Shown: piece by piece, positions 1 to 63,970 of the stretch
Layout of the letters: each line of letters opens with the position of its first letter
Position numbering within the stretch: position 1 is the first letter of the stretch
From: an uncultured Gammaproteobacteria bacterium
GTDB lineage: Bacteria > Patescibacteriota > Microgenomatia > PFEM01 > JAHIFH01
Length of the DNA stretch: 63,970 bases
Direction of reading: 5' to 3'
NCBI GenBank assembly: GCA_964347135.1
Contig: CAYFXA010000003.1
Coordinates: 1-63,970, forward strand
Program-made: the position numbers and the translations under genes
The notes under the pieces: generated by a model
What the model was told of the DNA's origin: nothing
Databases searched by the model: none
Seen by the model: only the letters and a program-made list of their open reading frames with translations

Positions 1-140
1 TAAAAACTTGCCTCAGCCAAACCATCAGCATTGGTCACATCCCAAAACTCAACCACTAAATGCTTTTTAACTTTATTGCCTAGTTGCTTGGCAGCAGGGC
101 ATTGATAGCATCCTGGTTGAGTAAAAACCTTAAGAATCAT
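1..140 (-). CDS. glutaredoxin/NrdH-like thioredoxin-fold protein, N-terminal part only (continues past left edge)
   Basis: Not in the ORF track because it is open at the window edge. The reverse complement of 1-140 reads ATG(140-138) MILKVFTQPGCYQCPAAKQLGNKVKKHLVVEFWDVTNADGLAEASF. A CxxC (CYQC) directly after a short beta-strand-like N-terminus is the glutaredoxin/NrdH pattern. The start overlaps the nrdD stop by 11 nt. Confidence 0.6.
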   Translation of the reverse strand, partial: MILKVFTQPGCYQCPAAKQLGNKVKKHLVVEFWDVTNADGLAEASF

Positions 141-2235
141 CTAAGGCTCCCTTATTTTTATACCTCTCCCCTAATTCCTGAATTTTTCCTTTATTCCAGC
201 GGCTAGTTAAACTAAAAAACCCTGAAACCCGAGTCATGTGGTCAACATCCGAGCTTTTACAGGAAGGGCATTTTGCTTTCAGGCCGCGGGAAGTTTTTTT
301 GCAGGCTCCACACAAAGTGAATTCTGGAGAGAAGGCAATCAGCTGGCTTTGGGTATTTTCCCAGGTTTTTTTAACGAAATTGGCAATAGACTTTGTTGAA
401 GGATTTTGCTCCCCAATCCAAACATGGGTCATTGCTCCTGCATCAATTAAAGGATGAAAAAGCCCTTCGCGCGTCACTCTTTCAATTGGATCCATTGAAA
501 CACTCACATTCATCTGGCTCGAATTGGTGTAATAAACCGCTCCTGTTTTTTGATTACCTTGAACCACTCGCGGGGTCTGTTTTGGAAACCACTGCATGTC
601 CAACTTGGCTAATCGATAGGAAACACCCTCTGCTGGTGTTTGTTCAAGACAAACCCTAATCTTCAGCTTTTTACTTTGCTTTTTGGCATAAAGGTTCATA
701 AAAGAAATAACCCGCAAACCAAATTTCAAGGCTTCATCTGACTCGTGAAGCTCCTTGCCGGTATGGTGCTGAACCATTTCATTTAAAGCATAGATCGTGG
801 TTAATTCAACCGAGCGGTTAAATCGATAAAAAGGATAAGGATCACCTTTATGGCGAACGCATAAAGCCGCTAAAGGACCTCTGTTTCCCAAATCTAAAAT
901 CTTTTTTATGAATTTTCTCTTTTGTAAATGAGCCTGGCCAATCAAATCCATTCTTTTCTTAAGAAGAGAAAAGAGCTTGTTCTCATTACGATTTGCCTCA
1001 TAAGCAATTCTGGGAAGATTAACCGTTACCCAGCTGGTAGCGCTATGCCTCATTAACTCTGGTTTCTTAGTTTCTGCCAGGTCATGCTTATCTAATTTAA
1101 AAGAAAGCCGACAACATTGGGCAATTCTAACGCTACTTCCCCGGTCAAAAAAGAATTCGGTATTGCCTCTCTCGGCTGCCACTTTAGCCGCTAATTCCAA
1201 CAATTCCTCGTGGCCCGGAGTTTGCCAAAATTTTTCCGTCATATGAAAGTTTGGTTTTGGCCAAAAAAATGGCCTTCCAGAACCATCACCTTTAAGGTAT
1301 TCTTCAAATAAAGCAATCAAAAATCGCTGGCTTTCCTTTTCATAATCCCCATAGGTTTTACCAGTATATTTTCCACCAGGCCCCATTGCTGGTGTTTTTT
1401 GGTAATGAGGCGGCACTTCCCAGTAAAGATTAATATCTGAAAAAACTGGTTGGCTGCCTTTAGCCACGTTTTGGTTGTTAAACTCAAAAATCATCATCTG
1501 GGCGAGTTGTTTAATATCTTTGTCTGAGAGTCCTTTTAAAAATGGGGCAAGAAACATGTTGACTGCTTCATAGCCGATGGCACCAGAAAAATGAATTTGA
1601 AGCATTGCCGCAAATCTAATTAGCTGGAGAATAAAAACATCAGGGTGTTTGGCAGGCTTAGCAAGAGAAAATGAGGCCGGGGGAACTAAGCCATATTTTT
1701 TAACGTATTCAGGAGATTGCCCACTACAATAAGGGCGGTCAGGAAAATCAAGCTTGTGAAGATGAATATCTCCTTTAAGGTGGGCTTCAATAACTTTGGG
1801 TGAATGAACTTCACATAAAGCATAATCTTTTTTTATTTCCTGAGCCAAAGTAAGATTGGTTGTATCCGGTGTGTGGGGGTTGTTGGAACTCATTGCCTCA
1901 TCTTGAAGAAGCATGATATTGCCGACATCATAAAGAGGTACTCCCAAACGCTGGTATTTCTTGTGCTCCTGCTCCATCCCTCGACGAAGCAACTCTACAT
2001 TAACAAGCTCTCGAATTAAAGAAGCGGTTAGCGTCTCAAGTTTCATCCTTTTAATTTGGCGCTCAACCTTATTAGCCACATCTTGAGCTACCCTTTTTTT
2101 AATCCCCACTTCCCGAGTTAGAGATTTAACAATTGCCTTTTTGTTCCACTTGCCTAATTCATCCTCACTTGTTCTCACTCTTAAAGTCCGGTCGGCAATC
2201 TCGTCTTTTATTTTTTGAAGGTCAGATTTAATCAT
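130..2235 (-). CDS. nrdD: anaerobic ribonucleoside-triphosphate reductase (class III RNR)
   Basis: 701 aa. The C-terminal Cys4 ribbon (CGACKK...CPSCKS) is followed by the glycyl-radical motif TRVSGFF...WNKGK, as expected for NrdD. Confidence 0.9.
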   Translation of the reverse strand: MIKSDLQKIKDEIADRTLRVRTSEDELGKWNKKAIVKSLTREVGIKKRVAQDVANKVERQIKRMKLETLTASLIRELVNVELLRRGMEQEHKKYQRLGVPLYDVGNIMLLQDEAMSSNNPHTPDTTNLTLAQEIKKDYALCEVHSPKVIEAHLKGDIHLHKLDFPDRPYCSGQSPEYVKKYGLVPPASFSLAKPAKHPDVFILQLIRFAAMLQIHFSGAIGYEAVNMFLAPFLKGLSDKDIKQLAQMMIFEFNNQNVAKGSQPVFSDINLYWEVPPHYQKTPAMGPGGKYTGKTYGDYEKESQRFLIALFEEYLKGDGSGRPFFWPKPNFHMTEKFWQTPGHEELLELAAKVAAERGNTEFFFDRGSSVRIAQCCRLSFKLDKHDLAETKKPELMRHSATSWVTVNLPRIAYEANRNENKLFSLLKKRMDLIGQAHLQKRKFIKKILDLGNRGPLAALCVRHKGDPYPFYRFNRSVELTTIYALNEMVQHHTGKELHESDEALKFGLRVISFMNLYAKKQSKKLKIRVCLEQTPAEGVSYRLAKLDMQWFPKQTPRVVQGNQKTGAVYYTNSSQMNVSVSMDPIERVTREGLFHPLIDAGAMTHVWIGEQNPSTKSIANFVKKTWENTQSQLIAFSPEFTLCGACKKTSRGLKAKCPSCKSSDVDHMTRVSGFFSLTSRWNKGKIQELGERYKNKGALDDS

Positions 2236-2340
2236 CTTATTTTTCCTATTTTATCAATGTTAGCAACCCCTAACTTTAATTACCAAAATACACTTAAGTA
2301 ATCCTCAGAAAAGGGTGGCTTGATTCTGTAAGATAAAAAC

Positions 2341-2964
2341 TTACTGCCCTATTATTCCCATTACCCTTTGATGCCCCGTGCGAGCATATTGAAGGGCATT
2401 GTCATATACAGGTCTTAATTCGTTAGTAATTTTTTCCTCAAACCCCAACATCACCTCTTCGTGTTTAAGAGTGGCTTTGGATAACGTTTCTAAAAAGGCC
2501 GTTGTTTCTTTTCCTGCCTGATGAGCTACCCTTTCTTGATCAATCGCTTTTTCTAAATATTTTTCCGCTTTGGTTAAAGTAGACACCCCTAAATCAAGTT
2601 TATTTCCTTCGATTAAAGCTTTTGCCGCTCCCACGCGCTTGTCAGCGAACAAAAGATAAAGTTCGGCCTTTTTAAGCGGGTCGGTAGTAAAAAAAATTAA
2701 AATTCTGTCTCGAATCATTTTTAAAGGATAAAGCAAGTGATCAGGAAGAATTCCGGGATAAGGTAAAAAATAATCTACTTCTTTTTTTGCTGACTCAGTT
2801 GCCTGCCCTGAAACTGACTCGGTTGCCTCCTCTTCAGTAACCACCTCTAATTTATAACTTTCACTCTCCGACTGGGCAACGGTTTGCCAAACCGATGCTC
2901 CAAAAACACCTGCCACAAAAACCAATAAAGCCATTACCAAAGTTACATTTCTTAATACTCTCAT
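2341..2964 (-). CDS. hypothetical membrane-anchored/secreted helical protein
   Basis: 207 aa with an N-terminal hydrophobic helix (VTLVMALLVFVAGVFGA), an acidic linker and a helical C-terminal part. No catalytic motif recognised. Confidence 0.5.
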   Translation of the reverse strand: MRVLRNVTLVMALLVFVAGVFGASVWQTVAQSESESYKLEVVTEEEATESVSGQATESAKKEVDYFLPYPGILPDHLLYPLKMIRDRILIFFTTDPLKKAELYLLFADKRVGAAKALIEGNKLDLGVSTLTKAEKYLEKAIDQERVAHQAGKETTAFLETLSKATLKHEEVMLGFEEKITNELRPVYDNALQYARTGHQRVMGIIGQ

Positions 2965-3031
2965 CTTTCACCCCCTTTCTGGATACTCCTTAGTTAAACT
3001 ATTATACCAAATCAACTCTCAGCACAAATTC

Positions 3032-3061
3032 TTGACATTTAACACTTAACCCTCATATGAT
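3032..3061 (+). promoter_or_regulatory. sigma70-like promoter, near-leaderless
   Basis: TTGACA (3032-3037), 18-nt spacer, TATGAT (3056-3061). The ATG at 3070 lies only 8 nt downstream of the -10 box. Confidence 0.4.
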
Positions 3062-3069
3062 TAAACCAG

Positions 3070-5124
3070 ATGCGTCAATATTTTACAACCAAAAATATTC
3101 CAGCAATCGTTAGTCTTTTTGCTTTTCTTCTTGCTCTTCCTGCCACAATTTTTCTCGTTCAGCAAAAACAATTTTATATTGGAAAAGCAGCTGAAAATGC
3201 CAGTTTAACTTTAGCTGCCCCTAAAATTGTTGGCCCAGGACAAAAATTTACTGTAGAAATAAAGCTTGATACTGGCAACCGGTCAATTCCTACTACTGGT
3301 ACTGATGTCATCTTAGAATATGATTCGTCTCCTTCTCTTTCAGAATCAGCCTTAATTGAGCCTTTAAAAATCACCCCAGGCAACACTTATGATACCTATC
3401 CTATCCAAGAAATTGACACAGAAAGCCAAACAATTAGAATCTCGGGTTCTGCTTCAAGTTTAAACAAGTATTTTACTGGTGCTGGTACTTTTGCTTCCAT
3501 CGAATTTCAGGCCCTTCAAGTTGGCTCAGCCAACCTCCGCTTCGTTTGGAGGGAAGGAGCTACTAACGAAACCAATATAGTTGGTCTTGTTGAAGGCCAA
3601 CCTCAAGAAAGGCTAACTTCCCAACCTGCTATGATCTACATAGACATCACTGAGCAAACTCTAAGTTGGGTTAATATGCATACCAACTGCCAACTTGATA
3701 AGATTCTTGATGGTGATATTTGTGACTTCTCTGCTCTTGCCTACACTGCCAACAACCAACCCATTTGGTCAGGTGTCAGATATGAATGGGGTATTTCGTC
3801 CGACAACTCAATTGGCACTCTTTCTCAAGTTTACGGAAATATGACCCAATTTAAGGCGCAAAACCCAGGTGAAGGCGATGTTTATGTCATAGCCAAACAA
3901 GGTGACCTCATGGAAGCAGCTGGGAGACATTTAACTGTTATTCCTCGTCCCCCTATTACCCCTTCACCTTTGCCTTCACCCTCTCCACCACCAACTTGTC
4001 AACCCGAGACTCTAAATGTTCCTTTCAATAAGGGAACTAGCGGAACAACGACTGTCAATTATTATCAAGACTGCCTTACCATTGGGATCACCGGAGTTGG
4101 TCAAGCTTCAGGAAAAGAGTGGAGCGATGCTTTCTATGTTTATACCGACAGCCAAGGTAACCCTCTGCCAAACCCGATTCATTATACCCTCAAGTATAAT
4201 TGGACCCTTTGGATAAATGGACGGTCAGCGGAATACCTTATTCCCAATCAAGAAATTCCACCCTACAACTCCAACCATACTTATAATTTTACTGTTTGTC
4301 TGCCTGAACAAACTAAATTGATCTTTGGAGTGGGTGATATTTGGACTGTAGATAATACTGGCGCTTACACTATTCTTACTTGTGGTCCCATATCTCCCCC
4401 AACAAAGTTTGGATGTTGGAAAGAATGTAGTGCTGATGATGATTGTTTTGAAGACCTCAATTGTCTAAAAGTCGATGGAGTTAACCGTTGTGCTAACCCT
4501 GATTGTCCGGAAGAAAAAAATTGTATTTGTCCCCTTCCTCCCCAAACTCCAATTCCCACTCCGCTACCTTCACCTTACCCCAGTCCCTCACCAACTGCTT
4601 CACCAACAGCTTCCCCCACACCAACTCCTCCTGCTCTACTTAACTTTTCTCTTTTCCTTGAAGGACGAGGTCCAATTGGCTTTGCCACTAATGTAACTAT
4701 TTATGGCTCTTACACGATTGACGTGGTTCATGCCTTTCATCCTCTAGGTTCAACCCAAACAGACATTACGGGAAGTGGAACACTCGCTCTTGGCAATGAA
4801 CATATTGGTAGGACCTACAAGCTCTTTGCCCGAACCCCTAGTCATTTAAGAAAAGCGTCATTTTCCGCCATTACCATTCAGGAAGGCAGCAATTACGTTG
4901 AATTCGGCAATCTTATTCCTGGCGACCTTTTTATTCCCCTTGGTGGAAACGAACAGGATAACCTTATTAATAACTTCGACGTTGCTGAACTTTTCCAAAA
5001 ATGGGGACCAACCGGAACTCCCTTTCCACCAGCTCCGGCTGACCTTAATGGTGACGGAGCAGTTAATACCTGGGATTTAAAGCTTGTTTTCGATAATTTT
5101 GGTCGGAGTGGCGATAATCCTTAA
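3070..5124 (+). CDS. large surface protein with a cohesin-like domain, Ig-like domain, Pro-rich linkers, Cys-rich module and C-terminal dockerin-like repeat
   Basis: 684 aa with an N-terminal TM/signal helix. The cohesin-like segment is GQKFTVEIKLDTGN..GTDVILEYD. Linkers are PSPLPSPSPPPT and PTPLPSPYPSPSPTASPTASPTPTPP. The Cys-rich block is CWKECSADDDCFEDLNCLKVDGVNRCANPDCPEEKNCIC. The C-terminal DLNGDGAVNTWDLKLVFDNFG matches the dockerin EF-hand-like repeat. Confidence 0.6.
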   Translation: MRQYFTTKNIPAIVSLFAFLLALPATIFLVQQKQFYIGKAAENASLTLAAPKIVGPGQKFTVEIKLDTGNRSIPTTGTDVILEYDSSPSLSESALIEPLKITPGNTYDTYPIQEIDTESQTIRISGSASSLNKYFTGAGTFASIEFQALQVGSANLRFVWREGATNETNIVGLVEGQPQERLTSQPAMIYIDITEQTLSWVNMHTNCQLDKILDGDICDFSALAYTANNQPIWSGVRYEWGISSDNSIGTLSQVYGNMTQFKAQNPGEGDVYVIAKQGDLMEAAGRHLTVIPRPPITPSPLPSPSPPPTCQPETLNVPFNKGTSGTTTVNYYQDCLTIGITGVGQASGKEWSDAFYVYTDSQGNPLPNPIHYTLKYNWTLWINGRSAEYLIPNQEIPPYNSNHTYNFTVCLPEQTKLIFGVGDIWTVDNTGAYTILTCGPISPPTKFGCWKECSADDDCFEDLNCLKVDGVNRCANPDCPEEKNCICPLPPQTPIPTPLPSPYPSPSPTASPTASPTPTPPALLNFSLFLEGRGPIGFATNVTIYGSYTIDVVHAFHPLGSTQTDITGSGTLALGNEHIGRTYKLFARTPSHLRKASFSAITIQEGSNYVEFGNLIPGDLFIPLGGNEQDNLINNFDVAELFQKWGPTGTPFPPAPADLNGDGAVNTWDLKLVFDNFGRSGDNP

Positions 5125-5125
5125 T

Positions 5126-5680
5126 ATGAGAAAGTTTTTACTCGTTTTAGGGTTAGTTATTCTTTTTTTGTTTTCCAACCAAGAAATTTTGGCTGCTTCT
5201 CTTAATCTTTCCTCTTCTAATTCCACACCACAGGTTGGCGAAGAGTTTTGGGTTGAGGTCTACCTTGATACCCAAAACCAAGCAACTTTAGGAACAGACG
5301 TTATCTTAATTTTTGATCCTCAATTTTTTGAAGCAAAGGAAATCCAAGAAGGAGTCATTTATCCTTCCTATCCAGGCAAAAAAATTGATAATGAGCAAGG
5401 GAAAATTTTCCTTTCTGGGGTAGCTAACTACGGTGCGCCTGTCTCCATCTCAGGTGTTTTGGGAAAAATCAAATTTATGCCTAAAAAACAGGGAAAAGGA
5501 GAAATTTCTTTTGCTTGGGAACCCGGAAGAACTGATCTTACTAACATCGTTCCTTATCAGGGAAGTGATAATCTGCTTAGTCAAGCACCTCAAACTCTAG
5601 GTCTTCAAATTGAAAAACAAACCTTAATAGGAAAAATAATTGAATTGATAAGGAGATTAATCCGCTCTCTTCCCTTCTAA
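5126..5680 (+). CDS. secreted cohesin-domain protein
   Basis: Start moved to the ATG at 5126 (MRKFLLVLGLVILFLF signal-like helix), 1 nt after the upstream stop. VGEEFWVEVYLDTQNQATLGTDVILIFDPQFFEAKEIQEG...GVLGKIKFMPKKQGKGEISFAW resembles a cohesin fold and the N-domain of the upstream gene. Confidence 0.55.
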   Translation: MRKFLLVLGLVILFLFSNQEILAASLNLSSSNSTPQVGEEFWVEVYLDTQNQATLGTDVILIFDPQFFEAKEIQEGVIYPSYPGKKIDNEQGKIFLSGVANYGAPVSISGVLGKIKFMPKKQGKGEISFAWEPGRTDLTNIVPYQGSDNLLSQAPQTLGLQIEKQTLIGKIIELIRRLIRSLPF

Positions 5681-5681
5681 A

Positions 5682-5873
5682 TCAACCCTGACTTTTTTTA
5701 AACCTCGCAAAGCTCCGGTCATAAGTCTTTTCTATCTCAGGCGAGAAGCAACAAGCCGGCAATTCATCTCTGCTTAGATGATATTTTAAACAGTCACAGC
5801 ATTTCCCTTTTCTTGGACAACCAGGATAGGTGCAGGGACATTCCTTTATATTTTCGTCAAGTTTACACTCCAT
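5682..5873 (-). CDS. small conserved cysteine-rich protein (CxC..C..CC.C type; possibly DUF6485-like)
   Basis: 63 aa: MECKLDENIKECPCTYPGCPRKGKCCDCLKYHLSRDELPACCF. 10 Cys sit in the first 42 residues. The family name is from memory only. Confidence 0.55.
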   Translation of the reverse strand: MECKLDENIKECPCTYPGCPRKGKCCDCLKYHLSRDELPACCFSPEIEKTYDRSFARFKKSQG

Positions 5874-5874
5874 C

Positions 5875-6561
5875 TCACCTAAATAAAACTATGGGCCAGC
5901 TCCAAAAAACGTGCAATAAAATCGCGGAAACAATATTTTCGCTTCTAGCAAAAACAAAAGCTGCACCAAACCCATAAACAAAAACAAAGAAAAGATACCC
6001 AAGCATAACCAGTGGGGTATAGCCCAGAACAAAAATGCCAATGGGTAAGTGAATCAGGGCAAAAAGAAAAGCAGAAAGAAAGTTAGCCAACCACTCGTTT
6101 TTCCAAATTCGCCACAAACGAGTAAAAATATAGCCACGAAAAACCGTTTCTTCAGAAAAAGCGGTAGCAAAAGAAAGCAAAACTAAACCTACTAAAGTCA
6201 AAGAAGAATAACCAGTTTCAGGCAAGTGCAGTCCTTGATATTTTAAAATGTTTGTTACCAACCCCTCGGCAGCAAAAATAATTCCCAAACCAATTCCCCA
6301 ATAAAGAGCCGGAAAGAGATTTTTTTTAGTAAAACCCAGAGATGCAAATTTCCCTTTCTCAATTTTGCGAACCACCCAAAAAGTGGGTAAAAGCCAAATA
6401 AGTGGTTTAAGAATTAGCTCTTCCGCCCATTGAGGAAGAACTTCGGGAAAGTAACGATAAAGAGACCAAAAAGCAAAAATAAAACAAAAAAGAGAAAAAA
6501 CGTGCTTGATAGAGAGTTGTTCGCGATGAAAGATTTTATCAAAAACTCTTTGGAATATCAT
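5875..6561 (-). CDS. CPBP family intramembrane glutamic endopeptidase (CAAX protease-like)
   Basis: 228 aa, polytopic. Motifs are EETVFRG (EExxxR), FALIHL (FxxxH) and LLHVFWSW. Confidence 0.8.
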   Translation of the reverse strand: MIFQRVFDKIFHREQLSIKHVFSLFCFIFAFWSLYRYFPEVLPQWAEELILKPLIWLLPTFWVVRKIEKGKFASLGFTKKNLFPALYWGIGLGIIFAAEGLVTNILKYQGLHLPETGYSSLTLVGLVLLSFATAFSEETVFRGYIFTRLWRIWKNEWLANFLSAFLFALIHLPIGIFVLGYTPLVMLGYLFFVFVYGFGAAFVFARSENIVSAILLHVFWSWPIVLFR

Positions 6562-6635
6562 TTTCTTACTTAAATTACACTGCGTTCTTCGAACTTGTAT
6601 AATTGTCGCTTCGCTCCAATTATACTAACTCTGAT

Positions 6636-6643
6636 GATATAAT
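6636..6643 (+). promoter_or_regulatory. extended -10 promoter element (TGaTATAAT), near-leaderless
   Basis: TGATATAAT ends at 6643 and the ATG of the PBP gene is at 6652 (8-nt gap). No convincing -35. Confidence 0.35.
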
Positions 6644-6651
6644 GTAAAGCC

Positions 6652-8907
6652 ATGAAACAGGTTAAATCACGAATCTTGAGCTTCAAAAAAGCGATTGACC
6701 AAAGAATCAAAAGGCTGCCCATTAAAAGGAGCTACAAAAAATTCCTTTTGGCTAATTGGGCCTTGCTTCTTATCTTTCTCTTAATTGGTTTGTTTCTCTA
6801 TTTCTTTATTTTTAAAGATTTACCTTTGCCGACTCGACTGGGATCGGAAATTCCCGCCTCAACTCTAATTTTTGACCGTCAAAACAACCTTCTCTACGAA
6901 ATTTATACCGAAAAAAACCGGGTTCCTGTTAAGCTAGAAGAATTGCCTGAATATCTCAAGCATGCCACGATTGCCATTGAAGATAAAAACTTTTATAAGC
7001 ACCGAGGATTTGCTTTTGAAGGAATCATTCGAGCGGCCACGAAAATCGTTTTTAAAAGAAAACTTGAAGGCGGTTCAACCATTACCCAGCAGCTCGTTAA
7101 AACCGCCCTTCTCTCACCAGAGCGGACTATTCGGAGAAAAATTAGAGAAGCACTGCTTGCAATGTTCACCGAAATTATTTATTCCAAAGACCAAATTTTG
7201 GAAATGTATCTTAACCAAGTCCCTTATGGTGGAACAGCGTATGGAATAGAAACCGCTGCTCAAACTTATTTTAATAAAAACGCTAAAGATTTAAGCCTGG
7301 CGGAAGCAGCGCTTTTAGCTGGTTTACCCGCTGCTCCCACTCGTTACTCCCCTTTTGGCACCCATCCCGAGGCCGCCAAAAACAGACAAGAGCTGGTTCT
7401 TAAGAGAATGACTGAAGATGGCTATATTACTGAAGAAGAAAGAAAAGCCGCAGAGGAAGAGGAATTAAATTTTGCTCCTCCCACAGTTGGCATTAAAGCC
7501 CCTCATCTTGTTCTCTATATTAAAGAACTTTTGGTGGAAAAATATGGTGAACCTTTGGTTGAACAGGGAGGTCTAAAAGTCACTACCACCCTTGACTTGG
7601 ATATCCAAGAGCTCGCTCAAGAGGTAGTCGCCACCGAGGTAGCCGAATTAGAAGAAAGAAAGCTCAATATTCATAACGGAGCTGCCCTAGTCACTAATCC
7701 CAATACTGGAGAAATTTTAGCCATGGTGGGCTCCCATGACTATTTTGATGACGAACATGACGGCAAAGTCAACGTCACTCTTAGCCACCGCCAGCCAGGT
7801 TCAGCTATTAAACCAATTAACTACGCCCTTGGTTTAATGAAAGGAACAATCACTCCGGCCACGGTTATTAATGACGTTCCCACTTGTTTCTCTGTCCCTG
7901 GGCAAAAGCTATATTGTCCGGTTAACTATGACGGTCAATTCCATGGTCCGGCTCAAGCGCGCTTCGCTTTGGGCAGCTCTTACAATCTACCAGCAGTCAA
8001 AGTCTTGGCAATGAACGGTCTTGAAGATTTCATTGCCACTGCTTCGGCAATGGGTATTACCACTTTTAAAGACCCCTCTCAATACGGTCTCTCTCTTACT
8101 TTGGGTGGTGGTGAGGTAAGGATGATTGACATGGCCACGGCTTTTTCTGCTTTCTCTAATCTTGGTATTCGCCAAGATGTTTACGCAATTGAAAAAGTTG
8201 AAGACCGTTATGGGAAAGTTCTTTATCAAAAGGAGGAGCAAGAAGGAGAGCGAGTTCTGCCAATGGGAGTGGCTTATCTTATTTCCCATATTCTTTTGGA
8301 TAATAATGCTCGCTCGGCTGCTTTTGGCACCAGCTCTTATTTAGTTATTAGAAACCATCCTGAAGTTTCGGTTAAAACAGGGACGACTAATGACAAGCGG
8401 GACAACTGGACAATTGGTTTTACTCCTTCCCGCTTGGTAGCGGTTTGGGTGGGCAATAATGATAATGAACCCATGAGTTATGTTGCTTCGGGCATCACCG
8501 GTGCCTCGCCAATTTGGAACCAAATCATGAGTTATGTTCTAAAAGATATGGAACAAGAATGGCCAATGAAACCAGAGGAGGTCGTTGGTGCTCAAGTCTG
8601 TGCTTTATCAGGAAAAGCACCTAATCCCGAGTCACCTTGCGAAACCCGGTTTGAATATTTTCTTAAAGGAACGGTTCCATCTGAAACCGAAAGTCTCAAA
8701 GCTTTTCTTGAAATCGATAAAACCACTGGTCAAATCGCTACTGATAAAACACCGCCTGAAAACAAAGAAGTTCAAGAACATCCGGTTATCTTTGACCCCC
8801 TTGGTGTTCCCTATTGCCTTGATTGTCCCTTTCCTACTGAAAGGGTAATTATTAGTCCCTACGCTCCTTCGCCAATAATTCAAACTCCCCCTTCACCTCA
8901 GCCTTAA
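6652..8907 (+). CDS. bifunctional class A penicillin-binding protein (PBP1A, GT51 transglycosylase + transpeptidase)
   Basis: 751 aa. GT51 motifs are EDKNFYKHRGF and GGSTITQQL. Transpeptidase motifs are SAIKP (SxxK), SYN (SxN) and KTGTT. Confidence 0.9.
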   Translation: MKQVKSRILSFKKAIDQRIKRLPIKRSYKKFLLANWALLLIFLLIGLFLYFFIFKDLPLPTRLGSEIPASTLIFDRQNNLLYEIYTEKNRVPVKLEELPEYLKHATIAIEDKNFYKHRGFAFEGIIRAATKIVFKRKLEGGSTITQQLVKTALLSPERTIRRKIREALLAMFTEIIYSKDQILEMYLNQVPYGGTAYGIETAAQTYFNKNAKDLSLAEAALLAGLPAAPTRYSPFGTHPEAAKNRQELVLKRMTEDGYITEEERKAAEEEELNFAPPTVGIKAPHLVLYIKELLVEKYGEPLVEQGGLKVTTTLDLDIQELAQEVVATEVAELEERKLNIHNGAALVTNPNTGEILAMVGSHDYFDDEHDGKVNVTLSHRQPGSAIKPINYALGLMKGTITPATVINDVPTCFSVPGQKLYCPVNYDGQFHGPAQARFALGSSYNLPAVKVLAMNGLEDFIATASAMGITTFKDPSQYGLSLTLGGGEVRMIDMATAFSAFSNLGIRQDVYAIEKVEDRYGKVLYQKEEQEGERVLPMGVAYLISHILLDNNARSAAFGTSSYLVIRNHPEVSVKTGTTNDKRDNWTIGFTPSRLVAVWVGNNDNEPMSYVASGITGASPIWNQIMSYVLKDMEQEWPMKPEEVVGAQVCALSGKAPNPESPCETRFEYFLKGTVPSETESLKAFLEIDKTTGQIATDKTPPENKEVQEHPVIFDPLGVPYCLDCPFPTERVIISPYAPSPIIQTPPSPQP

Positions 8908-8929
8908 AAAAATGTAAAATAAGAAACTA

Positions 8930-11317
8930 ATGGCGGTACCGAGGACAGGCACCATTTATACCGCCAAGAAACTTCGGTTCAAGCGTTTATCTGCCTCGGG
9001 TTTTTTTGGCAAGATCAAAAAACCAAAAAACTTCTTTGGTTGGTTCGGTTTCATCCTTGAAATTGTTGGTCGTCCTTTCTTTTGGTTGCTTCTAACTTTT
9101 GCTTATCTTCTTTTTCTCCTTATTTCTTCAATTGGTCAACTTGTTTTTTCACTGATTAAGCAGATTGCCAAACTTCCTTATCAAGTCAAACCTTTTATCA
9201 AAACTCTCAACCAGTATCTTTCTAAATTAAAAGTCGCTCTTAAACCACCAAAAATCCGTTTACCAAAAATCAAACTACCCCGTCTCTATCTACCAAAGCC
9301 ATCGAAAAAATGGCTTGTTTTCTTCTTCGCTGCCACTTTCCTTTTCATCATGGCCGTTCTCTTTTTTGTTTATATTCTTAAAGACCTCCCCCATCCTGAA
9401 CGGCTCATCACTCGAGAACAAATCGTTTCCACTAAAATCTACGACCGTCACGGTAATCTTCTTTACAAAATCTATCGGAGTCAAAACCGAACCTTGGTTC
9501 CTTTAAGCGAAATTCCTCTTTCCCTAATTCAAGCAACGATTGCGATTGAGGACGCTGAATTTTATCGCCATTATGGCTTTTCTCCTAAGGGAATTGTTCG
9601 CTCTTTTCTTGCCAACCTTCGCTCAAAAAAGCTTTACGGAGGCTCAACCATTACCCAACAGTTGGTTAAAAATGCCCTTCTCACCCCAGAAAGAACCCTA
9701 AGACGAAAGGTAAAAGAAATCGTTCTTTCTCTTTGGGTAGAAGCTAAATTTTCTAAGGATGAAATTCTTCAAATGTATTTTAACGAAGTCGGCTACGGTG
9801 GAGCAGCCTATGGTGCCGAAGAAGCAGCTCAAATGTACTTTGGTAAATCGGTTAAAGAGCTTGATATTGCCGAATCAGCCCTGTTAGCAGGCTTACCTGC
9901 TTCACCAACGACTTTCTCCCCTTTTGGTGCTCACCCGGAAATGGCTAAATCTCGCCAACTAATTGTTCTTAAAAGAATGAAACAAGAGGGTTTTATTACT
10001 AAAGAAGAATATGAACAAGCTCGGGAACAAGAATTAAAATTCGCTCCCCAAAAAACCGATATCAAAGCCCCTCATTTTGTTATGTATGTTAAAGAGTTAT
10101 TGGTGGAAGAATACGGTTTGAGACAAGTTGAAGAAGGTGGTTTAGAAGTAACTACTTCACTTGATTTAGAGATTCAGAATAAAACCCAAGAATTAGTTAG
10201 CAATGAAGTAAAAAAGCTTTGGCGGCTCCACATTACCAATGGCGCGGCTTTGGTAACCAATCCCCAGAATGGAGAAATTTTAGCCATGGTTGGCTCCCGC
10301 GATTATTTCGATTTAGAAAATGATGGGAACGTCAATGTGACTCTTAGACCTCGACAACCAGGTTCATCCATCAAGCCAGTCAATTATTCTATTGCTTTGG
10401 AAAATGGCTTCACTCCAGCAACAATTATTCCCGACACTCCCATTACTTATCAAACACCAGGCCAACCTCCTTACTCACCCAAAAATTATGACAACCGCTT
10501 CCATGGTAATATTCCTCTCCGGGTTGCTCTTGCTTCTTCCTATAATGTTCCAGCGGTTAAAGTCCTTTCCGCCTTTGGCGTTGATAGAATGGTAAAACGA
10601 GGACAGGAAATGGGAATCACCACTTGGGAAAACCCCTCAAGATTTGGCCTTTCTTTAACTCTGGGTGGGGGCGAGGTAAAAATGGTTGATATGGCAGTTG
10701 TTTACGGCACTCTTGTTAATATGGGCATGCGAGTTGATCTTCAGCCTATTCTCAAAGTCAAGAACTATAAAGGAGAGGTTCTCAAGCAAGATTTAAGACG
10801 ACAAGATACTGAAACCAAAAGAGTTTTTTCTCCCCAAATTGCCTATCTTCTCACCAGTATTCTCTCGGACGAGGCTGCTCGAACACCCGCTTTTGGGGCT
10901 AATTCAATCCTCAATATTCCTGACCATTCCCATGTGGCTGTTAAAACCGGCACCACCCAAAATATGAGGGACAACTGGACAATTGGTTTCACCCAAGACT
11001 ATCTCGTCGCCGTCTGGGTAGGCAACAACGACAACACCCCGATGAGCTATGTTGCTTCAGGCATCACCGGTGCTTCACCTATTTGGAACCAAATCATGAC
11101 CCACCTCCTCAAAGACATCCCTGACAAAGAATTCCCCAAACCAGAAGAATTAAAACAAGTAGAAATCTGCTCCTTAACCGGCACCCTTCCCTGCGAAGGC
11201 TGCGGCGGCAAGCAAGAATTTTTCCTTCCCGGCACAGAACCCAAAGTCCACTGTCATCCAGAAAAAATAAAAGAAATTAGAGAGAGAAAAGAAAAGCCTA
11301 CCCTTGACTCCCAATGA
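8930..11317 (+). CDS. bifunctional class A penicillin-binding protein, tandem paralog with a long N-terminal extension
   Basis: 795 aa. Motifs are EDAEFYRHYGF, GGSTITQQL, SSIKP, SYN and KTGTT. It is collinear with the upstream PBP. About 140 aa of basic, hydrophobic extension precede the TM helix. Confidence 0.9.
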   Translation: MAVPRTGTIYTAKKLRFKRLSASGFFGKIKKPKNFFGWFGFILEIVGRPFFWLLLTFAYLLFLLISSIGQLVFSLIKQIAKLPYQVKPFIKTLNQYLSKLKVALKPPKIRLPKIKLPRLYLPKPSKKWLVFFFAATFLFIMAVLFFVYILKDLPHPERLITREQIVSTKIYDRHGNLLYKIYRSQNRTLVPLSEIPLSLIQATIAIEDAEFYRHYGFSPKGIVRSFLANLRSKKLYGGSTITQQLVKNALLTPERTLRRKVKEIVLSLWVEAKFSKDEILQMYFNEVGYGGAAYGAEEAAQMYFGKSVKELDIAESALLAGLPASPTTFSPFGAHPEMAKSRQLIVLKRMKQEGFITKEEYEQAREQELKFAPQKTDIKAPHFVMYVKELLVEEYGLRQVEEGGLEVTTSLDLEIQNKTQELVSNEVKKLWRLHITNGAALVTNPQNGEILAMVGSRDYFDLENDGNVNVTLRPRQPGSSIKPVNYSIALENGFTPATIIPDTPITYQTPGQPPYSPKNYDNRFHGNIPLRVALASSYNVPAVKVLSAFGVDRMVKRGQEMGITTWENPSRFGLSLTLGGGEVKMVDMAVVYGTLVNMGMRVDLQPILKVKNYKGEVLKQDLRRQDTETKRVFSPQIAYLLTSILSDEAARTPAFGANSILNIPDHSHVAVKTGTTQNMRDNWTIGFTQDYLVAVWVGNNDNTPMSYVASGITGASPIWNQIMTHLLKDIPDKEFPKPEELKQVEICSLTGTLPCEGCGGKQEFFLPGTEPKVHCHPEKIKEIRERKEKPTLDSQ

Positions 11318-11338
11318 TTCTTTTATGTTAAGATTGAT

Positions 11339-12196
11339 TTGGTGAAGAAACCGAAACTTAGTGCATCCAAAGTCGCCTTAATTGCTTTGGTTGTCTCCAC
11401 TTTTTTTGCTGTCTTTATCAAAAAAGGGGCGGGTCCGGATGATGCGACAAAAGCCCTTTTTGGAGCCACAACTTTCCTCTTCGGAATCTTTCTCGCCTTT
11501 TCAATCGCTGACAGTCGCTCGAGATTTAATAAAATAACCACCGCTCTTGAGTTGAATAGGGCTGTCTACCTCAACCTTTACCAATTCTCTGGCATTTTGG
11601 GATCAAAAACGCAAAAGGAAGTCCAAAAATTAATTGACAACCTTTTAATCGACACTCTGGACTATTTTTTGGTTGACTATAAACATTCCAGTAAATCTTT
11701 TCTCAAACTCTTCAAATACGTCATTAATCTTAAGCCTGAAGCCAAAAATGAACAAAGTGCCCACCTCTCGATGGTGAAGATTTTAATTGAAACTACAAAG
11801 AGTAGAAAACAGGTCGAGGCTTTGGTGAGAAGGTCAATGTTGAAATTTGAATGGGTCATCCTCTTCACCCTTTTAACTATAATTTTGTTCTGCCTTTTTT
11901 CTTTGAATAATGGCACTTTGATTTCCACAATTACCACCACCCTCCTTTCAACAGCAGCGATAACTTTAGTTTTTGTTCTCAGAGATCTTGATAATTTGCG
12001 CTGGAAAGAAGAATACGGAATCTGGGACCCGATTGGAGATTTATTCCGCGAGCTAGATCTCTTACCCTATTATCCTAAGACTGTTTTAGATATAGGCAGG
12101 ATCAGATTGAAAAAGGGCCAAAAGGTAAGAATTGCCGAATACCCCAATCCCTATCCCGACATGACAGGGAAAAAAGTCAAAACCGTCGAGGTTTGA
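11339..12196 (+). CDS. hypothetical membrane protein
   Basis: 285 aa, TTG/GTG start. Hydrophobic helices lie at the N-terminus and around residues 170-215. Function not recognised. Confidence 0.45.
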   Translation: MVKKPKLSASKVALIALVVSTFFAVFIKKGAGPDDATKALFGATTFLFGIFLAFSIADSRSRFNKITTALELNRAVYLNLYQFSGILGSKTQKEVQKLIDNLLIDTLDYFLVDYKHSSKSFLKLFKYVINLKPEAKNEQSAHLSMVKILIETTKSRKQVEALVRRSMLKFEWVILFTLLTIILFCLFSLNNGTLISTITTTLLSTAAITLVFVLRDLDNLRWKEEYGIWDPIGDLFRELDLLPYYPKTVLDIGRIRLKKGQKVRIAEYPNPYPDMTGKKVKTVEV

Positions 12197-12199
12197 ATT

Positions 12200-13114
12200 T
12201 TACTCATTCTCAATCTCAAAATCCCACACTGCCTGGGCAATCTGGGGAACCACTTCCAAAGCCTCCTTCTCCCGGGCATCCTTGGTCATAATTACCAAGA
12301 CAAAAGGTTCTTCAGCAAAAATAATGCCTGCATCAGAATAAACTCCATCTAAAGTGCCAATTTTGTGCGCCACTCGAATCCCTTCAGGCACACCCTGGGG
12401 GAGGCGGTCTTCAAAATTAGTTTTGGTCAAAAAACGAAGTAACTCATCACAATGTTCCTGATTAATCAGTTCTCCTTTATAAAGCTTTCTAAAGAGTTCA
12501 CCCACCTCCTCTGGGGTCATTTGCTCAACCAAAATTTCTCCAACTAATTGACGCATCACTTTAAAAGCAGTGTTATCTGAATAATGAGCCATGTACTCAA
12601 TTAACTGGCGATAACTATATTTGGTTCCTGCTGATTTAGAGTAAAGAATTCCCGCCCCTTGAACCTTGTCTGCTTCTTTAAGCGCGTATTCTGTTTCTAA
12701 ATCTAGTTTGTCTTGTTCAGCTTGCTGATAGGCAGCTATCATCACTGGCAATTTATTTAAAGAAGCAGCAGGAAAAACTTTCTTTTCATTTAAACCATAA
12801 TCCTTTCCATCTTCAAGCCGGTAAACATAAACTCCATAGGTGCCAGAAAGATCCTGAGTCAATGCCTTAATCTGCTCTACAACTGGATCGGGATCAAAAT
12901 ATTTCTCAGGCAAACGGGAAATAATTCTTGGAGCCGTAATTCTTTCCCAAATCTTTGGGACTTCTGCCTGAAGATAAAAAAGCGTGCTTGCTAAAACGGT
13001 AATCACAAACAAAGCAATAACTGCCTTTCGGCCATCTCCACGCCTATCCTTTTTTTCCCTTTTTTTTACTGGCTTGACGCCGGGAAAGTGTTGTTGTTCA
13101 GCCTTTAAAACCAT
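12200..13114 (-). CDS. class A beta-lactamase-like serine hydrolase, membrane anchored
   Basis: 304 aa. Motifs are ASLNKLP (SxxK), YSDNTA (SDN) and HKIGT (KxG), with an N-terminal TM helix. Confidence 0.75.
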   Translation of the reverse strand: MVLKAEQQHFPGVKPVKKREKKDRRGDGRKAVIALFVITVLASTLFYLQAEVPKIWERITAPRIISRLPEKYFDPDPVVEQIKALTQDLSGTYGVYVYRLEDGKDYGLNEKKVFPAASLNKLPVMIAAYQQAEQDKLDLETEYALKEADKVQGAGILYSKSAGTKYSYRQLIEYMAHYSDNTAFKVMRQLVGEILVEQMTPEEVGELFRKLYKGELINQEHCDELLRFLTKTNFEDRLPQGVPEGIRVAHKIGTLDGVYSDAGIIFAEEPFVLVIMTKDAREKEALEVVPQIAQAVWDFEIENE

Positions 13115-13115
13115 G

Positions 13116-13478
13116 TCAACAAGTAGTGTGAATTAGAACATTAACTCGTTTGCCTTGCTTAACCAAATCATTGTAACGCTTAACCACTTTAGGAGTAAGA
13201 ACGGTTTGCAATTCGATTTCTTTTTCTTTTAGATTATCCTTAAAATCATCATCAATTCTAACAAGCCCACTCCAACCCGTGGCAATAAGAATCACCTCGG
13301 GATTACCAGAAATCAACTTTTCCTTTTCCCAATCCCCGATTCGGTGAGTCGTGCCAAAAAGCTCGTGTAACTTATCACTTTTTCTTTCAATTACCTCATT
13401 ACCAACAATCAAAACCTGATGATAATCTCTGTCATCAACCTTGACTTTCCCCCAAGAAACTTTATCTATTTTAGGCAT
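13116..13478 (-). CDS. Mth938-domain protein (DUF498/NDUFAF3-like)
   Basis: 120 aa. WGKVKVDDRDYHQVLIV...PEVILIATGWSG...LIHTTC is collinear with the archaeal Mth938 family as I remember it. Confidence 0.7.
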   Translation of the reverse strand: MPKIDKVSWGKVKVDDRDYHQVLIVGNEVIERKSDKLHELFGTTHRIGDWEKEKLISGNPEVILIATGWSGLVRIDDDFKDNLKEKEIELQTVLTPKVVKRYNDLVKQGKRVNVLIHTTC

Positions 13479-13545
13479 AAAAATAGACCTATATCTTTAA
13501 CTTTAAACCTAATTTAAGTATAATATATTCACCAAAAGAAATAAA

Positions 13546-14322
13546 ATGATAGTAGAAAGACCGAAAAAAAAGGTTGAATATTTAAAAAGAAAATTCTTCA
13601 CAACAGAAGACTTGCTTGAACAAGAAGAGCCTGACGAAATCGCCCAAAGATTCTATATCGAAGAATTTCAAATTGAGCCTTTAATTTCCTTTTTCGAATT
13701 CCGATCGGATGAACGTCCCCGAGTAACTTTAGGCTATGGGGGTGGCTCAAATATTAATTTTTATCCTATCAGATACGAAAATTGGGAAGATCTCCACACC
13801 AAATTGAAAATGCACGGGGCTCAACACGTTTACTATGAAAAAAGATTTATTCGTTCGATCGAAGAAGATGAAGTTACTTCTGAAGACGATCTTCTGGCAT
13901 TATCATTAGCCCATGAAATTGTTTTTGATTTAGATCCAGAAAATTATGATTGTCAAAATTGTGGGCCAGCAGTTGACCGTGATTTAGAAACTTTTTGCCC
14001 AGATTGTTTTGTAAACTCATTAAATGACACAATAAAACTTTTTGAATTCTTGGAGAAATTGAAATTCAATAACATCATTCCCGTAAGCACGGGAAGAGGG
14101 TTTCATGTTCACGTTCAAGATGAAAGTACTCTTTCTTGGAGCAAAGAACAAAGAGCAGCCCTAGTATCCCAGGTTCAAGAAAAAGGAATAGCAATAGACC
14201 CTCATGTTACTGTTGAAATGTATCTCATGAGAATGCCCTACTCTTTACACGGAGGAGTAAACAAGCAAGTTGTGCCCCTTACTTTATCTGAGCTTAAATC
14301 TCTTTCTCAACAGGACAAGTAG
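13546..14322 (+). CDS. archaeo-eukaryotic primase (AEP) superfamily protein, PriS-like
   Basis: 258 aa. Motif I is VFDLDPENYD (DxD). A Cys4 knuckle follows (CQNCG...CPDC). Motif II is STGRGFHVHV (SGxGxH). Motif III region is IAIDPHVTVEMYLMRMPYSLHGG (compare D..VT.D..RL.R.P.SLH.K in PriS). Confidence 0.65.
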   Translation: MIVERPKKKVEYLKRKFFTTEDLLEQEEPDEIAQRFYIEEFQIEPLISFFEFRSDERPRVTLGYGGGSNINFYPIRYENWEDLHTKLKMHGAQHVYYEKRFIRSIEEDEVTSEDDLLALSLAHEIVFDLDPENYDCQNCGPAVDRDLETFCPDCFVNSLNDTIKLFEFLEKLKFNNIIPVSTGRGFHVHVQDESTLSWSKEQRAALVSQVQEKGIAIDPHVTVEMYLMRMPYSLHGGVNKQVVPLTLSELKSLSQQDK

Positions 14323-14917
14323 CTACACAAGTAATTCCACATCCTTTACCCAAAATTTTCCTTCTCTCTTTACACTTCCAACGATTAAACCTTCTGTTAA
14401 TCGCTTTGGTAGGGCAATTTGTTTTACAAATGCCACATTGATTACAAAGTTCTTTTTTAAAAGGAGTATCGTGCTTAAACAAGCAATTAGTCAAAACCAC
14501 GCCAATCACTGTTCCAGGTCCCAGTTTAGGATGAAGCAACATTTGATTCTGACCGATACTGCCTAAACCTGCCAAAACAGCTAATTGCCGAAAAGAAATC
14601 ACTCCCACCAAACTCTTTCTATTATATAAATTCTCGGAGATACCCATTCCCCCAAAACCTTTTTTTTCTAAAAAATTAATCAACTTTTTATTAGTCTTAC
14701 TGAGATGATTGTTAAGACTAACAATATACCAAGGGCCATATTGATCTCTTAATTTTTTGAGTTTAAAAAGATAAACAATGGCGGTTTTTGTTTCTGGGAA
14801 GATATTTTTCGGAGTCGAGCCACCAGGGATTTTTTTATATTTTACAACATCCGCAAAGCCAACATCATCCATTCCCAATTTCCTTAAAAAATTTACCATT
14901 TCCTGTCTTAGGCTCAT
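14294..14917 (-). CDS. 4Fe-4S cluster protein, epoxyqueuosine reductase (QueG)/reductive-dehalogenase-like
   Basis: 207 aa. It has the ferredoxin motif CNQCGICKTNCP plus a second Cys cluster (CGITCVATCP). Its 3' end overlaps the convergent AEP gene by 29 nt. Confidence 0.5.
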   Translation of the reverse strand: MSLRQEMVNFLRKLGMDDVGFADVVKYKKIPGGSTPKNIFPETKTAIVYLFKLKKLRDQYGPWYIVSLNNHLSKTNKKLINFLEKKGFGGMGISENLYNRKSLVGVISFRQLAVLAGLGSIGQNQMLLHPKLGPGTVIGVVLTNCLFKHDTPFKKELCNQCGICKTNCPTKAINRRFNRWKCKERRKILGKGCGITCVATCPVEKEI

Positions 14918-14925
14918 AAAAGCTC

Positions 14926-15771
14926 CTATTTAAACTTGGCTGAATGGCCAACGGCGAAATAGATTGTTACTGGTATTTTGTCTTTCTTAGATAATTTTCT
15001 TATCTTTTTTGCCGCCTGGGTGTAAAACTCATCAAATTTCTTTTTATCAAACATAGTCCGGTGCATTTTCAAAAATAATTTGGGGTAGTGCTTTCTCAGG
15101 ACATCCGCTACGCCTGTCCAATTCCCGCCAATGGTGTTAAAACTTTCGGTAAAAACGTGGTTGACGCCAACCTTTTTAAATTCTTTAAAAAGTGCCTCTG
15201 GATTGGTAAAAATTGGCCAATAAGGACCCATCATCGCCAAAACAGTTATCCCTTCATCTGTCAATTTTTTCATTGCCCGCAAGCGACTTTTTACTGTCGG
15301 AGAGGCTGGTTCAACTAGCTTTTTCCATTTTTCATCAAGGGTAGTAATAGTAAAATTGACATCCACTTTTTTAAGTTGCTTCAGTAAGTCAATGTCTCTG
15401 AGAACCATGTCAGATTTAGTCATGATGCTTATTGGGCTCTGATAGTTCACTAGAACTCTCAATATTGCTTCTGTGAGTCTATATTTCCTTTCAAGCGGCT
15501 GATAGGGATCAGTAACGGTGCTAATATAAATTCTTTGCCCTTTATACTTTGGCGAACGCAATTGTTTTTCAAGAACTTGAACGATGTTCATTTTGACATC
15601 AACAAAAGTGCCCCATTCTTCAGTATGACCTGTAAATCGTTTCATAAAACGGGCGTAACAATAACGACAGCCATGTCCACAGCCAATATAGGGATTGATA
15701 CAAAAACCACCACCAGGAAATCCACATTTACCAATGGCAGATTTACAAAGAATTTCCTGAACTTTTATCAT
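14926..15771 (-). CDS. radical SAM protein (SPL/DNA-photolyase-like family)
   Basis: CGHGCRYCYARF is a CxxxCxxC motif. The track start (15813) is a TTG. I prefer the ATG at 15771 (MIKVQEIL), which has TAATAT 7 nt upstream. Confidence 0.8.
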   Translation of the reverse strand: MIKVQEILCKSAIGKCGFPGGGFCINPYIGCGHGCRYCYARFMKRFTGHTEEWGTFVDVKMNIVQVLEKQLRSPKYKGQRIYISTVTDPYQPLERKYRLTEAILRVLVNYQSPISIMTKSDMVLRDIDLLKQLKKVDVNFTITTLDEKWKKLVEPASPTVKSRLRAMKKLTDEGITVLAMMGPYWPIFTNPEALFKEFKKVGVNHVFTESFNTIGGNWTGVADVLRKHYPKLFLKMHRTMFDKKKFDEFYTQAAKKIRKLSKKDKIPVTIYFAVGHSAKFK

Positions 15772-15864
15772 TAAAAATATATTAACATATTTTCGGGTTT
15801 TGTTCAGGAGCAACTTTAAGAGGTTTTTTAAGGAAATTTCGGGTAACAGAAGTGAACAAAACGC

Positions 15865-16848
15865 TTACTTTTTCCAATGATAATTGAGTTTTTTATTAAG
15901 CCAAAAATCAATCTCCTTTTCCTTGATTAACCCTGCTTTGGCACCAAATTGAGTCACAGCCGATGCGCCATTAGAAACGCCAAGCCTCAATGCTTTTTCC
16001 AATTTCCAACCCTTTGCCAAACCGGCAATCAAACCTGCGCCAAAACCGTCACCCGCCCCAGTTGCTTCAACCGTTTTCATTTTAAAACCATCAATAATTA
16101 ATTTTCCTTTTTGGGGAACACAAACATGAGCCCCTTTTGCTCCCTCAGTAACAACAACCATTACTTTGGGTAGGGCCTTACCAATTTTGTTAAAAACTTT
16201 ATCATCAACAATCGTCATTCCCAAAAGCTTGGCTGCTTCTTCACGATTAACAATAAAAACATCAAACTTTTGAGCAACTTCTAAAAGCTTTTTCCTTTGA
16301 CCCAACTCTTTCCTTCCTGGATTAACGGCAATCTTAATATTGTTTTTCTTGGCGTGTTCAACCAGTTCCTCAACCAAATCCAAATTCCCTTCTAAAGAAG
16401 AAAGATAAAACCAAAAAGCATTAAGTTCTTTGAAATTAATCACGGACTTGTCTAACCGAGTCCCACCTCGGTAAACCAGAATCGTTCTTCCCCCATCAGG
16501 AGCCACCAAAATCGTTGAATAATCGGTCTTTTCGTTTTCAACTTGAACCAAAAACCGGTCATCCACTCCCTCTTTTTTAATTTCCTGGCGAACAATCTTT
16601 CCCGCAAAATCCCAACCACAACGAGCCACCACCGCTGCTTTCAAACCCAAACGAGCAAAACCAACAGCCGTATTTGTTCCTCCCCCACCAGAACAAACCT
16701 CTAAACGCTCCACCTCCGCTTTGACTCCATAAGGAACGGCAATCGCTTTATTAGTAAAAAATTCACCTGATTTAATCACTTTAATATCCGGTGAAGTAAC
16801 AAAAGCATCAAGAACAGCGGAACCAAAAGAAATAGTGTCAAATTTCAT
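15865..16848 (-). CDS. PfkB-family carbohydrate/nucleoside kinase (ribokinase-like)
   Basis: 327 aa. It has GGGGTN near the N-terminus and the PfkB signature TGAGDGFGAG near the C-terminus. Confidence 0.8.
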   Translation of the reverse strand: MKFDTISFGSAVLDAFVTSPDIKVIKSGEFFTNKAIAVPYGVKAEVERLEVCSGGGGTNTAVGFARLGLKAAVVARCGWDFAGKIVRQEIKKEGVDDRFLVQVENEKTDYSTILVAPDGGRTILVYRGGTRLDKSVINFKELNAFWFYLSSLEGNLDLVEELVEHAKKNNIKIAVNPGRKELGQRKKLLEVAQKFDVFIVNREEAAKLLGMTIVDDKVFNKIGKALPKVMVVVTEGAKGAHVCVPQKGKLIIDGFKMKTVEATGAGDGFGAGLIAGLAKGWKLEKALRLGVSNGASAVTQFGAKAGLIKEKEIDFWLNKKLNYHWKK

Positions 16849-17738
16849 GATTGGCTAGTTGAATCTTCTGTTGACGGAGTGGTTGCCTTTTCAGCGCTTC
16901 CGAAAAGTTGAATTTTTTCCTCAACCACTTTTTGAACCGCAGCCACTACCGGCGGCATGATTTTGTAAATCGCCACTTCTTCAGAACCCTTAAGAACATT
17001 TTCTAAAGTCTCTCGGTAAGCAACTCGAAGTTCGGTATTAACATTAATCTTCACCACTTTGCCAACAGCAATCGCTTGTTTAATATCCTCTTCTTGTAAA
17101 CCCGAACCACCGTGCAAAGAAAGAAAACAAGGCAACTTGCTAGCAATTAGCTTTAAACGCTCCAAATCAAGCTTGGGTGGTTGGGAATAAGTTCCATGAA
17201 GATTGCCAATAAAAACCGCGAGAATATCTACTCCAGTCTGGCTAACAAAATCAGCTGCCTTTTCAGGATCAGTATAATTGCCACTGGCTTGAAGGGACTC
17301 GGCGTTTTCTTTATGGGGAGCAGACTCACCTAAAATCTTATCAATTTCCCCTTCGACCAAAATCCTTTTCTCATGGGCCTGGTCAACAATCATTTTGGCA
17401 ATCTTGACATTCTCTTCATAAGGCAAACTGGAACCATCAAAATGAATCAAATCAAAACCCGATTCAATCCCCTCTTGAGCTTCTTCCAAACCCAAAGAAT
17501 GATCAAGGTTAGTTAAAACAGGTAAATCCGTTTCTTTTTTGAAATTCTCGATGATAGAGTCAAAATTTTTGTGGCCGAAGAATTTAATCTCTCCTGGTGA
17601 AGCTTCAATAATCAAAGGCGATTTTAACTCCTTTCCCGCCTGAAGAATGCCTTTAACAATCTCTAAGTCGCCAGCATTAAAAGCCCCTAAGGCATAGCCC
17701 CCACTTTTGGCTAAATTTAAAATATCTTGGGCAGTCAT
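16845..17738 (-). CDS. fba: class II fructose-bisphosphate aldolase
   Basis: 297 aa. Motifs are GAFN, LDHS and SLHGGSG. A 4-nt overlap occurs at both ends. Confidence 0.85.
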   Translation of the reverse strand: MTAQDILNLAKSGGYALGAFNAGDLEIVKGILQAGKELKSPLIIEASPGEIKFFGHKNFDSIIENFKKETDLPVLTNLDHSLGLEEAQEGIESGFDLIHFDGSSLPYEENVKIAKMIVDQAHEKRILVEGEIDKILGESAPHKENAESLQASGNYTDPEKAADFVSQTGVDILAVFIGNLHGTYSQPPKLDLERLKLIASKLPCFLSLHGGSGLQEEDIKQAIAVGKVVKINVNTELRVAYRETLENVLKGSEEVAIYKIMPPVVAAVQKVVEEKIQLFGSAEKATTPSTEDSTSQS

Positions 17739-18400
17739 TTCTTCGCTCCTTTAATAATTTCTACTGCTTTGGAGGTGCCAATACGATTGGCCCCTTTTTC
17801 AATAAAAGCAAGAGCGCTTTTGTAAGTGTGAATTCCGCCCGCCACTTTTATCTTAATCTTTCCCCCTACCTCTTTTCTAATTATCTCCACATCTTTTAAA
17901 TTCGCTCCTCTTGGCCCCCAACCAGAGTTGGTTTTAACAAAGTCCGCCCCTGATTTAAGTACCAATCTACTCGCTTTTTTAATCTCTTCATCAGTCAACA
18001 AGCTGGTTTCAATAATAAACTTGATTAAAACACTGCCTTTAATGTTTTTGGCAGCGGTAATCACTGCTTCCATCTCCGCCAACACCTGATCTTTTTTGCC
18101 TCCTTTGAACAAACCCACATTCATGGAAACATCTAGCTCATCCGCCCCTCTTTTAGCGGCTTCAATCGCTGCCAAGGTTTTGATGTTTTGGGTTTCCTGA
18201 CCCAAAGGAAAACTAATCACCGTACCAACAATGCCATCAGCCATTAATTCCCTTGCCAAAGGCACATAAGCGGGATTAACAAAAGCAGCATGAAGACCAT
18301 GCTTTTTCACCTTTTGACAAAGTTCTTTGATATCTTCGGGAGTAGCATCCGGGTGGTGATTAGCAAGGTCAAGGTATTTGGCTAATTCCTTTTTCTTCAT
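17735..18400 (-). CDS. deoC: deoxyribose-phosphate aldolase
   Basis: 221 aa. LIKFIIET and the Schiff-base lysine context FVKTNSGW fit a DeoC-like TIM barrel. Confidence 0.8.
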   Translation of the reverse strand: MKKKELAKYLDLANHHPDATPEDIKELCQKVKKHGLHAAFVNPAYVPLARELMADGIVGTVISFPLGQETQNIKTLAAIEAAKRGADELDVSMNVGLFKGGKKDQVLAEMEAVITAAKNIKGSVLIKFIIETSLLTDEEIKKASRLVLKSGADFVKTNSGWGPRGANLKDVEIIRKEVGGKIKIKVAGGIHTYKSALAFIEKGANRIGTSKAVEIIKGAKK

Positions 18401-19422
18401 CTTTTGTCTCCTCCTACCAAAATTACTTCCTCAATCAACCGGCAACAATAACCCCACTCATTGTCATACCAAGCCACTACCCTGACCAAATCATGATCCA
18501 CCACTCGGGTTAAGCTAAGGTCAACAATAGCTGAGGCAGTCGAGCCTAAGATATCAGTGGAAACCAAAGGCTCTTCGGTAACTTCAACGATCTTCTTGTA
18601 TTTTCCTTTGGCTGCTTTCTTAAAAACCTTGTTAACCTCTTCCACCGTTGTTCTTTTGGTAACCAAAAAAGTGAAATCAGAAACCGAACCGCAAGCCACG
18701 GGCACTCGGTAAGCCAAACCATCAAAAAGACCCGCGATTTCAGGTATAACCCGAACCGTGGCTCTGGCAGCCCCAGTTGTGGTGGGAACAATATTAATCG
18801 CCGCTGCCCTAGCTCTTCTCAAGCTCTTACCTGAACCGTCAACTAGTTCCTGACTGGCGGTATAAGCATGAATCGTGGTCATCATTGCTTTTTCAATCCC
18901 AAAATTCTCCCAGATAATCTTTGTTACTGGGGCAACACAATTAGTGGTACATGAGGTATTGTTAACAACCGTTCCCCGATATTTACTTTCATTAACACCA
19001 ATAACAAAAGAGGGAGTATCTTCAGAAGGAGCAGAAATAACCACTTTTTGGGCTCCGGCAAGAACGTGCTTTTTAGCATCAACCCCTTTGGTAAAAACAC
19101 CCGTGGCTTCAATAACAACATCAACCTTGTACTTCTCCCAAGGAATTTTAGCAGGGTCGCGTTGGGCTAAAACCGGAATTTTCTCTTTTCCAAAAACCAA
19201 GGCCCCAATCTCGTCGCCTTTCTTCTTCTCCTCAACCTTAAAATTTTCCTTGTAACGTCCATAAACCGAGTCATACTTCAATATCTGCGCCCAACCATGA
19301 ACATCCATGCTTCCCGAAGTATTAACAGCCACAATTTTGACTTTCTTACCGTAATGAGTTCGGGCAACCCGAAAAGTCACCCGCCCAATTCTGCCAAAAC
19401 CATTAATGGCGACCCTTATCAT
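18397..19422 (-). CDS. gap: glyceraldehyde-3-phosphate dehydrogenase
   Basis: 341 aa. It has INGFGRIGR and the active site SCTTNC. Confidence 0.95.
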   Translation of the reverse strand: MIRVAINGFGRIGRVTFRVARTHYGKKVKIVAVNTSGSMDVHGWAQILKYDSVYGRYKENFKVEEKKKGDEIGALVFGKEKIPVLAQRDPAKIPWEKYKVDVVIEATGVFTKGVDAKKHVLAGAQKVVISAPSEDTPSFVIGVNESKYRGTVVNNTSCTTNCVAPVTKIIWENFGIEKAMMTTIHAYTASQELVDGSGKSLRRARAAAINIVPTTTGAARATVRVIPEIAGLFDGLAYRVPVACGSVSDFTFLVTKRTTVEEVNKVFKKAAKGKYKKIVEVTEEPLVSTDILGSTASAIVDLSLTRVVDHDLVRVVAWYDNEWGYCCRLIEEVILVGGDKR

Positions 19423-20464
19423 TTTTCCCTCCTTTTTGAATCGCTTCTATGCCTGGTAGGGTTTTTTCAGCCAAAAAGAAAAGCATAGCTCCACCACCTG
19501 AAGAAATATAATCAATTTTATCCACCAAACCAAACTTGGTTAAAGCCGCTTCTGTATCTCCCCCGCCAACAACGGTATAGGCACCGCTATCGACAATTGC
19601 CCGAGCAACTCTTTTCGTTCCCCGACTAAACTCCTCTTTCTCGTAAGCCCCCATTGGTCCACTCCAAACAATTGTTCCAGCTTTAGCAATTACTTTTTCG
19701 AAATCTCTTACTGATTCCATCGTAATATCTTCACCCTCTCGCTTCAAGCGGCCTTTAACCTTCTCATGATTAAACAACCGGGAAATACCATCATAAAGAA
19801 TCAACTTACCTCCGATTAAAATATAATCAGCCCAACCAACCATTTTTTTTACTGCTTCAGTTTTACTTTGCTTAACCCCACCAAGAATAACCACTACCGG
19901 ACGCCGAGGTTTTTGTAAAATATTCGACAAAGTATCCACCTCTTTAAGCAAATCTAATCCCGCAACCGAAGGCAAATAACGTGGTACGCCCACAACCGAG
20001 GCATGATGGCGATGAGAAACAGCAAAGGCATCATTAATGTAAACCTCTGCCAAAGAAGCTAATTTCTTAGCAAAACCCCTGTCATTTTTCTCTTCGCGAG
20101 GATCAAATCTTAGATTTTCTAAAAGTAAAACTTTCCCTGGCTTAAGTTCTTTAACCGCCCGTTCGGTTTTCTCACCCAAAACTTCAGCAGAAAGACTCAC
20201 TTCCCTGTCTAAAAGCAAACTTAATTTCTCGGCCACTGGCTTAAGGCTTAAACCTTTAACCACCCTCCCACCAGGACGATTAAGATGGGCAACAATAATG
20301 ATTTTGGCTTTTTGGGAAACCAGGTGCTTTATCGTCGGCAGAGAATCTTCAATCCGAGTGGCATCAGCTACCCGCCCATCCTGGTCAAGAGGAACATCAT
20401 AATCAGTTCTTAAAAGAACCGTTTTGCCAGTTAAACCAAAGTCTTTAATACTGGGCAGTTTCAT
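19403..20464 (-). CDS. pgk: phosphoglycerate kinase (short form)
   Basis: 353 aa. KTVLLRTDYDVPL, HLNRPGG and GGGDT are collinear with PGK. It is shorter than the usual ~395 aa. Confidence 0.88.
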   Translation of the reverse strand: MKLPSIKDFGLTGKTVLLRTDYDVPLDQDGRVADATRIEDSLPTIKHLVSQKAKIIIVAHLNRPGGRVVKGLSLKPVAEKLSLLLDREVSLSAEVLGEKTERAVKELKPGKVLLLENLRFDPREEKNDRGFAKKLASLAEVYINDAFAVSHRHHASVVGVPRYLPSVAGLDLLKEVDTLSNILQKPRRPVVVILGGVKQSKTEAVKKMVGWADYILIGGKLILYDGISRLFNHEKVKGRLKREGEDITMESVRDFEKVIAKAGTIVWSGPMGAYEKEEFSRGTKRVARAIVDSGAYTVVGGGDTEAALTKFGLVDKIDYISSGGGAMLFFLAEKTLPGIEAIQKGGKNDKGRH

Positions 20465-21024
20465 TATTTTTTCTTCTTTTTCTCTTCTTCAATTTTTTTG
20501 ATTACTTTATCCAACAACTGAATCGGATCGCGGTCAAAAATAACTTTCCTTTTTCCTTTTTTGGCAACATCCAGAATTCGCCTCACTTCATCAGCCGTCC
20601 CGCCTGAACCTTCTAATATCCCAACAATCTCGTTTTCTTCAAAAGCAGCGGTAAACTCATTTAGAGTGCCTATTCGCCCATCAATAACAATCGTGGCATC
20701 AGCACTCCTTACCATTAAAAGATTCCTCCCAGTGTAGCCAAACTCAGCATAGATGATGTGATCAAAAACCTTCCGACCCATAGGAAGATGGTACTTTTTC
20801 TCATGTTCTGCTTCACTACCAGCTGGAGAAAAACCAATATTGGAACCACCGGCTTTTTTAGCTGCTTGGGCTGCTTCATAAGGCACCCCTGAGGTAGCAC
20901 CGGTAATTAGAACATGACCTCTTTTAGCAATCTCCTTGCCAATCTGACGCGCCAAGGGATAAGCCTTTTCGGCATTTTTGCCTTCCTCACCACCACTAAC
21001 ACAAATTTTAAATTTCTTTTTCAT
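20464..21024 (-). CDS. TIGR00725/LOG-like Rossmann-fold protein
   Basis: 186 aa. ICVSGG...LITGATSGVPYEAAQAAKKAGG...GTLNEF matches the LOG/SLOG-type pattern. Confidence 0.65.
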   Translation of the reverse strand: MKKKFKICVSGGEEGKNAEKAYPLARQIGKEIAKRGHVLITGATSGVPYEAAQAAKKAGGSNIGFSPAGSEAEHEKKYHLPMGRKVFDHIIYAEFGYTGRNLLMVRSADATIVIDGRIGTLNEFTAAFEENEIVGILEGSGGTADEVRRILDVAKKGKRKVIFDRDPIQLLDKVIKKIEEEKKKKK

Positions 21025-21668
21025 TTAAAACCTCCAGCTAAATCTAGTAATTCTTTTTTAGGATTATCAGCTAAAACCACATCCGTGGCCACCAAAATAC
21101 CCTTAGCTCCTAATTTTAAAGCAACTTTAATGTCTTTTTGGGAATGAACCCCAGCACCAACCAGAACCGGAACTTTTTTAATCTCTTTAGTAAAATCCTT
21201 AATCACTTCTGGCTTAGCCGAAGAAACAGAATCAGTCCGACTGCCAATGAATTCTGGTGGTTCATAAGCAATGAAATCCGGCTTGTTCTCAACAATTTGC
21301 TTTGCTTCTTTAAGATTGTCCGCACAAACCAAGATTTTTAATTTCAAAGCCTGGCAGAGTTTAATTGTTTCTTTAATGACTTCAAGAGGGAGTCTGTATT
21401 CAGAGTGATTGAGAAGTGTTCCTTTGGCACCAGCAGTAGCAATTGCTTGGGGAAGAACCTGGCCAGTGTTGGGACCAAAATTAATATTATCAACATGCTG
21501 AGCCCAGACCTCAAATCTCTGACTGGCAAAACGGAAAATATCAGCTCCTTGAATAGCGGGAATAATCTTAACAGCAGTTTTTTTATTTACCTCTTGGCAA
21601 ATCTTAACTAATTTAAGGGCAGCTTGACCTGTTCCCTGTTCGTAGGTCTTAAAATTAACGAAAATCAT
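21021..21668 (-). CDS. tpiA: triose-phosphate isomerase, short archaeal-type
   Basis: 215 aa. MIFVNFKTYEQGTG, LLNHSE and IAYEPPEFIGS resemble archaeal ~220-aa TIMs rather than ~250-aa bacterial TIMs. Confidence 0.8.
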   Translation of the reverse strand: MIFVNFKTYEQGTGQAALKLVKICQEVNKKTAVKIIPAIQGADIFRFASQRFEVWAQHVDNINFGPNTGQVLPQAIATAGAKGTLLNHSEYRLPLEVIKETIKLCQALKLKILVCADNLKEAKQIVENKPDFIAYEPPEFIGSRTDSVSSAKPEVIKDFTKEIKKVPVLVGAGVHSQKDIKVALKLGAKGILVATDVVLADNPKKELLDLAGGFK

Positions 21669-21669
21669 T

Positions 21670-21861
21670 CTAACTCTCTATTCTAGCGTATAAGCCAAAG
21701 GCTGCCAAGACCGCTGCCACAAGAAGCCATTGAGTTGAAGCTAAGATAACATCTTGGTAAAGAAAACCCCAAGTCGCTGCTAAAACTGATAGAGCAGAAC
21801 CAATCATTAAAGCCTGGGAAATGGTTTTCCAGTCTTTCTTTTTAACCTTCAATTTTCTCAC
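21670..21861 (-). CDS. small two-helix membrane protein
   Basis: 63 aa with two hydrophobic segments. It lies 1 nt upstream of tpiA on the same strand. Confidence 0.4.
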   Translation of the reverse strand: MRKLKVKKKDWKTISQALMIGSALSVLAATWGFLYQDVILASTQWLLVAAVLAAFGLYARIES

Positions 21862-21933
21862 CCCCTCCCCATATCAGCTAGCTAAAAACCAAACTACTTT
21901 AAGAATATCTAAAAAAGGGGGGTTTGCCAAGAA

Positions 21934-22344
21934 TTATTTTTGTTTCTTCCGGTAATCCTCAATTGCCTTTCTAAGGGCATCAGCAGCTAAAACAGAACAA
22001 TGAAGTTTTGAAGGAGGCAAACCCCCAAGAGCATCGGCAACCGCTTTTTTAGTAATTTTTTCCACTTCAGAAAGCGCCTTGCCTTTAACCATTAGGGTAA
22101 TCATGCTTGAAGTGGCAATCGCGGCTCCACAACCCAGTGTCTGAAATTTTACATCTTTAATATAATCCTTGCCTTTTTTCTTCTCGATTTTAAGAAAAAG
22201 GCGCATGATATCTCCACAAACCGGATTGCCAACGGTTGCCACTCCATCAGGGTTTTTAATCTCCCCCATGTTCCGGGGGCGACGAATATGTTCCATTACT
22301 TTTTTGGAATAAAGGTCCGGGTAAAAATCACTAATGTCAGCCAT
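21934..22344 (-). CDS. nifU: Fe-S cluster scaffold protein NifU/IscU
   Basis: 136 aa. GNPVCGDIMRLFLKI, LGCGAAIA and LHCSVLA give the three conserved Cys. Confidence 0.9.
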   Translation of the reverse strand: MADISDFYPDLYSKKVMEHIRRPRNMGEIKNPDGVATVGNPVCGDIMRLFLKIEKKKGKDYIKDVKFQTLGCGAAIATSSMITLMVKGKALSEVEKITKKAVADALGGLPPSKLHCSVLAADALRKAIEDYRKKQK

Positions 22345-22345
22345 T

Positions 22346-23509
22346 TTAAACTCCCTTCGGTGCCATTTTTCTTAATCTTTTAATTACTTCTGGCAAAACT
22401 TTTATAACATAATCAATATCTTCTTTGGTTGTTTTTTTACCCAAGGAAAAGCGAAGAGAGCCATGAGCTAATTTTGAAGGAATTCCCATGGCGGTTAAAA
22501 CATGGCTGGGTTCAAGTATTCCTGAAGTACAGGCACTTCCCGAAGAAGCAGCAATCCCTTTATCAGAAAGCATTAAAAGCATTGCTTCGCCTTCAGCGCC
22601 TTCAACCACAAAAGAGGCTATATCAGGCAACCTTTTAACAGGATGGCCAGTTAGTTCAACACCGGAAACATTATCAAGAACTCCTTTAATCAGTCTGTCT
22701 CTTAGTTTAGAGACTTTCCTTACCGCTTCTTTTCTTTCTTGGGTAGCAATCTCCAATGCCTTTGCCATTCCCACAATCAAAGCCGGTGCTTCGGTTCCAG
22801 GATAAAATCCTTTCTCATGATGACCACCAAAAATCAAAGGTTCAATCTTTACCCCTTTCCTAATAAAAAGCATCCCCACTCCCTTAGGTCCACCGAATTT
22901 ATGAGCCCCAAGAGTCATTAAATCAACCCCTAACTTGTTGACATCAACATCCAAGTAATCAACTACCGCTGCCGCGTCAGTGTGAAACAAAACTCCTTTT
23001 TTCTTTGTGATTTGGCCAATCTCTTTAATCGGTTGAATCGTCCCCATTTCATTATTAGCGTACATAATCGTCACTAAAACCGTTTTATCATTAATCGCTT
23101 TTTCAACATCTTTTGGAGCCACCAGGCCATATTTATCTATTGGCAAAACCGTGAGTTTAAATCCTTCTTTTTCTAAAGCCTGGCACGTATCTAAAACCGC
23201 ATGGTGCTCAATTGAAGAAGTGATAATGTGGTTGCCTCGACCGGATCTTTTGGCTGCCCGAGCAACTCCTTGAATAGCCAAATTATCACTCACGGTCGTT
23301 GTCCCAGTAAAGTAAATCTCTGAAGTTTTGCAGCCCAAAGCCTTGGCTACCTTACTTCGAGACACCTCGACTGCCTCCCTTGTTTTCCTTCCCCAAGAAT
23401 GGATTGAAGAAGGATTGCCAAATTTCTCTTTAAAAAAGGGCATCATTGCTTCCAACACCCTTGGATCCAAGGGAGTGGTGGCAGCATAATCAAGATAAAC
23501 TTTTCTCAT
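22346..23509 (-). CDS. nifS: cysteine desulfurase NifS/IscS
   Basis: 387 aa. The PLP lysine is in GAHKFGGPKG and the active-site Cys is in SSGSACTS. Confidence 0.92.
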   Translation of the reverse strand: MRKVYLDYAATTPLDPRVLEAMMPFFKEKFGNPSSIHSWGRKTREAVEVSRSKVAKALGCKTSEIYFTGTTTVSDNLAIQGVARAAKRSGRGNHIITSSIEHHAVLDTCQALEKEGFKLTVLPIDKYGLVAPKDVEKAINDKTVLVTIMYANNEMGTIQPIKEIGQITKKKGVLFHTDAAAVVDYLDVDVNKLGVDLMTLGAHKFGGPKGVGMLFIRKGVKIEPLIFGGHHEKGFYPGTEAPALIVGMAKALEIATQERKEAVRKVSKLRDRLIKGVLDNVSGVELTGHPVKRLPDIASFVVEGAEGEAMLLMLSDKGIAASSGSACTSGILEPSHVLTAMGIPSKLAHGSLRFSLGKKTTKEDIDYVIKVLPEVIKRLRKMAPKGV

Positions 23510-23895
23510 TTGATTAAATCCGCTAAAGTTTTCTCTTCAATCGTTTCTCTAACTTTATCCCCCACTTCAGTCCAAACATCTTTTTGCCCGCAAACGGTTG
23601 CTTTGGGGCAACCAAAACAGGCGCCTAATTCCACCGGGCCTGCCAAAATCTCAACAATTTCGGCAACAGAAATTTTCCCAGGTTTCTTTTTCAGAAAATA
23701 GCCTCCACCCTTGCCTTCCTTAGCCTCAATCAAACCTGATTCGCGCAAGGGAATAACCACCTGTTCAAGATATTTGAAAGGCAACTTTCTTGCTTTGGCA
23801 ATCTGGCGCAAAGAAAGAGGACCTTGACGATAATTCTTTGCCAAAGCAATCATTAATTCCAAACCATAATCAGCTTTTTTTGTTAGCCCAAACAT
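23506..23895 (-). CDS. Rrf2-family transcriptional regulator (IscR-like)
   Basis: 129 aa. It has a winged HTH (LSLRQIAKARKLPFKYLEQVV..GLIEAKEGKGGGY) and a Cys cluster (CFGCPKATVC). A 4-nt overlap joins it to nifS. Confidence 0.85.
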   Translation of the reverse strand: MFGLTKKADYGLELMIALAKNYRQGPLSLRQIAKARKLPFKYLEQVVIPLRESGLIEAKEGKGGGYFLKKKPGKISVAEIVEILAGPVELGACFGCPKATVCGQKDVWTEVGDKVRETIEEKTLADLIK

Positions 23896-23943
23896 AGAAC
23901 TCCTACTATTTACATAGGAGTTTACCGGAAAAGAAGAAGGTTG

Positions 23944-25053
23944 TCAAGAAGAAAAAAATTCTTTCCCTTTTTCCCATATTTCTGGTCTGCCCTCAAGTTT
24001 TTCTTTATACCACCACTCCACTCCCCAAAAATAAATCCGCTCTACCCCACCTACTTTTTCAATGATTTCATAATACTCCTCAAGACGCTCTGGCGTGACC
24101 GTTTCTTTAATTTCTTCTTGGCTAAGTTCATTAATTGGCTTGGGTCCATAAGGCTCGGCTTCAAACTCAGCAATCCAAAACTTTTTGCCCAAACGAATCG
24201 CTTCCCCCCGCTCAATTGAAATATTTCTTAAGGAAAAAATGCCTTGATCATAAGCGCTGATATAGCCCTGGGTTAATTTGTGCCAAACCCGAGGATAAAA
24301 ACTAACACCAATAATATCTATTTCAGGCACCAACCTTCGCCAATAAGGACGGAGAAAAATCTCTCCGCCAAAGGTAAGGAGAATGGGTCTGTTTTGAGGG
24401 TCATTCTCTTTAACTACCTCAATCTCCTTAGCCACAAACGAAGGACTTAGTCTTCGACACCAAGGTCTTAGAACATCCAAAGGCTCGTTTTCCACTTGCC
24501 AAACCTCAATATTCTCATGTTGGGAAAAATGTTTTATTCCCTCCTCTAAAAAAGAAAGCACCGTTTCTTCAAGCTCTTTTTGATTTAAATCTTTTGCCCA
24601 CTCTGGCGGATAACACTCAGGGCGGTGAAAGGAGCGATAACCAATCTCCAAAACAACAGTAATTCCTTTTTTTTCTGCTTCTTCAATTAACCAATCGTTA
24701 ATGGCAAAATCAAATTTTCCCTTTTCCTTCTCCACTTCAAACCAAAAAACTGGAATCCGCACGCTTTTGGGCTTCAATTCATCAAGCAAAGCCAAATAGG
24801 TTTCTTGCCAATCTAAACCCAAATTTACTGCGTGGCGATGACTAAAAGAAAAACCAAATTCAGGTTCAATCTCCTTTTTAACAACCCACCTTCGGGGAAT
24901 AATGAAGAAGTAAATAAAAAGAAAAAACAAAATTAAAAAAATGAAGAGAAATTTCCGCTTATTATTAGTCAGGAGTCTGCTTGCCACTGTCATCTTGACA
25001 TCGATTATCTGTTCTCTCTTGGCTGCACTCACCTTCACAATTCTCATCAGCAT
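23944..25053 (-). CDS. membrane-anchored clan GH-A (TIM-barrel) glycoside hydrolase-like protein
   Basis: 369 aa with a TM helix (FLFIFLILFFLFIYFFII), the acid/base motif WQVENEP and a candidate nucleophile in FWIAEFEAEP. The true start is uncertain because the track start overlaps the upstream pilin-like gene by 89 nt. Confidence 0.55.
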   Translation of the reverse strand: MLMRIVKVSAAKREQIIDVKMTVASRLLTNNKRKFLFIFLILFFLFIYFFIIPRRWVVKKEIEPEFGFSFSHRHAVNLGLDWQETYLALLDELKPKSVRIPVFWFEVEKEKGKFDFAINDWLIEEAEKKGITVVLEIGYRSFHRPECYPPEWAKDLNQKELEETVLSFLEEGIKHFSQHENIEVWQVENEPLDVLRPWCRRLSPSFVAKEIEVVKENDPQNRPILLTFGGEIFLRPYWRRLVPEIDIIGVSFYPRVWHKLTQGYISAYDQGIFSLRNISIERGEAIRLGKKFWIAEFEAEPYGPKPINELSQEEIKETVTPERLEEYYEIIEKVGGVERIYFWGVEWWYKEKLEGRPEIWEKGKEFFSS

Positions 25054-25609
25054 AAATTACCGGACATTTACTCATCCATGGGTCTTCAAAACCCTGACAA
25101 TTCCCACCCGGATTGCAAACATAACCAAAGGAACAATTTCGATAAACATAAGTATTGGTACTCGATACACCGTAGTTATAAAAACAAGTATTTTTAGTCG
25201 GACCACATCCTTGGCGACAATGAATTTTGTCAATAATTGGGTCCGTTGTTACTTCTAAATTAGTAAAAAGCCGAAACCACTGACTGCAGCCTCCTTTGCT
25301 AGCATAAGCGTAAGACCCTCCGCTCGGATCACAAGGAAAATCCTTTAAATAGACCTCGCCATTGGCACCAAAATCTTCACGACAATCAGGGGGAAAATCT
25401 TTGCTTTTAGGAAAACAATCATGATCAAAGTAATAATCGTAGAGAGCGGTTTTAATTTTCTGAAAATCAGCCTTCCGTCGCGCGTCCCTGCCTCTTTTCA
25501 ATTGGGTTGGAACAGCAATAAAAGCAACAATTGTTAATAAGGCAAGGAGGCCAATTACCACTAAAAGCTCGATAATGGTCAAGCCTTTTTTTCTAGAAAA
25601 CTTCATCAA
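24965..25609 (-). CDS. type IV pilin/pseudopilin-like protein with a Cys-rich globular domain
   Basis: 214 aa. The prepilin-type N-terminus is KKGLTIIELLVVIGLLALL (G|LTIIE, Glu at +5). The C-terminal ~170 aa contain 20 Cys. Confidence 0.75.
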   Translation of the reverse strand: MMKFSRKKGLTIIELLVVIGLLALLTIVAFIAVPTQLKRGRDARRKADFQKIKTALYDYYFDHDCFPKSKDFPPDCREDFGANGEVYLKDFPCDPSGGSYAYASKGGCSQWFRLFTNLEVTTDPIIDKIHCRQGCGPTKNTCFYNYGVSSTNTYVYRNCSFGYVCNPGGNCQGFEDPWMSKCPVIYADENCEGECSQERTDNRCQDDSGKQTPD

Positions 25610-25646
25610 TTCAATAATAACAAACTGTCAAGAAAAAGTCTTTTTA

Positions 25647-27122
25647 TCACTTCACCAATTTATTGAGTAATAAAGCAATAATAATTCCACCAAGAATAAG
25701 GGCCAGAGACAATTTCACTCCCAAAATTCTTTCCCAGCCAACTGGCATGAGACTAATCTCATCAAACCAAGCCGTTCCCTTGCCTTCAACTAAACAACGA
25801 ATATCAGCGGCAACAGTTTTTGGGGGAGGAGTAAAAATGGTTTCGTAGCGTTTCCATAGAGTAGTTCCTTTATGGTCCGGGGTTTGAACCGCAATTCCTA
25901 TTTGTCCACCCAACTCATCCACAAAAATCACTTCAAAACGAGCAGCACCAACTAAATTTTGACTCTTAATCAAACCTATCAAGTCATATTTTTGTCCTGG
26001 TTTCACTGGATAATATTGGCGCCAAAAAATTATTCCCGTCCCATCATATCCAATCTGAGCACTGTGATGACCATCTTTAAAGATATTTTCATCCCAACCA
26101 AAAGTGCCACTTCCTTCGGCGAGAAGGTTACCTCGAACCCAGTTATCGGGCCAATCATCCTTGTTTTCGTCGCTTTCAAAGCCACCATTGAGTTTGTCCG
26201 AGTATTTTGGTTTTGGGGCATTTCTAAACTGCCAAACGATTTTCTTATCAGGACTAACCTCGATTACGCGGGCATGAGAAGAATCAGAAATCAGGGTATT
26301 TCCATTGGCTAAACGGTCTGCTTCATAAGGAAAACTTAAAAACTCTTCGTATTGCCAAATAACTTCATTTTCAGGTGTAACTTCAATCACTCGATGATGA
26401 TGATTGTCCGTAATTAAATAATTGCCATTCTCCAGTTTGTCCGCATCTCGAGGTGAATAAAGAAGGTTTTTGTCACCGCCACCATAGGACCAAACTACTT
26501 GCCCAGCTTGATTGAGCTCAAGTACCTGGTCATTTTCCGAATCGCTGATTAAAGTATTGCCACCAGCTAACCTATCCGCATCATGAGGCCTATTCAATTC
26601 CCTTTTTTGCCAATAAATTCTAGCAAAACGATCAATTTCGATAACCCGATCATTGTTCCGGTCGGTTACAAGAAAATGCCCATTTTCCAATTCTTCAACA
26701 TCAGTAGGTAAATTGAGAAGTGGGCGACCAACCGAACTCTTGGGCCAACTCTCTGAAGACCAAACAATTTCTTTATCTCGACTGATTTCAATCAAGCGAT
26801 TGTTGGTTGTATCAATAATCAAAAGATTGCCGTTAGATAATTCTTTAACGCCATGGGCAAAAATAAGCCTATCTTGAAAAGACCAAACAACCTTTCCTTC
26901 AGAATCAATTTCAATAATTTCACTTCCCTGATTGGTCCAATCTTGTCCTCCACCATCAGCAATCAAGGTGTGCCCATTGGCCAAACGCTCAATCCCCAAA
27001 GGGCGGTCAAGGATTGCCTCTTGTTCCTGAGCCTGAGAAAAATCCAGTTTAACGAAAAAAAACGCTAGGAGAAACAGTAGAACGAACCAAATTTTCTTCT
27101 TCATTTTTCCGTTCACCAGCAA
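25647..27122 (-). CDS. secreted 6-bladed beta-propeller protein with a C-terminal sugar-binding-like domain and TM anchor
   Basis: 491 aa. Six repeats follow the form L(A/E/S)NG(N/H)xLIxDxxNxR(V)IE(I/V). A beta-sandwich-like region and a C-terminal hydrophobic helix (LSLALILGGIIIALLL) follow. Confidence 0.55.
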   Translation of the reverse strand: MLVNGKMKKKIWFVLLFLLAFFFVKLDFSQAQEQEAILDRPLGIERLANGHTLIADGGGQDWTNQGSEIIEIDSEGKVVWSFQDRLIFAHGVKELSNGNLLIIDTTNNRLIEISRDKEIVWSSESWPKSSVGRPLLNLPTDVEELENGHFLVTDRNNDRVIEIDRFARIYWQKRELNRPHDADRLAGGNTLISDSENDQVLELNQAGQVVWSYGGGDKNLLYSPRDADKLENGNYLITDNHHHRVIEVTPENEVIWQYEEFLSFPYEADRLANGNTLISDSSHARVIEVSPDKKIVWQFRNAPKPKYSDKLNGGFESDENKDDWPDNWVRGNLLAEGSGTFGWDENIFKDGHHSAQIGYDGTGIIFWRQYYPVKPGQKYDLIGLIKSQNLVGAARFEVIFVDELGGQIGIAVQTPDHKGTTLWKRYETIFTPPPKTVAADIRCLVEGKGTAWFDEISLMPVGWERILGVKLSLALILGGIIIALLLNKLVK

Positions 27123-27124
27123 CT

Positions 27125-27541
27125 CTATTCTTTAACCACATACGTCCCAGCAATTTTGTCATGCCACCCCTGCTTTCTGTCATCCCAAATTATCCAGAAA
27201 TAACCAAGACAGAAAACGATTGAAGAAACAAAATAACCAATATATCTAATAATCGCTGTTTTATAATCTAAAGCTTTTTTATCGGCACTAATGACTTTAA
27301 TCTTCAGTGCTTTTTTGCCTACGGTTTGACCATCCCACTTAACCCAAAGCAAAATTGAGTAGAGAGCACCGGCTAAAAGATTAAAATTTCCCCAAAGATA
27401 TTGCCCATAAGGGCGCCCAAAGGGAGGAAAGAAAAGTAACTGACGCAACACGCCCAAAACAGTGGCTAAAATAATCATGTCAATAACACAGGCTAAAAAC
27501 CTAACTCCAAACCCAGCATATTTTTGTTTTTTTGCTACCAA
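27125..27541 (-). CDS. RDD-family membrane protein
   Basis: 138 aa, three hydrophobic helices, C-terminal WDDRKQGWHDKIAGTYVV. Confidence 0.75.
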   Translation of the reverse strand: MVAKKQKYAGFGVRFLACVIDMIILATVLGVLRQLLFFPPFGRPYGQYLWGNFNLLAGALYSILLWVKWDGQTVGKKALKIKVISADKKALDYKTAIIRYIGYFVSSIVFCLGYFWIIWDDRKQGWHDKIAGTYVVKE

Positions 27542-27546
27542 TTACC

Positions 27547-27969
27547 TCACCTCCTTTTTATAAACAAAACAATACTTCCGCCAATACCAATTAAAAACCC
27601 AATTGGGCAAACAAAAATGGCAATAAAAAAGAAAAAGCCATGAAGAATTTCAAATAAGGATGTTAAAAAAGAAATGTGGTTTACCAAAACCGCAGCAGCG
27701 TAGAGAAAGTTATGAAGAAAAACACTCACAAAAAACCCTGCTGCTGAGGCACCAGTGAGAATTAAAAATTTTTTTAACATCCCTTTTATTTTCTCCTTTA
27801 TAACAAAAAATATCAATAGTCCACCAAGAACAGAAAAGAGAATAAAAGGCAACAGAAATTGAGGACCCTTGAAAAATTCTCCTACCGCAGGAATAAAAAA
27901 TAGACTAGCAATTAGAACAAAAACTCCTACTAGAAACCAAAAAGTTGCTGAAACTTTTTTTTCCTTCAC
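27547..27969 (-). CDS. hypothetical polytopic membrane protein
   Basis: 140 aa with four hydrophobic segments. No motif recognised. Confidence 0.45.
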   Translation of the reverse strand: MKEKKVSATFWFLVGVFVLIASLFFIPAVGEFFKGPQFLLPFILFSVLGGLLIFFVIKEKIKGMLKKFLILTGASAAGFFVSVFLHNFLYAAAVLVNHISFLTSLFEILHGFFFFIAIFVCPIGFLIGIGGSIVLFIKRR

Positions 27970-28018
27970 TTTTTCATTCTAGCACAAATTAAAAAAGTCC
28001 AGCAAACCGGTAACAAGT

Positions 28019-28270
28019 TCAAACTTTTTGCGGTCGAGCCTCATTAACCACCATATTTCGTCCCTGAAAATCCTTACCATTAAACATTTCAATTGCTTTT
28101 TTTGCTTCTTCTTCACTACTCATTTCAACAAAGCCAAATCCCTTTGACCGACCTGAGTATTTATCACTAATAACCACGGCGCTCACTACTTTACCAGCCT
28201 GAGCAAAATGCTCTCCGAGCTGATCTCCAGTGACACTATAGTCAAGGTTGCCAACATAAAGTTTATTCAA
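28019..28270 (-). CDS. RRM-type RNA-binding protein
   Basis: 83 aa. RNP2 is KLYVGNL and RNP1 is KGFGFVEM. Confidence 0.9.
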   Translation of the reverse strand: MNKLYVGNLDYSVTGDQLGEHFAQAGKVVSAVVISDKYSGRSKGFGFVEMSSEEEAKKAIEMFNGKDFQGRNMVVNEARPQKV

Positions 28271-28411
28271 TTTTTCTCACCTCTTTTCTTGATTGCGGAA
28301 ATTTCTTTGGAGACCAACAGGAGACCAAAAAAACCACTTTTTAACATTAACAAAACAGATGTTAGCAAAAATCACCTAAAAAAGAAATAGGCAATCTTTT
28401 ATTAACCCCTT

Positions 28412-28954
28412 TTACTTCATTCCGTATCCTGCAGGACTGGCGTGGGCCTCCCAAAAGTGCTCGTTAGCATCTGTTCCGTGGGAAAATATAACTTCAAATT
28501 GACCCCAAATTGGGTAGCCACCTTCTCGCCAATAAGGACTCTCTTCTAGTTCTTCCCCAACCCAAATGATTTTGTAATGCCAGGTTTCGCCACTTCCCCC
28601 AGGCTTCTTTCCATTCCATTCATTATCTTCCCAAGCCTCTGGGCCCCATGTGCCACCATGAAATCTAGCTTCATCCCAACCCTTGGACCACTTCATCACC
28701 AAGTGGTCATTGGCATAAACAGGGTCTCCCCAAACTTTTCCGTCTAATTTTCTGTCGACACCGTCAGCCGAACCATTAAAAATTCTAGCACTGTAGTTAT
28801 AACCAAACTCATCAAAGCCTTTATTTGTGGCTTTTTCTCCTAAAACATTACCTTTGTTTAACAAAATCATCAAAGCAATACCAACAAACACACCAATCAG
28901 AAAAACAACCAAATAAGGAAGAGAGAGGAATTTTGTTTTCTTTCTCCGAGCCAT
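28412..28954 (-). CDS. hypothetical Trp-rich secreted/membrane-anchored protein
   Basis: 180 aa with an N-terminal TM helix (LPYLVVFLIGVFVGIALMILL) and a W/G-rich ectodomain. Function not recognised. Confidence 0.5.
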   Translation of the reverse strand: MARRKKTKFLSLPYLVVFLIGVFVGIALMILLNKGNVLGEKATNKGFDEFGYNYSARIFNGSADGVDRKLDGKVWGDPVYANDHLVMKWSKGWDEARFHGGTWGPEAWEDNEWNGKKPGGSGETWHYKIIWVGEELEESPYWREGGYPIWGQFEVIFSHGTDANEHFWEAHASPAGYGMK

Positions 28955-29073
28955 TTTTTCACCCCCTTTCTTTTTTAACTATAACACACCAAAAAGTTTA
29001 TTTAAATGAGTTTTCTCTTCCTTGCTCGCCCTCGTGGACGAAGTTCGGACTAGTTTTGTGGTATGCTGAAATC

Positions 29074-30117
29074 GTGAGAAGATTCCTGATTATATTAGCG
29101 GCCACTCTGATATTAGGCTTCGGATTTACAGGCTTTTTAATTTTTCAGAAACAAACAAAAAAACCACCCGAGCTTTTAGTAAATATTGAAAATAACTGTA
29201 TCGGTTTTCTCTCTGGTAATCCTCAAGAATTAAAAACTATTACTAAAATCGGCGGGGCATGGGTCAGGCCACATCCTGGACCATTTGCCTGGGGATGGAT
29301 AGAACCTGAAAAAGGAAGATTCTTTTTTAAAGAAACAGATATGTGGGTCAAAGAAAGTCAAAAAAATAATCTCGCTATCTTGGCTACCATATGGCCTTAT
29401 GCTGATTGGGATCAAGAAGTATGCCATAGTTCAGAATGTAAAGTGGCTCCTGAAGAGGAATTTTATCCTAAAGGATTCGGTCCGGGACGGGTAGGAATAC
29501 CGATTTCTCGGTGCGTTCCTTGCAGTCTTCAAGATTATAAAAATTTTGTTGCCAAAATGGTTGAAAGATATGATGGCGATGGTATTGAAGATATGCCTGG
29601 CTTAAAAATTCCAATAAAATACTGGGAAGTTCTTAATGAGCCCGAAATGGCTGAGCCAAGACTGACTTTTTTTATAGGCACTCAAGAGGAATATGTCGAG
29701 ATTTTAAAAGCAAGTAATCAGGCAATTAAGTCTGCTTGTTTGGATTGTAAGGTGGTTCAAGGGGGAGCACAACACTCAATGCCGGACAATCTAGCCTGGT
29801 GGGAAAAAGTATTTGACTGGGGAGGAGCCAACTATTTTGATGTCGCCAATATTCACTATATTAGGGAAGGAGATCTGAGCACGTTGAATGTTAAAGCCTT
29901 CAAAGCCCTAATGCAGAAAAAAGGAATAAAAAAGCCAATCTGGGTAACAGAAGCACAATATAGATCGGAAAACGAGATTGAACTATCTGTAGACGGAGCC
30001 TTAAATGCAGGTGCTTCAAAAATATTCTTTACCCAATTTGAGGTTGGCCGATTTGGCGTCCCTCTATCAGGAGAGTATTCAAGGGTGTATGAAAGAATAC
30101 CCTCAAAATGCAGGTAA
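29074..30117 (+). CDS. membrane-anchored clan GH-A glycoside hydrolase-like protein
   Basis: Start moved to the in-frame GTG at 29074 (VRRFLIILAATLILGFGF TM helix). The upstream 83 codons overlap the divergent gene. Motifs are WEVLNEPE (acid/base) and IWVTEAQY (nucleophile). Confidence 0.55.
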   Translation: MRRFLIILAATLILGFGFTGFLIFQKQTKKPPELLVNIENNCIGFLSGNPQELKTITKIGGAWVRPHPGPFAWGWIEPEKGRFFFKETDMWVKESQKNNLAILATIWPYADWDQEVCHSSECKVAPEEEFYPKGFGPGRVGIPISRCVPCSLQDYKNFVAKMVERYDGDGIEDMPGLKIPIKYWEVLNEPEMAEPRLTFFIGTQEEYVEILKASNQAIKSACLDCKVVQGGAQHSMPDNLAWWEKVFDWGGANYFDVANIHYIREGDLSTLNVKAFKALMQKKGIKKPIWVTEAQYRSENEIELSVDGALNAGASKIFFTQFEVGRFGVPLSGEYSRVYERIPSKCR

Positions 30118-30264
30118 ATTAAAGGTGCTCCCCAGTCCTGAGATTATTAGAACTTGTATTTCTAAAATAATAAAGGCTTTTGAGGATGTGGTGCAAACTG
30201 AACTAATTAGAGTTCGGTGGGAGGAGATTAAGAGACTTCAAGTCCAACCTGTCCTTGTCTCTAA

Positions 30265-31251
30265 CTAAACAACGGCAGACTCAAGTATTTCAAATTCCAA
30301 ATCATCAGCGTCCACCTTAGATTTAAGACCAATTGGCATTGGCAAATCCACAGTTTCGTGGCCAAAATCCATATTACCTATTATTAGAAAGTCATAATCT
30401 TTCAATACTTCCATGACAATTTCCTTAGGAGTTGGTTCATCAAGCCCCTCCCAAGCTGTTTTTTTGATACCTGGCAACTTACCAACCAACATTCCTGAGA
30501 TAACATCTAAAATTCCAGCATATTTGAGTTGATATAGGCCCTTTTCAATTCTGTAAGAAGGAGTGTTATCTATTTCCCAGAAAAAAATACAACCTCTTAA
30601 ATCTTCAGCTTTGGGGAAGTATTTTGTCCCCACAAGAGAAGCTAACATACTGAGGTTTCCTCCAAAGAGCATTCCTTCCACCCTTCCTTCCCTCCAACAT
30701 TCCCATTGGGTTAAGGGATTTACTTTTCCAATAGGCTCAGTGGAGGTAAGAACCTTAAAAAGCTGTTGTTTGCCATCTAATATCTTATTAGGTAGATGCT
30801 TCTCCCACATTTTACCTAATCCATAAGTCAACAAGGGCCCATGAAAACCCACCAAACCTACTCTAGTAAACAATGCGCTATGAACATTCGTAATATCACT
30901 GAACCCAATAAAAGGTTTTGGATTGGATTTAATCAGCTTGTAATCTAAGTGTTCCAAAACTGCGATTGCTGATTGTCCTCCATCGTGAACGATGATTGCT
31001 TTAATCTCTGGATCTGCAAACATCGAATTTATATCATCCGCTCTTTCTTCTGGAGTTCCTGCAAACCACCACTTAACCTTTCTTAAATTCTTACCCTCTT
31101 TGGCCTTAAATCCCAAACTTTTTAACTCTGCCACACCCTTTTTATATTGATTGTAATAATCACTTTTTTCATCTGTAGGAAAGGGGAAAGAGGTGACCAC
31201 TATTCCAATTGTATCGCCTTTATTTAATTTTGGTGGTTTTAACAATTTCAT
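30265..31251 (-). CDS. LD-carboxypeptidase (peptidase S66, LdcA/MccF-like)
   Basis: 328 aa. The nucleophile context is GFSDITNV and the C-terminal motif is DFGHE. Confidence 0.8.
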   Translation of the reverse strand: MKLLKPPKLNKGDTIGIVVTSFPFPTDEKSDYYNQYKKGVAELKSLGFKAKEGKNLRKVKWWFAGTPEERADDINSMFADPEIKAIIVHDGGQSAIAVLEHLDYKLIKSNPKPFIGFSDITNVHSALFTRVGLVGFHGPLLTYGLGKMWEKHLPNKILDGKQQLFKVLTSTEPIGKVNPLTQWECWREGRVEGMLFGGNLSMLASLVGTKYFPKAEDLRGCIFFWEIDNTPSYRIEKGLYQLKYAGILDVISGMLVGKLPGIKKTAWEGLDEPTPKEIVMEVLKDYDFLIIGNMDFGHETVDLPMPIGLKSKVDADDLEFEILESAVV

Positions 31252-31613
31252 TTCTCAAAATAATGTTTCTCATCTTGAAATCTATTAGGCCAAAAGTCTA
31301 GTTGTTCTTCTGGAATTTTTAATTTCTTACCATATTCAATTATTGGCTTCCAGGTTGAAATATGCGGTTTTACCTTAAAAACCTTATCCTTGAAAATCAC
31401 TATCAGCTCCTCATCATTGTAAAGATGGGCATACCAGGCCTCATCACTCCTCATGTTGTCTTGAATTTTCTTAATCGTTTGTTCAACTTTCGAGTCGTTA
31501 ATCTCTATCCCATATATTCCCCAGCTTCCGCTTTGCTTTTTAGCAAAAATCTTAAACCTTTTAGGAAAAGTTTTATCTTCAAATTCTTGGTCAATTATTA
31601 TTCCGTGATACAT
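31248..31613 (-). CDS. hypothetical protein
   Basis: 121 aa with a 4-nt overlap to the downstream gene. No motif recognised. Confidence 0.45.
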   Translation of the reverse strand: MYHGIIIDQEFEDKTFPKRFKIFAKKQSGSWGIYGIEINDSKVEQTIKKIQDNMRSDEAWYAHLYNDEELIVIFKDKVFKVKPHISTWKPIIEYGKKLKIPEEQLDFWPNRFQDEKHYFEK

Positions 31614-31678
31614 TCTAACCAGATTTTATCAAAATCATAGTTTTATAGCTAACGATATAATATAGGTGGGGAGGAAGC

Positions 31679-32644
31679 ATGATTGTTGCAGTAGATGAAA
31701 CTGGGTCGTTCAGAGACTCAACAGGAAAAAGTTTTGGAATTGTCACGCTTGTAACCGTGACAGATAAAGAATGGAGTAAATTTTCAGACTTTATGAGTTC
31801 CCTCTTTCCTGATGGATTTATTGGGGTAAAAGGAAAGACCTTGACAACATCGCAAAGGAAAAATGTCCTCAAATATATTGGCAGTAAACCAGAAATTAAA
31901 TACACCGCCTTTTTATACGATCTAAGCGGAGGAAGCGATGAGTGGGTTGATTATCATAAAAAAGGAACGATTGAAAAAGCTGAAGCTAGGATAAGTGAGA
32001 TGGGAAACAAGCTTCATCCAAAATACCTTAAAGATATCAGGCTGTACCTTAACCAACTCAGAAGTTACAGCATCGGGGATTATGCAAAATTTGTCATGTT
32101 TACAGAATTATTTACCGAGTGGCAAAGATATTTTCAGTTTGATTATTTCTACACCCATATCGCTAACGACAGCTGGCGCATGCACCACATCATCGATACA
32201 CAAAACAAGCCAAACAAATTTATAAGACTAGTGCAAGCAACACTGAAGCTAACTACAAGTGAACTAAATCCGAATTATGGAATTTATACCCCAAAAGAGT
32301 GGGGATTAGACCATCCTTTCATTGAATATCATTCAAAAGATGGTGACCCGCAAAGACATGACGCTAGTAAATTTTATGAAGATTTTAGGATTGGTGATGA
32401 AAAAGTTGATGCTTCTCTTGTCCTTCCAGATATAATCGGCCACTCAATTATGTTTTCAATATTAAACAGAAAGGAAAAAGCTTGGCTCAAATGTTTAAAA
32501 AGACTTCGGCAAAATCGTTCTTTTACAATTACCACGAAACATAAACAAGGCTATTACCATATAACAGGGTTTGACAAATCAAAAGATCCGAGAGATGTCA
32601 ATCCTACGATTAAGGAACATTGGATTCTGATGAAAAAAATTTAG
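31679..32644 (+). CDS. hypothetical protein, DUF3800-like N-terminus
   Basis: 321 aa. MIVAVDETGSF resembles the DUF3800 start (xxxDESG). It is the only plus-strand gene at the edge of the accessory island. Confidence 0.45.
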   Translation: MIVAVDETGSFRDSTGKSFGIVTLVTVTDKEWSKFSDFMSSLFPDGFIGVKGKTLTTSQRKNVLKYIGSKPEIKYTAFLYDLSGGSDEWVDYHKKGTIEKAEARISEMGNKLHPKYLKDIRLYLNQLRSYSIGDYAKFVMFTELFTEWQRYFQFDYFYTHIANDSWRMHHIIDTQNKPNKFIRLVQATLKLTTSELNPNYGIYTPKEWGLDHPFIEYHSKDGDPQRHDASKFYEDFRIGDEKVDASLVLPDIIGHSIMFSILNRKEKAWLKCLKRLRQNRSFTITTKHKQGYYHITGFDKSKDPRDVNPTIKEHWILMKKI

Positions 32645-32723
32645 AAATGCAATGAAAATGTAATTGGATGAGACTAAGAAAAAACGGCCTTACAACTTTT
32701 TCCAAACAACTTATCTTTCCTAA

Positions 32724-32752
32724 TAGCCAGGATTTTCGACCTATGGCCGAAT
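32724..32752. repeat. island repeat, copy G (short, degenerate)
   Basis: CCAGGATTTTCGACCTATGGCC shares the GATTTTCGAMC..TGG core with copies A-F. Confidence 0.4.
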
Positions 32753-32760
32753 ATTATTAA

Positions 32761-32783
32761 CCCGCTATTGGACTCGAACCACC
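32761..32783. other. degenerate tRNA 3'-end-like fragment (possible island boundary/att scar)
   Basis: CCCGCTATTGGACTCGAACCACC compares with the plus-strand image of the tRNA-Asn 3' end, TCCGCGGGTAGGATTCGAACCTAC (37856-37879). The GGAyTCGAACC core matches 10/11. No cloverleaf can be drawn. Confidence 0.35.
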
Positions 32784-32901
32784 TAAATTTAGCCTGAAAA
32801 TGGTCGTAAAATACGGCTTAAATCTTCAAATGACGAGGATTTCTAAAGGAAAATCCAACTCAATTAGCCTTGAAGGTAGCTAAGTTCTAAATTGTGTCAA
32901 T

Positions 32902-32950
32902 CAGCTCGCCCGATGGGATGATTTTCGAACCGCTAATTGGCTAGAGCTAG
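32902..32950. repeat. island repeat, copy A
   Basis: CAGCTCGCCCGATGGGATGATTTTCGAACCGCTAATTGGCTAGAGCTAG. The ends form an imperfect inverted repeat (AGCTCGCC / GGCTAGAGCT). Confidence 0.6.
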
Positions 32951-33039
32951 TAAGATTCCCAGAAAAAACTGACTAGACTATGTCTGAACTTCTCCTACCA
33001 TTTTATTAAAAAGAGAATGTCTAAGTTTCCTGCTTTTTC

Positions 33040-33522
33040 CTAAAGGAATTTTAAAAAAAATTGAGCCGGACCTCGATAATAGTAATCTTCAATAATTCCC
33101 ACGGGTTTATAGCCATATTTTAAATAAAAACCAACGGCTCTTCTATCATCGGGGTTAGTGTGAACTATTACTTTTGGGATTTGTTTTTGCCGTGCAACTT
33201 TTTCAACTGCCCCCAGCAACTTACCACCAACACCTCGTCGCTGATACTGGGGTAAAACACCAATATTAGTTATCTGTAATTTATTTCTACCTTCACGCCC
33301 AAAAATAAAACTTTCCGGCTGGGCATGAACCACACCAATAACCAAATCTTTGTTTAAGGTAGCTTTAAAAGCAGTTGCCTTTTTACTATCAAGCGACCGC
33401 TGTGCCTCCTCAAAAGAATACCATTCGGCCAAATCGGCATCATCAGTTACAGAAAATGCTCGCTGGATAATTTCAGTAAACCTGTCAAATTTTTGAATAG
33501 AAGTAATCGTTGCCTTCTGCAT
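33040..33522 (-). CDS. GNAT-family N-acetyltransferase
   Basis: 160 aa. The acetyl-CoA motif A is QRRGVGGKLLGAVE. Confidence 0.85.
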   Translation of the reverse strand: MQKATITSIQKFDRFTEIIQRAFSVTDDADLAEWYSFEEAQRSLDSKKATAFKATLNKDLVIGVVHAQPESFIFGREGRNKLQITNIGVLPQYQRRGVGGKLLGAVEKVARQKQIPKVIVHTNPDDRRAVGFYLKYGYKPVGIIEDYYYRGPAQFFLKFL

Positions 33523-33579
33523 AATCTGAATAATAATTTAATTATACTAAAATCGAGGGTTGTATTCTATCTGGAATAG

Positions 33580-33726
33580 AAACGAGACGATTTTCGAATT
33601 GAGCTCGAAGGGCGTAAGTTTAATATAACCAAGAGTTTTTCCCATATTATCAAGACTTTTGAAGATTTTAGGTTTGTGCAGGAGTTGAGGGAGGAAATAA
33701 ATAAGTTAAAACCTTGTTTAGCTTTA
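33580..33726. repeat. island repeat, copy B (core plus tail ending in GTTTAGCTTTA)
   Basis: The core GAGACGATTTTCGAATTGAGCTCG is at 33583-33606. The tail ...GAAATAAATAAG...GTTTAGCTTTA (33716-33726) is shared with copy D. Confidence 0.5.
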
Positions 33727-33743
33727 GCCAGTTAATCGGAAAG

Positions 33744-34205
33744 CTATCTAATACTTTTCTCCCATTTTCTGTATATTTCTAAAGCCTCATCAAAGTAGGT
33801 TTTATCTTGAATGAATTCAATCTTTCTATTTAGTTTCTTAACAATTCTTTCAAAATCGTGATTGCCCTCATAAGAATATTTCAAATTGACATCATTTCGA
33901 GCTAAAACATAGTAAACTCTTTTAATCCCAGACCAATAAATCTTGCCTAAACACATCAGGCATGGAGCTAAAGAAGTATATAACTCGTATTCTCCTAATT
34001 GGTCATCGGTCTCCGCCGTTACTTTATCAATCAACTTTGTTTCTGCATGAAGGTGCTGATGAGGATAAGCACTGCTTGTTTCGGTACCAATAATTTTATT
34101 TCCTTCAACAATAACTGCCCCAGCAGGAAATTTTCCTTGTTCAAGCGAGTCTTTTGACAACTCTATTGCCTTTTTTATAAAGTTTTTATTCATTTTTATC
34201 CCCAC
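33744..34205 (-). CDS. CMP/dCMP-type zinc deaminase (nucleoside/tRNA-adenosine/guanine deaminase-like)
   Basis: 153 aa. Motifs are HAETKLI (HAE) and PCLMCLGKI (PCxxC). The start may be the ATG at 34193. Confidence 0.8.
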   Translation of the reverse strand: MGIKMNKNFIKKAIELSKDSLEQGKFPAGAVIVEGNKIIGTETSSAYPHQHLHAETKLIDKVTAETDDQLGEYELYTSLAPCLMCLGKIYWSGIKRVYYVLARNDVNLKYSYEGNHDFERIVKKLNRKIEFIQDKTYFDEALEIYRKWEKSIR

Positions 34206-34699
34206 ATTCTTTTAAGAGCAGGAAAACGCTCCATGTTTAAATGGTCCATAACAGCAATATTCCAGCCTGTATGTAATACTTCATGCTGGTCTAATGCCCA
34301 AAGCATATCGACAACATCAATCAGCTTTTTGCTCCATGGAACCTGAACCTTTTTCTTGCATTTTTCCTCACTGGCTAAAATAGCGATTAATTCCTGGTCT
34401 GCTTTTTTAAGCTCAGATAGCAGTTCCTTTTTGCTTTTTGCCTTCAGTTCTTGATTGTAGAAATCTCCAAATTTCAGCCTTCCTTTTTCAACCGCCAGCA
34501 TATAAGTTCGCTGGACATTAATTTGATGGGCCAAACTTTCTCTGGGGGAATCTGATTTCCTGTCAGGAGTATCTACCATCCGAAAGTCAAACTTGTTTTC
34601 AGGAACTCGTTCATAAAATTCCCTGTTTATCTCTCGATTGGCAAAAAATGTTTTTAAAAAGTCTTTTGCTTTTGGGTTGGTTACTTTTGAAATGTCCAT
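34196..34699 (-). CDS. DinB-family (DinB_2-like) four-helix-bundle protein
   Basis: 167 aa with conserved His positions (LAHQINV, HEVLHTGW). It overlaps the deaminase gene by 10 nt. Confidence 0.65.
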   Translation of the reverse strand: MDISKVTNPKAKDFLKTFFANREINREFYERVPENKFDFRMVDTPDRKSDSPRESLAHQINVQRTYMLAVEKGRLKFGDFYNQELKAKSKKELLSELKKADQELIAILASEEKCKKKVQVPWSKKLIDVVDMLWALDQHEVLHTGWNIAVMDHLNMERFPALKRMWG

Positions 34700-34706
34700 T
34701 TTCTAT

Positions 34707-34712
34707 ATTTTA
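34707..34712 (-). promoter_or_regulatory. -10 box TAAAAT, 7 nt upstream of the DinB ATG (leaderless design)
   Basis: The minus strand reads TTGAGGTAAAATATAGAAATG. Confidence 0.35.
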
Positions 34713-34830
34713 CCTCAAGCAAAGGAAATTTATAAGTTTAGCTTCAATTTTCCCTTCGCACTAAGGGATTCTATTAGAGGCGATTTAAGGCTAGTTTCTG
34801 CCTGAAGTTCTTGGGTATAATAAGTTCCAA

Positions 34831-34925
34831 CTGGCTCGCTCTAGTTGATGATTTCCGAACCGTTAATTGGGTTCATCCTGAGATGGTTTATCGGAAATCT
34901 GTTTTATTTCTTGAGCATTATTCTC
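34831..34925. repeat. island repeat, copy C (long form)
   Basis: CTGGCTCGCTCTAGTTGATGATTTCCGAACCGTTAATTGGGTTCATCCTGAGATGGTTTATCGGAAATC... aligns over ~95 nt with copy E. Confidence 0.65.
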
Positions 34926-35094
34926 TCCACTAAAGAATCTTATTAATTTGAACTTTGTCTAGGAACCTTAAATGAAGTGCACTGAAGCTATCGCAAAAAG
35001 AAAGGGTCAGTACCTCCTGGTTTTTGTAATCCTTGAGATGCTGACCCACTTTGTGAGATTGTAAACTGGCACCCGTAAACAACGTAGGAATCGG

Positions 35095-35334
35095 TTATCC
35101 TTTGGTAGATTCACCTTTCTTCCCTAATCGAACGGATGTACCAGTCCAATAGGCAGGACTCCCTTGCCTATTGGTAACAGGAGAGCCTCCTATGTGAAGA
35201 CGTCCACATTCTCCACAAGGAAAGGCGTTAGTGGCAGAGGAACAACCAGTCTGAAGTAAAACGGGAGTGTTTATGTCAATTACGCCCCTGCAACCCTCCT
35301 CTTCACAACTCATCTCCTCTTGTGTATCGTTCAT
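35095..35334 (-). CDS. small Cys-rich (zinc-ribbon-like) hypothetical protein
   Basis: Start moved to the ATG at 35334, preceded by GAGGAGGTTGTG (SD). MNDTQEEMSCEEEGCRG...CGECGRLH contains 2 CxxC-like pairs. Confidence 0.5.
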   Translation of the reverse strand: MNDTQEEMSCEEEGCRGVIDINTPVLLQTGCSSATNAFPCGECGRLHIGGSPVTNRQGSPAYWTGTSVRLGKKGESTKG

Positions 35335-35463
35335 CACAACCTCCTCTTTCCCTCTCTTTCCTAAACTTAACCACGAACCCTCCTTAAACAAGTATCGATG
35401 AGCCTATATTCAATTGTGCTGGTAATTATACCAAATTAGAAGCAAATTTCAATCTTATAGAAT

Positions 35464-35595
35464 GCTAGCTCGCTAGATGGGACGATTTTCGAATTGTGGA
35501 GTGGGTGAGTTTGATTAAAAATCCCAAGGAAATGATGGTTAAAATAAATCAGGTATTAGCTCTTTGTGGACAAAATTAGAACCAGTTTAGCTTTA
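35464..35595. repeat. island repeat, copy D (core plus tail ending in GTTTAGCTTTA)
   Basis: GCTAGCTCGCTAGATGGGACGATTTTCGAATTGTGGAGTGGGTGAG, with tail AAAATAAATCAG...GTTTAGCTTTA (35585-35595). Confidence 0.6.
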
Positions 35596-35599
35596 AAAT

Positions 35600-36469
35600 C
35601 TAACTTTTTCTGTGCTGAATTAAGGCTCCTGTAATTATCAGCAGTAAACCAATAAGCTGGGCAATAACTATTCTCTCATTAAGAAGGACAAATATATATA
35701 CCAATGAGGCAAACGGAGTTAAATACGCAAGACTCGCAACTCCTACGGTTTTTCCTAGATTAAGAGCCTTAAACCAGAGAAAATAAGCAATCGCTAGATT
35801 AAAGATGCCTAAAGATAAAATACCCCACAAACTGGTTTGTGTTGGCACAACTGGCTTACTTAAAAGTAACAAGGCGGGTATGGACAACAAAAACATCGTT
35901 GCAAAATAAACAAAATAACTAATGTTGATATCTTCTTTATTTTTCCTTCCTAAGTTAGAAAACAAACCCCAACATACTCCTGCAAAAAGGGCAAAACTTG
36001 CTCCTAACGGATTACTTATCCTGAATTCAGAAAAATCTCCTTTGGTGATAATTACTACTACGCCAATGAAACCAAGAAGAACGGCGAGCATTTTTTTGAC
36101 TGTCAATTTTTCATTAAATATTGGAATGGCAAAAACCACCACCATAATTGGCCAAATATAATTAAGCATCATTGCTTCGGATGCAGGAATCAATTTCAAA
36201 CTTAGCCAGTATGAAAAATAATAGAAAAATGCTGGGATTGCATACAAAGACAATTTGGCAAGCGATTTAGGTTTCAGTTTTCTAATAAGAGACAGTTTTT
36301 TAAGAAAAATAAGAAACACAAAATTAACAAGCGCAGCAATGAAGAAGATATAAAACTGAAGCTGGAAACTGTCCAAATCTTTTAAAGAAAGTTTACTAAC
36401 GGCAGCAAAAGACCCCCAAATTAAGACAACACCCAGAGTAAGTAAATAAGCCTTAATTCTGTCAGTCAT
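35600..36469 (-). CDS. EamA/DMT-superfamily transporter
   Basis: 289 aa with ~10 hydrophobic helices arranged as two EamA-like halves. Confidence 0.85.
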   Translation of the reverse strand: MTDRIKAYLLTLGVVLIWGSFAAVSKLSLKDLDSFQLQFYIFFIAALVNFVFLIFLKKLSLIRKLKPKSLAKLSLYAIPAFFYYFSYWLSLKLIPASEAMMLNYIWPIMVVVFAIPIFNEKLTVKKMLAVLLGFIGVVVIITKGDFSEFRISNPLGASFALFAGVCWGLFSNLGRKNKEDINISYFVYFATMFLLSIPALLLLSKPVVPTQTSLWGILSLGIFNLAIAYFLWFKALNLGKTVGVASLAYLTPFASLVYIFVLLNERIVIAQLIGLLLIITGALIQHRKS

Positions 36470-36475
36470 ATCCCA

Positions 36476-36503
36476 ATTCTACCATAACACCCCCCTCTAG
36501 CAA
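36476..36503 (-). promoter_or_regulatory. promoter TTGCTA-16-TGGTAGAAT, 6 nt upstream of the EamA ATG (leaderless design)
   Basis: The minus strand reads TTGCTAGAGGGGGGTGTTATGGTAGAATTGGGATATG. The TGGTAGAATTGGG(A/T)TATG block recurs upstream of the 2H-phosphoesterase gene. Confidence 0.45.
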
Positions 36504-36511
36504 ATATTACA

Positions 36512-36542
36512 AACCAAAAAAAAGCCCAGTAAATCGGGCTTT
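36512..36542 (-). terminator. rho-independent terminator (minus strand)
   Basis: The minus strand reads AAAGCCCGATTTACTGGGCTTTTTTTTGG. The stem is AGCCC/GGGCT (extendable with A-U pairs), followed by a run of 8 T. Confidence 0.55.
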
Positions 36543-36548
36543 CTATTC

Positions 36549-36672
36549 CTAGCTCGCCCTAGTTGATGATTTCCGAACTATGGAGTGGGCTCATCCTGGG
36601 GTGATTTATCAGAAGTCGGTGGAATTTTTACAGGTTTATGTTCATCGTGGGCGGAGTTAGAGCTAGTCTAAC
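36549..36672. repeat. island repeat, copy E (long form, flanked by an imperfect inverted repeat)
   Basis: CTAGCTCGCCCTAGTTGATGATTTCCGAACTATGGAGTGGGCTCATCCTGGGGTGATTTATCAGAAGTC... The left end CTAGCTCGCCC pairs with the right end GGGCGGAGTTAGAGCTAG. Confidence 0.65.
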
Positions 36673-36677
36673 TGCCT

Positions 36678-37226
36678 TCAACCAAACCTAATCTTTGCGA
36701 ACTCTTTCCAAGTTCTAGAACTACCCCTCTGTTCGTAAAGATATATTGAATCAATCTCAAACTCTATTTTACCTCTAAATCTAGCAAGTTCTTTTTTAAT
36801 TTTAGGCAAAACCTCTTTGGGAACTTTCTCCGCTATGGTCATATGGGGCGTATATTCTGACGGCGTATATTTGTGTCCTTTAAAAACATTCTTGATTTTC
36901 CCTTTAAGGGCTTTAGTGGTTTTAACCAAAAACTTTTTCATTAAATCCGCCGAGCCTTCGTCTAGTCTAAAATAGACTACATTATTCCTCTTGTTTTCAA
37001 AGAAATCTACCGAATCACATTTCACTTTCGCTACTGGGGTTTTTGAAAAACTTTTTTTAAGAGTGTTTATTACTTCTTTTTGTGAACTAGTAATTAAAAA
37101 AGGAGGATATATTGTGATATGCGGGGGAATCGCGTATCCCGTATATTTTGCATATTTCTCCCTATATTTATCAACAAAATCGCAGACTTTTCTTGGAGGA
37201 ACAACAATTACCAAATACCAGTTCAT
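36678..37226 (-). CDS. 2H phosphoesterase superfamily protein (LigT / 2'-5' RNA ligase-like)
   Basis: 182 aa with two HxT motifs: PPHITIYPPF and TPHMTIAEK. Confidence 0.8.
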   Translation of the reverse strand: MNWYLVIVVPPRKVCDFVDKYREKYAKYTGYAIPPHITIYPPFLITSSQKEVINTLKKSFSKTPVAKVKCDSVDFFENKRNNVVYFRLDEGSADLMKKFLVKTTKALKGKIKNVFKGHKYTPSEYTPHMTIAEKVPKEVLPKIKKELARFRGKIEFEIDSIYLYEQRGSSRTWKEFAKIRFG

Positions 37227-37232
37227 AACCCA

Positions 37233-37241
37233 ATTCTACCA
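37233..37241 (-). promoter_or_regulatory. extended -10 TGGTAGAAT, 6 nt upstream of the ATG (leaderless design)
   Basis: The minus strand reads TTTTGGTAGAATTGGGTTATG, a near-copy of the EamA promoter block. Confidence 0.4.
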
Positions 37242-37266
37242 AAACATCCTTCCTGGGGAAATTAAA

Positions 37267-37295
37267 AGCCAAAAAGCCCTCTGTTTCGGGCTTTT
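37267..37295 (-). terminator. possible rho-independent terminator (minus strand)
   Basis: The minus strand reads AAAAGCCCGAAACAGAGGGCTTTTTGGCTTTT. The GC stem is short (GCCC/GGGC plus A-U pairs). Confidence 0.4.
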
Positions 37296-37300
37296 ATATT

Positions 37301-37420
37301 CTTAGCTCCCCCTAAAGAACTTATTCTGCAACCAAGAGATAGAGTTTGACTTTACCTTTTCTGAGGTTAAAACAAACTTTGGTTTGTTGGGATAATTTTC
37401 GGACCTGCTTATTTATTGGG
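37301..37420. repeat. island repeat, copy F (split form)
   Basis: The left part is CTTAGCTCCCCCTAAAG (37301-37317). The core TTGGGATAATTTTCGGACCTGC (37387-37408) lies ~70 nt further on. Confidence 0.45.
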
Positions 37421-37526
37421 ATGAGTATGGAAGATGTTCTGGTAACAAACAAAAAGTCTCGCTTTATTGGTAGGCTAATGCCAAAAGCACAACAAAACGA
37501 GACTTGTATTGGGGGATCCAGGCAAG

Positions 37527-37760
37527 CTATCTGAGGAGATAGAGTTTATTGGCACCGGCCAGAATAGTCTCGCCCTCGGCGACATCTACTTCTGAGCCTT
37601 TCTGGTGGATTGACTCAACCTTGACCATTACACCAGTTGTTCCAGGATCTCTATCTAGTTGTACTGCGGCTTCAATATGGTGGTCGCCTTGACCAGCCTT
37701 ATACTGAACCCTTTGTCCTTTCCTCAACTTGCTTAATCCCTCATAACCTATGCGTTCCAT
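37527..37760 (-). CDS. hypothetical small protein
   Basis: 77 aa with a strong SD (AAGGAAGGAG) 6 nt upstream of the ATG. No motif recognised. Confidence 0.5.
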   Translation of the reverse strand: MERIGYEGLSKLRKGQRVQYKAGQGDHHIEAAVQLDRDPGTTGVMVKVESIHQKGSEVDVAEGETILAGANKLYLLR

Positions 37761-37809
37761 GATTAGCTCCTTCCTTTAAGGACTAATAGAAACACAGGTT
37801 GATGAGGGT

Positions 37810-37838
37810 ATTATAAATTATATGTGATGAATAGTCAA
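37810..37838 (-). promoter_or_regulatory. canonical sigma70 promoter TTGACT-17-TATAAT
   Basis: The minus strand reads TTGACTATTCATCACATATAATTTATAAT. It lies between the tRNA-Asn 3' end and the first island gene. Confidence 0.55.
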
Positions 37839-37854
37839 ACTATAGGATACATTG

Positions 37855-37926
37855 CTCCGCGGGTAGGATTCGAACCTACAACCAACTGCTTAACAGGCAG
37901 CCGCTCTACCATTGAGCTACCGCGGA
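37855..37926 (-). tRNA. tRNA-Asn (anticodon GTT)
   Basis: Hand-folded as TCCGCGG-TA-GCTC..GAGC-G-GCTGC CTGTTAA GCAGT-TGGTT-GTAGG TTCGAAT CCTAC-CCGCGGA-G. CCA is not encoded. Confidence 0.93.
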
Positions 37927-37958
37927 ATGGTGGCTTTATTTTACCAAATTTGAGCTAT

Positions 37959-39047
37959 TTATTCTAGATAATCCTGGAGTTTTTTTCTTCTTGAAGGATG
38001 CTTAAGTTTTCTCAATGCTTTAGCCTCAATCTGCCTAATTCTTTCCCGAGTAACGCCAAATTCCTTGCCTACTTCTTCCAAAGTCATCGGTTGGTAACCA
38101 TCCAAACCAAATCTCATTTTAAGAACTCTGGCTTCTCGGTCCGACAAACTCTCCAAAACTTCCTCAATGTTTTCCTTTAAGAGCTGCTTTGATGCTTGGT
38201 CAACTGGCGAGGGCTGAGTCTCATCTGGAATAAAGTCTCCTAAAAGAGAGTCTTCTTCATCACCAACAGGTTTTTCCAAAGAAGTCGTGTCTTGAGCAAT
38301 TTTGAAAATTTCTCTAACTCGATCGGGGTCAAGTTCCATCTCCTTACCAATTTCCTCAGCCGTTGGTTCTCTGCCTAGTTGCTGGGCTAGTTTCCTTGAA
38401 GTCCGAATGAGCTTGTTAATCGTTTCCACCATGTGAACCGGAATCCTGATAGTTCTTGCCTGGTCAGCAATGGCTCGAGTAATTGCCTGCCTTATCCACC
38501 AGGTGGCGTAGGTAGAGAATTTATAACCTCTGCGCCAATCATATTTTTCCACTGCCCGCATTAATCCCTGATTACCCTCTTGAATCAAATCCAAAAAACT
38601 CATTCCCCGACCCGCATATTTTTTGGCAATGGAAACAACTAGTCTCAAATTAGACTGAATCAGTCTCTTTTTCGCGGCTCGACTGCCTTTTTCCACTCCT
38701 TGGGCAAGGTCAATCTCTTGTTCAGCGGTTAGCAAAGGAATCCTGCCAATTTCTTTCAGATACATTCGGACCGGGTCAGTTAGGGTTTTGTCTTCTAAAG
38801 TTGCTAAAACCTCAAGCTCTTTAGCCAATTCCGTTGTTGCCTTCTCATCCTCAGCCATTTCCTCTTCGGTCACGGATTCAAAAACATCCACGCCTTCGGC
38901 TAAAAACTTAGTATAAAGGTCATCTAATTCCTCAACCCTTTCCTCCGCATCGGGAAAAAGCTTAAGAATCTCCTCTTGGGTAATAAAACCCTGTTTTTTT
39001 CCTTTATCAATAATTTTGTTGATATTAATTTTCTTCTTTTTTGCCAT
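37959..39047 (-). CDS. rpoD: RNA polymerase primary sigma factor (sigma-70)
   Basis: 362 aa. Region 2 is [27 protein letters not shown]. Region 4 is [26 protein letters not shown]. Confidence 0.95.
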
Positions 39048-39071
39048 CTTTATTTCTCTACCAATATTATA

Positions 39072-40871
39072 CTACGTCTCAAGTTCAGAGAGCTCAACAG
39101 ATAAATCTCGAAACTGTTCGTGCAATTTCTTTAACTTCTCTTTTTCCCTTTTGGTTGGCTTTTCCACTTTTTCCAACTCACCTATTTGATTACCAATTTC
39201 TTTAAGCGCTTCTCTTAAGTTTAACCTCCTTAAGTCTCGTTTTGTTCTAAGGAGTTCTTTTCTGAACTTTTCTTCACTTTCAATTAAATCAGCTATCTCT
39301 AATAAATAAAGCTTGTCAAAAGCTTCTTTTAATTCAGCTGGCAGCATTTTGGCAAGGCGCTGGCTATCAAGGGTTTTGTAACGCTTAAAATATTTGCCTA
39401 AAGCCTCAACAATATTTTGAAAGCGTGGTGTTTTAATCAGTTTTTGAACTTCTTTTTTCCTTAACATTTGCCAATTTTCTGATTGAAAAGCCAGAGCTAA
39501 GAGGTGCTCTTCCAAAACCTCTCTTCGACTCATTTTTTCAACTTTCTCGTAATCCTTTCTTTCTAAGGGTGTCTTGGCACTTTCTTCACTAATAAACTTA
39601 GCTACTTCAGCTGCGACTGCTTCCTCTTCAACCCGAAGTTTGTCAGCCAATTGACGCACGTAATGAGCCTGAACAACCTTATTACTAATCTTGGCAAGAA
39701 TTGGGGTTAATTCTAAACTAATCTTCCGCTTGCCATCAATGGTTCGGGCATCAAACCGAGAAAAAGCCGAATCAAGAAAATAATCATAAATGGGCACGGC
39801 TTGTTTAACCTGCTGGCGCCAAAGCTTGGGTGTTTTCTGAGCAACTTCATCAGGATCTTTGCCTCCTTTTACCTCAATCACATTAATCGCCATGCCCGCA
39901 GCATCAGCCAGTTCAATCCCTCTTCGCGCTGCCTGGTCACCAGCAACATCCTGGTCCAAAGCTAAAATAATATTTTGGGTAAAGCGACTTAACAAATCGA
40001 CTTGACCTTGAGTTAAGGCTGTGCCCTTAAGAGCAACCACATTACCCACCCCTGCCTGAATCGAAGAAATAGCATCCAATTCTCCCTCAACAACAATGGC
40101 TCGGTCAGCTTTTTTAATTGCTTTTTTAGTTTCCACCAAGCCATAAAGCAAATCAGACTTATGATAAACCAAGGTTTCTGGGGTATTAATGTATTTAGCT
40201 TCTTCCTGCTTAGGATCAAGAGTCCTTCCAGCAAAACCAACAACATTATTCCGACGGTCGCGCAAAGTAAACATCAGGCGACCCCGAAAACGATCATAAT
40301 AACCCCGCCTTTTCTCACTCTTAATCACCAACCCCGCCCTTTCCAAATCTTCTTTTCTGTATCTTTTTTTCTTAACCAAATAATCTTGCAAAGCTTCCCA
40401 TAAATTAGGCGAGTAACCAAGTTTAAAGTTTGCTAAAGATTCCCGACTGATCCCCCGCCCAAGAATATAATTAAGGGCTTTTCTGCCAACCGGATGTTTG
40501 GTTAAAAGATAATGGTAATACTCACTAGCTAAATGATTAATCTCATAAAGGCGTTGTTTTTGCCTCTCGCTTTCAGAAGGCCGATAGCGCCGAAGTTTAA
40601 TACCAGCCCGTTTAGCTAAGGTTTGTAAAGCCTCGCCAAACTCCATGTTTTCCGTGAGCATGGTGAACTTAAAAATATCGCCACCCTCCCCACAGCCAAA
40701 GCACTTAAAAATCTGGCGTTCGGGAGAAACAATAAAAGAAGGAATTTTCTCGGAATGAAAGGGACAAAGAGCCTTGAAATTACGCCCGGTTTTCTTTAGA
40801 GGAACGGATTCATTAATCAATTCAACGATATCAATCTTTCGTCTGATTTCTTCTAATCGGTCTTCGGCCAT
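39072..40871 (-). CDS. dnaG: DNA primase DnaG
   Basis: 599 aa. The CHC2 zinc finger is CPFHSEKIPSF..CFGCGEGGD and the Toprim motif is VVEGELD. It sits directly upstream of rpoD, the classical order. Confidence 0.95.
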   Translation of the reverse strand: MAEDRLEEIRRKIDIVELINESVPLKKTGRNFKALCPFHSEKIPSFIVSPERQIFKCFGCGEGGDIFKFTMLTENMEFGEALQTLAKRAGIKLRRYRPSESERQKQRLYEINHLASEYYHYLLTKHPVGRKALNYILGRGISRESLANFKLGYSPNLWEALQDYLVKKKRYRKEDLERAGLVIKSEKRRGYYDRFRGRLMFTLRDRRNNVVGFAGRTLDPKQEEAKYINTPETLVYHKSDLLYGLVETKKAIKKADRAIVVEGELDAISSIQAGVGNVVALKGTALTQGQVDLLSRFTQNIILALDQDVAGDQAARRGIELADAAGMAINVIEVKGGKDPDEVAQKTPKLWRQQVKQAVPIYDYFLDSAFSRFDARTIDGKRKISLELTPILAKISNKVVQAHYVRQLADKLRVEEEAVAAEVAKFISEESAKTPLERKDYEKVEKMSRREVLEEHLLALAFQSENWQMLRKKEVQKLIKTPRFQNIVEALGKYFKRYKTLDSQRLAKMLPAELKEAFDKLYLLEIADLIESEEKFRKELLRTKRDLRRLNLREALKEIGNQIGELEKVEKPTKREKEKLKKLHEQFRDLSVELSELET

Positions 40872-40909
40872 AATAATTCCCGCAAAATTAACGCAAAATT
40901 AACGCATTA

Positions 40910-41638
40910 TTAAAATTTGGGGACAACCTTTGAAACAAATTCTTTTTTCCTATATTTCCTTAGCAAATCCAAATCAATCTCCGCCTGAATTATGCCTCCA
41001 TTTTTGCTCATGGCAAGAACTTTACCTTCAAAGTTGATTACATCCAAAAGAGATGATTGTCCTATCGCACCTGTTGCCCCAATTAAATAAGCTTTGTTGA
41101 GCATGGCTATGGCCCTATCTAATAAAAGCCAATGTTCACAAAACTTCCCAAATTTTGGATCATCTAAGCCATAACCTCGAGAATTAATAATAATCTCAGC
41201 ATCAAAAGGCTGTTTAAAAGACCATTGGTCTCGGCAGACGACGAGCCCCATTGTTCCGAACTCCGTTTTGATCCCTTTTTTAGAGAATTTTCCAGGAGAA
41301 ATACCTGCTTTCTCTTCAAAACTTGCGAGTTTCACTTTTCTTTGCTTCCCCACTATTTTTCCCTTTTTATCAATAAGGATGCTGGTGACGTACTTTCGCC
41401 CCCGGATTTTCTCAACCATGCCAAAAACTAAATTAAGAGCCTTCTTTTTTACATAATCTTGAAGAAAAAGAAAAGAATCATCAGTAAATTCTACTCCTGA
41501 ATAAAGATTCTCTCCATCCAAAAAATATTCAGGAAAACAAATTAAGGAATTGGTTTTGAGACCTTTAAAAGAACCAAAAAGTTTTTCCAATTGCTTTCTT
41601 GATTTTTGGGTTTTACAGGAAATAGCGTAGACTTTCAT
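40910..41638 (-). CDS. carbon-nitrogen hydrolase (nitrilase superfamily) protein
   Basis: 242 aa. The E-K-C triad contexts are FPEYFL, RKVKL and VVCRDQW. Confidence 0.75.
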   Translation of the reverse strand: MKVYAISCKTQKSRKQLEKLFGSFKGLKTNSLICFPEYFLDGENLYSGVEFTDDSFLFLQDYVKKKALNLVFGMVEKIRGRKYVTSILIDKKGKIVGKQRKVKLASFEEKAGISPGKFSKKGIKTEFGTMGLVVCRDQWSFKQPFDAEIIINSRGYGLDDPKFGKFCEHWLLLDRAIAMLNKAYLIGATGAIGQSSLLDVINFEGKVLAMSKNGGIIQAEIDLDLLRKYRKKEFVSKVVPKF

Positions 41639-41645
41639 TTCTTAG

Positions 41646-41732
41646 CGGAGAGGGTGGGATTCGAACCCACGATAGCCTTTCGACTATACACGCTTTCCAA
41701 GCGTGGGCATTAAACCACTCTGCCACCTCTCC
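41646..41732 (-). tRNA. tRNA-Ser (anticodon GGA)
   Basis: GGAGAGG...CACGC TTGGAAA GCGTG, a long variable arm, then GTGGG TTCGAAT CCCAC CCTCTCC G. Confidence 0.9.
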
Positions 41733-42211
41733 TAAAATAACTTTTGTTGTTTTTCTGTTTCCTCTAAAATCCCTTTTGCCTTTTTTAAGGCTTTCTTTTC
41801 TGAATCAAAAGTTAACCGTTCGTAAGCCTCTTTAAAAGAAAGCCATTTAATTGCCGCGATTTTTTCCGCGTCTTCCTTTTTCTTTCCCTTCCCCTGATAT
41901 TCCATTAAAAATAAGGCAATTGTTTTAAAAATTCTGTTTTTGTTTTCGTCGTAGAAAAAGACTCTTAGGCTATCAACCTTTTCAACGACGTTTGCCTTGA
42001 TTCCTGTTTCTTCTTCTACTTCCCTTTTTGCTGTTTCTGTTGATTGCTCTCCTTCCTCAACCCAACCCTTGGGAAATTGCCAACGACCTTTACTCCAATG
42101 TCCGCCTCCTTCTGGTTGAATAATTAACCATAGAATTTCACCATTCTCCTTTTTAAAAACCACCCCACCAGCAGAATATTCCTTTTTAACTGGCTTTTTC
42201 TTTTTAGCCAT
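41732..42211 (-). CDS. NUDIX hydrolase
   Basis: Start moved to the ATG at 42211 (MAKKKKPVKKEY), because the 20 upstream codons of the track ORF are the reverse image of tRNA-Arg. The Nudix box is GWVEEGEQSTETAKREVEEETG. Confidence 0.85.
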   Translation of the reverse strand: MAKKKKPVKKEYSAGGVVFKKENGEILWLIIQPEGGGHWSKGRWQFPKGWVEEGEQSTETAKREVEEETGIKANVVEKVDSLRVFFYDENKNRIFKTIALFLMEYQGKGKKKEDAEKIAAIKWLSFKEAYERLTFDSEKKALKKAKGILEETEKQQKLF

Positions 42212-42212
42212 G

Positions 42213-42285
42213 CGTCCCTGAGAGGATTCGAACCTCCGACCCTCAGTTTCGGAAACTGATACTCTATCCACTGAGCTACAGGGAC
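42213..42285 (-). tRNA. tRNA-Arg (anticodon CCG)
   Basis: GTCCCTG-TA-GCTC..GAGT-A-TCAGT TTCCGAA ACTGA-GGGTC-GGAGG TTCGAAT CCTCT-CAGGGAC-G. Confidence 0.9.
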
Positions 42286-42291
42286 TCAGGG

Positions 42292-42378
42292 CGGTGGGAG
42301 AGGGATTCGAACCCCCGTAAGACTTTCATCTCGCTTGGTTTTCGAAACCAGCCCGTTAAACCACTCCGGCATCCCACC
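42292..42378 (-). tRNA. tRNA-Ser (anticodon CGA)
   Basis: GGTGGGA...anticodon loop TTCGAAA, a long variable arm (AGAT GAAA GTCT), then GGGGG TTCGAAT CCCTC TCCCACC G. The anticodon stem has one mismatch or bulge. Confidence 0.82.
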
Positions 42379-42383
42379 AATAG

Positions 42384-42457
42384 TGCGCCCAGTGAGACTC
42401 GAACTCACAACCTTCTCGTTCGCAACGAGATGCTCTTTCCAATTGAGCTACGGGCGC
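42384..42457 (-). tRNA. tRNA-Arg (anticodon GCG)
   Basis: GCGCCCG-TA-GCTC..GAGC-A-TCTCG TTGCGAA CGAGA-AGGTT-GTGAG TTCGAGT CTCAC-TGGGCGC-A. Confidence 0.9.
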
Positions 42458-42462
42458 ATTTA

Positions 42463-43041
42463 TCAAGAAGGTGTTTCTAAAGGAACCCGTTGCGAGACCC
42501 ACTCGCTTGACCGATCAATCCAGGTTTTTTCTGGTTCCTCAAAAAGAAGATAATCAGAAAGAATCTTTTCAACTTGTTCCCGTTTTGCCTCACCCAATAA
42601 GATCAACAACCGCCGCGATAAACCAAACAAAGTCTCAACATTTAAAATCTTATCCCCGAATTTTTCCGTGAACCAAAATCTCCCGAGTCCCTCCCAATCA
42701 TATTTTCTCTTCCCAGTAACAATCCCCCGATTGGTAATTTTATGCTCGACTTTTCGGGGCTCAACCGTGGCCATGATATAAACCACAAAAGCCAAAGCAA
42801 TTAGAACCAAAATCAAAACCCACTCCCTTAAAAAAAGCAAAATCACAATTGACAAAAAAACAAAGGCTCCGGCAGTGGTAAAAAACTCCCGGCTGCGCCT
42901 TTTGAAGGGTCTGTCAGGAGCCGACCAAGTAAGCAAGGTTTTTAATGGCTCTGGTCTGACCACTTGGACTTTCTCATTCTCAGGCTTTTCCTTTTTCAAA
43001 GTACTTGGTGGAGTTTTTGGTTGTTTTTCTTGAGCAGGCAT
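42463..43041 (-). CDS. hypothetical membrane protein
   Basis: 192 aa with a basic N-terminus and two adjacent hydrophobic helices (FFTTAGAFVFLSIVILLFL, VLILVLIALAFVVYIM). It is bracketed by tRNA genes. Confidence 0.5.
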   Translation of the reverse strand: MPAQEKQPKTPPSTLKKEKPENEKVQVVRPEPLKTLLTWSAPDRPFKRRSREFFTTAGAFVFLSIVILLFLREWVLILVLIALAFVVYIMATVEPRKVEHKITNRGIVTGKRKYDWEGLGRFWFTEKFGDKILNVETLFGLSRRLLILLGEAKREQVEKILSDYLLFEEPEKTWIDRSSEWVSQRVPLETPS

Positions 43042-43083
43042 GTTTTTTCTTTAATTAATCTTTAACAACTCTATTGTAACATG

Positions 43084-43170
43084 CGGTGGGGGTGGGATTC
43101 GAACCCACGATGGTCTTACGACCATACTGCTTTTCAAGAGCAGCGCAATCGTCCACTCTGCCACCCCACC
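43084..43170 (-). tRNA. tRNA-Ser (anticodon TGA)
   Basis: GGTGGGG...CTGCT CTTGAAA AGCAG, a long variable arm, then GTGGG TTCGAAT CCCAC CCCCACC G. Confidence 0.9.
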
Positions 43171-43173
43171 TGG

Positions 43174-43259
43174 CGGAAGGAGTGGGATTCGAACCCACGT
43201 GGCCTTTTCAGACCAACGGTTTAGCAAACCGCCCCGTTTAACCACTCCGGCATCCTTCC
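43174..43259 (-). tRNA. tRNA-Ser (anticodon GCT)
   Basis: GGAAGGA...GCGGT TTGCTAA ACCGT, a long variable arm, then GTGGG TTCGAAT CCCAC TCCTTCC G. The next 3 nt (43171-43173) read CCA and abut the next tRNA. Confidence 0.9.
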
Positions 43260-43296
43260 TAAATTGTCTCTATTTTAACAAAAAATGGCTTAAATT

Positions 43297-43944
43297 TCAC
43301 CTTGCCAAAGTCAATCCCCAAACCTCTTTTACGCCTGCTTTTTTAAGTACTAGACCGCATTCGCGCAAAGTGGAGCCCGTTGTCCAAACATCATCAAAAA
43401 GAATAACCTTTTTTAATTTAGCCTTAGGAGTAATTTTAAAAGCGTTACGAATGTTCTTTTTCCGCTCTTTTCCCTTTAAATCAACTTGAGGTTTGGTGTA
43501 TTTGTAACGAATTAAGACATCATTTCGAATGCCTGAACCAAGCTTCCGAGCTAATATCTTGCCCAAGAGCTCGGCCTGATTAAAGCCTCGCCAGCGTTGG
43601 CGGCGAGGATGAAGGGGAATGGGAACAAGGGTGAAAGATTTGAAATAAGGTAGTTTGGGAGTTAATCCAATCAGCTCTTCAGCCAAATCAGTGATAAATT
43701 TGTATTTCAATTGACCAATTGCTTCTTTTACAATGCCTTCGTAAGCAAAAATTGAAGTTAAATTATCAAGCGAGTATTTAGTTTGGCAACGAGGATGGGT
43801 TTTGCCCCCAATGGCTGGTTTTTGACAAACCGGGCAAATTGGCTTCTCAACTGACTTAATTTTCTTTAGACATTCCTGACAAAAATACTTTCCCCACTGA
43901 CCACAACCCAAACAGCAACGGGGAAATAAAAAGTCAAGCAGCAT
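43297..43944 (-). CDS. comF: ComF-family phosphoribosyltransferase-like protein
   Basis: 215 aa. N-terminal Cys pairs are CLGCG..CQEC and CPVC..HPRC. The PRT motif is ILFDDVWTTGSTL. Confidence 0.85.
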   Translation of the reverse strand: MLLDFLFPRCCLGCGQWGKYFCQECLKKIKSVEKPICPVCQKPAIGGKTHPRCQTKYSLDNLTSIFAYEGIVKEAIGQLKYKFITDLAEELIGLTPKLPYFKSFTLVPIPLHPRRQRWRGFNQAELLGKILARKLGSGIRNDVLIRYKYTKPQVDLKGKERKKNIRNAFKITPKAKLKKVILFDDVWTTGSTLRECGLVLKKAGVKEVWGLTLAR

Positions 43945-43987
43945 TAAATCAATTCTAGCAAAAAGACACCCGAAGGTGTCTCTCTTG

Positions 43988-44350
43988 TGGAGATGGCCGG
44001 GTTGAACCGACGTCCGAAAAAAATTTCTAAAAACTTCTACAAGTTTAGCTAACTCTTGTTTGTCGTTTTAGCCTGATCCTGTTAGCCGGAAAGCTAAAAC
44101 CAAGACCAATTAATCCTTGGTTCAATTGGTTTAGTCGAACCAATTGAATTGTATCCTGACTAGGTTCACACCCATAGTTTCTCGTCAGGAGAAAAAACCA
44201 TAGATGCCATTTATGCTGAGGCGCCTTTAGGCGACAGCATAAAGAGGGGCAACATTTTTGTTGCCAATTATGTTTTGAAACCTTTTAGCGGCTTATTTCA
44301 GGCCGACTTGCCGTTTTTAAAGAACCCTTTCCGTCGAAACCTACATCCCC
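43988..44350 (-). ncRNA. ssrA: tmRNA (ssrA)
   Basis: The 5' end is GGGGATGTAGGTTTCGACGG. The 3' tRNA-like end is GGTTCAACCCGGCCATCTCCA. The candidate tag ORF at 44227-44265 is GGC AAC AAA AAT GTT GCC CCT CTT TAT GCT GTC GCC TAA (GNKNVAPLYAVA). Its stop sits in a hairpin loop (TGCTGTCGCC TAAA GGCGCCTCAGCA). Confidence 0.88.
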
Positions 44351-44787
44351 TTGTCTTTTAAAGCTTGTTCAATTTCTCTTTCTAAAGCCTTTCTTTTTTT
44401 CGCTTCTCTTTTATCGTATTTCTTTTTACCTCTTGCTAAAGCGATTTCTAGCTTGATTTTCCGAGCCTTAGTATAGCACGAAACAGGTATAACAGTCAAC
44501 TTTTTTTCCTTGGTTTGTTGGGTTAGTTTAAGAAGCTCATTTTTATGTAAAAGGAGTTTCCGACTGCGCTTTGGATCATAATCTCGATTGTCAGCAAAAG
44601 GGTAGGGGTTAATAAAGGCATTAAGTAGCCAGGCTTCGTTATCAATAATTTTAACAAAGCTCTCACTTAAACTCATTTTTCCTGCTTTAACCGACTTGAC
44701 CTCTGCCCCTGTTAAAACAATTCCTGCCTCAAACTTCTCCAGAAGATGATAGTCGTATCTTGCCCGCCGATTAATAATCTTTTTCAT
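44341..44787 (-). CDS. smpB: SsrA-binding protein
   Basis: 148 aa. NRRARYDY, GIVLTGAEVKS and the basic C-terminal tail fit SmpB. The stop overlaps the tmRNA 5' end by 10 nt. Confidence 0.95.
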   Translation of the reverse strand: MKKIINRRARYDYHLLEKFEAGIVLTGAEVKSVKAGKMSLSESFVKIIDNEAWLLNAFINPYPFADNRDYDPKRSRKLLLHKNELLKLTQQTKEKKLTVIPVSCYTKARKIKLEIALARGKKKYDKREAKKRKALEREIEQALKDKGM

Positions 44788-46721
44788 TTAATCTCAATAA
44801 CGAAAATTTGATTACCCGACAAAAGTAAAATCTTTTTCTCTTCCTCGGAAGCAACCAAACCAACAACATCACCCATTCCTTGCCAAAGATATTGGGAATG
44901 ATATTCGCCTGACTTATCAACCACCACTACTCGCGAATTGCCTTTATCAACAATATAAAGCCTTTCTTGGTCGTCATCAGTAAAAAGGGCAATGGGATTG
45001 CTTAAAGGCTGGTCTAAACCCGAAATAGCAAAAGGGTCTCTGCCTCCTTGGGTAAATTTAAAAATCGTTCCGTTAGATTTTAAAACCCAAACCGAACCAT
45101 CAATACTCATTGCCACCGCATCACTAAAATCAGGTTCCTCCCCTTTTAACCAGCGTCGGTAGGCTCCAAAACCACCCTCAATCCCGGGATACTTCCAAAC
45201 TTCTCCGTTTTTATCAAGTAAATAAAGATTGCCCCCAAAAGCGCGGAAATCAATGATTTCTCCCCATTCTTCATCAGCCTCTATAACTAATTTTTCCCGC
45301 TTGGTTTCTTTATCAAACTCCAAGATTCCTCTATCAGTGAGTAAATAAATTTTGGGCAAAAAGACGGCAACGTGTTGACCATCAGTCAAACTCTCTCCTC
45401 CTGCTAAAATGGCTGATTTCTTAGTGGCAATCTCCAAACTGTAAATCGTTTTTTTCTCCTTATCAAAAATCACTATTTCGCCTCCGGAAATAGCCAAATC
45501 ATCACCTTTAGCTCCATCTTTAATAAAAACCAAATCAAAGAAACTAGTGGGTTCAACCTCATGTTCGCGCATCACTAAAGAAAGTGATTGCTCCAACTCT
45601 TCTTGAAAATCAAAAACTGCCTGGGTAGCTTCTTCGTCACTAATTTCATTAATCAAATCTCTGGCTTCAAGTAACAATTGGCGAGCTCTAATCGGATTAA
45701 GATCAATTAAAGCATCCCCCTCCTCTTTTTTGATTTGGGCTTGTTTTAAGATAGCGGCCTGATCGCCACCCTCTTGGTGGCGGCTTCGTTGCCTGGCCCC
45801 CAAAACAACACTCACTACCAGTAAAATAAGGAGAATGGCAGCAACACTCATTAAAGTCTTTTTAGGTCTTTCTTTTTCTTTGTCTTCTTTGGCCAAGTAA
45901 ATTGCCCGCCGCTTCAGCCTTTTTCCTACTTTGAAAAAAAGTAATTGACCTAACCCCACTCCTCGATTTAGTAAACCAGTCAATTGCTGTCTAATGCCAA
46001 ACTTGAACCGCTGCCTTTCAAAAGTTGGTTTTTCCTCTGAGGGCTTTTCTTCTTGAGGAAGAATGGCTTTAGGCTCCTCTTCCGCCAAACTCTCTAGCTT
46101 TAAAACCACTGCTGCCGCTTGACCATCTTCTTTTCGGCCATGAATCATGGGAACTAAAGACTCTGCTGCTTCATTGGCTGAATCAACTGACAAAGCGGCT
46201 TTAATTGCTCCCTCAGCCAAAAAAGAAAAAAATTTCTGACTGCCTAAAAGAAAAACATCACCACTGGTCACCCGACCACTAGCAACTTCCACTTCAGCTT
46301 CTTTACCTGACAAAATAGTGGCAATTTTTCCTTTTCGCTGAACCAAAACTTTTCCTTTACCTGCAATGGCAAAATAAATTGTTTCTCCGATTAGAGCGGC
46401 GGCTTCTACTTCTAAGGCTGCCTCTTCCTTTGTTTCTTCCAATACTTGTTTTAAAGCCTTTTCCAATTGGTTAATCGCTTTTTCTTCCAAACCTCCGTAA
46501 TACTCCTCGTGAAGACGAGAAATTATTTCTCTCCCAGCAGCAACTACCTCTCCTTCGGTTAACTCAGAAAGACTAATCACCGCCAAAAATTGGCCTCTTT
46601 TGGCTAATTTTTCTTTTTCAGTAGGGGAAAAAGTGTGGACTTGAGACCAGGCTTCTTCAGTGGCGGTTCCCACAATCTTGGCAGTTTCAAGAAGGAATTT
46701 TTTCATCAGCTTAAAAAGCAA
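44784..46721 (-). CDS. hypothetical single-pass membrane protein with a C-terminal beta-propeller-like ectodomain
   Basis: 645 aa with a cytoplasmic N-domain, a TM helix (LMSVAAILLILLVVSVVLGA) and a repetitive beta-rich C-terminal half. Function not recognised. Confidence 0.45.
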   Translation of the reverse strand: MLFKLMKKFLLETAKIVGTATEEAWSQVHTFSPTEKEKLAKRGQFLAVISLSELTEGEVVAAGREIISRLHEEYYGGLEEKAINQLEKALKQVLEETKEEAALEVEAAALIGETIYFAIAGKGKVLVQRKGKIATILSGKEAEVEVASGRVTSGDVFLLGSQKFFSFLAEGAIKAALSVDSANEAAESLVPMIHGRKEDGQAAAVVLKLESLAEEEPKAILPQEEKPSEEKPTFERQRFKFGIRQQLTGLLNRGVGLGQLLFFKVGKRLKRRAIYLAKEDKEKERPKKTLMSVAAILLILLVVSVVLGARQRSRHQEGGDQAAILKQAQIKKEEGDALIDLNPIRARQLLLEARDLINEISDEEATQAVFDFQEELEQSLSLVMREHEVEPTSFFDLVFIKDGAKGDDLAISGGEIVIFDKEKKTIYSLEIATKKSAILAGGESLTDGQHVAVFLPKIYLLTDRGILEFDKETKREKLVIEADEEWGEIIDFRAFGGNLYLLDKNGEVWKYPGIEGGFGAYRRWLKGEEPDFSDAVAMSIDGSVWVLKSNGTIFKFTQGGRDPFAISGLDQPLSNPIALFTDDDQERLYIVDKGNSRVVVVDKSGEYHSQYLWQGMGDVVGLVASEEEKKILLLSGNQIFVIEIK

Positions 46722-46956
46722 GAAGAATAATCAAAAACAAACCAATAATCAACCCCAAATGAATCCAGGCAATAACTTTAATGGGTAGGTCAAAAGCGCC
46801 ATTTAAGGTTCGCGCCATCAAATTAACCTGGCGAATAACAATCACCCCAAAAGCTAAATAAAAGAACATCCCAAGAAGCAAAAGCGCTTTAAAAACCCAA
46901 TTGAAATTAAAACTAAGGGTTGTCAAGTATTCAATTAATTTTTCAAACGGTGTCAT
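46711..46956 (-). CDS. small two-helix membrane protein
   Basis: 81 aa. It overlaps both neighbours (4 nt and 11 nt). Confidence 0.45.
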   Translation of the reverse strand: MTPFEKLIEYLTTLSFNFNWVFKALLLLGMFFYLAFGVIVIRQVNLMARTLNGAFDLPIKVIAWIHLGLIIGLFLIILLAF

Positions 46957-47624
46957 CTTACCCTTCCATCTATTTTTTCTTGTTCTTCTTCAAGAATTAA
47001 TTGATTAAGAATTTTAATCACTTCTTCTGGTTTGGGAATAGCCTCAAAAATAAATTCCCTCTCTTCTCCAGCTGTCTGAATGTGGACATCACCAAAATTA
47101 AAAAGCGAACGAATAAAACCACCCATCTTAACGCTGATATCCTGAACCATATCAATTTTCGTGCTGGAAATATCTCGGTAGAGAATGCTAGGAAAATCAA
47201 TATCAATTACCCGCTCGTCAGTAACAATATTGACATTAAAAAACCACCTTAAAAATTGCTCAAAAGCATAAGAAAAAGTCAAAAGATACCAGACCAAACT
47301 GACTATCGTGCGAAAACGAAAGGAAGTAAAAAGATCTGAAGAAAATCTGAAAATTACACTCGGTAACAAAATCAAGATAATGGTAATGAATACCCATCTT
47401 ACATTAGTCACCAGATGACGCCTGGTTAAAAGAATGATTTTTTCCTCTTTATCCTGGGTATCAAAAGTAACTTTTCGGGGACGAATGAGCAAAGACGCCA
47501 AGGGGTTGGTAGTTCTCTTGGCTTTTAGTTCCTCAGCTACTGTTTTAACCTGAGCCGCTTTGGGCTTAATTTTTGGTTTCTTTGGCTTCTTTTCTTTTTC
47601 TTTGGCAACAAAAATATCTGGCAT
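46953..47624 (-). CDS. hypothetical membrane protein (two TM helices plus a PH-like C-domain)
   Basis: 223 aa with a basic N-terminus, two hydrophobic helices and a soluble C-terminal domain. The bPH2/YdbT-like guess is from topology only. Confidence 0.4.
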   Translation of the reverse strand: MPDIFVAKEKEKKPKKPKIKPKAAQVKTVAEELKAKRTTNPLASLLIRPRKVTFDTQDKEEKIILLTRRHLVTNVRWVFITIILILLPSVIFRFSSDLFTSFRFRTIVSLVWYLLTFSYAFEQFLRWFFNVNIVTDERVIDIDFPSILYRDISSTKIDMVQDISVKMGGFIRSLFNFGDVHIQTAGEEREFIFEAIPKPEEVIKILNQLILEEEQEKIDGRVR

Positions 47625-47639
47625 ATTAAGCTAATTTTA

Positions 47640-49334
47640 TCACTTTTCCTCAATATTAAACAACGGGCCAACGATTTGAATGTTAGCCGGAGCACGAAGA
47701 TTGAAAAAGTTTTTGAACTCAGGCCCCTCAAAGGTTTTTGTTCCTCCGTCACCAGAAATGGTTACTGCCGTTGTTCTTCCCAATCCTTTGTCCCAACCAA
47801 CGGAACCACTAGAAATACTGTTAAAAGAAGTAATGTCGCGATTTTCAAGTTCCTGCTTAACCCTACCCGCATCCCAAGTATCCACTCCATCAGGATTAGG
47901 CTTATCTACTTGGGGAAGATGTTTTTGGGTTGAAGAATCAGCCTTAGCTAAAAGCAAAACATTAACAATGTCAGCTACTTCCTCTGACTTAAGCCAAGCA
48001 GAACTGGCGTATTCTTTTCGCCAACCTTGAGCAGCATAAAAACAAGGTGAATCTCTATCATAAGCTTTTGATTGAAGGTCAGCAAAACTATCAACGCCAT
48101 CACTAGTATCTCGCATTCTTTTTGTCCAAGGTCTATGACTCCAGCCAACATCAGAAGAATAAAAAGTGTAGCCACCCGCGGTTGAAGCATACCAAGCGGT
48201 AATTGGCTGACCGCTGTGAACCGCGACCTCACCTTCGGTTGCTTTTACGGCTGCTTCCCAATTGCCTCCTTTGTTACCACCTTTGTAAACCTGACATTGC
48301 TGGGTGGTACAAATTTCCTTGGCACCGTTATCCGTATAGGCCAAGGCATAGGACCGAGCCGCCACTGCCTGAGCCTTTTGGGCTTCAGCAGGCCAGCTTT
48401 CAGGCATCTCATAAATGCCTAGCAAATATTGCTCCAAAGACATTTCGCCGTAGCCCTGAACCTTGATATTGATATTGGCGCGCTTTTCAATAGAAATTCC
48501 TTCATAATAAGCATTAAGAATGTCGCGATAAGACTGGCCGGCTTTGGCTCGACCATAAGCCCCATACTGATTCATTCCTACCCGATGAGGAATACCATAA
48601 GTGTAAAAGGCAAAAGCAGGACCAAAGCCTGGGTCTCTTTCTCGGTCATCAACACAAAACAAGGGACCAGCTCCTAAAGTAGTGGGAAGATTCAAACTAG
48701 CCAGTTTTTGAGCTAATAATTGTTGCTGTTTAGCGGTTAAAGAAGCAATAGCAGATTCCACTTTCTCTACCTCTCCTTCTAAGAAGGTGGCGCGCTCATC
48801 AACTTGTTTTTGGAGTTGAGAAAGACTGGTTTGAGTTCTTTCAAGAACATCCTTATCTTCTCCAAGTTTTTTCAAATCAGAAGAAATTTGAACAATCATC
48901 AGTCGGTCTTGATTAACCACTTTAAGACGAAAGGCAAGTTCTCGGGCAAGTTCTTGAGCACTAGCAGAAGAAAGAAATAAAAGAAGGGGTGAAGATTTCT
49001 GACTTTCGATATAGTAACTTCTTACCTTGGCAGCCAAAAGCTCCTCTTGAAAAGCGAGGTCAACTTCTCTTTCAAGAATACTAACTTCCAGTTGCTTTAA
49101 ACTCATCCCAATCGCATCAAGCCTTTTTTGAATATCAGCCAATTGAGTTTTGAGGTTAGCGAGTTCAGCTTTGTTGCGTTCATGAGCAGGTTTTAAGGCA
49201 TCAATAATTTTCTGGATTTCGCCAATTTGACAATCATAGTCGCTTTCTGGACAGGCGGCTCGGACAATTAAAACAGAAGAAAAAATGAATAAAAGAAAAA
49301 TTCCTAATCCTGCCAACCCCTTAGCCTTTTTCAT
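47640..49334 (-). CDS. SpoIID/LytB-domain peptidoglycan-remodelling protein with an N-terminal coiled coil
   Basis: 564 aa with a signal/TM helix and a long heptad-like region. SpoIID motifs are AQAVAARSYA, CTTQQCQVYKG and YASTAGGYT. Confidence 0.78.
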   Translation of the reverse strand: MKKAKGLAGLGIFLLFIFSSVLIVRAACPESDYDCQIGEIQKIIDALKPAHERNKAELANLKTQLADIQKRLDAIGMSLKQLEVSILEREVDLAFQEELLAAKVRSYYIESQKSSPLLLFLSSASAQELARELAFRLKVVNQDRLMIVQISSDLKKLGEDKDVLERTQTSLSQLQKQVDERATFLEGEVEKVESAIASLTAKQQQLLAQKLASLNLPTTLGAGPLFCVDDRERDPGFGPAFAFYTYGIPHRVGMNQYGAYGRAKAGQSYRDILNAYYEGISIEKRANINIKVQGYGEMSLEQYLLGIYEMPESWPAEAQKAQAVAARSYALAYTDNGAKEICTTQQCQVYKGGNKGGNWEAAVKATEGEVAVHSGQPITAWYASTAGGYTFYSSDVGWSHRPWTKRMRDTSDGVDSFADLQSKAYDRDSPCFYAAQGWRKEYASSAWLKSEEVADIVNVLLLAKADSSTQKHLPQVDKPNPDGVDTWDAGRVKQELENRDITSFNSISSGSVGWDKGLGRTTAVTISGDGGTKTFEGPEFKNFFNLRAPANIQIVGPLFNIEEK

Positions 49335-49372
49335 TTCCTCTCAAGTATATCACAGCCATTATTCAGCCCATA

Positions 49373-49402
49373 TTGCGCGTCACAAAATATTTGTGCTAGA
49401 CT
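49373..49402 (+). promoter_or_regulatory. promoter TTGCGC-18-TGCTAGACT, 7 nt upstream of the pilin-1 ATG
   Basis: TAGACTGGATTTGATG (49397-49412) is nearly identical to TAGACTGAATTTGATG upstream of pilin-3. Confidence 0.45.
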
Positions 49403-49409
49403 GGATTTG

Positions 49410-49757
49410 ATGAAAAAAGTCCTTTTATCATTTTTGTTAATTTTCCTCTTTACTTCCCCATTAACCTCAAACGCCCTCGCTGCTGAATGCGTTCCTACTG
49501 CCATTGGTTGCATTGATATCAGTGGCCCCAGTGAGTTTGTTGATACCATCCTAAGATTAGCCATTGGTTTGGCTGGAGGAATTGCTATGCTTCTAATTAT
49601 TTTTGGTGGGATTCAAATCTTAACCTCAGCCGGCAATCCTGAAAGGGTTAAGGCAGGAAAAGAAATGATTACTTCTGCCATCGCCGGTTTACTTTTAATT
49701 ATTTTTTCTGTCTTTATTTTGCGTATAATTGGAGTGCAAATACTAGATATTTTTTAA
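49410..49757 (+). CDS. T4SS pilin-like protein 1 (VirB2/TrbC-type)
   Basis: It has the ATG at 49410 and a signal peptide (MKKVLLSFLLIFLFTSPLTSNALA). The layout is helix-loop-helix, LAGGIAMLLIIFGGIQILTSAGNPERVKAGKEMITSAIAGLLLIIFS. Confidence 0.65.
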   Translation: MKKVLLSFLLIFLFTSPLTSNALAAECVPTAIGCIDISGPSEFVDTILRLAIGLAGGIAMLLIIFGGIQILTSAGNPERVKAGKEMITSAIAGLLLIIFSVFILRIIGVQILDIF

Positions 49758-49758
49758 A

Positions 49759-50070
49759 ATGAAAAAACTAGCTTTAGATCTTCCCGGTGGATACAGCATT
49801 TCGGAACCAGAGGGGTTCAAGTTTGTTGGAGGAAATATTGGTGAAATTATCAACGCTTTGGTTCCCTATATTTTTGCTTTAGCTGGCTTAGTTTTGCTTC
49901 TTATCCTCATCTGGGGCGGCTTTGAAATGATGACTTCTGCTGGTGACCCGAAGAAAATGGAATCGGCCAAAGGAAAGCTAACCAATGCCGTGGCTGGCTT
50001 CATTATTATCTTTGTTGCTTTTTGGCTGGTCCAAATTTTGGAAGTTATTTTCGGGTTGACGATTTTTTAG
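49759..50070 (+). CDS. T4SS pilin-like protein 2
   Basis: 103 aa. LAGLVLLLILIWGGFEMMTSAGDPKKMESAKGKLTNAVAGFIIIFVAFW. The 3' end overlaps convergent uppS by 26 nt. Confidence 0.65.
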   Translation: MKKLALDLPGGYSISEPEGFKFVGGNIGEIINALVPYIFALAGLVLLLILIWGGFEMMTSAGDPKKMESAKGKLTNAVAGFIIIFVAFWLVQILEVIFGLTIF

Positions 50071-50818
50071 AAGGTTTTTTATATACTTCGAATTCGCCTC
50101 CGCCAAAACGCCGAGTCCTTTTTTGATACTCAATAATGGCTTTATCCAGTTTATGAGGAGTGAAAGATGGCCAAAGAGTTTCGGTAAAATAAAGTTCGCT
50201 GTAGGACATCTGCCACAAAAGAAAATTGGAAAGCCTTTTTTCTCCTCCGGTGCGAATAATTAAATCAGGATCAGGCTCACCATTGGTGTAAAGAAAGGTG
50301 CCAAACATTCTTTCATTAATTTTTTCTGGAGGAATTTCTTGATCAATGATTTGCTTGATTGCCATTAAAATCTCGTCCCGACCCCCATAGTTCAAAGCCA
50401 CATTCACTTTTAATCTTTCGTGTTTTATAACAATGGCAAGCATCTCTTTGATGGCCTTAACCACTTTTCGAGGAAAAGCTTGAAAATCACCCAAAACCGC
50501 TAGTTTGACACCTTTTTCTTTGTACTCTTCTTTCCTTTCCTCAACCGCCCTAGTTAAAAGTTTAAATAATCCTTCCACTTCTTTTTTTGCCCTTTTCTTC
50601 CAGTTCTCGGTTGATAAAGCGTAAATCGTTAAAGTTTCCACCCCTAAATCCAAACAGTGCTCAACAATCTTAACCAAAGCCTTAACACCTGCCTCATGAC
50701 CCTGCATCGGCGTCAATCCTTTTTTAGCTGCCCAACGACGATTACCATCCATGATAATGCCAATATGCTTGGGAATTTTTTTCTTATCGAGTTTTGGTCT
50801 AGAAGTTTTCCTCGCCAT
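50045..50818 (-). CDS. uppS: isoprenyl transferase (undecaprenyl-diphosphate synthase family)
   Basis: 257 aa. Motifs are GIIMDGNRRWA, ALSTENW and RTGGEKRLSNFLLWQ. Confidence 0.9.
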   Translation of the reverse strand: MARKTSRPKLDKKKIPKHIGIIMDGNRRWAAKKGLTPMQGHEAGVKALVKIVEHCLDLGVETLTIYALSTENWKKRAKKEVEGLFKLLTRAVEERKEEYKEKGVKLAVLGDFQAFPRKVVKAIKEMLAIVIKHERLKVNVALNYGGRDEILMAIKQIIDQEIPPEKINERMFGTFLYTNGEPDPDLIIRTGGEKRLSNFLLWQMSYSELYFTETLWPSFTPHKLDKAIIEYQKRTRRFGGGEFEVYKKPSKKSSTRK

Positions 50819-50839
50819 GTCGAACGTATTGTACCACGC

Positions 50840-51901
50840 CTAACTCTCTCGCTCAATCATAAAGTCAGCCATATTCGAAAGAGTGTCCACCAATTTAGGA
50901 TTTTGAGTGATTTGAGGAATAAATTTCTTTCCTTTTTCAACCAACCTTCTTGCCATTTTTTGGGAATAATCTAAAGCGCCAGTTTCCTGAGTAATCTTCC
51001 TTACCCTATTAAGTTCTCTTTTGGTCAAGTCTTTGTTCCCATAGGCATTCCTAATGAATTTCTTATCCTCGCCTTTTGCTAATTCCAAAGCTTTAAGATG
51101 AAGAAGGGTAATTTTGTTCTCTTTAACATCACTGCCTATTGGTTTTCCCAAAGTTTTCTCATCGGAAAAAAGTCCCAATTCATCATCTCGAATCTGAAAG
51201 GCAATCCCTACTGGTAAACCATATTTTTCGATTTTTTTAACCTCTTTCTCGTCTGCTCCAGCAAATAAGGCTCCATACTGTAAGGGGCCAGTAATAGTGT
51301 AGTTAGCAGCTTTATAATGATGAACCCTTAAAACATCCTCTTCTGATAGTTTATCCTCGAGTTCATAAGTAAGATCAAGAGCCTGCCCATAAGCAGTGCT
51401 TAATATTTGGTTACTAAAAGCTCTTAATACTCTTGTCTTCACCTTATCACTAAAATCAGAATCGCTCAAAAGAAGATAAGAAAGGGCAAAACCAATATCT
51501 CCCATATCCATTGCCATACTAAGACCGTAGTGATCTCCTTCTCCTTTTTTATATCGTTTCTTATGAAAGTTCTCGTACTGAACATGAATAGTTGGCATTT
51601 TTCTTCTAAGAATATCTCTATCCATAATGTCGTCATGAATCAAAATCCAGGTATGCGTAATCTCAACCATTAAGGAAGCTTTTAAAATCGCTTTTCCGTT
51701 CTTGCTATTAAAGCATTCATAACCTAGTTTAGTTAAACTCCCCCGAATGTTCTTTCCTCCCATATACTTGCGGTAAATTCGCATCATTTCTGCGGTTATT
51801 GGCGAAATCTTGGCCGCCTCTTTTTTTTGGGTTTTGAAAAAAGAATCCAAAATTGGTTCTGTTTTCTTAATATAGTCTTCAAGATAAGCCTTGGCTTGCA
51901 T
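50840..51901 (-). CDS. trans-polyprenyl diphosphate synthase (FPP/GGPP synthase family)
   Basis: Start moved to the ATG at 51901 (MQAKAYLEDY). The first Asp-rich motif is LIHDDIMD and the second is QIRDDELG. Confidence 0.85.
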   Translation of the reverse strand: MQAKAYLEDYIKKTEPILDSFFKTQKKEAAKISPITAEMMRIYRKYMGGKNIRGSLTKLGYECFNSKNGKAILKASLMVEITHTWILIHDDIMDRDILRRKMPTIHVQYENFHKKRYKKGEGDHYGLSMAMDMGDIGFALSYLLLSDSDFSDKVKTRVLRAFSNQILSTAYGQALDLTYELEDKLSEEDVLRVHHYKAANYTITGPLQYGALFAGADEKEVKKIEKYGLPVGIAFQIRDDELGLFSDEKTLGKPIGSDVKENKITLLHLKALELAKGEDKKFIRNAYGNKDLTKRELNRVRKITQETGALDYSQKMARRLVEKGKKFIPQITQNPKLVDTLSNMADFMIERES

Positions 51902-51941
51902 CGAAAAGAGTATAGCGGAAACTCTTCTAAGTTGCAAAAAG

Positions 51942-51971
51942 TTGACAGAGGGAATTTGATATTGATAGACT
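51942..51971 (+). promoter_or_regulatory. sigma70 promoter TTGACA-18-TAGACT, 7 nt upstream of the pilin-3 ATG
   Basis: TTGACAGAGGGAATTTGATATTGATAGACTGAATTTGATG. There is no room for an SD. Confidence 0.55.
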
Positions 51972-51978
51972 GAATTTG

Positions 51979-52305
51979 ATGCAAAAATTGGCCTTCAATA
52001 TTGGCGAAGCGCTTTTTGGAGAACACTCCGGTTTAACACCTTCAATGACTTTGGGCAGCATTATTTCCAATGTCCTGCCAAACATCTATATCTTGGCGGG
52101 GGTGATTCTCTTTTTTTTCCTGATTGGCGGAGGGCTAATGTTCATTTTTAGTGCTGGTCAAGAAAACCCGGAAGGAGCAGCCCAAGGGAAAAAAGCGATT
52201 ACGGGTGCTTTAATTGGTTTCTTGATTATTTTTGCTAGTTATTGGATAATCCAAATAATAGAGTTCGTTACCGGAGTTAATATTTTCGAACCCGGAGGAT
52301 TTTAA
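51979..52305 (+). CDS. T4SS pilin-like protein 3
   Basis: It has the ATG at 51979. LAGVILFFFLIGGGLMFIFSAGQENPEGAAQGKKAITGALIGFLIIFASYW. Confidence 0.65.
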   Translation: MQKLAFNIGEALFGEHSGLTPSMTLGSIISNVLPNIYILAGVILFFFLIGGGLMFIFSAGQENPEGAAQGKKAITGALIGFLIIFASYWIIQIIEFVTGVNIFEPGGF

Positions 52306-52309
52306 TAAA

Positions 52310-52666
52310 ATGCTTGATATTTTTGGCACCATTAGAAATCCTTTAGAAATCATTAATCCTGAGAGACATTATGGTGGCATCACTCAAGCTGAAGGGCGAG
52401 GGTTAATAGATTTTTTAAACAACGTTGTCCGTCTTTTAATTGTGGTTGGCGGTTTGTTCGCTTTCTTTAATCTCATCATCGCTGGATACGGGTTTTTAAG
52501 TGCTGGTGATGATCCCAAAAAAATGGCAGCGGCATGGGCAAGAATCTGGCAATCATTGATGGGGCTTTTGTTTATTGTTGGTGCTTTTGTTTTAGCAGGA
52601 ATTTTTGGTTATCTTTTGTTTGGAGACGCCAGAGCGATCCTTTATCCTAAAATCTACGGACCATGA
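52310..52666 (+). CDS. T4SS pilin-like protein 4
   Basis: 118 aa. VGGLFAFFNLIIAGYGFLSAGDDPKKMAAAWARIWQSLMGLLFIVGAF. Confidence 0.6.
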   Translation: MLDIFGTIRNPLEIINPERHYGGITQAEGRGLIDFLNNVVRLLIVVGGLFAFFNLIIAGYGFLSAGDDPKKMAAAWARIWQSLMGLLFIVGAFVLAGIFGYLLFGDARAILYPKIYGP

Positions 52667-53052
52667 TAGAAAAAGTCTTTGCTGCTGAACTTCCCCTTGG
52701 CCCTATTGGCGGGGGAAAAGAAGAAGGTTTTGGGCCTTTTGGCTATCTTTGGGCGTTTTCTGACGTTGGCGAAGCTGCCAGACAATTTACCTCAATCCTT
52801 TCTAAAATCATTGGGGTGATGACCGTGATTGCCGGCATCTGGTTCTTCTTTATTCTGATGATTGGGGCTTTTGGCTATCTTTCGGCCGGAGGCGACTCAG
52901 AAAAAATAAAGAGCGCTACCCAAAGAATTGGTAATGGCTTAACTGGTTTGGTGGTAATTGTTTTAGCCTACGCTTTTATTTCCCTTATTGGCAGATTGCT
53001 GGGAATTGATATTCTTAATCCCCAGGATGTTATTGATTTATTAGGTCCGTAA
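52663..53052 (+). CDS. T4SS pilin-like protein 5
   Basis: 129 aa with an ATGA overlap to pilin-4. IAGIWFFFILMIGAFGYLSAGGDSEKIKSATQRIGNGLTGLVVIVLAY. Confidence 0.6.
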   Translation: MIEKVFAAELPLGPIGGGKEEGFGPFGYLWAFSDVGEAARQFTSILSKIIGVMTVIAGIWFFFILMIGAFGYLSAGGDSEKIKSATQRIGNGLTGLVVIVLAYAFISLIGRLLGIDILNPQDVIDLLGP

Positions 53053-53059
53053 AGATATC

Positions 53060-53428
53060 ATGATAAAAATCCTTTTAGCTCAAGGAGAGCCACCAGGAAT
53101 CTACAACCCTGCCTTAGATCCTTTTATTGGCAGAGGCGAAGGGGTAACCATTCTTAACACCTTTTTAAGTAATTTCATTAGCATTCTTTTAATCGTTGGC
53201 GTTATTGTTGCTTTTATCTTTCTCGTTATTGGTGCGATTCAATGGATGACCGCTGGTAATGATAAAGCAGCAATGGAATCTGCCAGAGGCAAAGTTATTA
53301 GTGCTATCATTGGCTTGGTTGTTCTCTTCACCGTCTTTGCTATAATAAAAATAATTGGTGCCATCTTTGGCATCGAACAATTAAAGCAATTGTTTTTTGA
53401 TATATCGCCATACTTAATTTCTGATTAG
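53060..53428 (+). CDS. T4SS pilin-like protein 6
   Basis: 122 aa. VGVIVAFIFLVIGAIQWMTAGNDKAAMESARGKVISAIIGLVVLFTVF. Confidence 0.6.
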   Translation: MIKILLAQGEPPGIYNPALDPFIGRGEGVTILNTFLSNFISILLIVGVIVAFIFLVIGAIQWMTAGNDKAAMESARGKVISAIIGLVVLFTVFAIIKIIGAIFGIEQLKQLFFDISPYLISD

Positions 53429-53452
53429 AAAAAGAAGAAAGGGGGTGAAAAG

Positions 53453-53830
53453 GTGAAGAAATTAAAAGAATTAACAAGCTACCTGATGCTTGCTCCGGTT
53501 CTGGCTGCAGAAGATAAAATTATAATCAAACCAGGACCAGAATTTGCAGGTTTGGAGAATATTACTGTTCCAGCCATTATTTCAGCGGCGATTAAATTTA
53601 TTTTGGTTGTTGCTGCTTTAGTCTCCTTCGTTTTCTTAGTAATTGGTGGAATCAGATGGATCACTTCCGCTGGTGACAAAGAAGGAACAGCTAAGGCTCA
53701 AGGGACGATTACAGCGGCTCTGATTGGATTGGTGATTGTTTTTGCTGCTTGGGCAATAATCCGTTTATTGCAAACATTCTTTGGATTGGGACCAATTTTC
53801 GAATTCGAAATTCCAGTAATTGGACAGTAG
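53453..53830 (+). CDS. T4SS pilin-like protein 7
   Basis: 125 aa with a GTG start and an SD (GGGGGTG) 5 nt upstream. It has a signal-like N-terminus. AALVSFVFLVIGGIRWITSAGDKEGTAKAQGTITAALIGLVIVFAAW. Confidence 0.65.
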   Translation: MKKLKELTSYLMLAPVLAAEDKIIIKPGPEFAGLENITVPAIISAAIKFILVVAALVSFVFLVIGGIRWITSAGDKEGTAKAQGTITAALIGLVIVFAAWAIIRLLQTFFGLGPIFEFEIPVIGQ

Positions 53831-53867
53831 AGTAGATTTGATCACTTTAATTAATTAAACCGAACAG

Positions 53868-53899
53868 ACACCTACTCTTGACGGTAGGTGTTTGCTGTT
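53868..53899 (+). terminator. rho-independent terminator-like hairpin after pilin-7
   Basis: ACACCTAC-tcttgacg-GTAGGTGT (8-bp stem) is followed by TTGCTGTTG. Confidence 0.5.
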
Positions 53900-53914
53900 G
53901 TAAAGTGAAAATTA

Positions 53915-54199
53915 ATGGTTGATGACGTTCACGAAATCAAAGATATTGTTGTTATCATTGAAAATATCTTTAGCATTATCATTCGCATTGCCGGAGTCGC
54001 TGCTTTCATCATGTTTATTGTTGGCGGTTTTAGATATTTAACTGCGGGCGGTGACCCTAAAGCGGCTGAATCAGCCAGAGGAACACTAACATACGCCATT
54101 CTTGGTTTGGTTTTGATTATTGCTGCTTGGTTTATTCTTAGATTCATTTCAGAATTTACTGGGGTAACCCAAATTCTTGAGTTTGAATTTAGTCCATAA
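53915..54199 (+). CDS. T4SS pilin-like protein 8
   Basis: 94 aa. IAGVAAFIMFIVGGFRYLTAGGDPKAAESARGTLTYAILGLVLIIAAW. The stop overlaps the next ATG by 1 nt. Confidence 0.65.
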   Translation: MVDDVHEIKDIVVIIENIFSIIIRIAGVAAFIMFIVGGFRYLTAGGDPKAAESARGTLTYAILGLVLIIAAWFILRFISEFTGVTQILEFEFSP

Positions 54200-57100
54200 T
54201 GAAAAAACTGCCCTTTTTACTTTCTTTTTTAACCATTTTCTTTTTAGCAATTATTTATCCATCCCAAACAAACGCCCAGGGATGTGGCGATATCTTTGGC
54301 TCAAATGTAGCAACAAATTGGTATCGCGAGAATCTTGAATTCATTAGAAATCAAGCCAATTGTTCCGGACCCATTCCCATTGAAGTCATTATCACCCCTG
54401 CTGAGAGAGACAACCACCAGCTTCTTTTAGACCTTGAAAAAAATTTAAGAGAACTAAATTTTGTTCCCACCTGGCGACCTTGGGGCAACGGCATGCCTCG
54501 CGGAAGTGAACTTCAAGCTTGGATTGATGCTGCCAGCGTTTTGTCCATTGGCCAATTCCAGCTTTTTAATGAACCTAACAACTGCTATTTTGGCTGCTTT
54601 TCAGGCTCAACACCAGACCCTGTTGCTGATGCCCAGGCAGCCCTTGTTTTTCTTGAGGCTAGTGAACAAGGAAAAATTAAAATTCCTCTTGCCCTAATGC
54701 CATTGTCACCCCGAACACCCAACTATGGCTCTTTTTTATCCGAGCAAAATTATTGGACCCAATTTAACAACGCCTGTGGAGGTTGTGTTAAAGATTTTGA
54801 TTATATTGGCTTAAATGTCTATCCCCTAACTTCACCAGGGGCAAATCCTAATGCGAATGTTGACAAATTCATTAGTGATTTTAGTGCCCAACTTAACTTT
54901 TTTGCCAGTCTGGGTGTTAACACGGCTACCACCAGATTTGTTATCACTGAGGCTGGTCTGGATCCGGGCATGTATGAAGGCAATTTTGAGCAAAGAGTGA
55001 GAGACACCATCGCCTTTGCTCAAGCCCTTGAAGCCAGAGTTAAAGCCGACCCTTCTCTTTTCCTTAATGTTGACCAAATTACTTTCTTCATAATGGACGA
55101 AAACACCAACAAACAATATTTAATTTATCGTCAGTGTGATGATGCCGGAAATTGTGAATGGGTGGTTGACGAATATAAAGTCTATAACATCAATGTCCCT
55201 GGTGTTCCTTTTATTCCTGGAGAATTCAGTCAGCTTGATTGCAATCCTGATTTGACTGGCGAACGAGACTCTCGCCCTTATTACAACATTCCTCAAGAGC
55301 GCGCTTGTGACCTTTGTAACCTTACGGGTCTATTCTGTTCTTCCTGCGCCACTAGTTTTGCGGTTCATGACACCGTAACCTACAAACGTGGTGCCGGAGC
55401 CGAAGAGCCACCCCATTGTGTTGAGAAATCTTGGGAAGGAACCGTTACCATTGACCCAACCAACACCAAAATTCCTTTTGTGGGAAAAAAGGGAGAGGAA
55501 AGTGAAGAAAAATATTTGGCGGATTATTTTGAGGGAACAAATGAGTACTACGAAAACTATTCCCATTATTGGAAAGATTGGATCAATTATGCAGGAGTTT
55601 GGCGAAAGCTATCGCCAATGAGCTATCAAAATATTTTGAAAAAACAGATGGTTGAAAGAGCGGAAAAATCCCTTGCTTTGGGTAATCAACCTCAAGTAGA
55701 AGGTATTCACGATTATCAACTTAATTACATTGGCCGACTCTGTTGGGATGCTCCTTTTTGGATTGAAGTGATTAATACTGTTCTTGGGAAAATTGCTGGG
55801 GCTTTCGGGCTTACCATACCTGATGTAACCAATTTCTGCCTTTTCGAAGATTCAGAAAATCACCCAGAGCAGTTTGCTTTAATTCAAGTATATAAGTATA
55901 CGATTCGCGACCTTCCTTTTATCAACGACCGGTACAATCAGGGAGTTACGGCAACTCTTTCCGAGCTTGAAGAACATCTCCCTCCTGACCCCTTCGAAGA
56001 AAACTACCCTGAAAAATGGGACGAGTGGAAAAAATCAGACGGAGGTAAATGGTATAAACTCTGGCAAGTTGTGCCCATGTTTTCTCATGAAGATACTCCG
56101 GGACAAATTCTTCCCTACCTAGGCTATAAATCAAAAGATGAGCCAAAATTCATCCCACCAGAAGTGGAAAAGGTTCCTCACGTTGCTCGGCTCTATGAAG
56201 CTACTCAAGAAGTACAAACGATGCTAACACCATTTTATCAAGAAGATTTGCTGTTCACCCAAAACAAAGCAAAATCAACCCTTGCTTCGTCAAAAACTTT
56301 TCAGCCAACTACCATTAATCCCACTGAAAAAAATATTTTAGGGGAAAAAGCGCTTTTAGCCCAAGGAGAAGCGTGCCAAGAATGCCCTGAGCTTTCCATC
56401 GCCAATCCTGGTATTTCTAACGGCATGGTTCATTACACTTATTTACTCTGCCATAGTTGTCCTGGTCATGGGGTTATTGGTGATGTTTTTGTTGGTCCTT
56501 GCGGTGGAGTCAGCCAAATGAAAAATATTCCCCCTCCTTGTTTTTCAACCAATCATCCGGCGATTGCTCCACCAGTACCCATCAGTTGTCGAGGAACAGC
56601 CAATATTTGCATTGCTTTTAAGTGTGACTCCTCCGAAGCTTGCCCAGGTTGTTGGGGTCAGTGGCAATCAGAGAGCTGCCAAGTCACAGTTGACGAAGGT
56701 TGTAATATTACTGACACTACTTGTGGAGCTGTTGCGGTTGAACCACCTGTTTGTGGTATCTCTGGACCAGCACCTGTTATGGACTGTGAACAGGCAGCAA
56801 TTACTGACCCAAATGAAAAAGACGATCTCTGTTGTGATCCAATTACCATTACTCTTAATGCGGTTGATGCTTTTGAAAATCCTGAATACGAAAAATGTCG
56901 AGCCGAAGGAATCACCTGTCAACCGCCAGGTTGTATTCCTGGAGTCAGCTGTATTAGTTGTGATAATCCTTGTGAAGAAAAAGTTGAAAAAGCTGTTAGT
57001 CGGCGCTTTGGCATTAACCTTCTTCACCCATATCTCACTGATATTTGGGAACAAACTGGGTTAGCGGAAACCGCTGGCTTGTTTAATTTTTTCCGACCTG

Positions 57101-57294
57101 AAAGTGAGAAAATTCCCAAATTTAGAGAGATTGACGCCAGTAGTGAAATTATTTACACCCAAACAGGTTTTGAGTCAATCGAACCCTCAGTTGGTAAGTT
57201 CTATTTTAATTATCTTGGGGGTGTCCAATTAGCTAAAGAGTGGGTAACTAGAGCCTTAATGCCTTTGAAAAGTAGTATTGAAATCATCCATTAG
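54199..57294 (+). CDS. large secreted protein: N-terminal clan GH-A glycosidase-like domain, central domain of unknown function, Cys-rich C-terminal region
   Basis: 1031 aa with a signal/TM helix (LPFLLSFLTIFFLAIIY). LFNEPN (E125, 54571-54573) and VITEAGLD (E251) have the spacing expected for the acid/base and nucleophile of a GH5-like barrel. Residues ~725-935 contain 33 Cys. Confidence 0.55.
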   Translation: MKKLPFLLSFLTIFFLAIIYPSQTNAQGCGDIFGSNVATNWYRENLEFIRNQANCSGPIPIEVIITPAERDNHQLLLDLEKNLRELNFVPTWRPWGNGMPRGSELQAWIDAASVLSIGQFQLFNEPNNCYFGCFSGSTPDPVADAQAALVFLEASEQGKIKIPLALMPLSPRTPNYGSFLSEQNYWTQFNNACGGCVKDFDYIGLNVYPLTSPGANPNANVDKFISDFSAQLNFFASLGVNTATTRFVITEAGLDPGMYEGNFEQRVRDTIAFAQALEARVKADPSLFLNVDQITFFIMDENTNKQYLIYRQCDDAGNCEWVVDEYKVYNINVPGVPFIPGEFSQLDCNPDLTGERDSRPYYNIPQERACDLCNLTGLFCSSCATSFAVHDTVTYKRGAGAEEPPHCVEKSWEGTVTIDPTNTKIPFVGKKGEESEEKYLADYFEGTNEYYENYSHYWKDWINYAGVWRKLSPMSYQNILKKQMVERAEKSLALGNQPQVEGIHDYQLNYIGRLCWDAPFWIEVINTVLGKIAGAFGLTIPDVTNFCLFEDSENHPEQFALIQVYKYTIRDLPFINDRYNQGVTATLSELEEHLPPDPFEENYPEKWDEWKKSDGGKWYKLWQVVPMFSHEDTPGQILPYLGYKSKDEPKFIPPEVEKVPHVARLYEATQEVQTMLTPFYQEDLLFTQNKAKSTLASSKTFQPTTINPTEKNILGEKALLAQGEACQECPELSIANPGISNGMVHYTYLLCHSCPGHGVIGDVFVGPCGGVSQMKNIPPPCFSTNHPAIAPPVPISCRGTANICIAFKCDSSEACPGCWGQWQSESCQVTVDEGCNITDTTCGAVAVEPPVCGISGPAPVMDCEQAAITDPNEKDDLCCDPITITLNAVDAFENPEYEKCRAEGITCQPPGCIPGVSCISCDNPCEEKVEKAVSRRFGINLLHPYLTDIWEQTGLAETAGLFNFFRPESEKIPKFREIDASSEIIYTQTGFESIEPSVGKFYFNYLGGVQLAKEWVTRALMPLKSSIEIIH

Positions 57295-57323
57295 GGGTGT
57301 TATTGTTAAACTAATCTTTAACT

Positions 57324-58874
57324 ATGCTGTCCAAATTCTTAGCTAAAAGAAAAATTGCTCTAATTATTCTTTTCTTTTTTTTAACTTCCATTTTGTTGTC
57401 TAAACCAAGCCAGGCTTTCTACACCCCGAATTCAACCTACCAGTTTCAGTTTGAACAAGCGGTTTATAAAAGTCCTGAAGACATGAATCTCCAAAGTTTT
57501 GTTTATGAAACTTTAAAGGCAGTAATGGGGTCAATAATGTCCACAATTTTTGGTTGTGTCACTTGTGCGCCAGGAGAAGGTGAAAGAGGAGCAATCGGAA
57601 CAATCAGCAGTTTCATTGCCTTTCTTTACTCTAGCCCTCCGGCTTCGGGAGTTGAGTACTTGGCGAGTATAGGAAGAAGATTAAATGTTGCTCAACCAAC
57701 TTATGCTCAAGAGGAAAGTCCAGGCTTTGGAAAAATGAGACCTTACCTTGATATTTGGAAAAAGTTCCGAGATTTAAGTTATGTTTTCTTTGTTCTCATT
57801 CTAATCTTCATGGGTTTCGCTATTATGTTTAGGGTTAAAATTGACCCCCAAACGGTTATTACTCTCCAATCAGCCTTGCCAAAAGTGGTTCTTGCTTTAA
57901 TCTTAATCACCTTCTCTTATGCCATTGTAGGATTACTAATTGATTTTATGTACGTGGCTGCCAATCTTATCCTGTTTACTTTTGGCGATCTAATAGGAAT
58001 TTTTGATTGGGCTGAAAAGATTGGCTATGACATGGCGATTACCAGTGATTTCAAAGCTTTCGGGGTTATCATCTTAGCTGGGCTTTTCCCCTCATTGGTG
58101 ATTATTATTTTCTTTTTACTTCTAATGATTGTCCCTTCTGTTGTTGGTGGATTTATTGGCGCAATCGTAGCAGGAGTACCAGGAATATTGGCAATGGGCG
58201 CTATTGATTTTTTCATTCTTGTTCTCTTGGCAATCGTCTTTTTAATTGCTCTTATCCGCGTTTTTTGGTCTCTTTTGAAAGCTTACGTAATGGTAATTAT
58301 AAACTTAATTTTTGCTCCTTTCATAATTCTAATTGGGGTTTTGCCAGGAAGTAACACCATCGGCACATGGTTTAGAAATTTAATCGCTAACTTGGCGGTT
58401 TTTCCAGCAACTTTAATGATGATTCTTCTTTCCTTTTACCTTGTTTATTATGCTTTGAAGGGCGTCATTTTTGATCGAATACTTAGTTTACTAACAGGGG
58501 AAATTAGCAGTTTTGAAGAATTTATGTATCTAATTGGAGATTCCATTGGCAACGCTCCAGAAATGACAATTCTCTGCTTTGTTAGTTTAGGAATTCTTCT
58601 CATGGCACCCAAAGTATCAGATATGATAAAATCCTTTGTTGCCGGTAGACCTTTTGAAAACGGCACGGCCCTTGGTCAAGCACTAGGACCAATACCAATG
58701 GTTGCCCCTTACGGAGTTGGCTACGGGACGAGACGGGCGCAAACATGGGCGGGTAAGCTTGTGGCGAGAACACCTGAAGATACACGGCTAAGAACAATTG
58801 CTGAGAAAATAGAATCGATGACAAGTTATGTCCGTCAATTAGCAGAAATTCAAAAATTTACGCCGCCGCCATAA
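57324..58874 (+). CDS. polytopic membrane protein, VirB6/TrbL-like by position and topology
   Basis: 516 aa with many long hydrophobic segments between residues ~150 and 430. It lies directly downstream of the pilins and upstream of the VirB3/VirB4-like genes. No sequence motif is available to me. Confidence 0.45.
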   Translation: MLSKFLAKRKIALIILFFFLTSILLSKPSQAFYTPNSTYQFQFEQAVYKSPEDMNLQSFVYETLKAVMGSIMSTIFGCVTCAPGEGERGAIGTISSFIAFLYSSPPASGVEYLASIGRRLNVAQPTYAQEESPGFGKMRPYLDIWKKFRDLSYVFFVLILIFMGFAIMFRVKIDPQTVITLQSALPKVVLALILITFSYAIVGLLIDFMYVAANLILFTFGDLIGIFDWAEKIGYDMAITSDFKAFGVIILAGLFPSLVIIIFFLLLMIVPSVVGGFIGAIVAGVPGILAMGAIDFFILVLLAIVFLIALIRVFWSLLKAYVMVIINLIFAPFIILIGVLPGSNTIGTWFRNLIANLAVFPATLMMILLSFYLVYYALKGVIFDRILSLLTGEISSFEEFMYLIGDSIGNAPEMTILCFVSLGILLMAPKVSDMIKSFVAGRPFENGTALGQALGPIPMVAPYGVGYGTRRAQTWAGKLVARTPEDTRLRTIAEKIESMTSYVRQLAEIQKFTPPP

Positions 58875-58879
58875 CAAAA

Positions 58880-59065
58880 GTGGAAAAAAAAGAAGACTTT
58901 AGTCCAGAAGAAGCCATAAAAGAATCCCTAAAACCAGCAAAAGGAGCAGCTAAATTTGGAATAGGTTATTTCGCTAACAAAGTTGGAGGAAAACCTGCCT
59001 CAAGTGAGGCCGGCAGAGTCTTTAAAAAAATTGTTGACGTTTTAGGATGGTCTTCTGAAAAATAG
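58880..59065 (+). CDS. small hypothetical protein
   Basis: 61 aa, GTG start 5 nt after the upstream stop, Lys/Gly-rich. Coding status is uncertain. Confidence 0.3.
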   Translation: MEKKEDFSPEEAIKESLKPAKGAAKFGIGYFANKVGGKPASSEAGRVFKKIVDVLGWSSEK

Positions 59066-59070
59066 AATTT

Positions 59071-60735
59071 TCACTCCACTTCTCCAAAAGGGGCCCCACT
59101 CGCTACTTGAGCGGCCTTTGCTTCGTTTGCCTCTTCCCCACCCCATCTCTTTTTAAGTTTCTCTTTTGAAAAATCTTGTTTAGAAGCCGCTGCTGCTCCT
59201 TTAACAAGAAGTTCCGATATTCTTAATTTTTCGGCATCAGCCATCTTATTTAAATCCCCCCATGTTCTATCAGGAAAACGGCTGTATTCGCCTTCGGTAA
59301 TCAAATAAGGAGCAACAACAATATTAAAAGCTTTGTTCATTTCTCTCCAAGTAACAGGGTTGGCCATAAGGCTAGCATCCCACTTTTCTCTAGTCAAAGC
59401 CTCAAAAAGACCACTAATTCCACCTTCACTTTTTCTGCCAGCAAAGAAAATTCGGAGACAATAATCATACCAGGCGTACTTCGGCATTTTTCCCCAGGGC
59501 AATTCTCCTAGTTTTTTTTCCTCATTCCACCACAATTCCCAAAAGGAACGAATGTTTTGACAGCTAACATCATCCTCTGGTTCATAAGGAGTTCGGAGAT
59601 AGTGTAAGAAATCAACAGCTAATCGGGAGCTTGTGTCTTTAACGGTCTTATCAGGACCATGTAAGTGACCAGCACCTGCTTCCAATTCTCTTCTTAATTT
59701 GGGCCAGAAAATCTTTCTCCTGTCATCGGCAACAGGAAAACCGCCTAATTTCTCTTTTCCATCAACCTCTCCTCTGGCGAAGGTAGTGGCAATACCCCAT
59801 AAACGAAAGATTCGCCAAGCCAATTGTTCCGCTGCTTCATCTCCACCCAATTTTTCAAGAACAAAATCTCGCATTTCTTCTAATTTATCTTCAGGTGGGT
59901 CAGCTACAAAAAGATTTTTCAAACCTAGTTGCCATTGTCGTATCCATTCTCTATCTTCTTGGCTTATCATGTTTCTCAACCAAGGTCTGTTATTCAGTTC
60001 TTGTTCAAACCGTTCTTCATCAAAACTCATTGCCAAAGCGGTAAACCAGCGCATTCCCTTATCAATTTTGTCTCCAAAAGCAGGTTCTCCCTCTTTTGTT
60101 AACGGAGCCTTAAACAAAGTTCCCCAAACATATTTTGAATCCAGCAAAGTATAATCTTTATATTTCAAAAATAAGGCGGCTATAGAAGGTAAATCATCAT
60201 CTACACCCTCAAAAACATCCAGGGCTGTATTAAGATCATTTCGGGCATCGAACTCTTCTCTCAACCTTTTTACTTCTTCGAAAAAAGCTTCTTGCTCAAC
60301 ACTTTTTGGAGAAATATCCTCAAGTTCCCATTTTTTTTCGTCCAAAACACCCCTCGTTTGGTCAACAATAATGTAACTGAACCGACCTCCTAAACCCTCC
60401 AATCCCCCTAACAACCTTCTGAAATGAAATCTCATATCTTCGAGTGTTTTTGCTCTTTCCATATTTTCAACTTGTTTCATTCCATAGCCTCGAACAAAAA
60501 AAGGCCTTTCTCCCTCTGGCCAGAGCGGAGCAGGCTCTTCTTCGTCAGGGCCCTGTCCTCCCATAATTGGTCTTTCTTCAACCATTTTTCTTATTCTTGC
60601 TTCTTGTTCTTCTTTTGCCATTTCCGCTGCCCTTTCTACTTCTAGTTCATCGCGTTCTTCTGCGCTTAGCGGTTTTGGTCTTTCTTCAACCATGTTTTCT
60701 TCGGGCATGTTTGGTGTAATTTTCCTTTCAATCAA
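59071..60735 (-). CDS. hypothetical soluble Glu/Arg/Trp-rich protein, no recognisable family
   Basis: 554 aa with no hydrophobic helix and an acidic N-terminus (EERDELEVERAAEMAKEEQEARIRKMVEE). It is Trp-rich (WELWWNEEKKLGELPWGKMPKYAWYDY). It is the only minus-strand gene between the VirB6-like and PrgI-like genes. Confidence 0.6.
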   Translation of the reverse strand: MIERKITPNMPEENMVEERPKPLSAEERDELEVERAAEMAKEEQEARIRKMVEERPIMGGQGPDEEEPAPLWPEGERPFFVRGYGMKQVENMERAKTLEDMRFHFRRLLGGLEGLGGRFSYIIVDQTRGVLDEKKWELEDISPKSVEQEAFFEEVKRLREEFDARNDLNTALDVFEGVDDDLPSIAALFLKYKDYTLLDSKYVWGTLFKAPLTKEGEPAFGDKIDKGMRWFTALAMSFDEERFEQELNNRPWLRNMISQEDREWIRQWQLGLKNLFVADPPEDKLEEMRDFVLEKLGGDEAAEQLAWRIFRLWGIATTFARGEVDGKEKLGGFPVADDRRKIFWPKLRRELEAGAGHLHGPDKTVKDTSSRLAVDFLHYLRTPYEPEDDVSCQNIRSFWELWWNEEKKLGELPWGKMPKYAWYDYCLRIFFAGRKSEGGISGLFEALTREKWDASLMANPVTWREMNKAFNIVVAPYLITEGEYSRFPDRTWGDLNKMADAEKLRISELLVKGAAAASKQDFSKEKLKKRWGGEEANEAKAAQVASGAPFGEVE

Positions 60736-60848
60736 ATTATACTATACCACTTTAAATAATCAAAGAATTGCTCTATTTTGCTTGTAATTTGACCTATTAT
60801 GAGCTGGTTGAATTGAAAAACACCAGTGTCTACAATAAAAAAGTAACC

Positions 60849-61841
60849 ATGGAACAACATCCTGTCCCACAACACATTTCTTCTTATCAATTCCGTTTGA
60901 TCGGTGACATGACCATTAAGCAGTTCGGCATGTTGGCGAGTGGCTGCATTATTGGTTTAATCCTTTATGCCTCACCCCTTGCTTCTCTTGTTAAATGGCC
61001 CCTGATTGTTCTCTCAATTGCCCTGGGTGTTGCCCTTGCTTTTGTTCCGGTTCAAGAAAGACCATTGGATCAATGGATTATGGCTTTTGTCAAAGCCATT
61101 TTCTCACCCACTCAATTTGCTTGGAAAAAACAACCTAAGAAATTAGAAATGTTCAAAACTACTCCTAAGAAAAAATTGTTTCGAAAAGCACCAACACCGC
61201 CGCCAGACAGAAAACAACTGACCGAATATCTTGCCACTCTGCCCACAGAACCCAAAAGCACCCTTGATCAGCAAGAAGAAAATTTTGTTAAAAAAGCGGT
61301 CAATATGTTTCAGTTAGCCAAAATGCCTTCGCCAAAACCAGTACCCAGTATCCCTCCAATGCCAACTCAACCAGTTCAGCCCGTTCCTCGAAAACCAAAA
61401 CCAACCTACAAACCAAAGGTTTCTCCTCCAGTAAAACCAATTACTCCTCCAAAGAAAAAACGAGTGGTTTTACCTGAAGAACCAGGTCGTCCCAAAAAGC
61501 CAAAGGTTAAAGCCAAGTTCAGTCCGGAACTGCCTTTTCCTGAACGACCTTCTCAACCTAACACTCTGGTGGGCATGGTTCTTGACCCGCAAGGCAAAAT
61601 CATTGAAGGAGCGATAATTGAAATCAGGGACAGTCAAGGTATTCCCGTAAGAGCCTTAAAAACCAATAAATTAGGCCAATTTCGAAGCGTTACCCCTTTG
61701 GAAGATGGTCAGTACGAAATCGAAATCGAAAAAGAAACTTATTTATTTGATATTCTCAAAATTAAATTAACCGGCGCGGTAGTTGAACCTTTAGAAATCC
61801 GCGCCAAAGGAAAAGCCAGTGGACCTGCCCAAAACGCTTGA
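60849..61841 (+). CDS. PrgI/VirB3-like membrane protein fused to a Pro/Lys-rich linker and a carboxypeptidase-regulatory-like beta-sandwich
   Basis: It has the ATG at 60849. MEQHPVPQHISSYQFRLIGDMTIKQFGMLASGCIIGLILY matches the PrgI-family start (VP..I....k.iG.lT.kQF plus 2 TM). The linker is PKPVPSIPPMPTQPVQPVPRKPKP... The C-terminal part is GMVLDPQGKIIEGAIIEIRDSQG..KTNKLGQF..LEDGQYEIEI. Confidence 0.65.
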   Translation: MEQHPVPQHISSYQFRLIGDMTIKQFGMLASGCIIGLILYASPLASLVKWPLIVLSIALGVALAFVPVQERPLDQWIMAFVKAIFSPTQFAWKKQPKKLEMFKTTPKKKLFRKAPTPPPDRKQLTEYLATLPTEPKSTLDQQEENFVKKAVNMFQLAKMPSPKPVPSIPPMPTQPVQPVPRKPKPTYKPKVSPPVKPITPPKKKRVVLPEEPGRPKKPKVKAKFSPELPFPERPSQPNTLVGMVLDPQGKIIEGAIIEIRDSQGIPVRALKTNKLGQFRSVTPLEDGQYEIEIEKETYLFDILKIKLTGAVVEPLEIRAKGKASGPAQNA

Positions 61842-62697
61842 CCCAACCAAAATACCTATTCGCGCTTCTACCCAAGAGCATTTGGATATCGAAGATATCC
61901 AAGATGGTATTGTCATTCTTAAAGATGGCAGTTGCTGTTTGGTTATTGCCACAACAGCGATTAATTTTGGCTTGCTTTCAGAAAAAGAACAAGAAGCAAC
62001 CATCTATGCCTACGCTGGCCTTCTAAACTCCCTTACTTTTTCCATTCAAATCGTTCTTCGTTCTCAAAGAAAAGACATTTCTGGCTACGTCAAACTGGTT
62101 AGGCAAGCCGAGGAAAAAGAAACCAAAAAAGAAATCAAGGCTCAAATTCAAAAATATCGTCAATTTATTGAGGAAACCGTGGCTAAAAATGAAGTCCTTG
62201 ATAAAAAATTCTACCTTGTTATTCCCATGAGCGCCTTGGAGCTCGGAGTTAAACAAGCGCTTACCTCTGCTTTTGCCAGGAAAAAACTACCCTTTGACAA
62301 AGACTACATTTTACAAAAAGCAAAAACCAATCTTTATCCCAAGCGAGACCACGTTCTGCGCCAAGTAGCTCGTTTGGGGCTCAAAGGAAAACAACTTAAC
62401 ACTCAAGAACTAATCCAGCTTTTCTTTAATGTTTACAACCCTGAGGTTAAAGGCCAGCAAATAACCACCGCAGGCCAATATCAAAGACCAATGGTTGAAC
62501 CAGCCATGGCCAAAGCAGAAGAGGTTCCAACTATCCCAACCCAACCAAGTCCGATTGGTAAAGAAAAAAATCAAGAAACAGAGGTAAGAAAACCTTCCCA
62601 ATTTCCAAAAGAAATTGAAGTAGAAACCAAACCAGCTAAAGAAGAATCAATTCAAAATCAAATTGATGGCTTAATCAAAAAAGCGGTTAATAAATGA
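61819..62697 (+). CDS. hypothetical protein resembling the N-terminal (non-ATPase) domain of Gram-positive VirB4/ORF16-type proteins
   Basis: 292 aa with a GTG start overlapping the upstream gene by 23 nt. IEDIQDGIVILKDGSCCLVIATTAINFGLLSEKEQEATIYAYAGLLNSLTFSIQIVLRSQ follows the pattern I recall for VirB4 N-domains. No Walker motifs. Confidence 0.4.
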   Translation: MDLPKTLDPTKIPIRASTQEHLDIEDIQDGIVILKDGSCCLVIATTAINFGLLSEKEQEATIYAYAGLLNSLTFSIQIVLRSQRKDISGYVKLVRQAEEKETKKEIKAQIQKYRQFIEETVAKNEVLDKKFYLVIPMSALELGVKQALTSAFARKKLPFDKDYILQKAKTNLYPKRDHVLRQVARLGLKGKQLNTQELIQLFFNVYNPEVKGQQITTAGQYQRPMVEPAMAKAEEVPTIPTQPSPIGKEKNQETEVRKPSQFPKEIEVETKPAKEESIQNQIDGLIKKAVNK

Positions 62698-63970
62698 AAC
62701 TACCAATTATTGGCAAAAAGGTTTCAAAAGAAAAAAAAGAAGAAAAGGCAAAAGCTCCTTCCCCTCAAGTAGCGGCTACTGAAGGCGTTACTAGGCCAGT
62801 GGTTGACCCTCTTTCCCAACTTAGTCAGGGAATGGTTTCGGTCCAAGATGTGATTGCTCCTGGCGCTCTTGAAGTTGATTTTGACCACCTTAAAATTGGC
62901 AATAAATACTTTCGAACCTTGTTTGTTGCTGGTTATCCCCGCTTTGTTGCTGCTAACTGGCTGGCTTCCTTAATTAACTTCGACCATTCACTTGATGTAG
63001 CGATGTATATCTACCCTGTTGAAGGAAAATCTGTTCTTGATGAATTACGCCGAAAAATTGCGGAGATGGAAGCGGAAATCCAAACCGATATCCAGCGAGG
63101 GAAAATCGTTGACCCTGCCACTCAAGCCAAACTCGAAGACGCCCGTAATCTCCAGGAACAGTTAGTTAAAGGAGCGGAGCGCTTTTTCCAATTTGGTCTT
63201 TACATCACCATCCCCGCTGATTCTCTTGAAGAACTTAACCAAGTTTCTAAAGAAGTTGAATCTGCCCTTGGTGCTTTGCTAATTGTTTCCAAACACGCCA
63301 CTCTTCAAATGGAAGATGGCTTTAAAGCTACCATTCCCACCATGGTTGACCGCTTAATGATTACTCGCAATATGGACACCACCTCTTTGGCCACCACCTT
63401 TCCTTTTACTTCATCAGAATTAACCGCCAATGAAGGCATTATGTACGGCATCAATGACCACAATGACTCTTTAGTTGTTTTTGACCGTTTTACTTTGGAA
63501 AACGCCAATTCAGTTATTTTTGGTAAGTCGGGTGGAGGTAAATCTTACATGGTCAAACTCGAAGCTCTTCGTTCTCTTTTGTTTGGCACGGAAGTAATTA
63601 TTATTGACCCAGAAAAAGAATATGAAGCCTTAGCCAAAGTCGTGGGGGGTGAATACATTACCTTTGGTTTTGACTCCCCTTCCAAAATTAATCCTTTTGA
63701 TTTATCCGCGGTTTACGAGGAAGGTGAGAATGAACTGGGACTAAAAATCCTTTCCCTTCACTCTTTGTTTAAAGTAATTATGGGTAAACTCACGGCTACT
63801 GAAGAAGCAGTTCTTGACCGGGCTTTAATCTTAACCTACAGAATGAAAGGAATTACCCCTGACCCCGCTACTCAAAAAAAAGAGCCACCCTTAATGGAAG
63901 ATTTGTACAAAGCCTTGCGAGGAATGGAAGAACCAGAAGCAACCACTCTTGCTGACCGAATTGAAAAATT
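62694..63970 (+). CDS. VirB4/TrbE-like T4SS ATPase, N-terminal ~425 aa (continues past right edge)
   Basis: Not in the ORF track because it is open at the edge. An ATGA overlap joins it to the upstream stop. MKLPIIGKK...DVIAPGALEVDFDHLKIGNKYFRTLFVAGYPRFV...Walker A VIFGKSGGGKSY...IIIDPEKEY. Confidence 0.8.
   Translation, partial: MKLPIIGKKVSKEKKEEKAKAPSPQVAATEGVTRPVVDPLSQLSQGMVSVQDVIAPGALEVDFDHLKIGNKYFRTLFVAGYPRFVAANWLASLINFDHSLDVAMYIYPVEGKSVLDELRRKIAEMEAEIQTDIQRGKIVDPATQAKLEDARNLQEQLVKGAERFFQFGLYITIPADSLEELNQVSKEVESALGALLIVSKHATLQMEDGFKATIPTMVDRLMITRNMDTTSLATTFPFTSSELTANEGIMYGINDHNDSLVVFDRFTLENANSVIFGKSGGGKSYMVKLEALRSLLFGTEVIIIDPEKEYEALAKVVGGEYITFGFDSPSKINPFDLSAVYEEGENELGLKILSLHSLFKVIMGKLTATEEAVLDRALILTYRMKGITPDPATQKKEPPLMEDLYKALRGMEEPEATTLADRIEK

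What the first reader, a model, noticed from the sequence alone, without database searches (positions are those of the whole stretch)
49373..63970. Chromosomal type-IV-secretion-like locus with eight pilin paralogs and no visible DNA-processing genes
**Seen in sequence.** Eight 94-129 aa ORFs share one design: hydrophobic helix, G(G)xxx(L/M)(T/S)(S/A)(A)G(D/N)(P)xK loop, second hydrophobic helix.

Downstream on the same strand lie:
- a 1031-aa secreted protein
- a 516-aa polytopic membrane protein
- a PrgI/VirB3-like protein (VPQHISSYQFRLIGDMTIKQF plus 2 TM)
- a VirB4-N-domain-like protein
- a Walker-A (GKSGGGKS) VirB4-like ATPase cut by the window edge

**Established.** VirB2, VirB3, VirB4 and VirB6 form the conserved T4SS core. 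PrgI is the VirB3 equivalent of Gram-positive (monoderm) systems.

**Inference.**
- The set mixes a monoderm-type core with a very large VirB2-like pilin repertoire.
- In 14.5 kb it lacks a relaxase, a coupling protein, a lysozyme/NlpC-type wall hydrolase and any integrase.
- It sits among housekeeping genes.
- This fits a dedicated surface filament or injection machine, for host-cell attachment, DNA uptake or effector delivery in an episymbiont, better than a conjugative element.
- The function of such a machine is not established.
Basis: partly seen in the sequence, partly recalled or inferred. Interest (0 to 1): 0.85.

Follow-up and report, generated by a model that had tools for sequence, protein, structure and literature searches.

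The report
Known Patescibacteria type IV secretion locus
This is a real chromosomal type IV secretion gene cluster with eight pilin-like genes from an ultra-small 'CPR' (Microgenomatia) bacterium, but the same kind of system, including its pilin arrays and missing DNA-transfer genes, was already described in 2023-2025 papers.

Summary
Eight small + strand ORFs (49407-54199) all match Pfam PF18895 (T4SS_pilin) above its curated cut-off. Downstream lie a PrgI/VirB3-like protein, a TrsD/VirB4-N-domain-like protein and a VirB4 ATPase cut by the contig end.

The 516-aa membrane protein is only weakly VirB6-like: it matches by predicted fold, not by sequence.

Closely related genomes show what the window misses. 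After VirB4 come a large cell-wall hydrolase (M23 in the closest relatives; elsewhere CHAP, amidase or none recognised), one small gene, then dnaN-dnaA. No relaxase, coupling protein or integrase was seen there or in the 64-kb window.

A conserved SpoIID gene also sits just upstream, and the 1031-aa protein starts with a glycoside-hydrolase-like TIM barrel.

This is the Patescibacteria-clade T4SS already published by Wang 2023 and Quiñonero-Coronel 2025, including arrays of 2-11 pilins in Microgenomatia, absence of a relaxase and proximity to dnaA.

Additions from this work:
- The eight pilins are 1:1 positional orthologues across species.
- All eight resemble a Mycoplasma ICE pilin-like protein.
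- The operon runs head-on to replication.

Function remains unproven.

The parts
47640..49334 (-). 564-aa secreted coiled-coil + SpoIID/LytB-domain protein, transcribed divergently from the first pilin. Candidate peptidoglycan remodeller associated with the locus.
   Evidence: Pfam SpoIID 72.7 bits. NCBIfam SpoIID_LytB 153.8 bits, with a weak PcsB/EnvC-like coiled coil. Same position in relatives L092, L093 and L032. Whether it belongs to the T4SS is inferred from synteny only.
49407..49757 (+). Pilin paralogue 1 (116 aa; the gene call starts at 49410). It has a Sec-type signal-like N-terminus.
   Evidence: PF18895 37.3 bits. Hydrophobic N-terminus plus 2 TM segments. Positional orthologue in L092/L093, 60-76% identity.
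49759..50070 (+). Pilin paralogue 2 (103 aa).
   Evidence: PF18895 54.6 bits. NF045849 Mycoplasma ICE pilin-like protein, E 2.9e-10, 39.7 bits against a cut-off of 40. Orthologues 78-83% identical. The L092 orthologue also has a weak precomputed TrbC hit.
50045..51937 (-). uppS (50045-50818) and polyprenyl synthase (50840-51937; the gene call ends at 51901). These are housekeeping isoprenoid-carrier genes embedded between pilins 2 and 3 and are not recognisable T4SS parts.
   Evidence: Precomputed Pfam Prenyltransf and polyprenyl_synt. uppS holds the same position in L092, L093 and L032; the polyprenyl synthase is present in L092 but absent from L093.
51976..52305 (+). Pilin paralogue 3 (109 aa).
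   Evidence: PF18895 30.7 bits. Best promoter-like site of the region lies just upstream at 51942-51971, but such sites are not enriched over shuffles. Orthologues 75-80% identical.
52310..52666 (+). Pilin paralogue 4 (118 aa).
   Evidence: PF18895 28.8 bits. Orthologues 71-81% identical.
52663..53052 (+). Pilin paralogue 5 (129 aa). Its start overlaps the stop of paralogue 4.
   Evidence: PF18895 33.3 bits and a weak TrbC hit, E 0.59. Orthologues 63-75% identical.
53060..53428 (+). Pilin paralogue 6 (122 aa).
   Evidence: PF18895 34.1 bits. Orthologues 68-77% identical.
53453..53830 (+). Pilin paralogue 7 (125 aa), with a signal-like N-terminus.
   Evidence: PF18895 35.6 bits. Orthologues 63-69% identical.
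53915..54199 (+). Pilin paralogue 8 (94 aa, the shortest). Its stop overlaps the start of the next gene.
   Evidence: PF18895 56.2 bits. NF045849 E 1.4e-6. TAATG junction at 54199.
54199..57294 (+). 1031-aa secreted protein in three parts: a signal peptide; a variable N-terminal GH-clan-A-like TIM barrel (about residues 35-325, NEP at 124-126, E251); and a conserved Cys-rich C-terminal module of about 690 aa with unknown fold. Candidate pilus-associated or surface factor.
   Evidence: No Pfam, NCBIfam or PDB sequence hit. Some homologues carry PF00150 or PF11790. AF2 mean pLDDT 80. Foldseek matches TIM barrels including GH5 glucanases and mannanases, E 4e-4 to 4e-3. Catalytic-type N-E and E are conserved where the domain is present; the C-terminal module is present in 66 of 67 sequences.
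57324..58874 (+). 516-aa polytopic membrane protein, VirB6-like by position and predicted fold only.
   Evidence: No Pfam, NCBIfam or PDB sequence hit. AF2 mean pLDDT 81. The top four Foldseek PDB hits are all TrwI/VirB6 of R388 (prob 0.92-0.98, E 0.07-0.2, TM 0.40-0.42 on the target). hhalign against four VirB6 sequences gives no signal. Found upstream of prgI in 43 of 85 loci.
58880..59065 (+). 61-aa soluble protein of unknown role.
   Evidence: ORF. Called in the source contig. 64% identical counterpart in L093, none detectable in L092.
59071..60735 (-). 554-aa acidic soluble protein on the opposite strand (the gene call is 545 aa, 59071-60708). It belongs to a fast-evolving lineage-restricted family of unknown function.
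   Evidence: No TM segment. No Pfam, NCBIfam or PDB hit. Only 43 cluster representatives among 1.84 billion proteins. A minus-strand gene of 542-768 aa holds the same position in L002, L003, L092 and L093.
60768..61841 (+). PrgI/VirB3-like protein (the gene call is 60849-61841, 330 aa). It has 2 TM segments, a long Lys/Pro-rich linker and a C-terminal CarboxypepD_reg-like beta-sandwich.
   Evidence: Pfam PrgI 31.7 bits against a cut-off of 27; CarboxypepD_reg 28.1 bits, below its cut-off of 32.3. Same two-domain annotation in relatives. prgI found in 80 of 85 loci.
61819..62697 (+). 292-aa TrsD/TraC-like protein, that is, the N-terminal domain of VirB4 encoded as a separate gene. Its stop overlaps the VirB4 start (ATGA).
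   Evidence: NCBIfam hits to CD1110 VirB4 positions 11-123, Mycoplasma VirB4 positions 128-291 and TrsD, E 4.5e-5, all far below their cut-offs. Precomputed PF26593. Found in 78 of 85 loci.
62694..63970 (+). VirB4-family ATPase: the first 425 of an expected 620-645 residues, cut by the contig end. Walker A is at 63522-63545.
   Evidence: Pfam CagE_TrbE_VirB 26.5 bits against a cut-off of 21, plus P-loop_TraG and AAA_10. NCBIfam CD1110 family 258.9 bits over model positions 179-568. PDB 4AG5 VirB4, E 9e-18. Full-length homologues are 88-90% identical.

Best explanation
The region is the vertically inherited, origin-proximal chromosomal type IV secretion system typical of Patescibacteria (CPR), here from a member of the class Microgenomatia. 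It is not a mobile element.

**Shown**
- Eight anciently diverged VirB2-like two-helix membrane proteins.
- A PrgI/VirB3-like anchor.
- A VirB4 ATPase whose N-terminal domain is a separate TrsD-like gene.
- A VirB6-like polytopic protein (predicted fold only).
- A secreted 1031-aa protein with a glycoside-hydrolase-like barrel.
- In relatives, a large wall hydrolase directly after VirB4, M23 in the closest ones.

**Inferred mechanism**
- The VirB4 hexamer docks on PrgI and the VirB6-like platform.
- It extracts the pilins from the membrane and polymerises them into a tube or short conduit through the cell wall.
- Passage through the wall is opened by the M23/CHAP hydrolase, and possibly by the SpoIID-type enzyme.
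- The 1031-aa protein, translationally coupled to the last pilin, acts at the distal end or surface to bind or cut host-surface glycans.
- The apparatus mediates contact-dependent exchange with the host cell on which the bacterium lives. This means export of proteins or import of host macromolecules, not conjugation.
For: **Component identities.**

**Fixed chromosomal position.**
- prgI-trsD-virB4 is followed by dnaN(-) within 0.05-7.2 kb (median about 3.3 kb) in 58 loci fetched from GTDB species representatives and metagenome contigs.
- DnaA boxes cluster in the dnaN-dnaA spacer of L003.
- Four close relatives have the same gene order from SmpB to the M23 gene.

**No sign of a mobile element.**
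- No relaxase, T4CP or integrase family appeared among the ORFs between VirB4 and dnaN (for the small ORFs only 25 of 43 families were listed), nor among the window ORFs of 100 aa or more that were checked.
- GC content of the locus (0.38-0.42) equals that of the rest of the window.

**Purifying selection on distinct pilins.** Each of the eight has its best match at the same array position in two other species. Orthologues are 60-83% identical; paralogues are 18-40%.

**Literature.**
- In the saccharibacterium Southlakia epibionticum, the same kind of T4SS and its pilin array are essential for epibiotic growth. That system also lacks recognisable coupling and relaxase proteins (PMC10633639).
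- The first cultivated Microgenomatia strain shows tubular structures reaching the host that may be T4SS pili (bioRxiv 10.64898/2026.06.21.733656).
Against: - No experiment bears on this organism, and the function of the system is called completely unknown even in Saccharibacteria (PMC11665869).
- Direct similarity of the pilins to bona fide VirB2/TrbC is weak.
  - Pfam TrbC best E is 0.59.
  - A profile search finds no VirB2 in the PDB.
  - hhalign gives P = 0.009 against 0.18-0.31 for reversed controls.
- The VirB6 assignment rests on marginal Foldseek E-values and fails at the sequence-profile level.
- The glycosidase reading rests on a predicted fold that also matches non-glycosidase TIM barrels.
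- A coupling protein could be encoded elsewhere in the genome. Only one 64-kb contig is available, and T4CP homologues far from virB4 are common in Patescibacteria (PMC12102498).
- VirB4 is truncated, so its integrity cannot be checked here.
Confidence: 0.75

Rival explanations
1. The machine works inward. It is an uptake conduit that pulls host nucleic acid (RNA or DNA) or other cytoplasmic material into the nucleotide-auxotrophic epibiont, by analogy with the Helicobacter ComB and archaeal Ced T4SS-like importers. This differs from the best explanation only in direction and cargo.
For: - No coupling protein or relaxase lies near the locus.
- VirB4 has weak NCBIfam similarity to CedB, E 9e-7.
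- Uptake is proposed in PMC11665869.
- A cultivated Microgenomatia strain takes up host RNA and shows tubular structures that may be T4SS pili (bioRxiv 10.64898/2026.06.21.733656).
Against: - Nothing in the sequence sets the direction of transport.
- The CedB hit is far weaker than the hit to conjugative CD1110 VirB4, 27.8 against 258.9 bits.
- In Southlakia, competence runs through ComEC and type IV pili, and deleting comEC does not affect viability (PMC10633639, PMC12857230).
- The RNA-uptake paper states that the mechanism is unresolved.
Confidence: 0.2
2. The eight small proteins are not subunits of an extended pilus. They are membrane-embedded or short-stalk channel components, like the homologous small protein of wall-less Mycoplasma ICEs.
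For: - All eight match NF045849, the Mbov_0395 family pilin-like conjugal transfer protein of Mycoplasma ICEs, over nearly the whole 80-position profile, E 3e-10 to 2e-3. That is stronger than any match to diderm VirB2/TrbC.
- Six of the eight lack a recognisable signal peptide.
- Gram-positive T4SSs generally lack pili (PMC10633639, PMC12857230).
Against: - Eight conserved, non-redundant paralogues and a translationally coupled secreted 1031-aa protein fit a built extracellular structure better than a simple channel lining.
- Tubular structures have been seen in a Microgenomatia co-culture (bioRxiv 10.64898/2026.06.21.733656).
- All NF045849 scores are below the model's cut-off.
Confidence: 0.2
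3. The locus is an integrated conjugative element or its remnant, with the DNA-processing genes lying just beyond the contig end.
For: - The VirB4, PrgI and TrsD families come from conjugative MPF_FATA systems.
- The window stops inside VirB4.
- A minority of Patescibacteria genomes do carry relaxases (PMC12102498).
Against: - In relatives, the sequence beyond VirB4 is a wall hydrolase, one small gene, then dnaN-dnaA-rnpA-yidC.
- The VirB4-to-dnaN arrangement holds in 58 loci.
- No relaxase, T4CP or integrase families were reported.
- Base composition is native.
- Housekeeping uppS sits inside the array in several species.
Confidence: 0.03

Closest known systems
Patescibacteria-clade T4SS, as in Southlakia epibionticum ML1 (SEML1_0006-0019; Wang et al. 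2023, PMC10633639) and as surveyed by Quiñonero-Coronel et al. 2025 (PMC12102498)
   Same: - Chromosomal location.
- MPF_FATA-type VirB4, with PrgI/VirB3 and a TrsD-like protein next to VirB4.
- A tandem array of divergent VirB2-like pilins. The paper reports arrays of 2-11 genes with mean identity 25%; here there are 8 with mean 27%.
- A peptidase or hydrolase downstream of VirB4.
- No relaxase or coupling protein nearby.
- dnaA/dnaN proximity in Microgenomatia.
   Different: - It comes from a different class (Microgenomatia, not Saccharimonadia).
- The array is split 2 + 6 by uppS and a polyprenyl synthase.
- The VirB6-like protein is undetectable by HMM, as the paper notes for this class.
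- The 1031-aa and 554-aa proteins matched no Pfam, NCBIfam or PDB family in the searches run here, and were not looked for in the cited papers.
- There are no genetic data for this lineage.
Gram-positive conjugative T4SS of the MPF_FATA class (CTn2 CD1110-type VirB4; pGO1 TrsD/TrsE; pCF10 PrgI; VirB1-like CHAP/M23 hydrolases)
   Same: - Best VirB4 model is the CD1110 family, 258.9 bits over the part present.
- PrgI family membership.
- A separate TrsD-like VirB4-N-domain gene.
- A large wall hydrolase beside VirB4 in relatives.
- No outer-membrane core genes.
   Different: - No relaxase, T4CP or adhesin of the PrgB type.
- Eight pilin-like genes are present, whereas these systems are generally pilus-less.
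- Fixed position next to the replication origin instead of on a plasmid or ICE.
Mycoplasma ICE transfer genes (Mbov_0395 pilin-like protein NF045849; Mbov_0397 VirB4 NF045975)
   Same: - All eight pilins align to NF045849 over nearly its full length.
- The TrsD-like protein and VirB4 align colinearly to NF045975, positions 128-291 and 281-670.
- This suggests that the small two-helix protein already belonged to monoderm MPF_FATA-type systems.
   Different: - All scores are below the curated cut-offs, so these are relatives and not members.
- Mycoplasma ICEs are mobile.
- No Mycoplasma ICE locus could be fetched and examined here, so their copy number of the small protein and their DNA-processing genes were not checked.
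VirB/D4 T4SS of Agrobacterium (VirB2 T-pilus), and the multi-VirB2 loci of Bartonella and Anaplasma
   Same: - Small two-helix pilin with a short charged loop.
- The VirB3-VirB4-VirB6 logic.
- Multiple VirB2 paralogues occur in host-associated bacteria (cited in PMC12102498).
   Different: - Sequence similarity to real VirB2/TrbC is marginal.
- No VirB5 and no VirB7-VirB11.
- The organism is monoderm.
- The paralogues here are ancient and positionally conserved rather than recent variable copies.
DNA-uptake T4SS-like systems (Helicobacter ComB; archaeal Ced)
   Same: - VirB4-driven and not dependent on a relaxase.
- Weak CedB/CedD similarity of VirB4.
   Different: - Much weaker similarity than to conjugative VirB4.
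- No ComB- or Ced-specific components were found.

Membership tests
Pfam PF18895 T4SS_pilin | Whole-protein HMM score at or above the gathering score (26.6 bits) | tested here: met
   All eight ORFs score 28.8-56.2 bits. The precomputed annotation of the source contig agrees.
TrbC/VirB2 pilins (Pfam PF04956) | Significant sequence or profile similarity to bona fide VirB2/TrbC | tested here: inconclusive
   - The best Pfam TrbC hit is 10.8 bits, E 0.59, against a cut-off of 27.9.
- A profile search finds no VirB2 in the PDB.
- hhalign of 46 CPR pilins against 6 annotated VirB2/TrbC gives P = 0.009 over 61 colinear columns spanning both helices. Reversed controls give P = 0.18-0.31 over 7-17 columns.
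- One orthologue in L092 has a weak precomputed TrbC hit.
TrbC/VirB2 pilins (Pfam PF04956) | Two hydrophobic helices joined by a short positively charged loop; about 70-90 residues in the mature part | tested here: met
   Two strong hydrophobic segments per protein. The loop carries K/R residues.
TrbC/VirB2 pilins (Pfam PF04956) | Leader cleavage and assembly into an extracellular helical filament | not testable with these tools
   Only pilins 1 and 7 have a signal-peptide-like N-terminus.
VirB4 ATPase | CagE_TrbE_VirB domain plus a P-loop NTPase with Walker A | tested here: met
   PF03135 26.5 bits against a cut-off of 21; PF19044 49.6 bits. GKSGGGKS at 63522-63545. PDB 4AG5, E 9e-18. Walker B and the C-terminus lie beyond the contig end.
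PrgI (VirB3 equivalent of Gram-positive T4SS) | Pfam PF12666 at or above the gathering score; two TM helices; gene next to VirB4 | tested here: met
   31.7 bits against a cut-off of 27. TM segments at 57-95. Separated from VirB4 only by the TrsD-like gene.
TrsD/TraD family (NF041427) / TraC-like (PF26593) | Score above the curated cut-off; similarity to the VirB4 N-terminal domain | tested here: inconclusive
   NF041427 scores 23.4 bits against a cut-off of 200, so it is not a member of that model. It does align to the N-terminal parts of two VirB4 models, and PF26593 is precomputed for it.
VirB6/TrbL | Sequence-profile similarity to VirB6 | tested here: not met
   No Pfam or NCBIfam hit. A profile search of the PDB finds no VirB6. 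hhalign against four VirB6 sequences gives P = 0.49, no better than reversed controls.
VirB6/TrbL | Polytopic helical fold like TrwI/VirB6; gene inside a T4SS operon | tested here: inconclusive
   AF2 mean pLDDT 81. The top four Foldseek PDB hits are TrwI/VirB6, prob 0.92-0.98, but E is 0.07-0.2 and TM is 0.25 on the query and 0.40-0.42 on the target. The position between the pilins and prgI is conserved.
Patescibacteria-clade chromosomal T4SS (PMC12102498) | MPF_FATA-type VirB4 with TrsD, PrgI and a VirB2-like array nearby | tested here: met
   No VirB4 phylogeny was computed here. The closest homologues are all from Patescibacteria/Microgenomates.
Patescibacteria-clade chromosomal T4SS (PMC12102498) | No relaxase or T4CP near virB4; conserved chromosomal context (dnaN/dnaA in Microgenomatia) | tested here: met
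   None in the window. None was reported between VirB4 and dnaN in relatives. dnaN lies downstream of VirB4 in 58 loci. The context of this very contig beyond VirB4 is not available.
Integrative conjugative element | Relaxase, coupling protein, integrase, variable insertion site, deviant composition | tested here: not met
   No such families were found. Fixed position. GC content 0.38-0.42, like the rest of the window. T4CP elsewhere in the genome is not testable.
Glycoside hydrolase clan GH-A (GH5-like), N-terminal domain of the 1031-aa protein | (beta/alpha)8 barrel with the acid/base Glu after strand 4 (NEP) and the nucleophile Glu after strand 7 | tested here: inconclusive
   - The window protein has no Pfam hit, but homologues carry PF00150 or PF11790.
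- The AF2 model shows eight strand-helix units.
- NEP at 124-126 follows strand 119-121, and E251 ends strand 246-252. Both are conserved where the domain is present.
- Foldseek E 4e-4 to 4e-3 to GH5/GH1 enzymes, but equally to sugar epimerases and aldolases.

The most novel reading that the evidence does not exclude
The eight positionally conserved, anciently diverged pilins build an ordered multi-subunit tube tipped by the glycan-cutting 1031-aa protein. Microgenomatia would use this tube as a feeding conduit: it pierces the host envelope and imports host cytoplasmic macromolecules such as RNA. It would be a T4SS running as an importer that is essential for cell growth.
Probability: 0.15. 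Interest if true: 0.85.

Novelty: already known. Interest (0 to 1): 0.3.

Why it matters
The Patescibacteria T4SS is one of the few machines shown to be essential for the epibiotic life of these ultra-small bacteria, and its cargo and direction are still unknown. That open question is of real interest.

This window only adds another example of a published system. Three modest additions could guide experiments in the newly cultivated Microgenomatia strain:
- The eight pilins form a fixed, orthologous set rather than variable copies.
- The pilins resemble a Mycoplasma ICE protein. The pilin may therefore have come with the monoderm T4SS rather than from a diderm one.
- Relatives show where the wall hydrolase and the replication origin lie.

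Tried and rejected
**Searches and comparisons without a useful result**
- Sequence search of the PDB with the 1031-aa, 516-aa and 554-aa proteins: no hits.
- Pilin profile against the PDB: no VirB2/TraA-type chain, only chance membrane matches.
- Profile of the 516-aa family against the PDB: no VirB6. hhalign against four annotated VirB6 proteins: no signal above reversed controls. I therefore do not file it as a VirB6 family member.
- 554-aa minus-strand protein: a full HMMER scan of 1.84 billion representatives gave only 43 relatives. A profile search of the PDB and a Pfam scan of 33 members gave nothing. Its function stays unexplained.
- Promoter and terminator scans of the locus were no richer than shuffles, so I draw no operon map from them.
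- The look-up of the 795-aa PBP by exact sequence failed because the gene call differs. The left part of the window was annotated by Pfam instead.

**Readings considered and rejected**
- ICE or conjugative element: see the rival explanations.
- Recent tandem amplification or antigenic-variation cassette: rejected because each paralogue has its own orthologue in other species.
- Foreign origin: the base composition is native.

**Not done**
- A structure or multimer prediction of the pilins. The two prediction jobs went to the 516-aa and 1031-aa proteins.

Full report
**1. What is in the sequence**

The region holds eight + strand ORFs of 94-129 aa.
- Every one matches Pfam PF18895 (T4SS_pilin) above the curated cut-off, at 28.8-56.2 bits.
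- A profile built from them finds exactly these eight among all 339 ORFs of the window.
- Each has two strong hydrophobic segments joined by a short loop of the type ...T/S-A/S-G-D/N-P-x-K....
- The paralogues are only 18-40% identical, mean 27%.
- The array is split 2 + 6 by uppS and a polyprenyl synthase on the other strand.

Downstream on the + strand:
- A 1031-aa secreted protein.
- A 516-aa polytopic protein.
- A 61-aa protein.
- A PrgI-family protein, 31.7 bits against a cut-off of 27, with a Lys/Pro-rich linker and a CarboxypepD_reg-like domain.
- A 292-aa protein that aligns to the N-terminal part of VirB4 models and to TrsD (PF26593).
- A VirB4 ATPase: CagE_TrbE_VirB, TraG P-loop and AAA_10; CD1110 family at 258.9 bits; PDB 4AG5. 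Its Walker A lies at 63522-63545.

A 554-aa acidic soluble protein is encoded on the minus strand between the 61-aa gene and prgI.

The TrsD-like protein covers model positions 11-123 of the CD1110 VirB4 model, and the VirB4 gene starts at about position 179. The two genes overlap (ATGA). VirB4 is therefore in effect split into two genes.

The window ends where the source contig ends, so VirB4 is cut by the assembly.

**2. What lies beyond the edge**

VirB4 homologues of 83-90% identity are full length at 620-645 aa.

Four loci from close relatives (L002, L003, L092, L093) carry the same gene order: SmpB, a 640-aa protein, DUF5657, a bPH protein, SpoIID(-), two pilins, uppS(-), six pilins, an 830-1030-aa protein, a ~511-aa membrane protein, a small gene, a 542-768-aa minus-strand gene, PrgI, TraC-like and VirB4.

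After VirB4 come an 841-935-aa M23 peptidase and a ~350-aa protein. In L002 and L003, whose fetched sequence reaches further, these are followed by dnaN(-), dnaA(-), rnpA and yidC.

In 80 loci from GTDB species representatives plus the window and metagenome loci (85 sources scanned):
- prgI was found in 80, trsD in 78, dnaN in 64 and dnaA in 63.
- In 58 loci the gap from VirB4 to dnaN is 0.05-7.2 kb, median about 3.3 kb. It usually holds one large and one small + strand ORF.
- Of 44 large ORFs, 13 carry M23, 11 CHAP, 3 Amidase_2, and single ones NlpC/P60, VanY or Peptidase_C39_2.
- Neither set showed relaxase, coupling-protein or integrase families. For the small ORFs only 25 of 43 families were listed.
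- A cluster of DnaA-box-like sites lies in the dnaN-dnaA spacer of L003.

**3. Context in the window**

The other genes checked are mostly housekeeping, with a few of unknown function and no mobile-element genes: NrdD, two class A PBPs, glycolytic enzymes, DnaG, RpoD, NifU/cysteine desulfurase, seven tRNAs, tmRNA and SmpB.

GC content is uniform.

Left of the locus, 38 of 46 long ORFs are on the minus strand. With the origin a few kb to the right, the T4SS operon is transcribed head-on to replication.

**4. The unannotated proteins**

*516-aa protein*
- It has hundreds of homologues, none with a Pfam domain.
- The AlphaFold2 model has mean pLDDT 81.
- Its four best PDB matches are all TrwI/VirB6 of the R388 T4SS, but with marginal statistics.
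- Sequence-profile tests against VirB6 fail.
- I call it VirB6-like by fold and position only.

*1031-aa protein*
- Its model has mean pLDDT 80.
- It starts with a (beta/alpha)8 barrel that matches GH5/GH1 enzymes, and also other TIM barrels.
- NEP after strand 4 and a Glu after strand 7 fit the GH clan A pattern. Both are conserved in the roughly half of 67 family members that have this domain.
- The conserved part of the family is the Cys-rich C-terminal ~690 residues, of unknown fold.

*554-aa protein*
- It belongs to a small, fast-evolving family with no detectable relatives of known function.

**5. The pilins**

- Direct similarity to diderm VirB2/TrbC is weak. An hhalign comparison with six annotated VirB2/TrbC proteins fetched from plasmids gives P = 0.009 over both helices, against 0.18-0.31 for reversed controls.
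- All eight match the NCBIfam model for a pilin-like conjugal transfer protein of Mycoplasma ICEs over nearly its whole length, E 3e-10 to 2e-3, all just or well below the cut-off.
- This suggests the small protein was already part of monoderm MPF_FATA-type systems. That nuances the published idea that it was co-opted from diderm systems.
- Each window pilin has its best match at the same array position in two other species, at 60-83% identity.
- The eight-member set is therefore old and maintained. That argues for distinct roles rather than recent amplification.
- Surface-exposed or membrane parts evolve faster than VirB4. Against L092, the 1031-aa protein is 47% identical and the 516-aa protein 52%, while VirB4 is 88%.

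**6. Comparison with what is known**

- Wang et al. 2023 (PMC10633639) found an essential T4SS in Southlakia epibionticum. It has a series of essential predicted pilins and no recognisable coupling or relaxase proteins.
- Quiñonero-Coronel et al. 2025 (PMC12102498) surveyed 3,035 Patescibacteria genomes. They describe the following:
  - a monophyletic VirB4 clade nested in MPF_FATA;
  - TrsD, PrgI and rare relaxases;
  - 441 arrays of 2-11 VirB2-like genes, most abundant in Microgenomatia and Saccharimonadia;
  - scarce VirB6 hits in Microgenomatia;
  - dnaA/dnaN proximity.
- A 2025 review repeats this account (PMC12857230).
- Function is still open. Effector delivery or uptake of host material has been proposed (PMC11665869).
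- A 2026 preprint on the first cultivated Microgenomatia strain reports tubular structures that may be T4SS pili, together with host RNA uptake (10.64898/2026.06.21.733656).

**7. Verdict**

The exception is the missing wall hydrolase, which is an effect of the contig end.

The system is already known, so the finding is a further instance and not a discovery.

Noticed in passing
window 49407-63970; L002 and L003 (dnaN/dnaA at about +5.5 to +7 kb from the VirB4 start): The T4SS operon is on the + strand and points toward dnaN-dnaA, where DnaA boxes cluster in relatives. 38 of 46 other long ORFs in the window are on the minus strand. The 14.5-kb operon therefore appears to be transcribed head-on to replication, right next to the origin, and the convergent VirB4-dnaN arrangement recurs in 58 loci.
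   Followed up: partly
window 50045-51937 (-): uppS and a polyprenyl synthase sit inside the pilin array. uppS holds this place in relatives L092, L093 and L032; the polyprenyl synthase is present in L092 but absent from L093. Whether lipid-carrier synthesis is functionally tied to the T4SS is unknown.
   Followed up: partly
window 47640-54199 compared with L092 and L093: Identities are mosaic. SpoIID is 82.5% identical to L092 but 39% to L093. Pilins 5-7 are also closer to L092. Most other genes (the 640-aa protein, pilins 1-4 and 8, the 1031-aa C-terminal module, the 516-aa protein, PrgI, TrsD) are closer to L093. This hints at recombination within the locus between lineages.
   Followed up: no
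window 60768-61841: The PrgI/VirB3-like protein carries an extension of about 240 residues. It consists of a Lys/Pro-rich linker followed by a CarboxypepD_reg-like beta-sandwich, and is conserved in relatives. The positive charge after TM2 suggests a cytoplasmic location, but the topology is untested.
   Followed up: no
L003 8843-9205 and L004 826-1188: A 120-aa 23S_rRNA_IVP (PF05635) gene is inserted between prgI and the TraC-like gene in one relative.
   Followed up: no
loci L005-L084: Many GTDB representative MAGs that carry this Microgenomatia-type locus have record titles such as 'uncultured Gammaproteobacteria', 'Bathyarchaeia archaeon', 'Methanoperedens', 'Clostridia' or 'Nevskiaceae'. 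Given 60-88% VirB4 identity and shared synteny, these titles look like mislabelled taxonomy or mis-binned contigs.
   Followed up: no
window 41645-44787 (-): Dense RNA gene cluster: four tRNA-Ser, two tRNA-Arg, then tmRNA directly next to smpB.
   Followed up: no
window 6652-13114: Two tandem class A penicillin-binding proteins (751 and 795 aa) are followed by a bestrophin-like protein and a class A beta-lactamase-family protein.
   Followed up: no
window 13546-14322 (+): A 258-aa protein carries an archaeo-eukaryotic primase small-subunit domain (PF01896, E 7e-11). The window also holds a bacterial DnaG.
   Followed up: no
window 3070-5680 (+): A 684-aa protein without any Pfam match is followed by a 198-aa cohesin-domain protein. 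This may be another surface or adhesion module.
   Followed up: no

Follow-up and report, generated by a model that had tools for sequence, protein, structure and literature searches.

The gene at 54199..57294 on the + strand of the window, by which we mean the whole stretch of 63,970 nucleotides analysed, encodes a protein that has not been described so far. It has a Sec-type signal peptide, a barrel with conserved catalytic residues and a modular architecture, and the gene occupies an invariant position directly behind the pilin genes of a T4SS in an ultra-small patescibacterium. Our favoured reading, to which we give a probability of about 45%, is that the protein is a Sec-exported extracellular T4SS/pilus subunit of Microgenomatia in which a body carries exchangeable heads, and that it plays a VirB5-like role directed at host glycans. 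The features of the locus in the window are as follows.

49407..50070, + strand: pilin genes 1 and 2, PF18895 T4SS_pilin, VirB2-like two-TM hairpins
51942..51971, + strand: best promoter-like site, TTGACA-18-TG-TAGACT, directly before pilin-3; a consensus match only
51976..54199, + strand: pilin genes 3 to 8, six PF18895 genes (51976-52305, 52310-52666, 52663-53052, 53060-53428, 53453-53830 and 53915-54199)
54199..57294, + strand: whole target gene, a modular secreted 1031-aa protein; its ATG overlaps the pilin-8 stop
57324..58874, + strand: 516-aa polytopic membrane protein, from topology; no Pfam or PDB match
60768..61841, + strand: PrgI/VirB3-like protein whose C-terminal part is a CarboxypepD_reg Ig-like domain, from the domain match
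61819..62697, + strand: TraC-like/TrsD-like protein; PF26593 is annotated on the contig and also in orthologs
62694..63970, + strand: VirB4-type ATPase with Walker A GKSGGGKS; the window ends inside the gene and covers its N-terminal 425 aa

The 1031-aa reading frame proposed by the sequence-only reading was recovered from the window at the same place and on the same strand. Its ATG was found to overlap the stop of the preceding 94-aa frame (53915..54199) within the TAATG at 54197-54201, as had been described, and this preceding frame, the last of eight genes of its kind in the window, matches PF18895 with an E-value of 3.8e-15. The start of the core gene was also observed to overlap or abut the stop of the last pilin in several related loci. 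The two genes had further been called translationally coupled, which goes past the sequence evidence: although the overlap is real, coupling can only be inferred because Shine-Dalgarno motifs are almost absent genome-wide. Since these motifs are rare throughout the genome, a missing one was also dropped as an argument for coupling. Pilin-3 to pilin-8, the target gene and the membrane protein gene probably form one operon, which would start at the site at 51942..51971. The public runs that hold the locus are DNA metagenomes only.

The protein had been described as secreted, and a Sec-type signal peptide is indeed predicted at its N-terminus. The hydrophobic segment is limited to residues 4-22 and is followed by the TNA/QG site; the homologs all begin with MKK, a hydrophobic stretch and an A-x-A-like site. 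A C-terminal anchor or hydrophobic segment was not found in the target protein, and LPXTG (searched as LP.[TSA]G) was found to be absent. With the target's own sequence, Pfam and NCBIfam gave no match, even at E<=10, and single-sequence searches of PHROGs and PDB returned nothing. The regions of the protein are listed below.

54199..54276, + strand: Sec-type signal peptide, residues 1-26, MKK...TNA/QG, the sole hydrophobic segment of the protein
54277..55203, + strand: clan GH-A-like (beta/alpha)8 barrel, residues 27-335, from AF2, Foldseek, profile against PDB and conservation
54568..54576, + strand: N124-E125-P126, where strand beta-4 ends; candidate acid/base motif, from conservation and PslG alignment
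54949..54951, + strand: E251 (VITEAG), where strand beta-7 ends; candidate nucleophile, from conservation, model and PslG alignment
55204..56268, + strand: core middle domain, residues 336-690, from conservation; no PDB or Pfam relative
56236..56367, + strand: predicted disordered linker, residues about 680-723, pLDDT <50
56368..56778, + strand: variable Cys-rich, beta-rich insert, residues about 724-860, missing from minimal family members
56779..57291, + strand: core C-terminal domain, residues 861-1031, from conservation

Residues about 27-335 are very probably an active clan GH-A glycosidase, as predicted from conservation and the model. The sequence-only reading had pointed to LFNEPN and VITEAGLD as the acid/base and nucleophile motifs of a GH-A-like barrel; these start at residues 122 and 248 with a Glu-to-Glu spacing of 126, and the proposal is supported by the model, Foldseek, the profile and the conservation of both glutamates. 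A barrel was predicted for the N-domain by AF2 (pLDDT 74, pTM 0.71), in which seven alternating beta/alpha units were modelled; strand beta-1 is missing and would correspond to the unmodelled G-x-N segment at residues 33-38. The N124-E125-P126 motif comes after strand 119-121, E251 lies inside strand 246-252, and R93 and Y208 are located at the ends of strands 88-94 and 202-207 respectively. Among 135 distant relatives that are <50% identical to one another, N124 (97%), E125 (98%), E251 (98.5%), R93 (96%) and Y208 (100%) were observed to be highly conserved, and together with G253 the residues R93, N124, E125, Y208 and E251 form the most conserved columns; the same six residues are invariant across the diverged family members. 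We take the Arg in an early strand (R93) and the Tyr on beta-6 (Y208) to be clan-typical in GH5 and related families.

The top Foldseek matches of the N-domain are all TIM barrels with a probability of 0.9-1.0, though with TM-scores of only 0.34-0.43. They include GH5 mannanases, GH53, GH30, GH1 and a GH128 glucanase, with E-values between about 1e-4 and 5e-3; TIM barrels that are not glycosidases reach equally good scores. The 26-sequence N-domain profile gave only clan GH-A enzymes against PDB at E<0.1: PslG at 4.5e-5, GH39 xylosidases at 7e-4 to 1e-3, GH17 at 1e-3, and GH128 and GH5 at 0.02 each. FtsY matches of a 14-sequence profile (E about 0.1) were discarded as spurious once this deeper profile gave consistent GH-A matches. 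A first hhalign run between head types was contaminated by shared signal peptides; after trimming, the NE and TE motifs aligned, at probabilities that are uninformative given the shallow alignments.

The best profile match to a solved structure is PslG of Pseudomonas aeruginosa, a GH39-type exopolysaccharide endo-hydrolase (PDB 5bx9/4zn2). Its N-E-P-N (WNEPN) and T-E-x-G motifs align with the two Glu motifs of the target, and the aligned glutamates are 111 residues apart, which is the spacing of the catalytic pair E165/E276; the E165/E276 double mutant of PslG is inactive. Both are clan GH-A barrels; PslG acts outside the cytoplasm, as the head of the target would. However, the alignment extends over no more than about 130 residues and the query is without a GH39 Pfam match; the gene of PslG lies in an operon for polysaccharide synthesis, and the protein carries a C-terminal beta-sandwich and is not fused to a T4SS-associated core.

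The head appears nearest to the PslG/GH39, GH128 and GH5 families. No specific CAZy family among GH39, GH128 and GH5 gave an above-threshold match over the whole catalytic domain. The only Pfam families reached by relatives are PF11790 'Glyco_hydro_cc' (GH128), with 25.7 bits for P0031 and 21.2 bits for P0204 at a cut-off of 21, and the cellulase-type PF00150 (GH5), with 32.1 bits for P0067 and 28.6 bits for P0091 at a cut-off of 23.5. Neither the query nor most of its subfamily reaches these thresholds, and PF11790 matches one of the 14 subfamily members at E=0.017. The N-domain is thus filed, on its sequence, under clan GH-A with no family assigned, because the query is without a Pfam or NCBIfam match, the subfamily match is weak and the PslG match is partial. 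Its 360 representatives effectively make up a separate, unclassified GH-A family. The same GH-A head was also found on many core-less proteins; this speaks against our favoured reading, as such a head could act as a freely diffusing enzyme.

The part that defines the protein family is, from conservation, a core made up of residues 336-690 and 861-1031, about 525 aa in all. The earlier layout, in which a Cys-rich C-terminal region was joined to a GH-A barrel, thus holds for the barrel but not for the arrangement, in which the core is the defining part and head and insert are optional. The middle domain holds a Cys cluster (C348, C370, C373 and C383), a long beta-hairpin and an alpha/beta body, with the signature motifs IPFVGKK..KYLADYFEGTNEYY and VPHVARLYE. 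In the C-terminal domain, C863, C878, C900 and C925 are near-invariant and the motifs DDLCC, HPYL..IW, GFFNIFRP and FYF.YLGG.Q.AKEW were found. The Cys motifs quoted earlier are all present (CQECPE at 726, CHSCPGHG at 751, CPGCWGQWQSESC at 815, DDLCCDP at 875 and CISCDNPCEE at 918), but a recount gave 24 Cys in residues 725-935 and not 33. Cys makes up 11.4% of this segment, far above the 0.78% counted across ten other long reading frames in the window (binomial P ~1e-20), and the whole protein has 40 Cys. A low-complexity artefact had been considered for this region; many of its Cys positions were found to be conserved in homologs. A Zn-ribbon reading of CxxC-x21-CxxC (726/729 and 751/754) was unsupported, with C726 and C754 poorly conserved, and an even Cys count as a mark of all-disulfide pairing was seen in 33 of the 67 members, which equals chance and supports no claim.

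The core was modelled confidently as a large multi-domain body. No relatives of it were found in Pfam or by a sequence profile against PDB. Foldseek of the model gave nothing significant in PDB, where the best E-value was 0.11 and only small beta-sandwich pieces matched, and no match in the viral structure library (best E=6e-3 with a TM of 0.09). The small Ig/fn3-like matches at E 0.1-0.3 show merely that the Cys-rich insert is beta-sandwich-like. The core is accordingly described, as predicted from sequence and model, as a conserved body without known relatives and with a fold that has no structural match.

Both the GH-A head and the greater part of the Cys-rich stretch (~724-860) are optional, swappable modules. 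Twelve of the 67 family members have no N-terminal module, and these minimal members (570-630 aa) are without both head and insert. About 30 members carry a GH-A-type head and six carry Ig-like heads; at least four GH-A types, Ig-like heads and two unknown types were observed among the other members. As an example, P0002 has a core that is 78% identical to the query and a different head, whereas P0005 has a head that is 80% identical and a core that is only 53% identical, which points to a mosaic evolution of the family. The core was observed to be more conserved than the head. It was found in 17 of 185,579 species representatives, in Microgenomatia-type genomes only, with titles such as Shapirobacteria; Saccharibacteria names were absent among the core-family matches. 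The family thus appears to be confined to Microgenomatia. A profile of the divergent core gave only 4 proteins in the final indexed search. Members of the divergent clade have C-terminal extensions that resembled lytic transglycosylases at first sight; Pfam and PDB gave nothing for them and they were not used as evidence.

The gene belongs to a T4SS-like pilin locus, as had been assumed: the window contains the eight PF18895 pilins together with PrgI-like, TraC-like and VirB4 genes, and the VirB4 orthologs in related loci carry AAA_10/P-loop_TraG. A search for homologs beside T4SS genes in other genomes placed the core gene directly after the last pilin in 20 of 20 mapped loci, and in these loci an ortholog of the 516-aa gene lies directly 3' of it wherever the contig continues. 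The same order of pilin, core gene and membrane gene was observed in two loci of the divergent clade, and in all related loci examined the core gene is upstream of the PrgI-, TraC- and VirB4-like genes. This position is invariant although the core identity falls to about 25%. The 516-aa protein is predicted to have a signal or TM segment, then ~120 extracellular residues and at least six TM segments. By its position and topology it is a candidate VirB6 analogue; neither a search of PDB with a 6-sequence profile nor Pfam searches with all members detected VirB6 homology.

Under our favoured reading, the core body would dock onto the VirB2-like pilus or onto the neighbouring polytopic membrane protein, and the protein would be functionally analogous to VirB5, which is seated on the VirB6 stalk and is finally found at the tip of the pilus. 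Outward, to the surface of the partner cell, would point the N-terminal head and probably also the Cys-rich insert. The head in this protein would be a retaining clan GH-A glycosidase with E125 as the acid/base and E251 as the nucleophile. It would most likely bind and cleave a host surface glycan other than peptidoglycan (exopolysaccharide, capsule or wall polysaccharide), which could clear or anchor the contact site for the pilus or channel. The idea of a filament tip or adhesin, raised by the sequence-only reading, is the one we favour. A more far-reaching form of it, which we consider rather doubtful, is that the core is an unrecognised T4SS pilus subunit of new fold, a tool-holder at the tip or stalk whose exchangeable heads set which host surface is attached or penetrated. 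If true, the core protein would be a determinant of T4SS host range, and the host receptor glycan could be identified from what the glycosidase head acts on.

It is unlikely that the core is instead a wall-spanning scaffold, a channel or stalk part that replaces missing VirB8-, VirB9- or VirB10-type parts and bears the heads as secondary decorations. Its presence in every locus examined, its high conservation and its confident multi-domain model would suit such a part, and homologues of VirB8 and VirB6 are reported to be scarce in Microgenomatia (PMC12102498). However, no membrane anchor is left once the signal peptide is cleaved, Foldseek of the core gave no match to an NTF2-like (VirB8) or other T4SS fold, and head swapping and mosaicism typify surface-exposed, partner-contacting proteins and not buried scaffolds.

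We consider it quite improbable that the GH-A head is a VirB1-like assembly enzyme that digests the cell's own envelope glycans locally for pilus or channel building, even though its catalytic residues are conserved and about 30 of the 67 members carry such a head. To our knowledge, clan GH-A holds no peptidoglycan hydrolases (from CAZy), and the Pfam and NCBIfam searches found no VirB1-type domain (SLT/GH23, CHAP/NlpC or M23) in the target. The head had been discussed as a stand-in for the usual wall hydrolase of a T4SS; it is no VirB1 replacement because related loci keep large M23- or CHAP-type proteins after VirB4, and they also keep SpoIID upstream. The headless members and those with Ig-like heads argue against this as well, and the conserved part is the non-enzymatic core.

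Least probable of all is the reading that the protein works as a soluble glycosidase or effector which is secreted and simply transcribed along with the pilins, either to feed the cell on environmental polysaccharides or as Sec-dependent cargo released by the T4SS. In its favour, Patescibacteria encode numerous glycoside hydrolases to which a role in providing fermentable sugars is ascribed (PMC11665869), the head occurs on core-less proteins and there is a Sec signal and no anchor. Against it, in all loci examined the gene keeps strictly to its place behind the last pilin and ahead of the membrane gene, at core identities down to ~25%, members without any enzyme head exist and the core is more conserved than the head.

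As for the VirB5-like role, VirB5 (TrwJ/TraC) resembles the target in being Sec-exported, soluble after cleavage and encoded with the pilin genes; it lies directly before VirB6, and the target gene directly before a candidate VirB6 analogue. Export of the target is predicted from its signal peptide. In the R388 stalk a VirB5 pentamer is mounted on a VirB6 pentamer (PMC9259494), and VirB5 is thought to contact the recipient. In contrast, the target shows no sequence or fold similarity to VirB5 (PDB profile, Foldseek of the core), it is 3-5 times larger, Cys-rich and modular with enzyme heads, and its polytopic neighbour is without detectable VirB6 homology. The elongated alpha-helical fold of VirB5, structures of which are present in PDB, was not matched by the core (Foldseek against PDB, best E 0.11). 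Gram-positive T4SS surface adhesins (PrgB-like) carry an LPXTG or a C-terminal wall or membrane anchor, whereas the target has neither.

The T4SS of Southlakia epibionticum (SEML1_0006-0019) and those in the survey of Quinonero-Coronel et al. 2025 are of the same type as the target locus, with monoderm MPF-FATA-like VirB4, PrgI and TrsD/TraC-like genes, arrays of divergent VirB2-like pilins and no relaxase nearby; the target protein is not described in either. The T4SS was essential for epibiotic growth of the one Patescibacterium tested, reviews call its role 'completely unknown', and a systematic survey detected no adhesin or other part for host contact in Patescibacteria T4SS loci (PMC12102498). 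The target is a concrete candidate for this missing host-contact part: it is predicted to be exported, locked in a probable pilin operon and built on a conserved body, and its variation falls exactly where a host-contact surface would be. A recognisable enzyme head with predictable catalytic residues makes the contact target of the machine experimentally approachable. Furthermore, the analysis brings to light some 360 sequence clusters of a GH-A-type family that Pfam does not recognise, as well as a core that has a confident model and no structural relative; both can help to annotate microbial dark matter.

Phage receptor-binding proteins and tailspike depolymerases combine a conserved attachment part with exchangeable distal modules that bind or cleave polysaccharides, and they evolve as mosaics. 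No phage relatives of the target were found, either as structural matches in the viral library or in PHROGs. By analogy, the two would follow the same design logic in reversed order, with the variable module of the target being N-terminal.

The 1031-residue protein is encoded between a pilin array and further T4SS genes, arranged in the window as follows.

49407 to 54199: eight pilin genes, the last being pilin-8, a 94-aa ORF
50045-51937, minus strand: UppS (undecaprenyl-diphosphate synthase, Prenyltransf) and a polyprenyl synthase, dividing the pilins 2 + 6
54199..57294, plus strand: the 1031-aa ORF
57324-58874: polytopic membrane protein of 516 aa, directly downstream
58880-59065, plus strand: tiny 61-aa ORF, directly after the 516-aa gene
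59071-60735, minus strand: highly acidic 554-aa protein, downstream of the 61-aa ORF
60768-61841, plus strand: PrgI/VirB3-like gene with a Pro/Lys-rich linker and a C-terminal CarboxypepD_reg Ig-like domain
After it: TraC/TrsD-like gene
After that: VirB4 ATPase, 5' part only, as the window ends within the gene

A sequence-only reading had described the ORF as overlapping an eighth pilin gene. Both points hold, as the ATG shares bases with the TAA of the 94-aa ORF (TAATG at 54197-54201) and all eight pilin ORFs match PF18895 (T4SS_pilin, E 1e-6 to 4e-15), each with a two-TM hairpin, as is expected for VirB2-like pilins. The promoter-like site scoring best on the plus strand sits immediately 5' of pilin-3 and no convincing terminator was found between pilin-8 and the 1031-aa ORF, which, together with the overlap, indicates probable co-transcription. 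The translational coupling also claimed is plausible at most, because Shine-Dalgarno (SD) motifs were observed to be rare at all genes checked. A hairpin resembling a terminator (11 pairs, then TTTAATTTTT; 57057-57081, plus strand) lies within the 3' part of the coding sequence and is probably incidental. Residues 4-22 form a signal-type segment, followed by TNA/QG, and are the sole hydrophobic stretch of the protein, where neither an LPXTG motif nor a C-terminal anchor was found on scanning; the protein is therefore predicted to be Sec-exported and soluble once cleaved.

The first three homolog contigs to be inspected have this gene order too, and two of them run on into a large Peptidase_M23 protein after VirB4. 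The present contig ends within VirB4, and the gene following it is known from related loci only; a SpoIID gene is located upstream in the window. Local HMM mapping placed the gene carrying the conserved core (residues 336-690 and 861-1031) directly 3' of the last pilin of the preceding array in 20/20 loci; on contigs that extend beyond it, the very next gene is the ortholog of the 516-aa gene. Two loci of a divergent clade (about 25% identical in the core) are arranged alike, and in one of them a CHAP-type protein follows VirB4. VirB6 homology was not detected in the 516-aa protein, in agreement with a published statement that Microgenomatia have few VirB6 homologues (PMC12102498); its candidate VirB6 label thus comes from topology and position.

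Several neighbouring features recur as well. Related loci likewise have the pilins interrupted by UppS and polyprenyl synthase, in some cases with additional genes such as an ECF sigma factor or GcpE/LytB, and genes of 46-61 aa are called at the slot of the 61-aa ORF in four loci (L002, L003, L022 and L023). The 554-aa protein has no Pfam or PHROG match, and all related loci inspected have a gene of 545-768 aa on the minus strand in its slot. The TTG start of the 554-aa ORF follows 1 base after the end of a 10/12 promoter match (TTGATT-16-TATAAT, 60763-60736), which suggests a leaderless mRNA. The Ig-like tail on the VirB3-type protein is an unusual fusion; PF12666 and/or PF13620 matches recur in its orthologs.

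The first search returned 72 homologs, all of them either unnamed or annotated 'hypothetical', and most come from Patescibacteria MAGs. Alignment of 67 of these found the best conservation at residues ~336-690 and 861-1031 rather than at the N-terminus, and the domain order was read as follows.

Signal peptide
GH-A-like head, residues 27-335
Conserved middle domain, residues 336-690
Disordered linker, residues ~680-723
Variable beta-rich, Cys-rich insert, residues ~724-860
Conserved C-terminal domain, residues 861-1031

A per-region tally shows that residues 27-335 and ~691-860 are present, absent or replaced among members, while the twelve minimal members (570-630 aa) consist of a signal peptide and the two core regions, with nothing else. 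The family is modular by this alignment. GH-A-type heads are found in about 30 of the 67 members and belong to at least four unrelated subtypes.

Subtype 1: the query type, 22 members
Subtype 2: a PF11790/PF00150 type with WNEQD and ITEFGW
Subtype 3: a PF00150 type with MNEPH and GEAGY
Subtype 4: another PF00150 type, plus the homolog P0072

CarboxypepD_reg/Big_1 Ig-like heads occur in 6/67, three unknown head types together in 19/67, and 12/67 have no head. As an example, homolog P0002 shares 78% core identity with the query, yet carries an unrelated 158-aa head, whereas in P0005 the head is 80% identical, the core 53% and the insert only 26%. Similarity across the family, as aligned, is a mosaic. 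The query-type head is also N-terminal in many proteins of 450-1800 aa without the core, core segments being found in only 25/139.

The motifs on which a GH-A barrel had been proposed are all present (LFNEPN at 122, VITEAGLD at 248, Glu-Glu spacing of 126). The query alone has no match in Pfam, NCBIfam or PDB sequences. An AlphaFold2 model of the head from 14 subfamily members (pLDDT 74, pTM 0.71) has strands alternating with helices, with E125 just past strand 119-121 and E251 within strand 246-252; these would be strands 4 and 7 if the unmodelled G-x-N segment 33-38 counts as beta-1. Foldseek searches of the PDB returned TIM barrels only, including GH5 beta-mannanases, GH53, GH30, GH1 and GH128 (E 1e-4 to 5e-3). 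The modelled fold is considered secure, but the clan assignment from structure alone is not, since sugar epimerases and aldolases score as well as the glycosidases and TM-scores reach only 0.34-0.43.

N124-E125 and E251-A-G are invariant within the head subfamily, and when 15 diverged sequences are aligned the same holds for G57, R93, N124, E125, Y208, E251 and G253. HMMER, run exhaustively against 1.84 billion representatives, recovered 360 relatives at E<=1e-3, and the top columns in 135 of these are Y208 (100%), E251 (98.5%), G253, E125 (98%), N124 (97%) and R93 (96%). This reads as an active-site pattern and fits the Arg / Asn-Glu / Tyr / Glu set of clan GH-A; the modelled barrel and the two conserved glutamates support the proposed acid/base and nucleophile. 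Furthermore, a 26-sequence profile of the relatives matched clan GH-A enzymes only in the PDB at E below 0.1: PslG (4.5e-5), GH39 beta-xylosidases (7e-4 to 1e-3), GH17 (1e-3), GH128 (0.02) and GH5 (0.02). The PslG glutamates aligned to those of the head lie 111 apart, which is the spacing of E165/E276, and the E165/E276 double mutant is catalytically inactive (PMC4928890). Relatives have marginal PF11790 and PF00150 matches, in some cases over curated cut-offs. We regard clan membership as settled by this sequence evidence, and the head is probably an active retaining glycosidase of an unclassified family. The clan is not known to include peptidoglycan hydrolases, and judged by clan such a role for the head is unlikely. 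The head family itself (~360 sequence clusters, relatives P0110-P0248) is GH-A-type and hardly detected by Pfam; it usually lies directly behind the signal peptide of large secreted proteins of 450-1800 aa, most of them without the T4SS core.

All Cys motifs quoted in the sequence-only reading were found, but its count of 33 Cys in residues 725-935 was wrong: there are 24, and 40 in the whole protein. The enrichment is strong (11.4% against a background of 0.78%, P about 1e-20). C852, C863, C878, C900, C907, C921 and C925 are conserved in nearly every sequence that has the column, and C729, C751, C781, C827 and C842 in most insert-bearing sequences. With so many positions conserved among the aligned homologs, the region is not a low-complexity artefact. 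Variable Cys, such as 193/196 and 797/835 (r=1.0), are gained or lost jointly. An even total of Cys is no more frequent among homologs than chance would give (33/67), and an all-disulfide arrangement is not claimed.

The core is the best conserved part of the protein. A model of residues 336-1031 built from 65 sequences is confident (pLDDT 84, pTM 0.78, 344 residues >=90). No significant Foldseek match was obtained from the PDB (best E 0.11, fn3/Ig-like fragments only) or from a viral library (best E 6e-3, TM 0.09). The 65-sequence profile matched no PDB sequence, and a PHROG search gave no match. By these searches the modelled core is without known relative and would be a new fold. Near-invariant residues include C348, C370, C373 and C383 and the motifs IPFVGKK..KYLADYFEGTNEYY, VPHVARLYE, DDLCC, HPYL..IW, GFFNIFRP and FYF.YLGG.Q.AKEW.

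An indexed search with the core profile gave 99 clusters whose names include Shapirobacteria and Beckwithbacteria, and a scan of 185,579 species representatives gave 17 loci, titled Shapirobacteria (3), Patescibacteria (4) and, for the rest, 'uncultured Gammaproteobacteria'. The core family is small, narrow and confined to an uncultivated lineage. A Patescibacteria-type pilin/T4SS locus (L004, L006, L009-L012 and L014-L017) is present in public MAG records that bear the title 'uncultured Gammaproteobacteria/Pseudomonadales bacterium'; these titles are probably placeholder taxonomy or errors, because one record (OZ246397.1) is a 615,331-bp chromosome. The divergent clade was reached via its GH-A head, and hhalign shows its core to be homologous (98.3% probability, E 1.2e-14, 388 columns). 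Six of its members (P0144, P0153, P0156, P0170, P0149 and P0150) have an extra Cys-rich extension of ~150 aa C-terminal to the core, in which the motifs ..WIEESGA.. and ..IEGP..GPMQITTG.. recall lytic transglycosylases; Pfam and PDB sequence searches with it gave no match.

We favour, with a probability of about 0.45, an exported adaptor associated with the pilus or a stalk. The conserved core would dock on the pilus or on the neighbouring 516-aa membrane protein and the exchangeable heads would contact the surface of a partner cell, the head here being a glycosidase that would bind, and probably cut, a non-peptidoglycan surface glycan. The positional logic resembles that of VirB5, a Sec-exported protein encoded beside VirB6, whose pentamer is seated on that of VirB6, the site of pilus growth (PMC9259494). 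The Foldseek search of the PDB did not place the core in that fold, and the relation is one of analogy, not homology. A structural scaffold spanning the wall is an unlikely alternative use of the same core. A VirB1-like assembly enzyme is less likely again, since head-less members exist, some members bear Ig-like heads, and M23-, CHAP- and SpoIID-type genes are separate from this one. A soluble glycosidase or effector that is merely co-transcribed is the least probable, as the gene position is invariant and the core is conserved more than the head.

Patescibacteria T4SS loci with VirB2-like pilin arrays are known from earlier work, and Southlakia epibionticum is a case in which the system is essential (PMC10633639, PMC12102498); its role is 'completely unknown' according to reviews (PMC11665869), and adhesins were not detected in a survey (PMC12102498). 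The present protein is not mentioned in this literature (PMC10633639, PMC12102498, PMC11665869). The adaptor we favour would be new as a T4SS accessory or tip-type component combining a new-fold core with exchangeable glycosidase or binding heads, where we infer whatever goes beyond sequence, fold and synteny. The protein offers a tangible handle on what the Patescibacteria T4SS contacts.

Minor features of expression were also noticed. SD motifs are nearly absent at the 21 gene starts checked in the window (for example 49410, 51979 and 60735) and several start codons have a -10-like box (TAGACT, TATAAT) only a few bases away, which suggests that leaderless or very short-leader transcripts may be frequent. 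A tmRNA gene with the tag GNKNVAPLYAVA directly adjoins smpB (43985-44787, minus strand), and seven tRNA genes (4 Ser, 2 Arg, 1 Asn) are clustered near it (37854-43259, minus strand).
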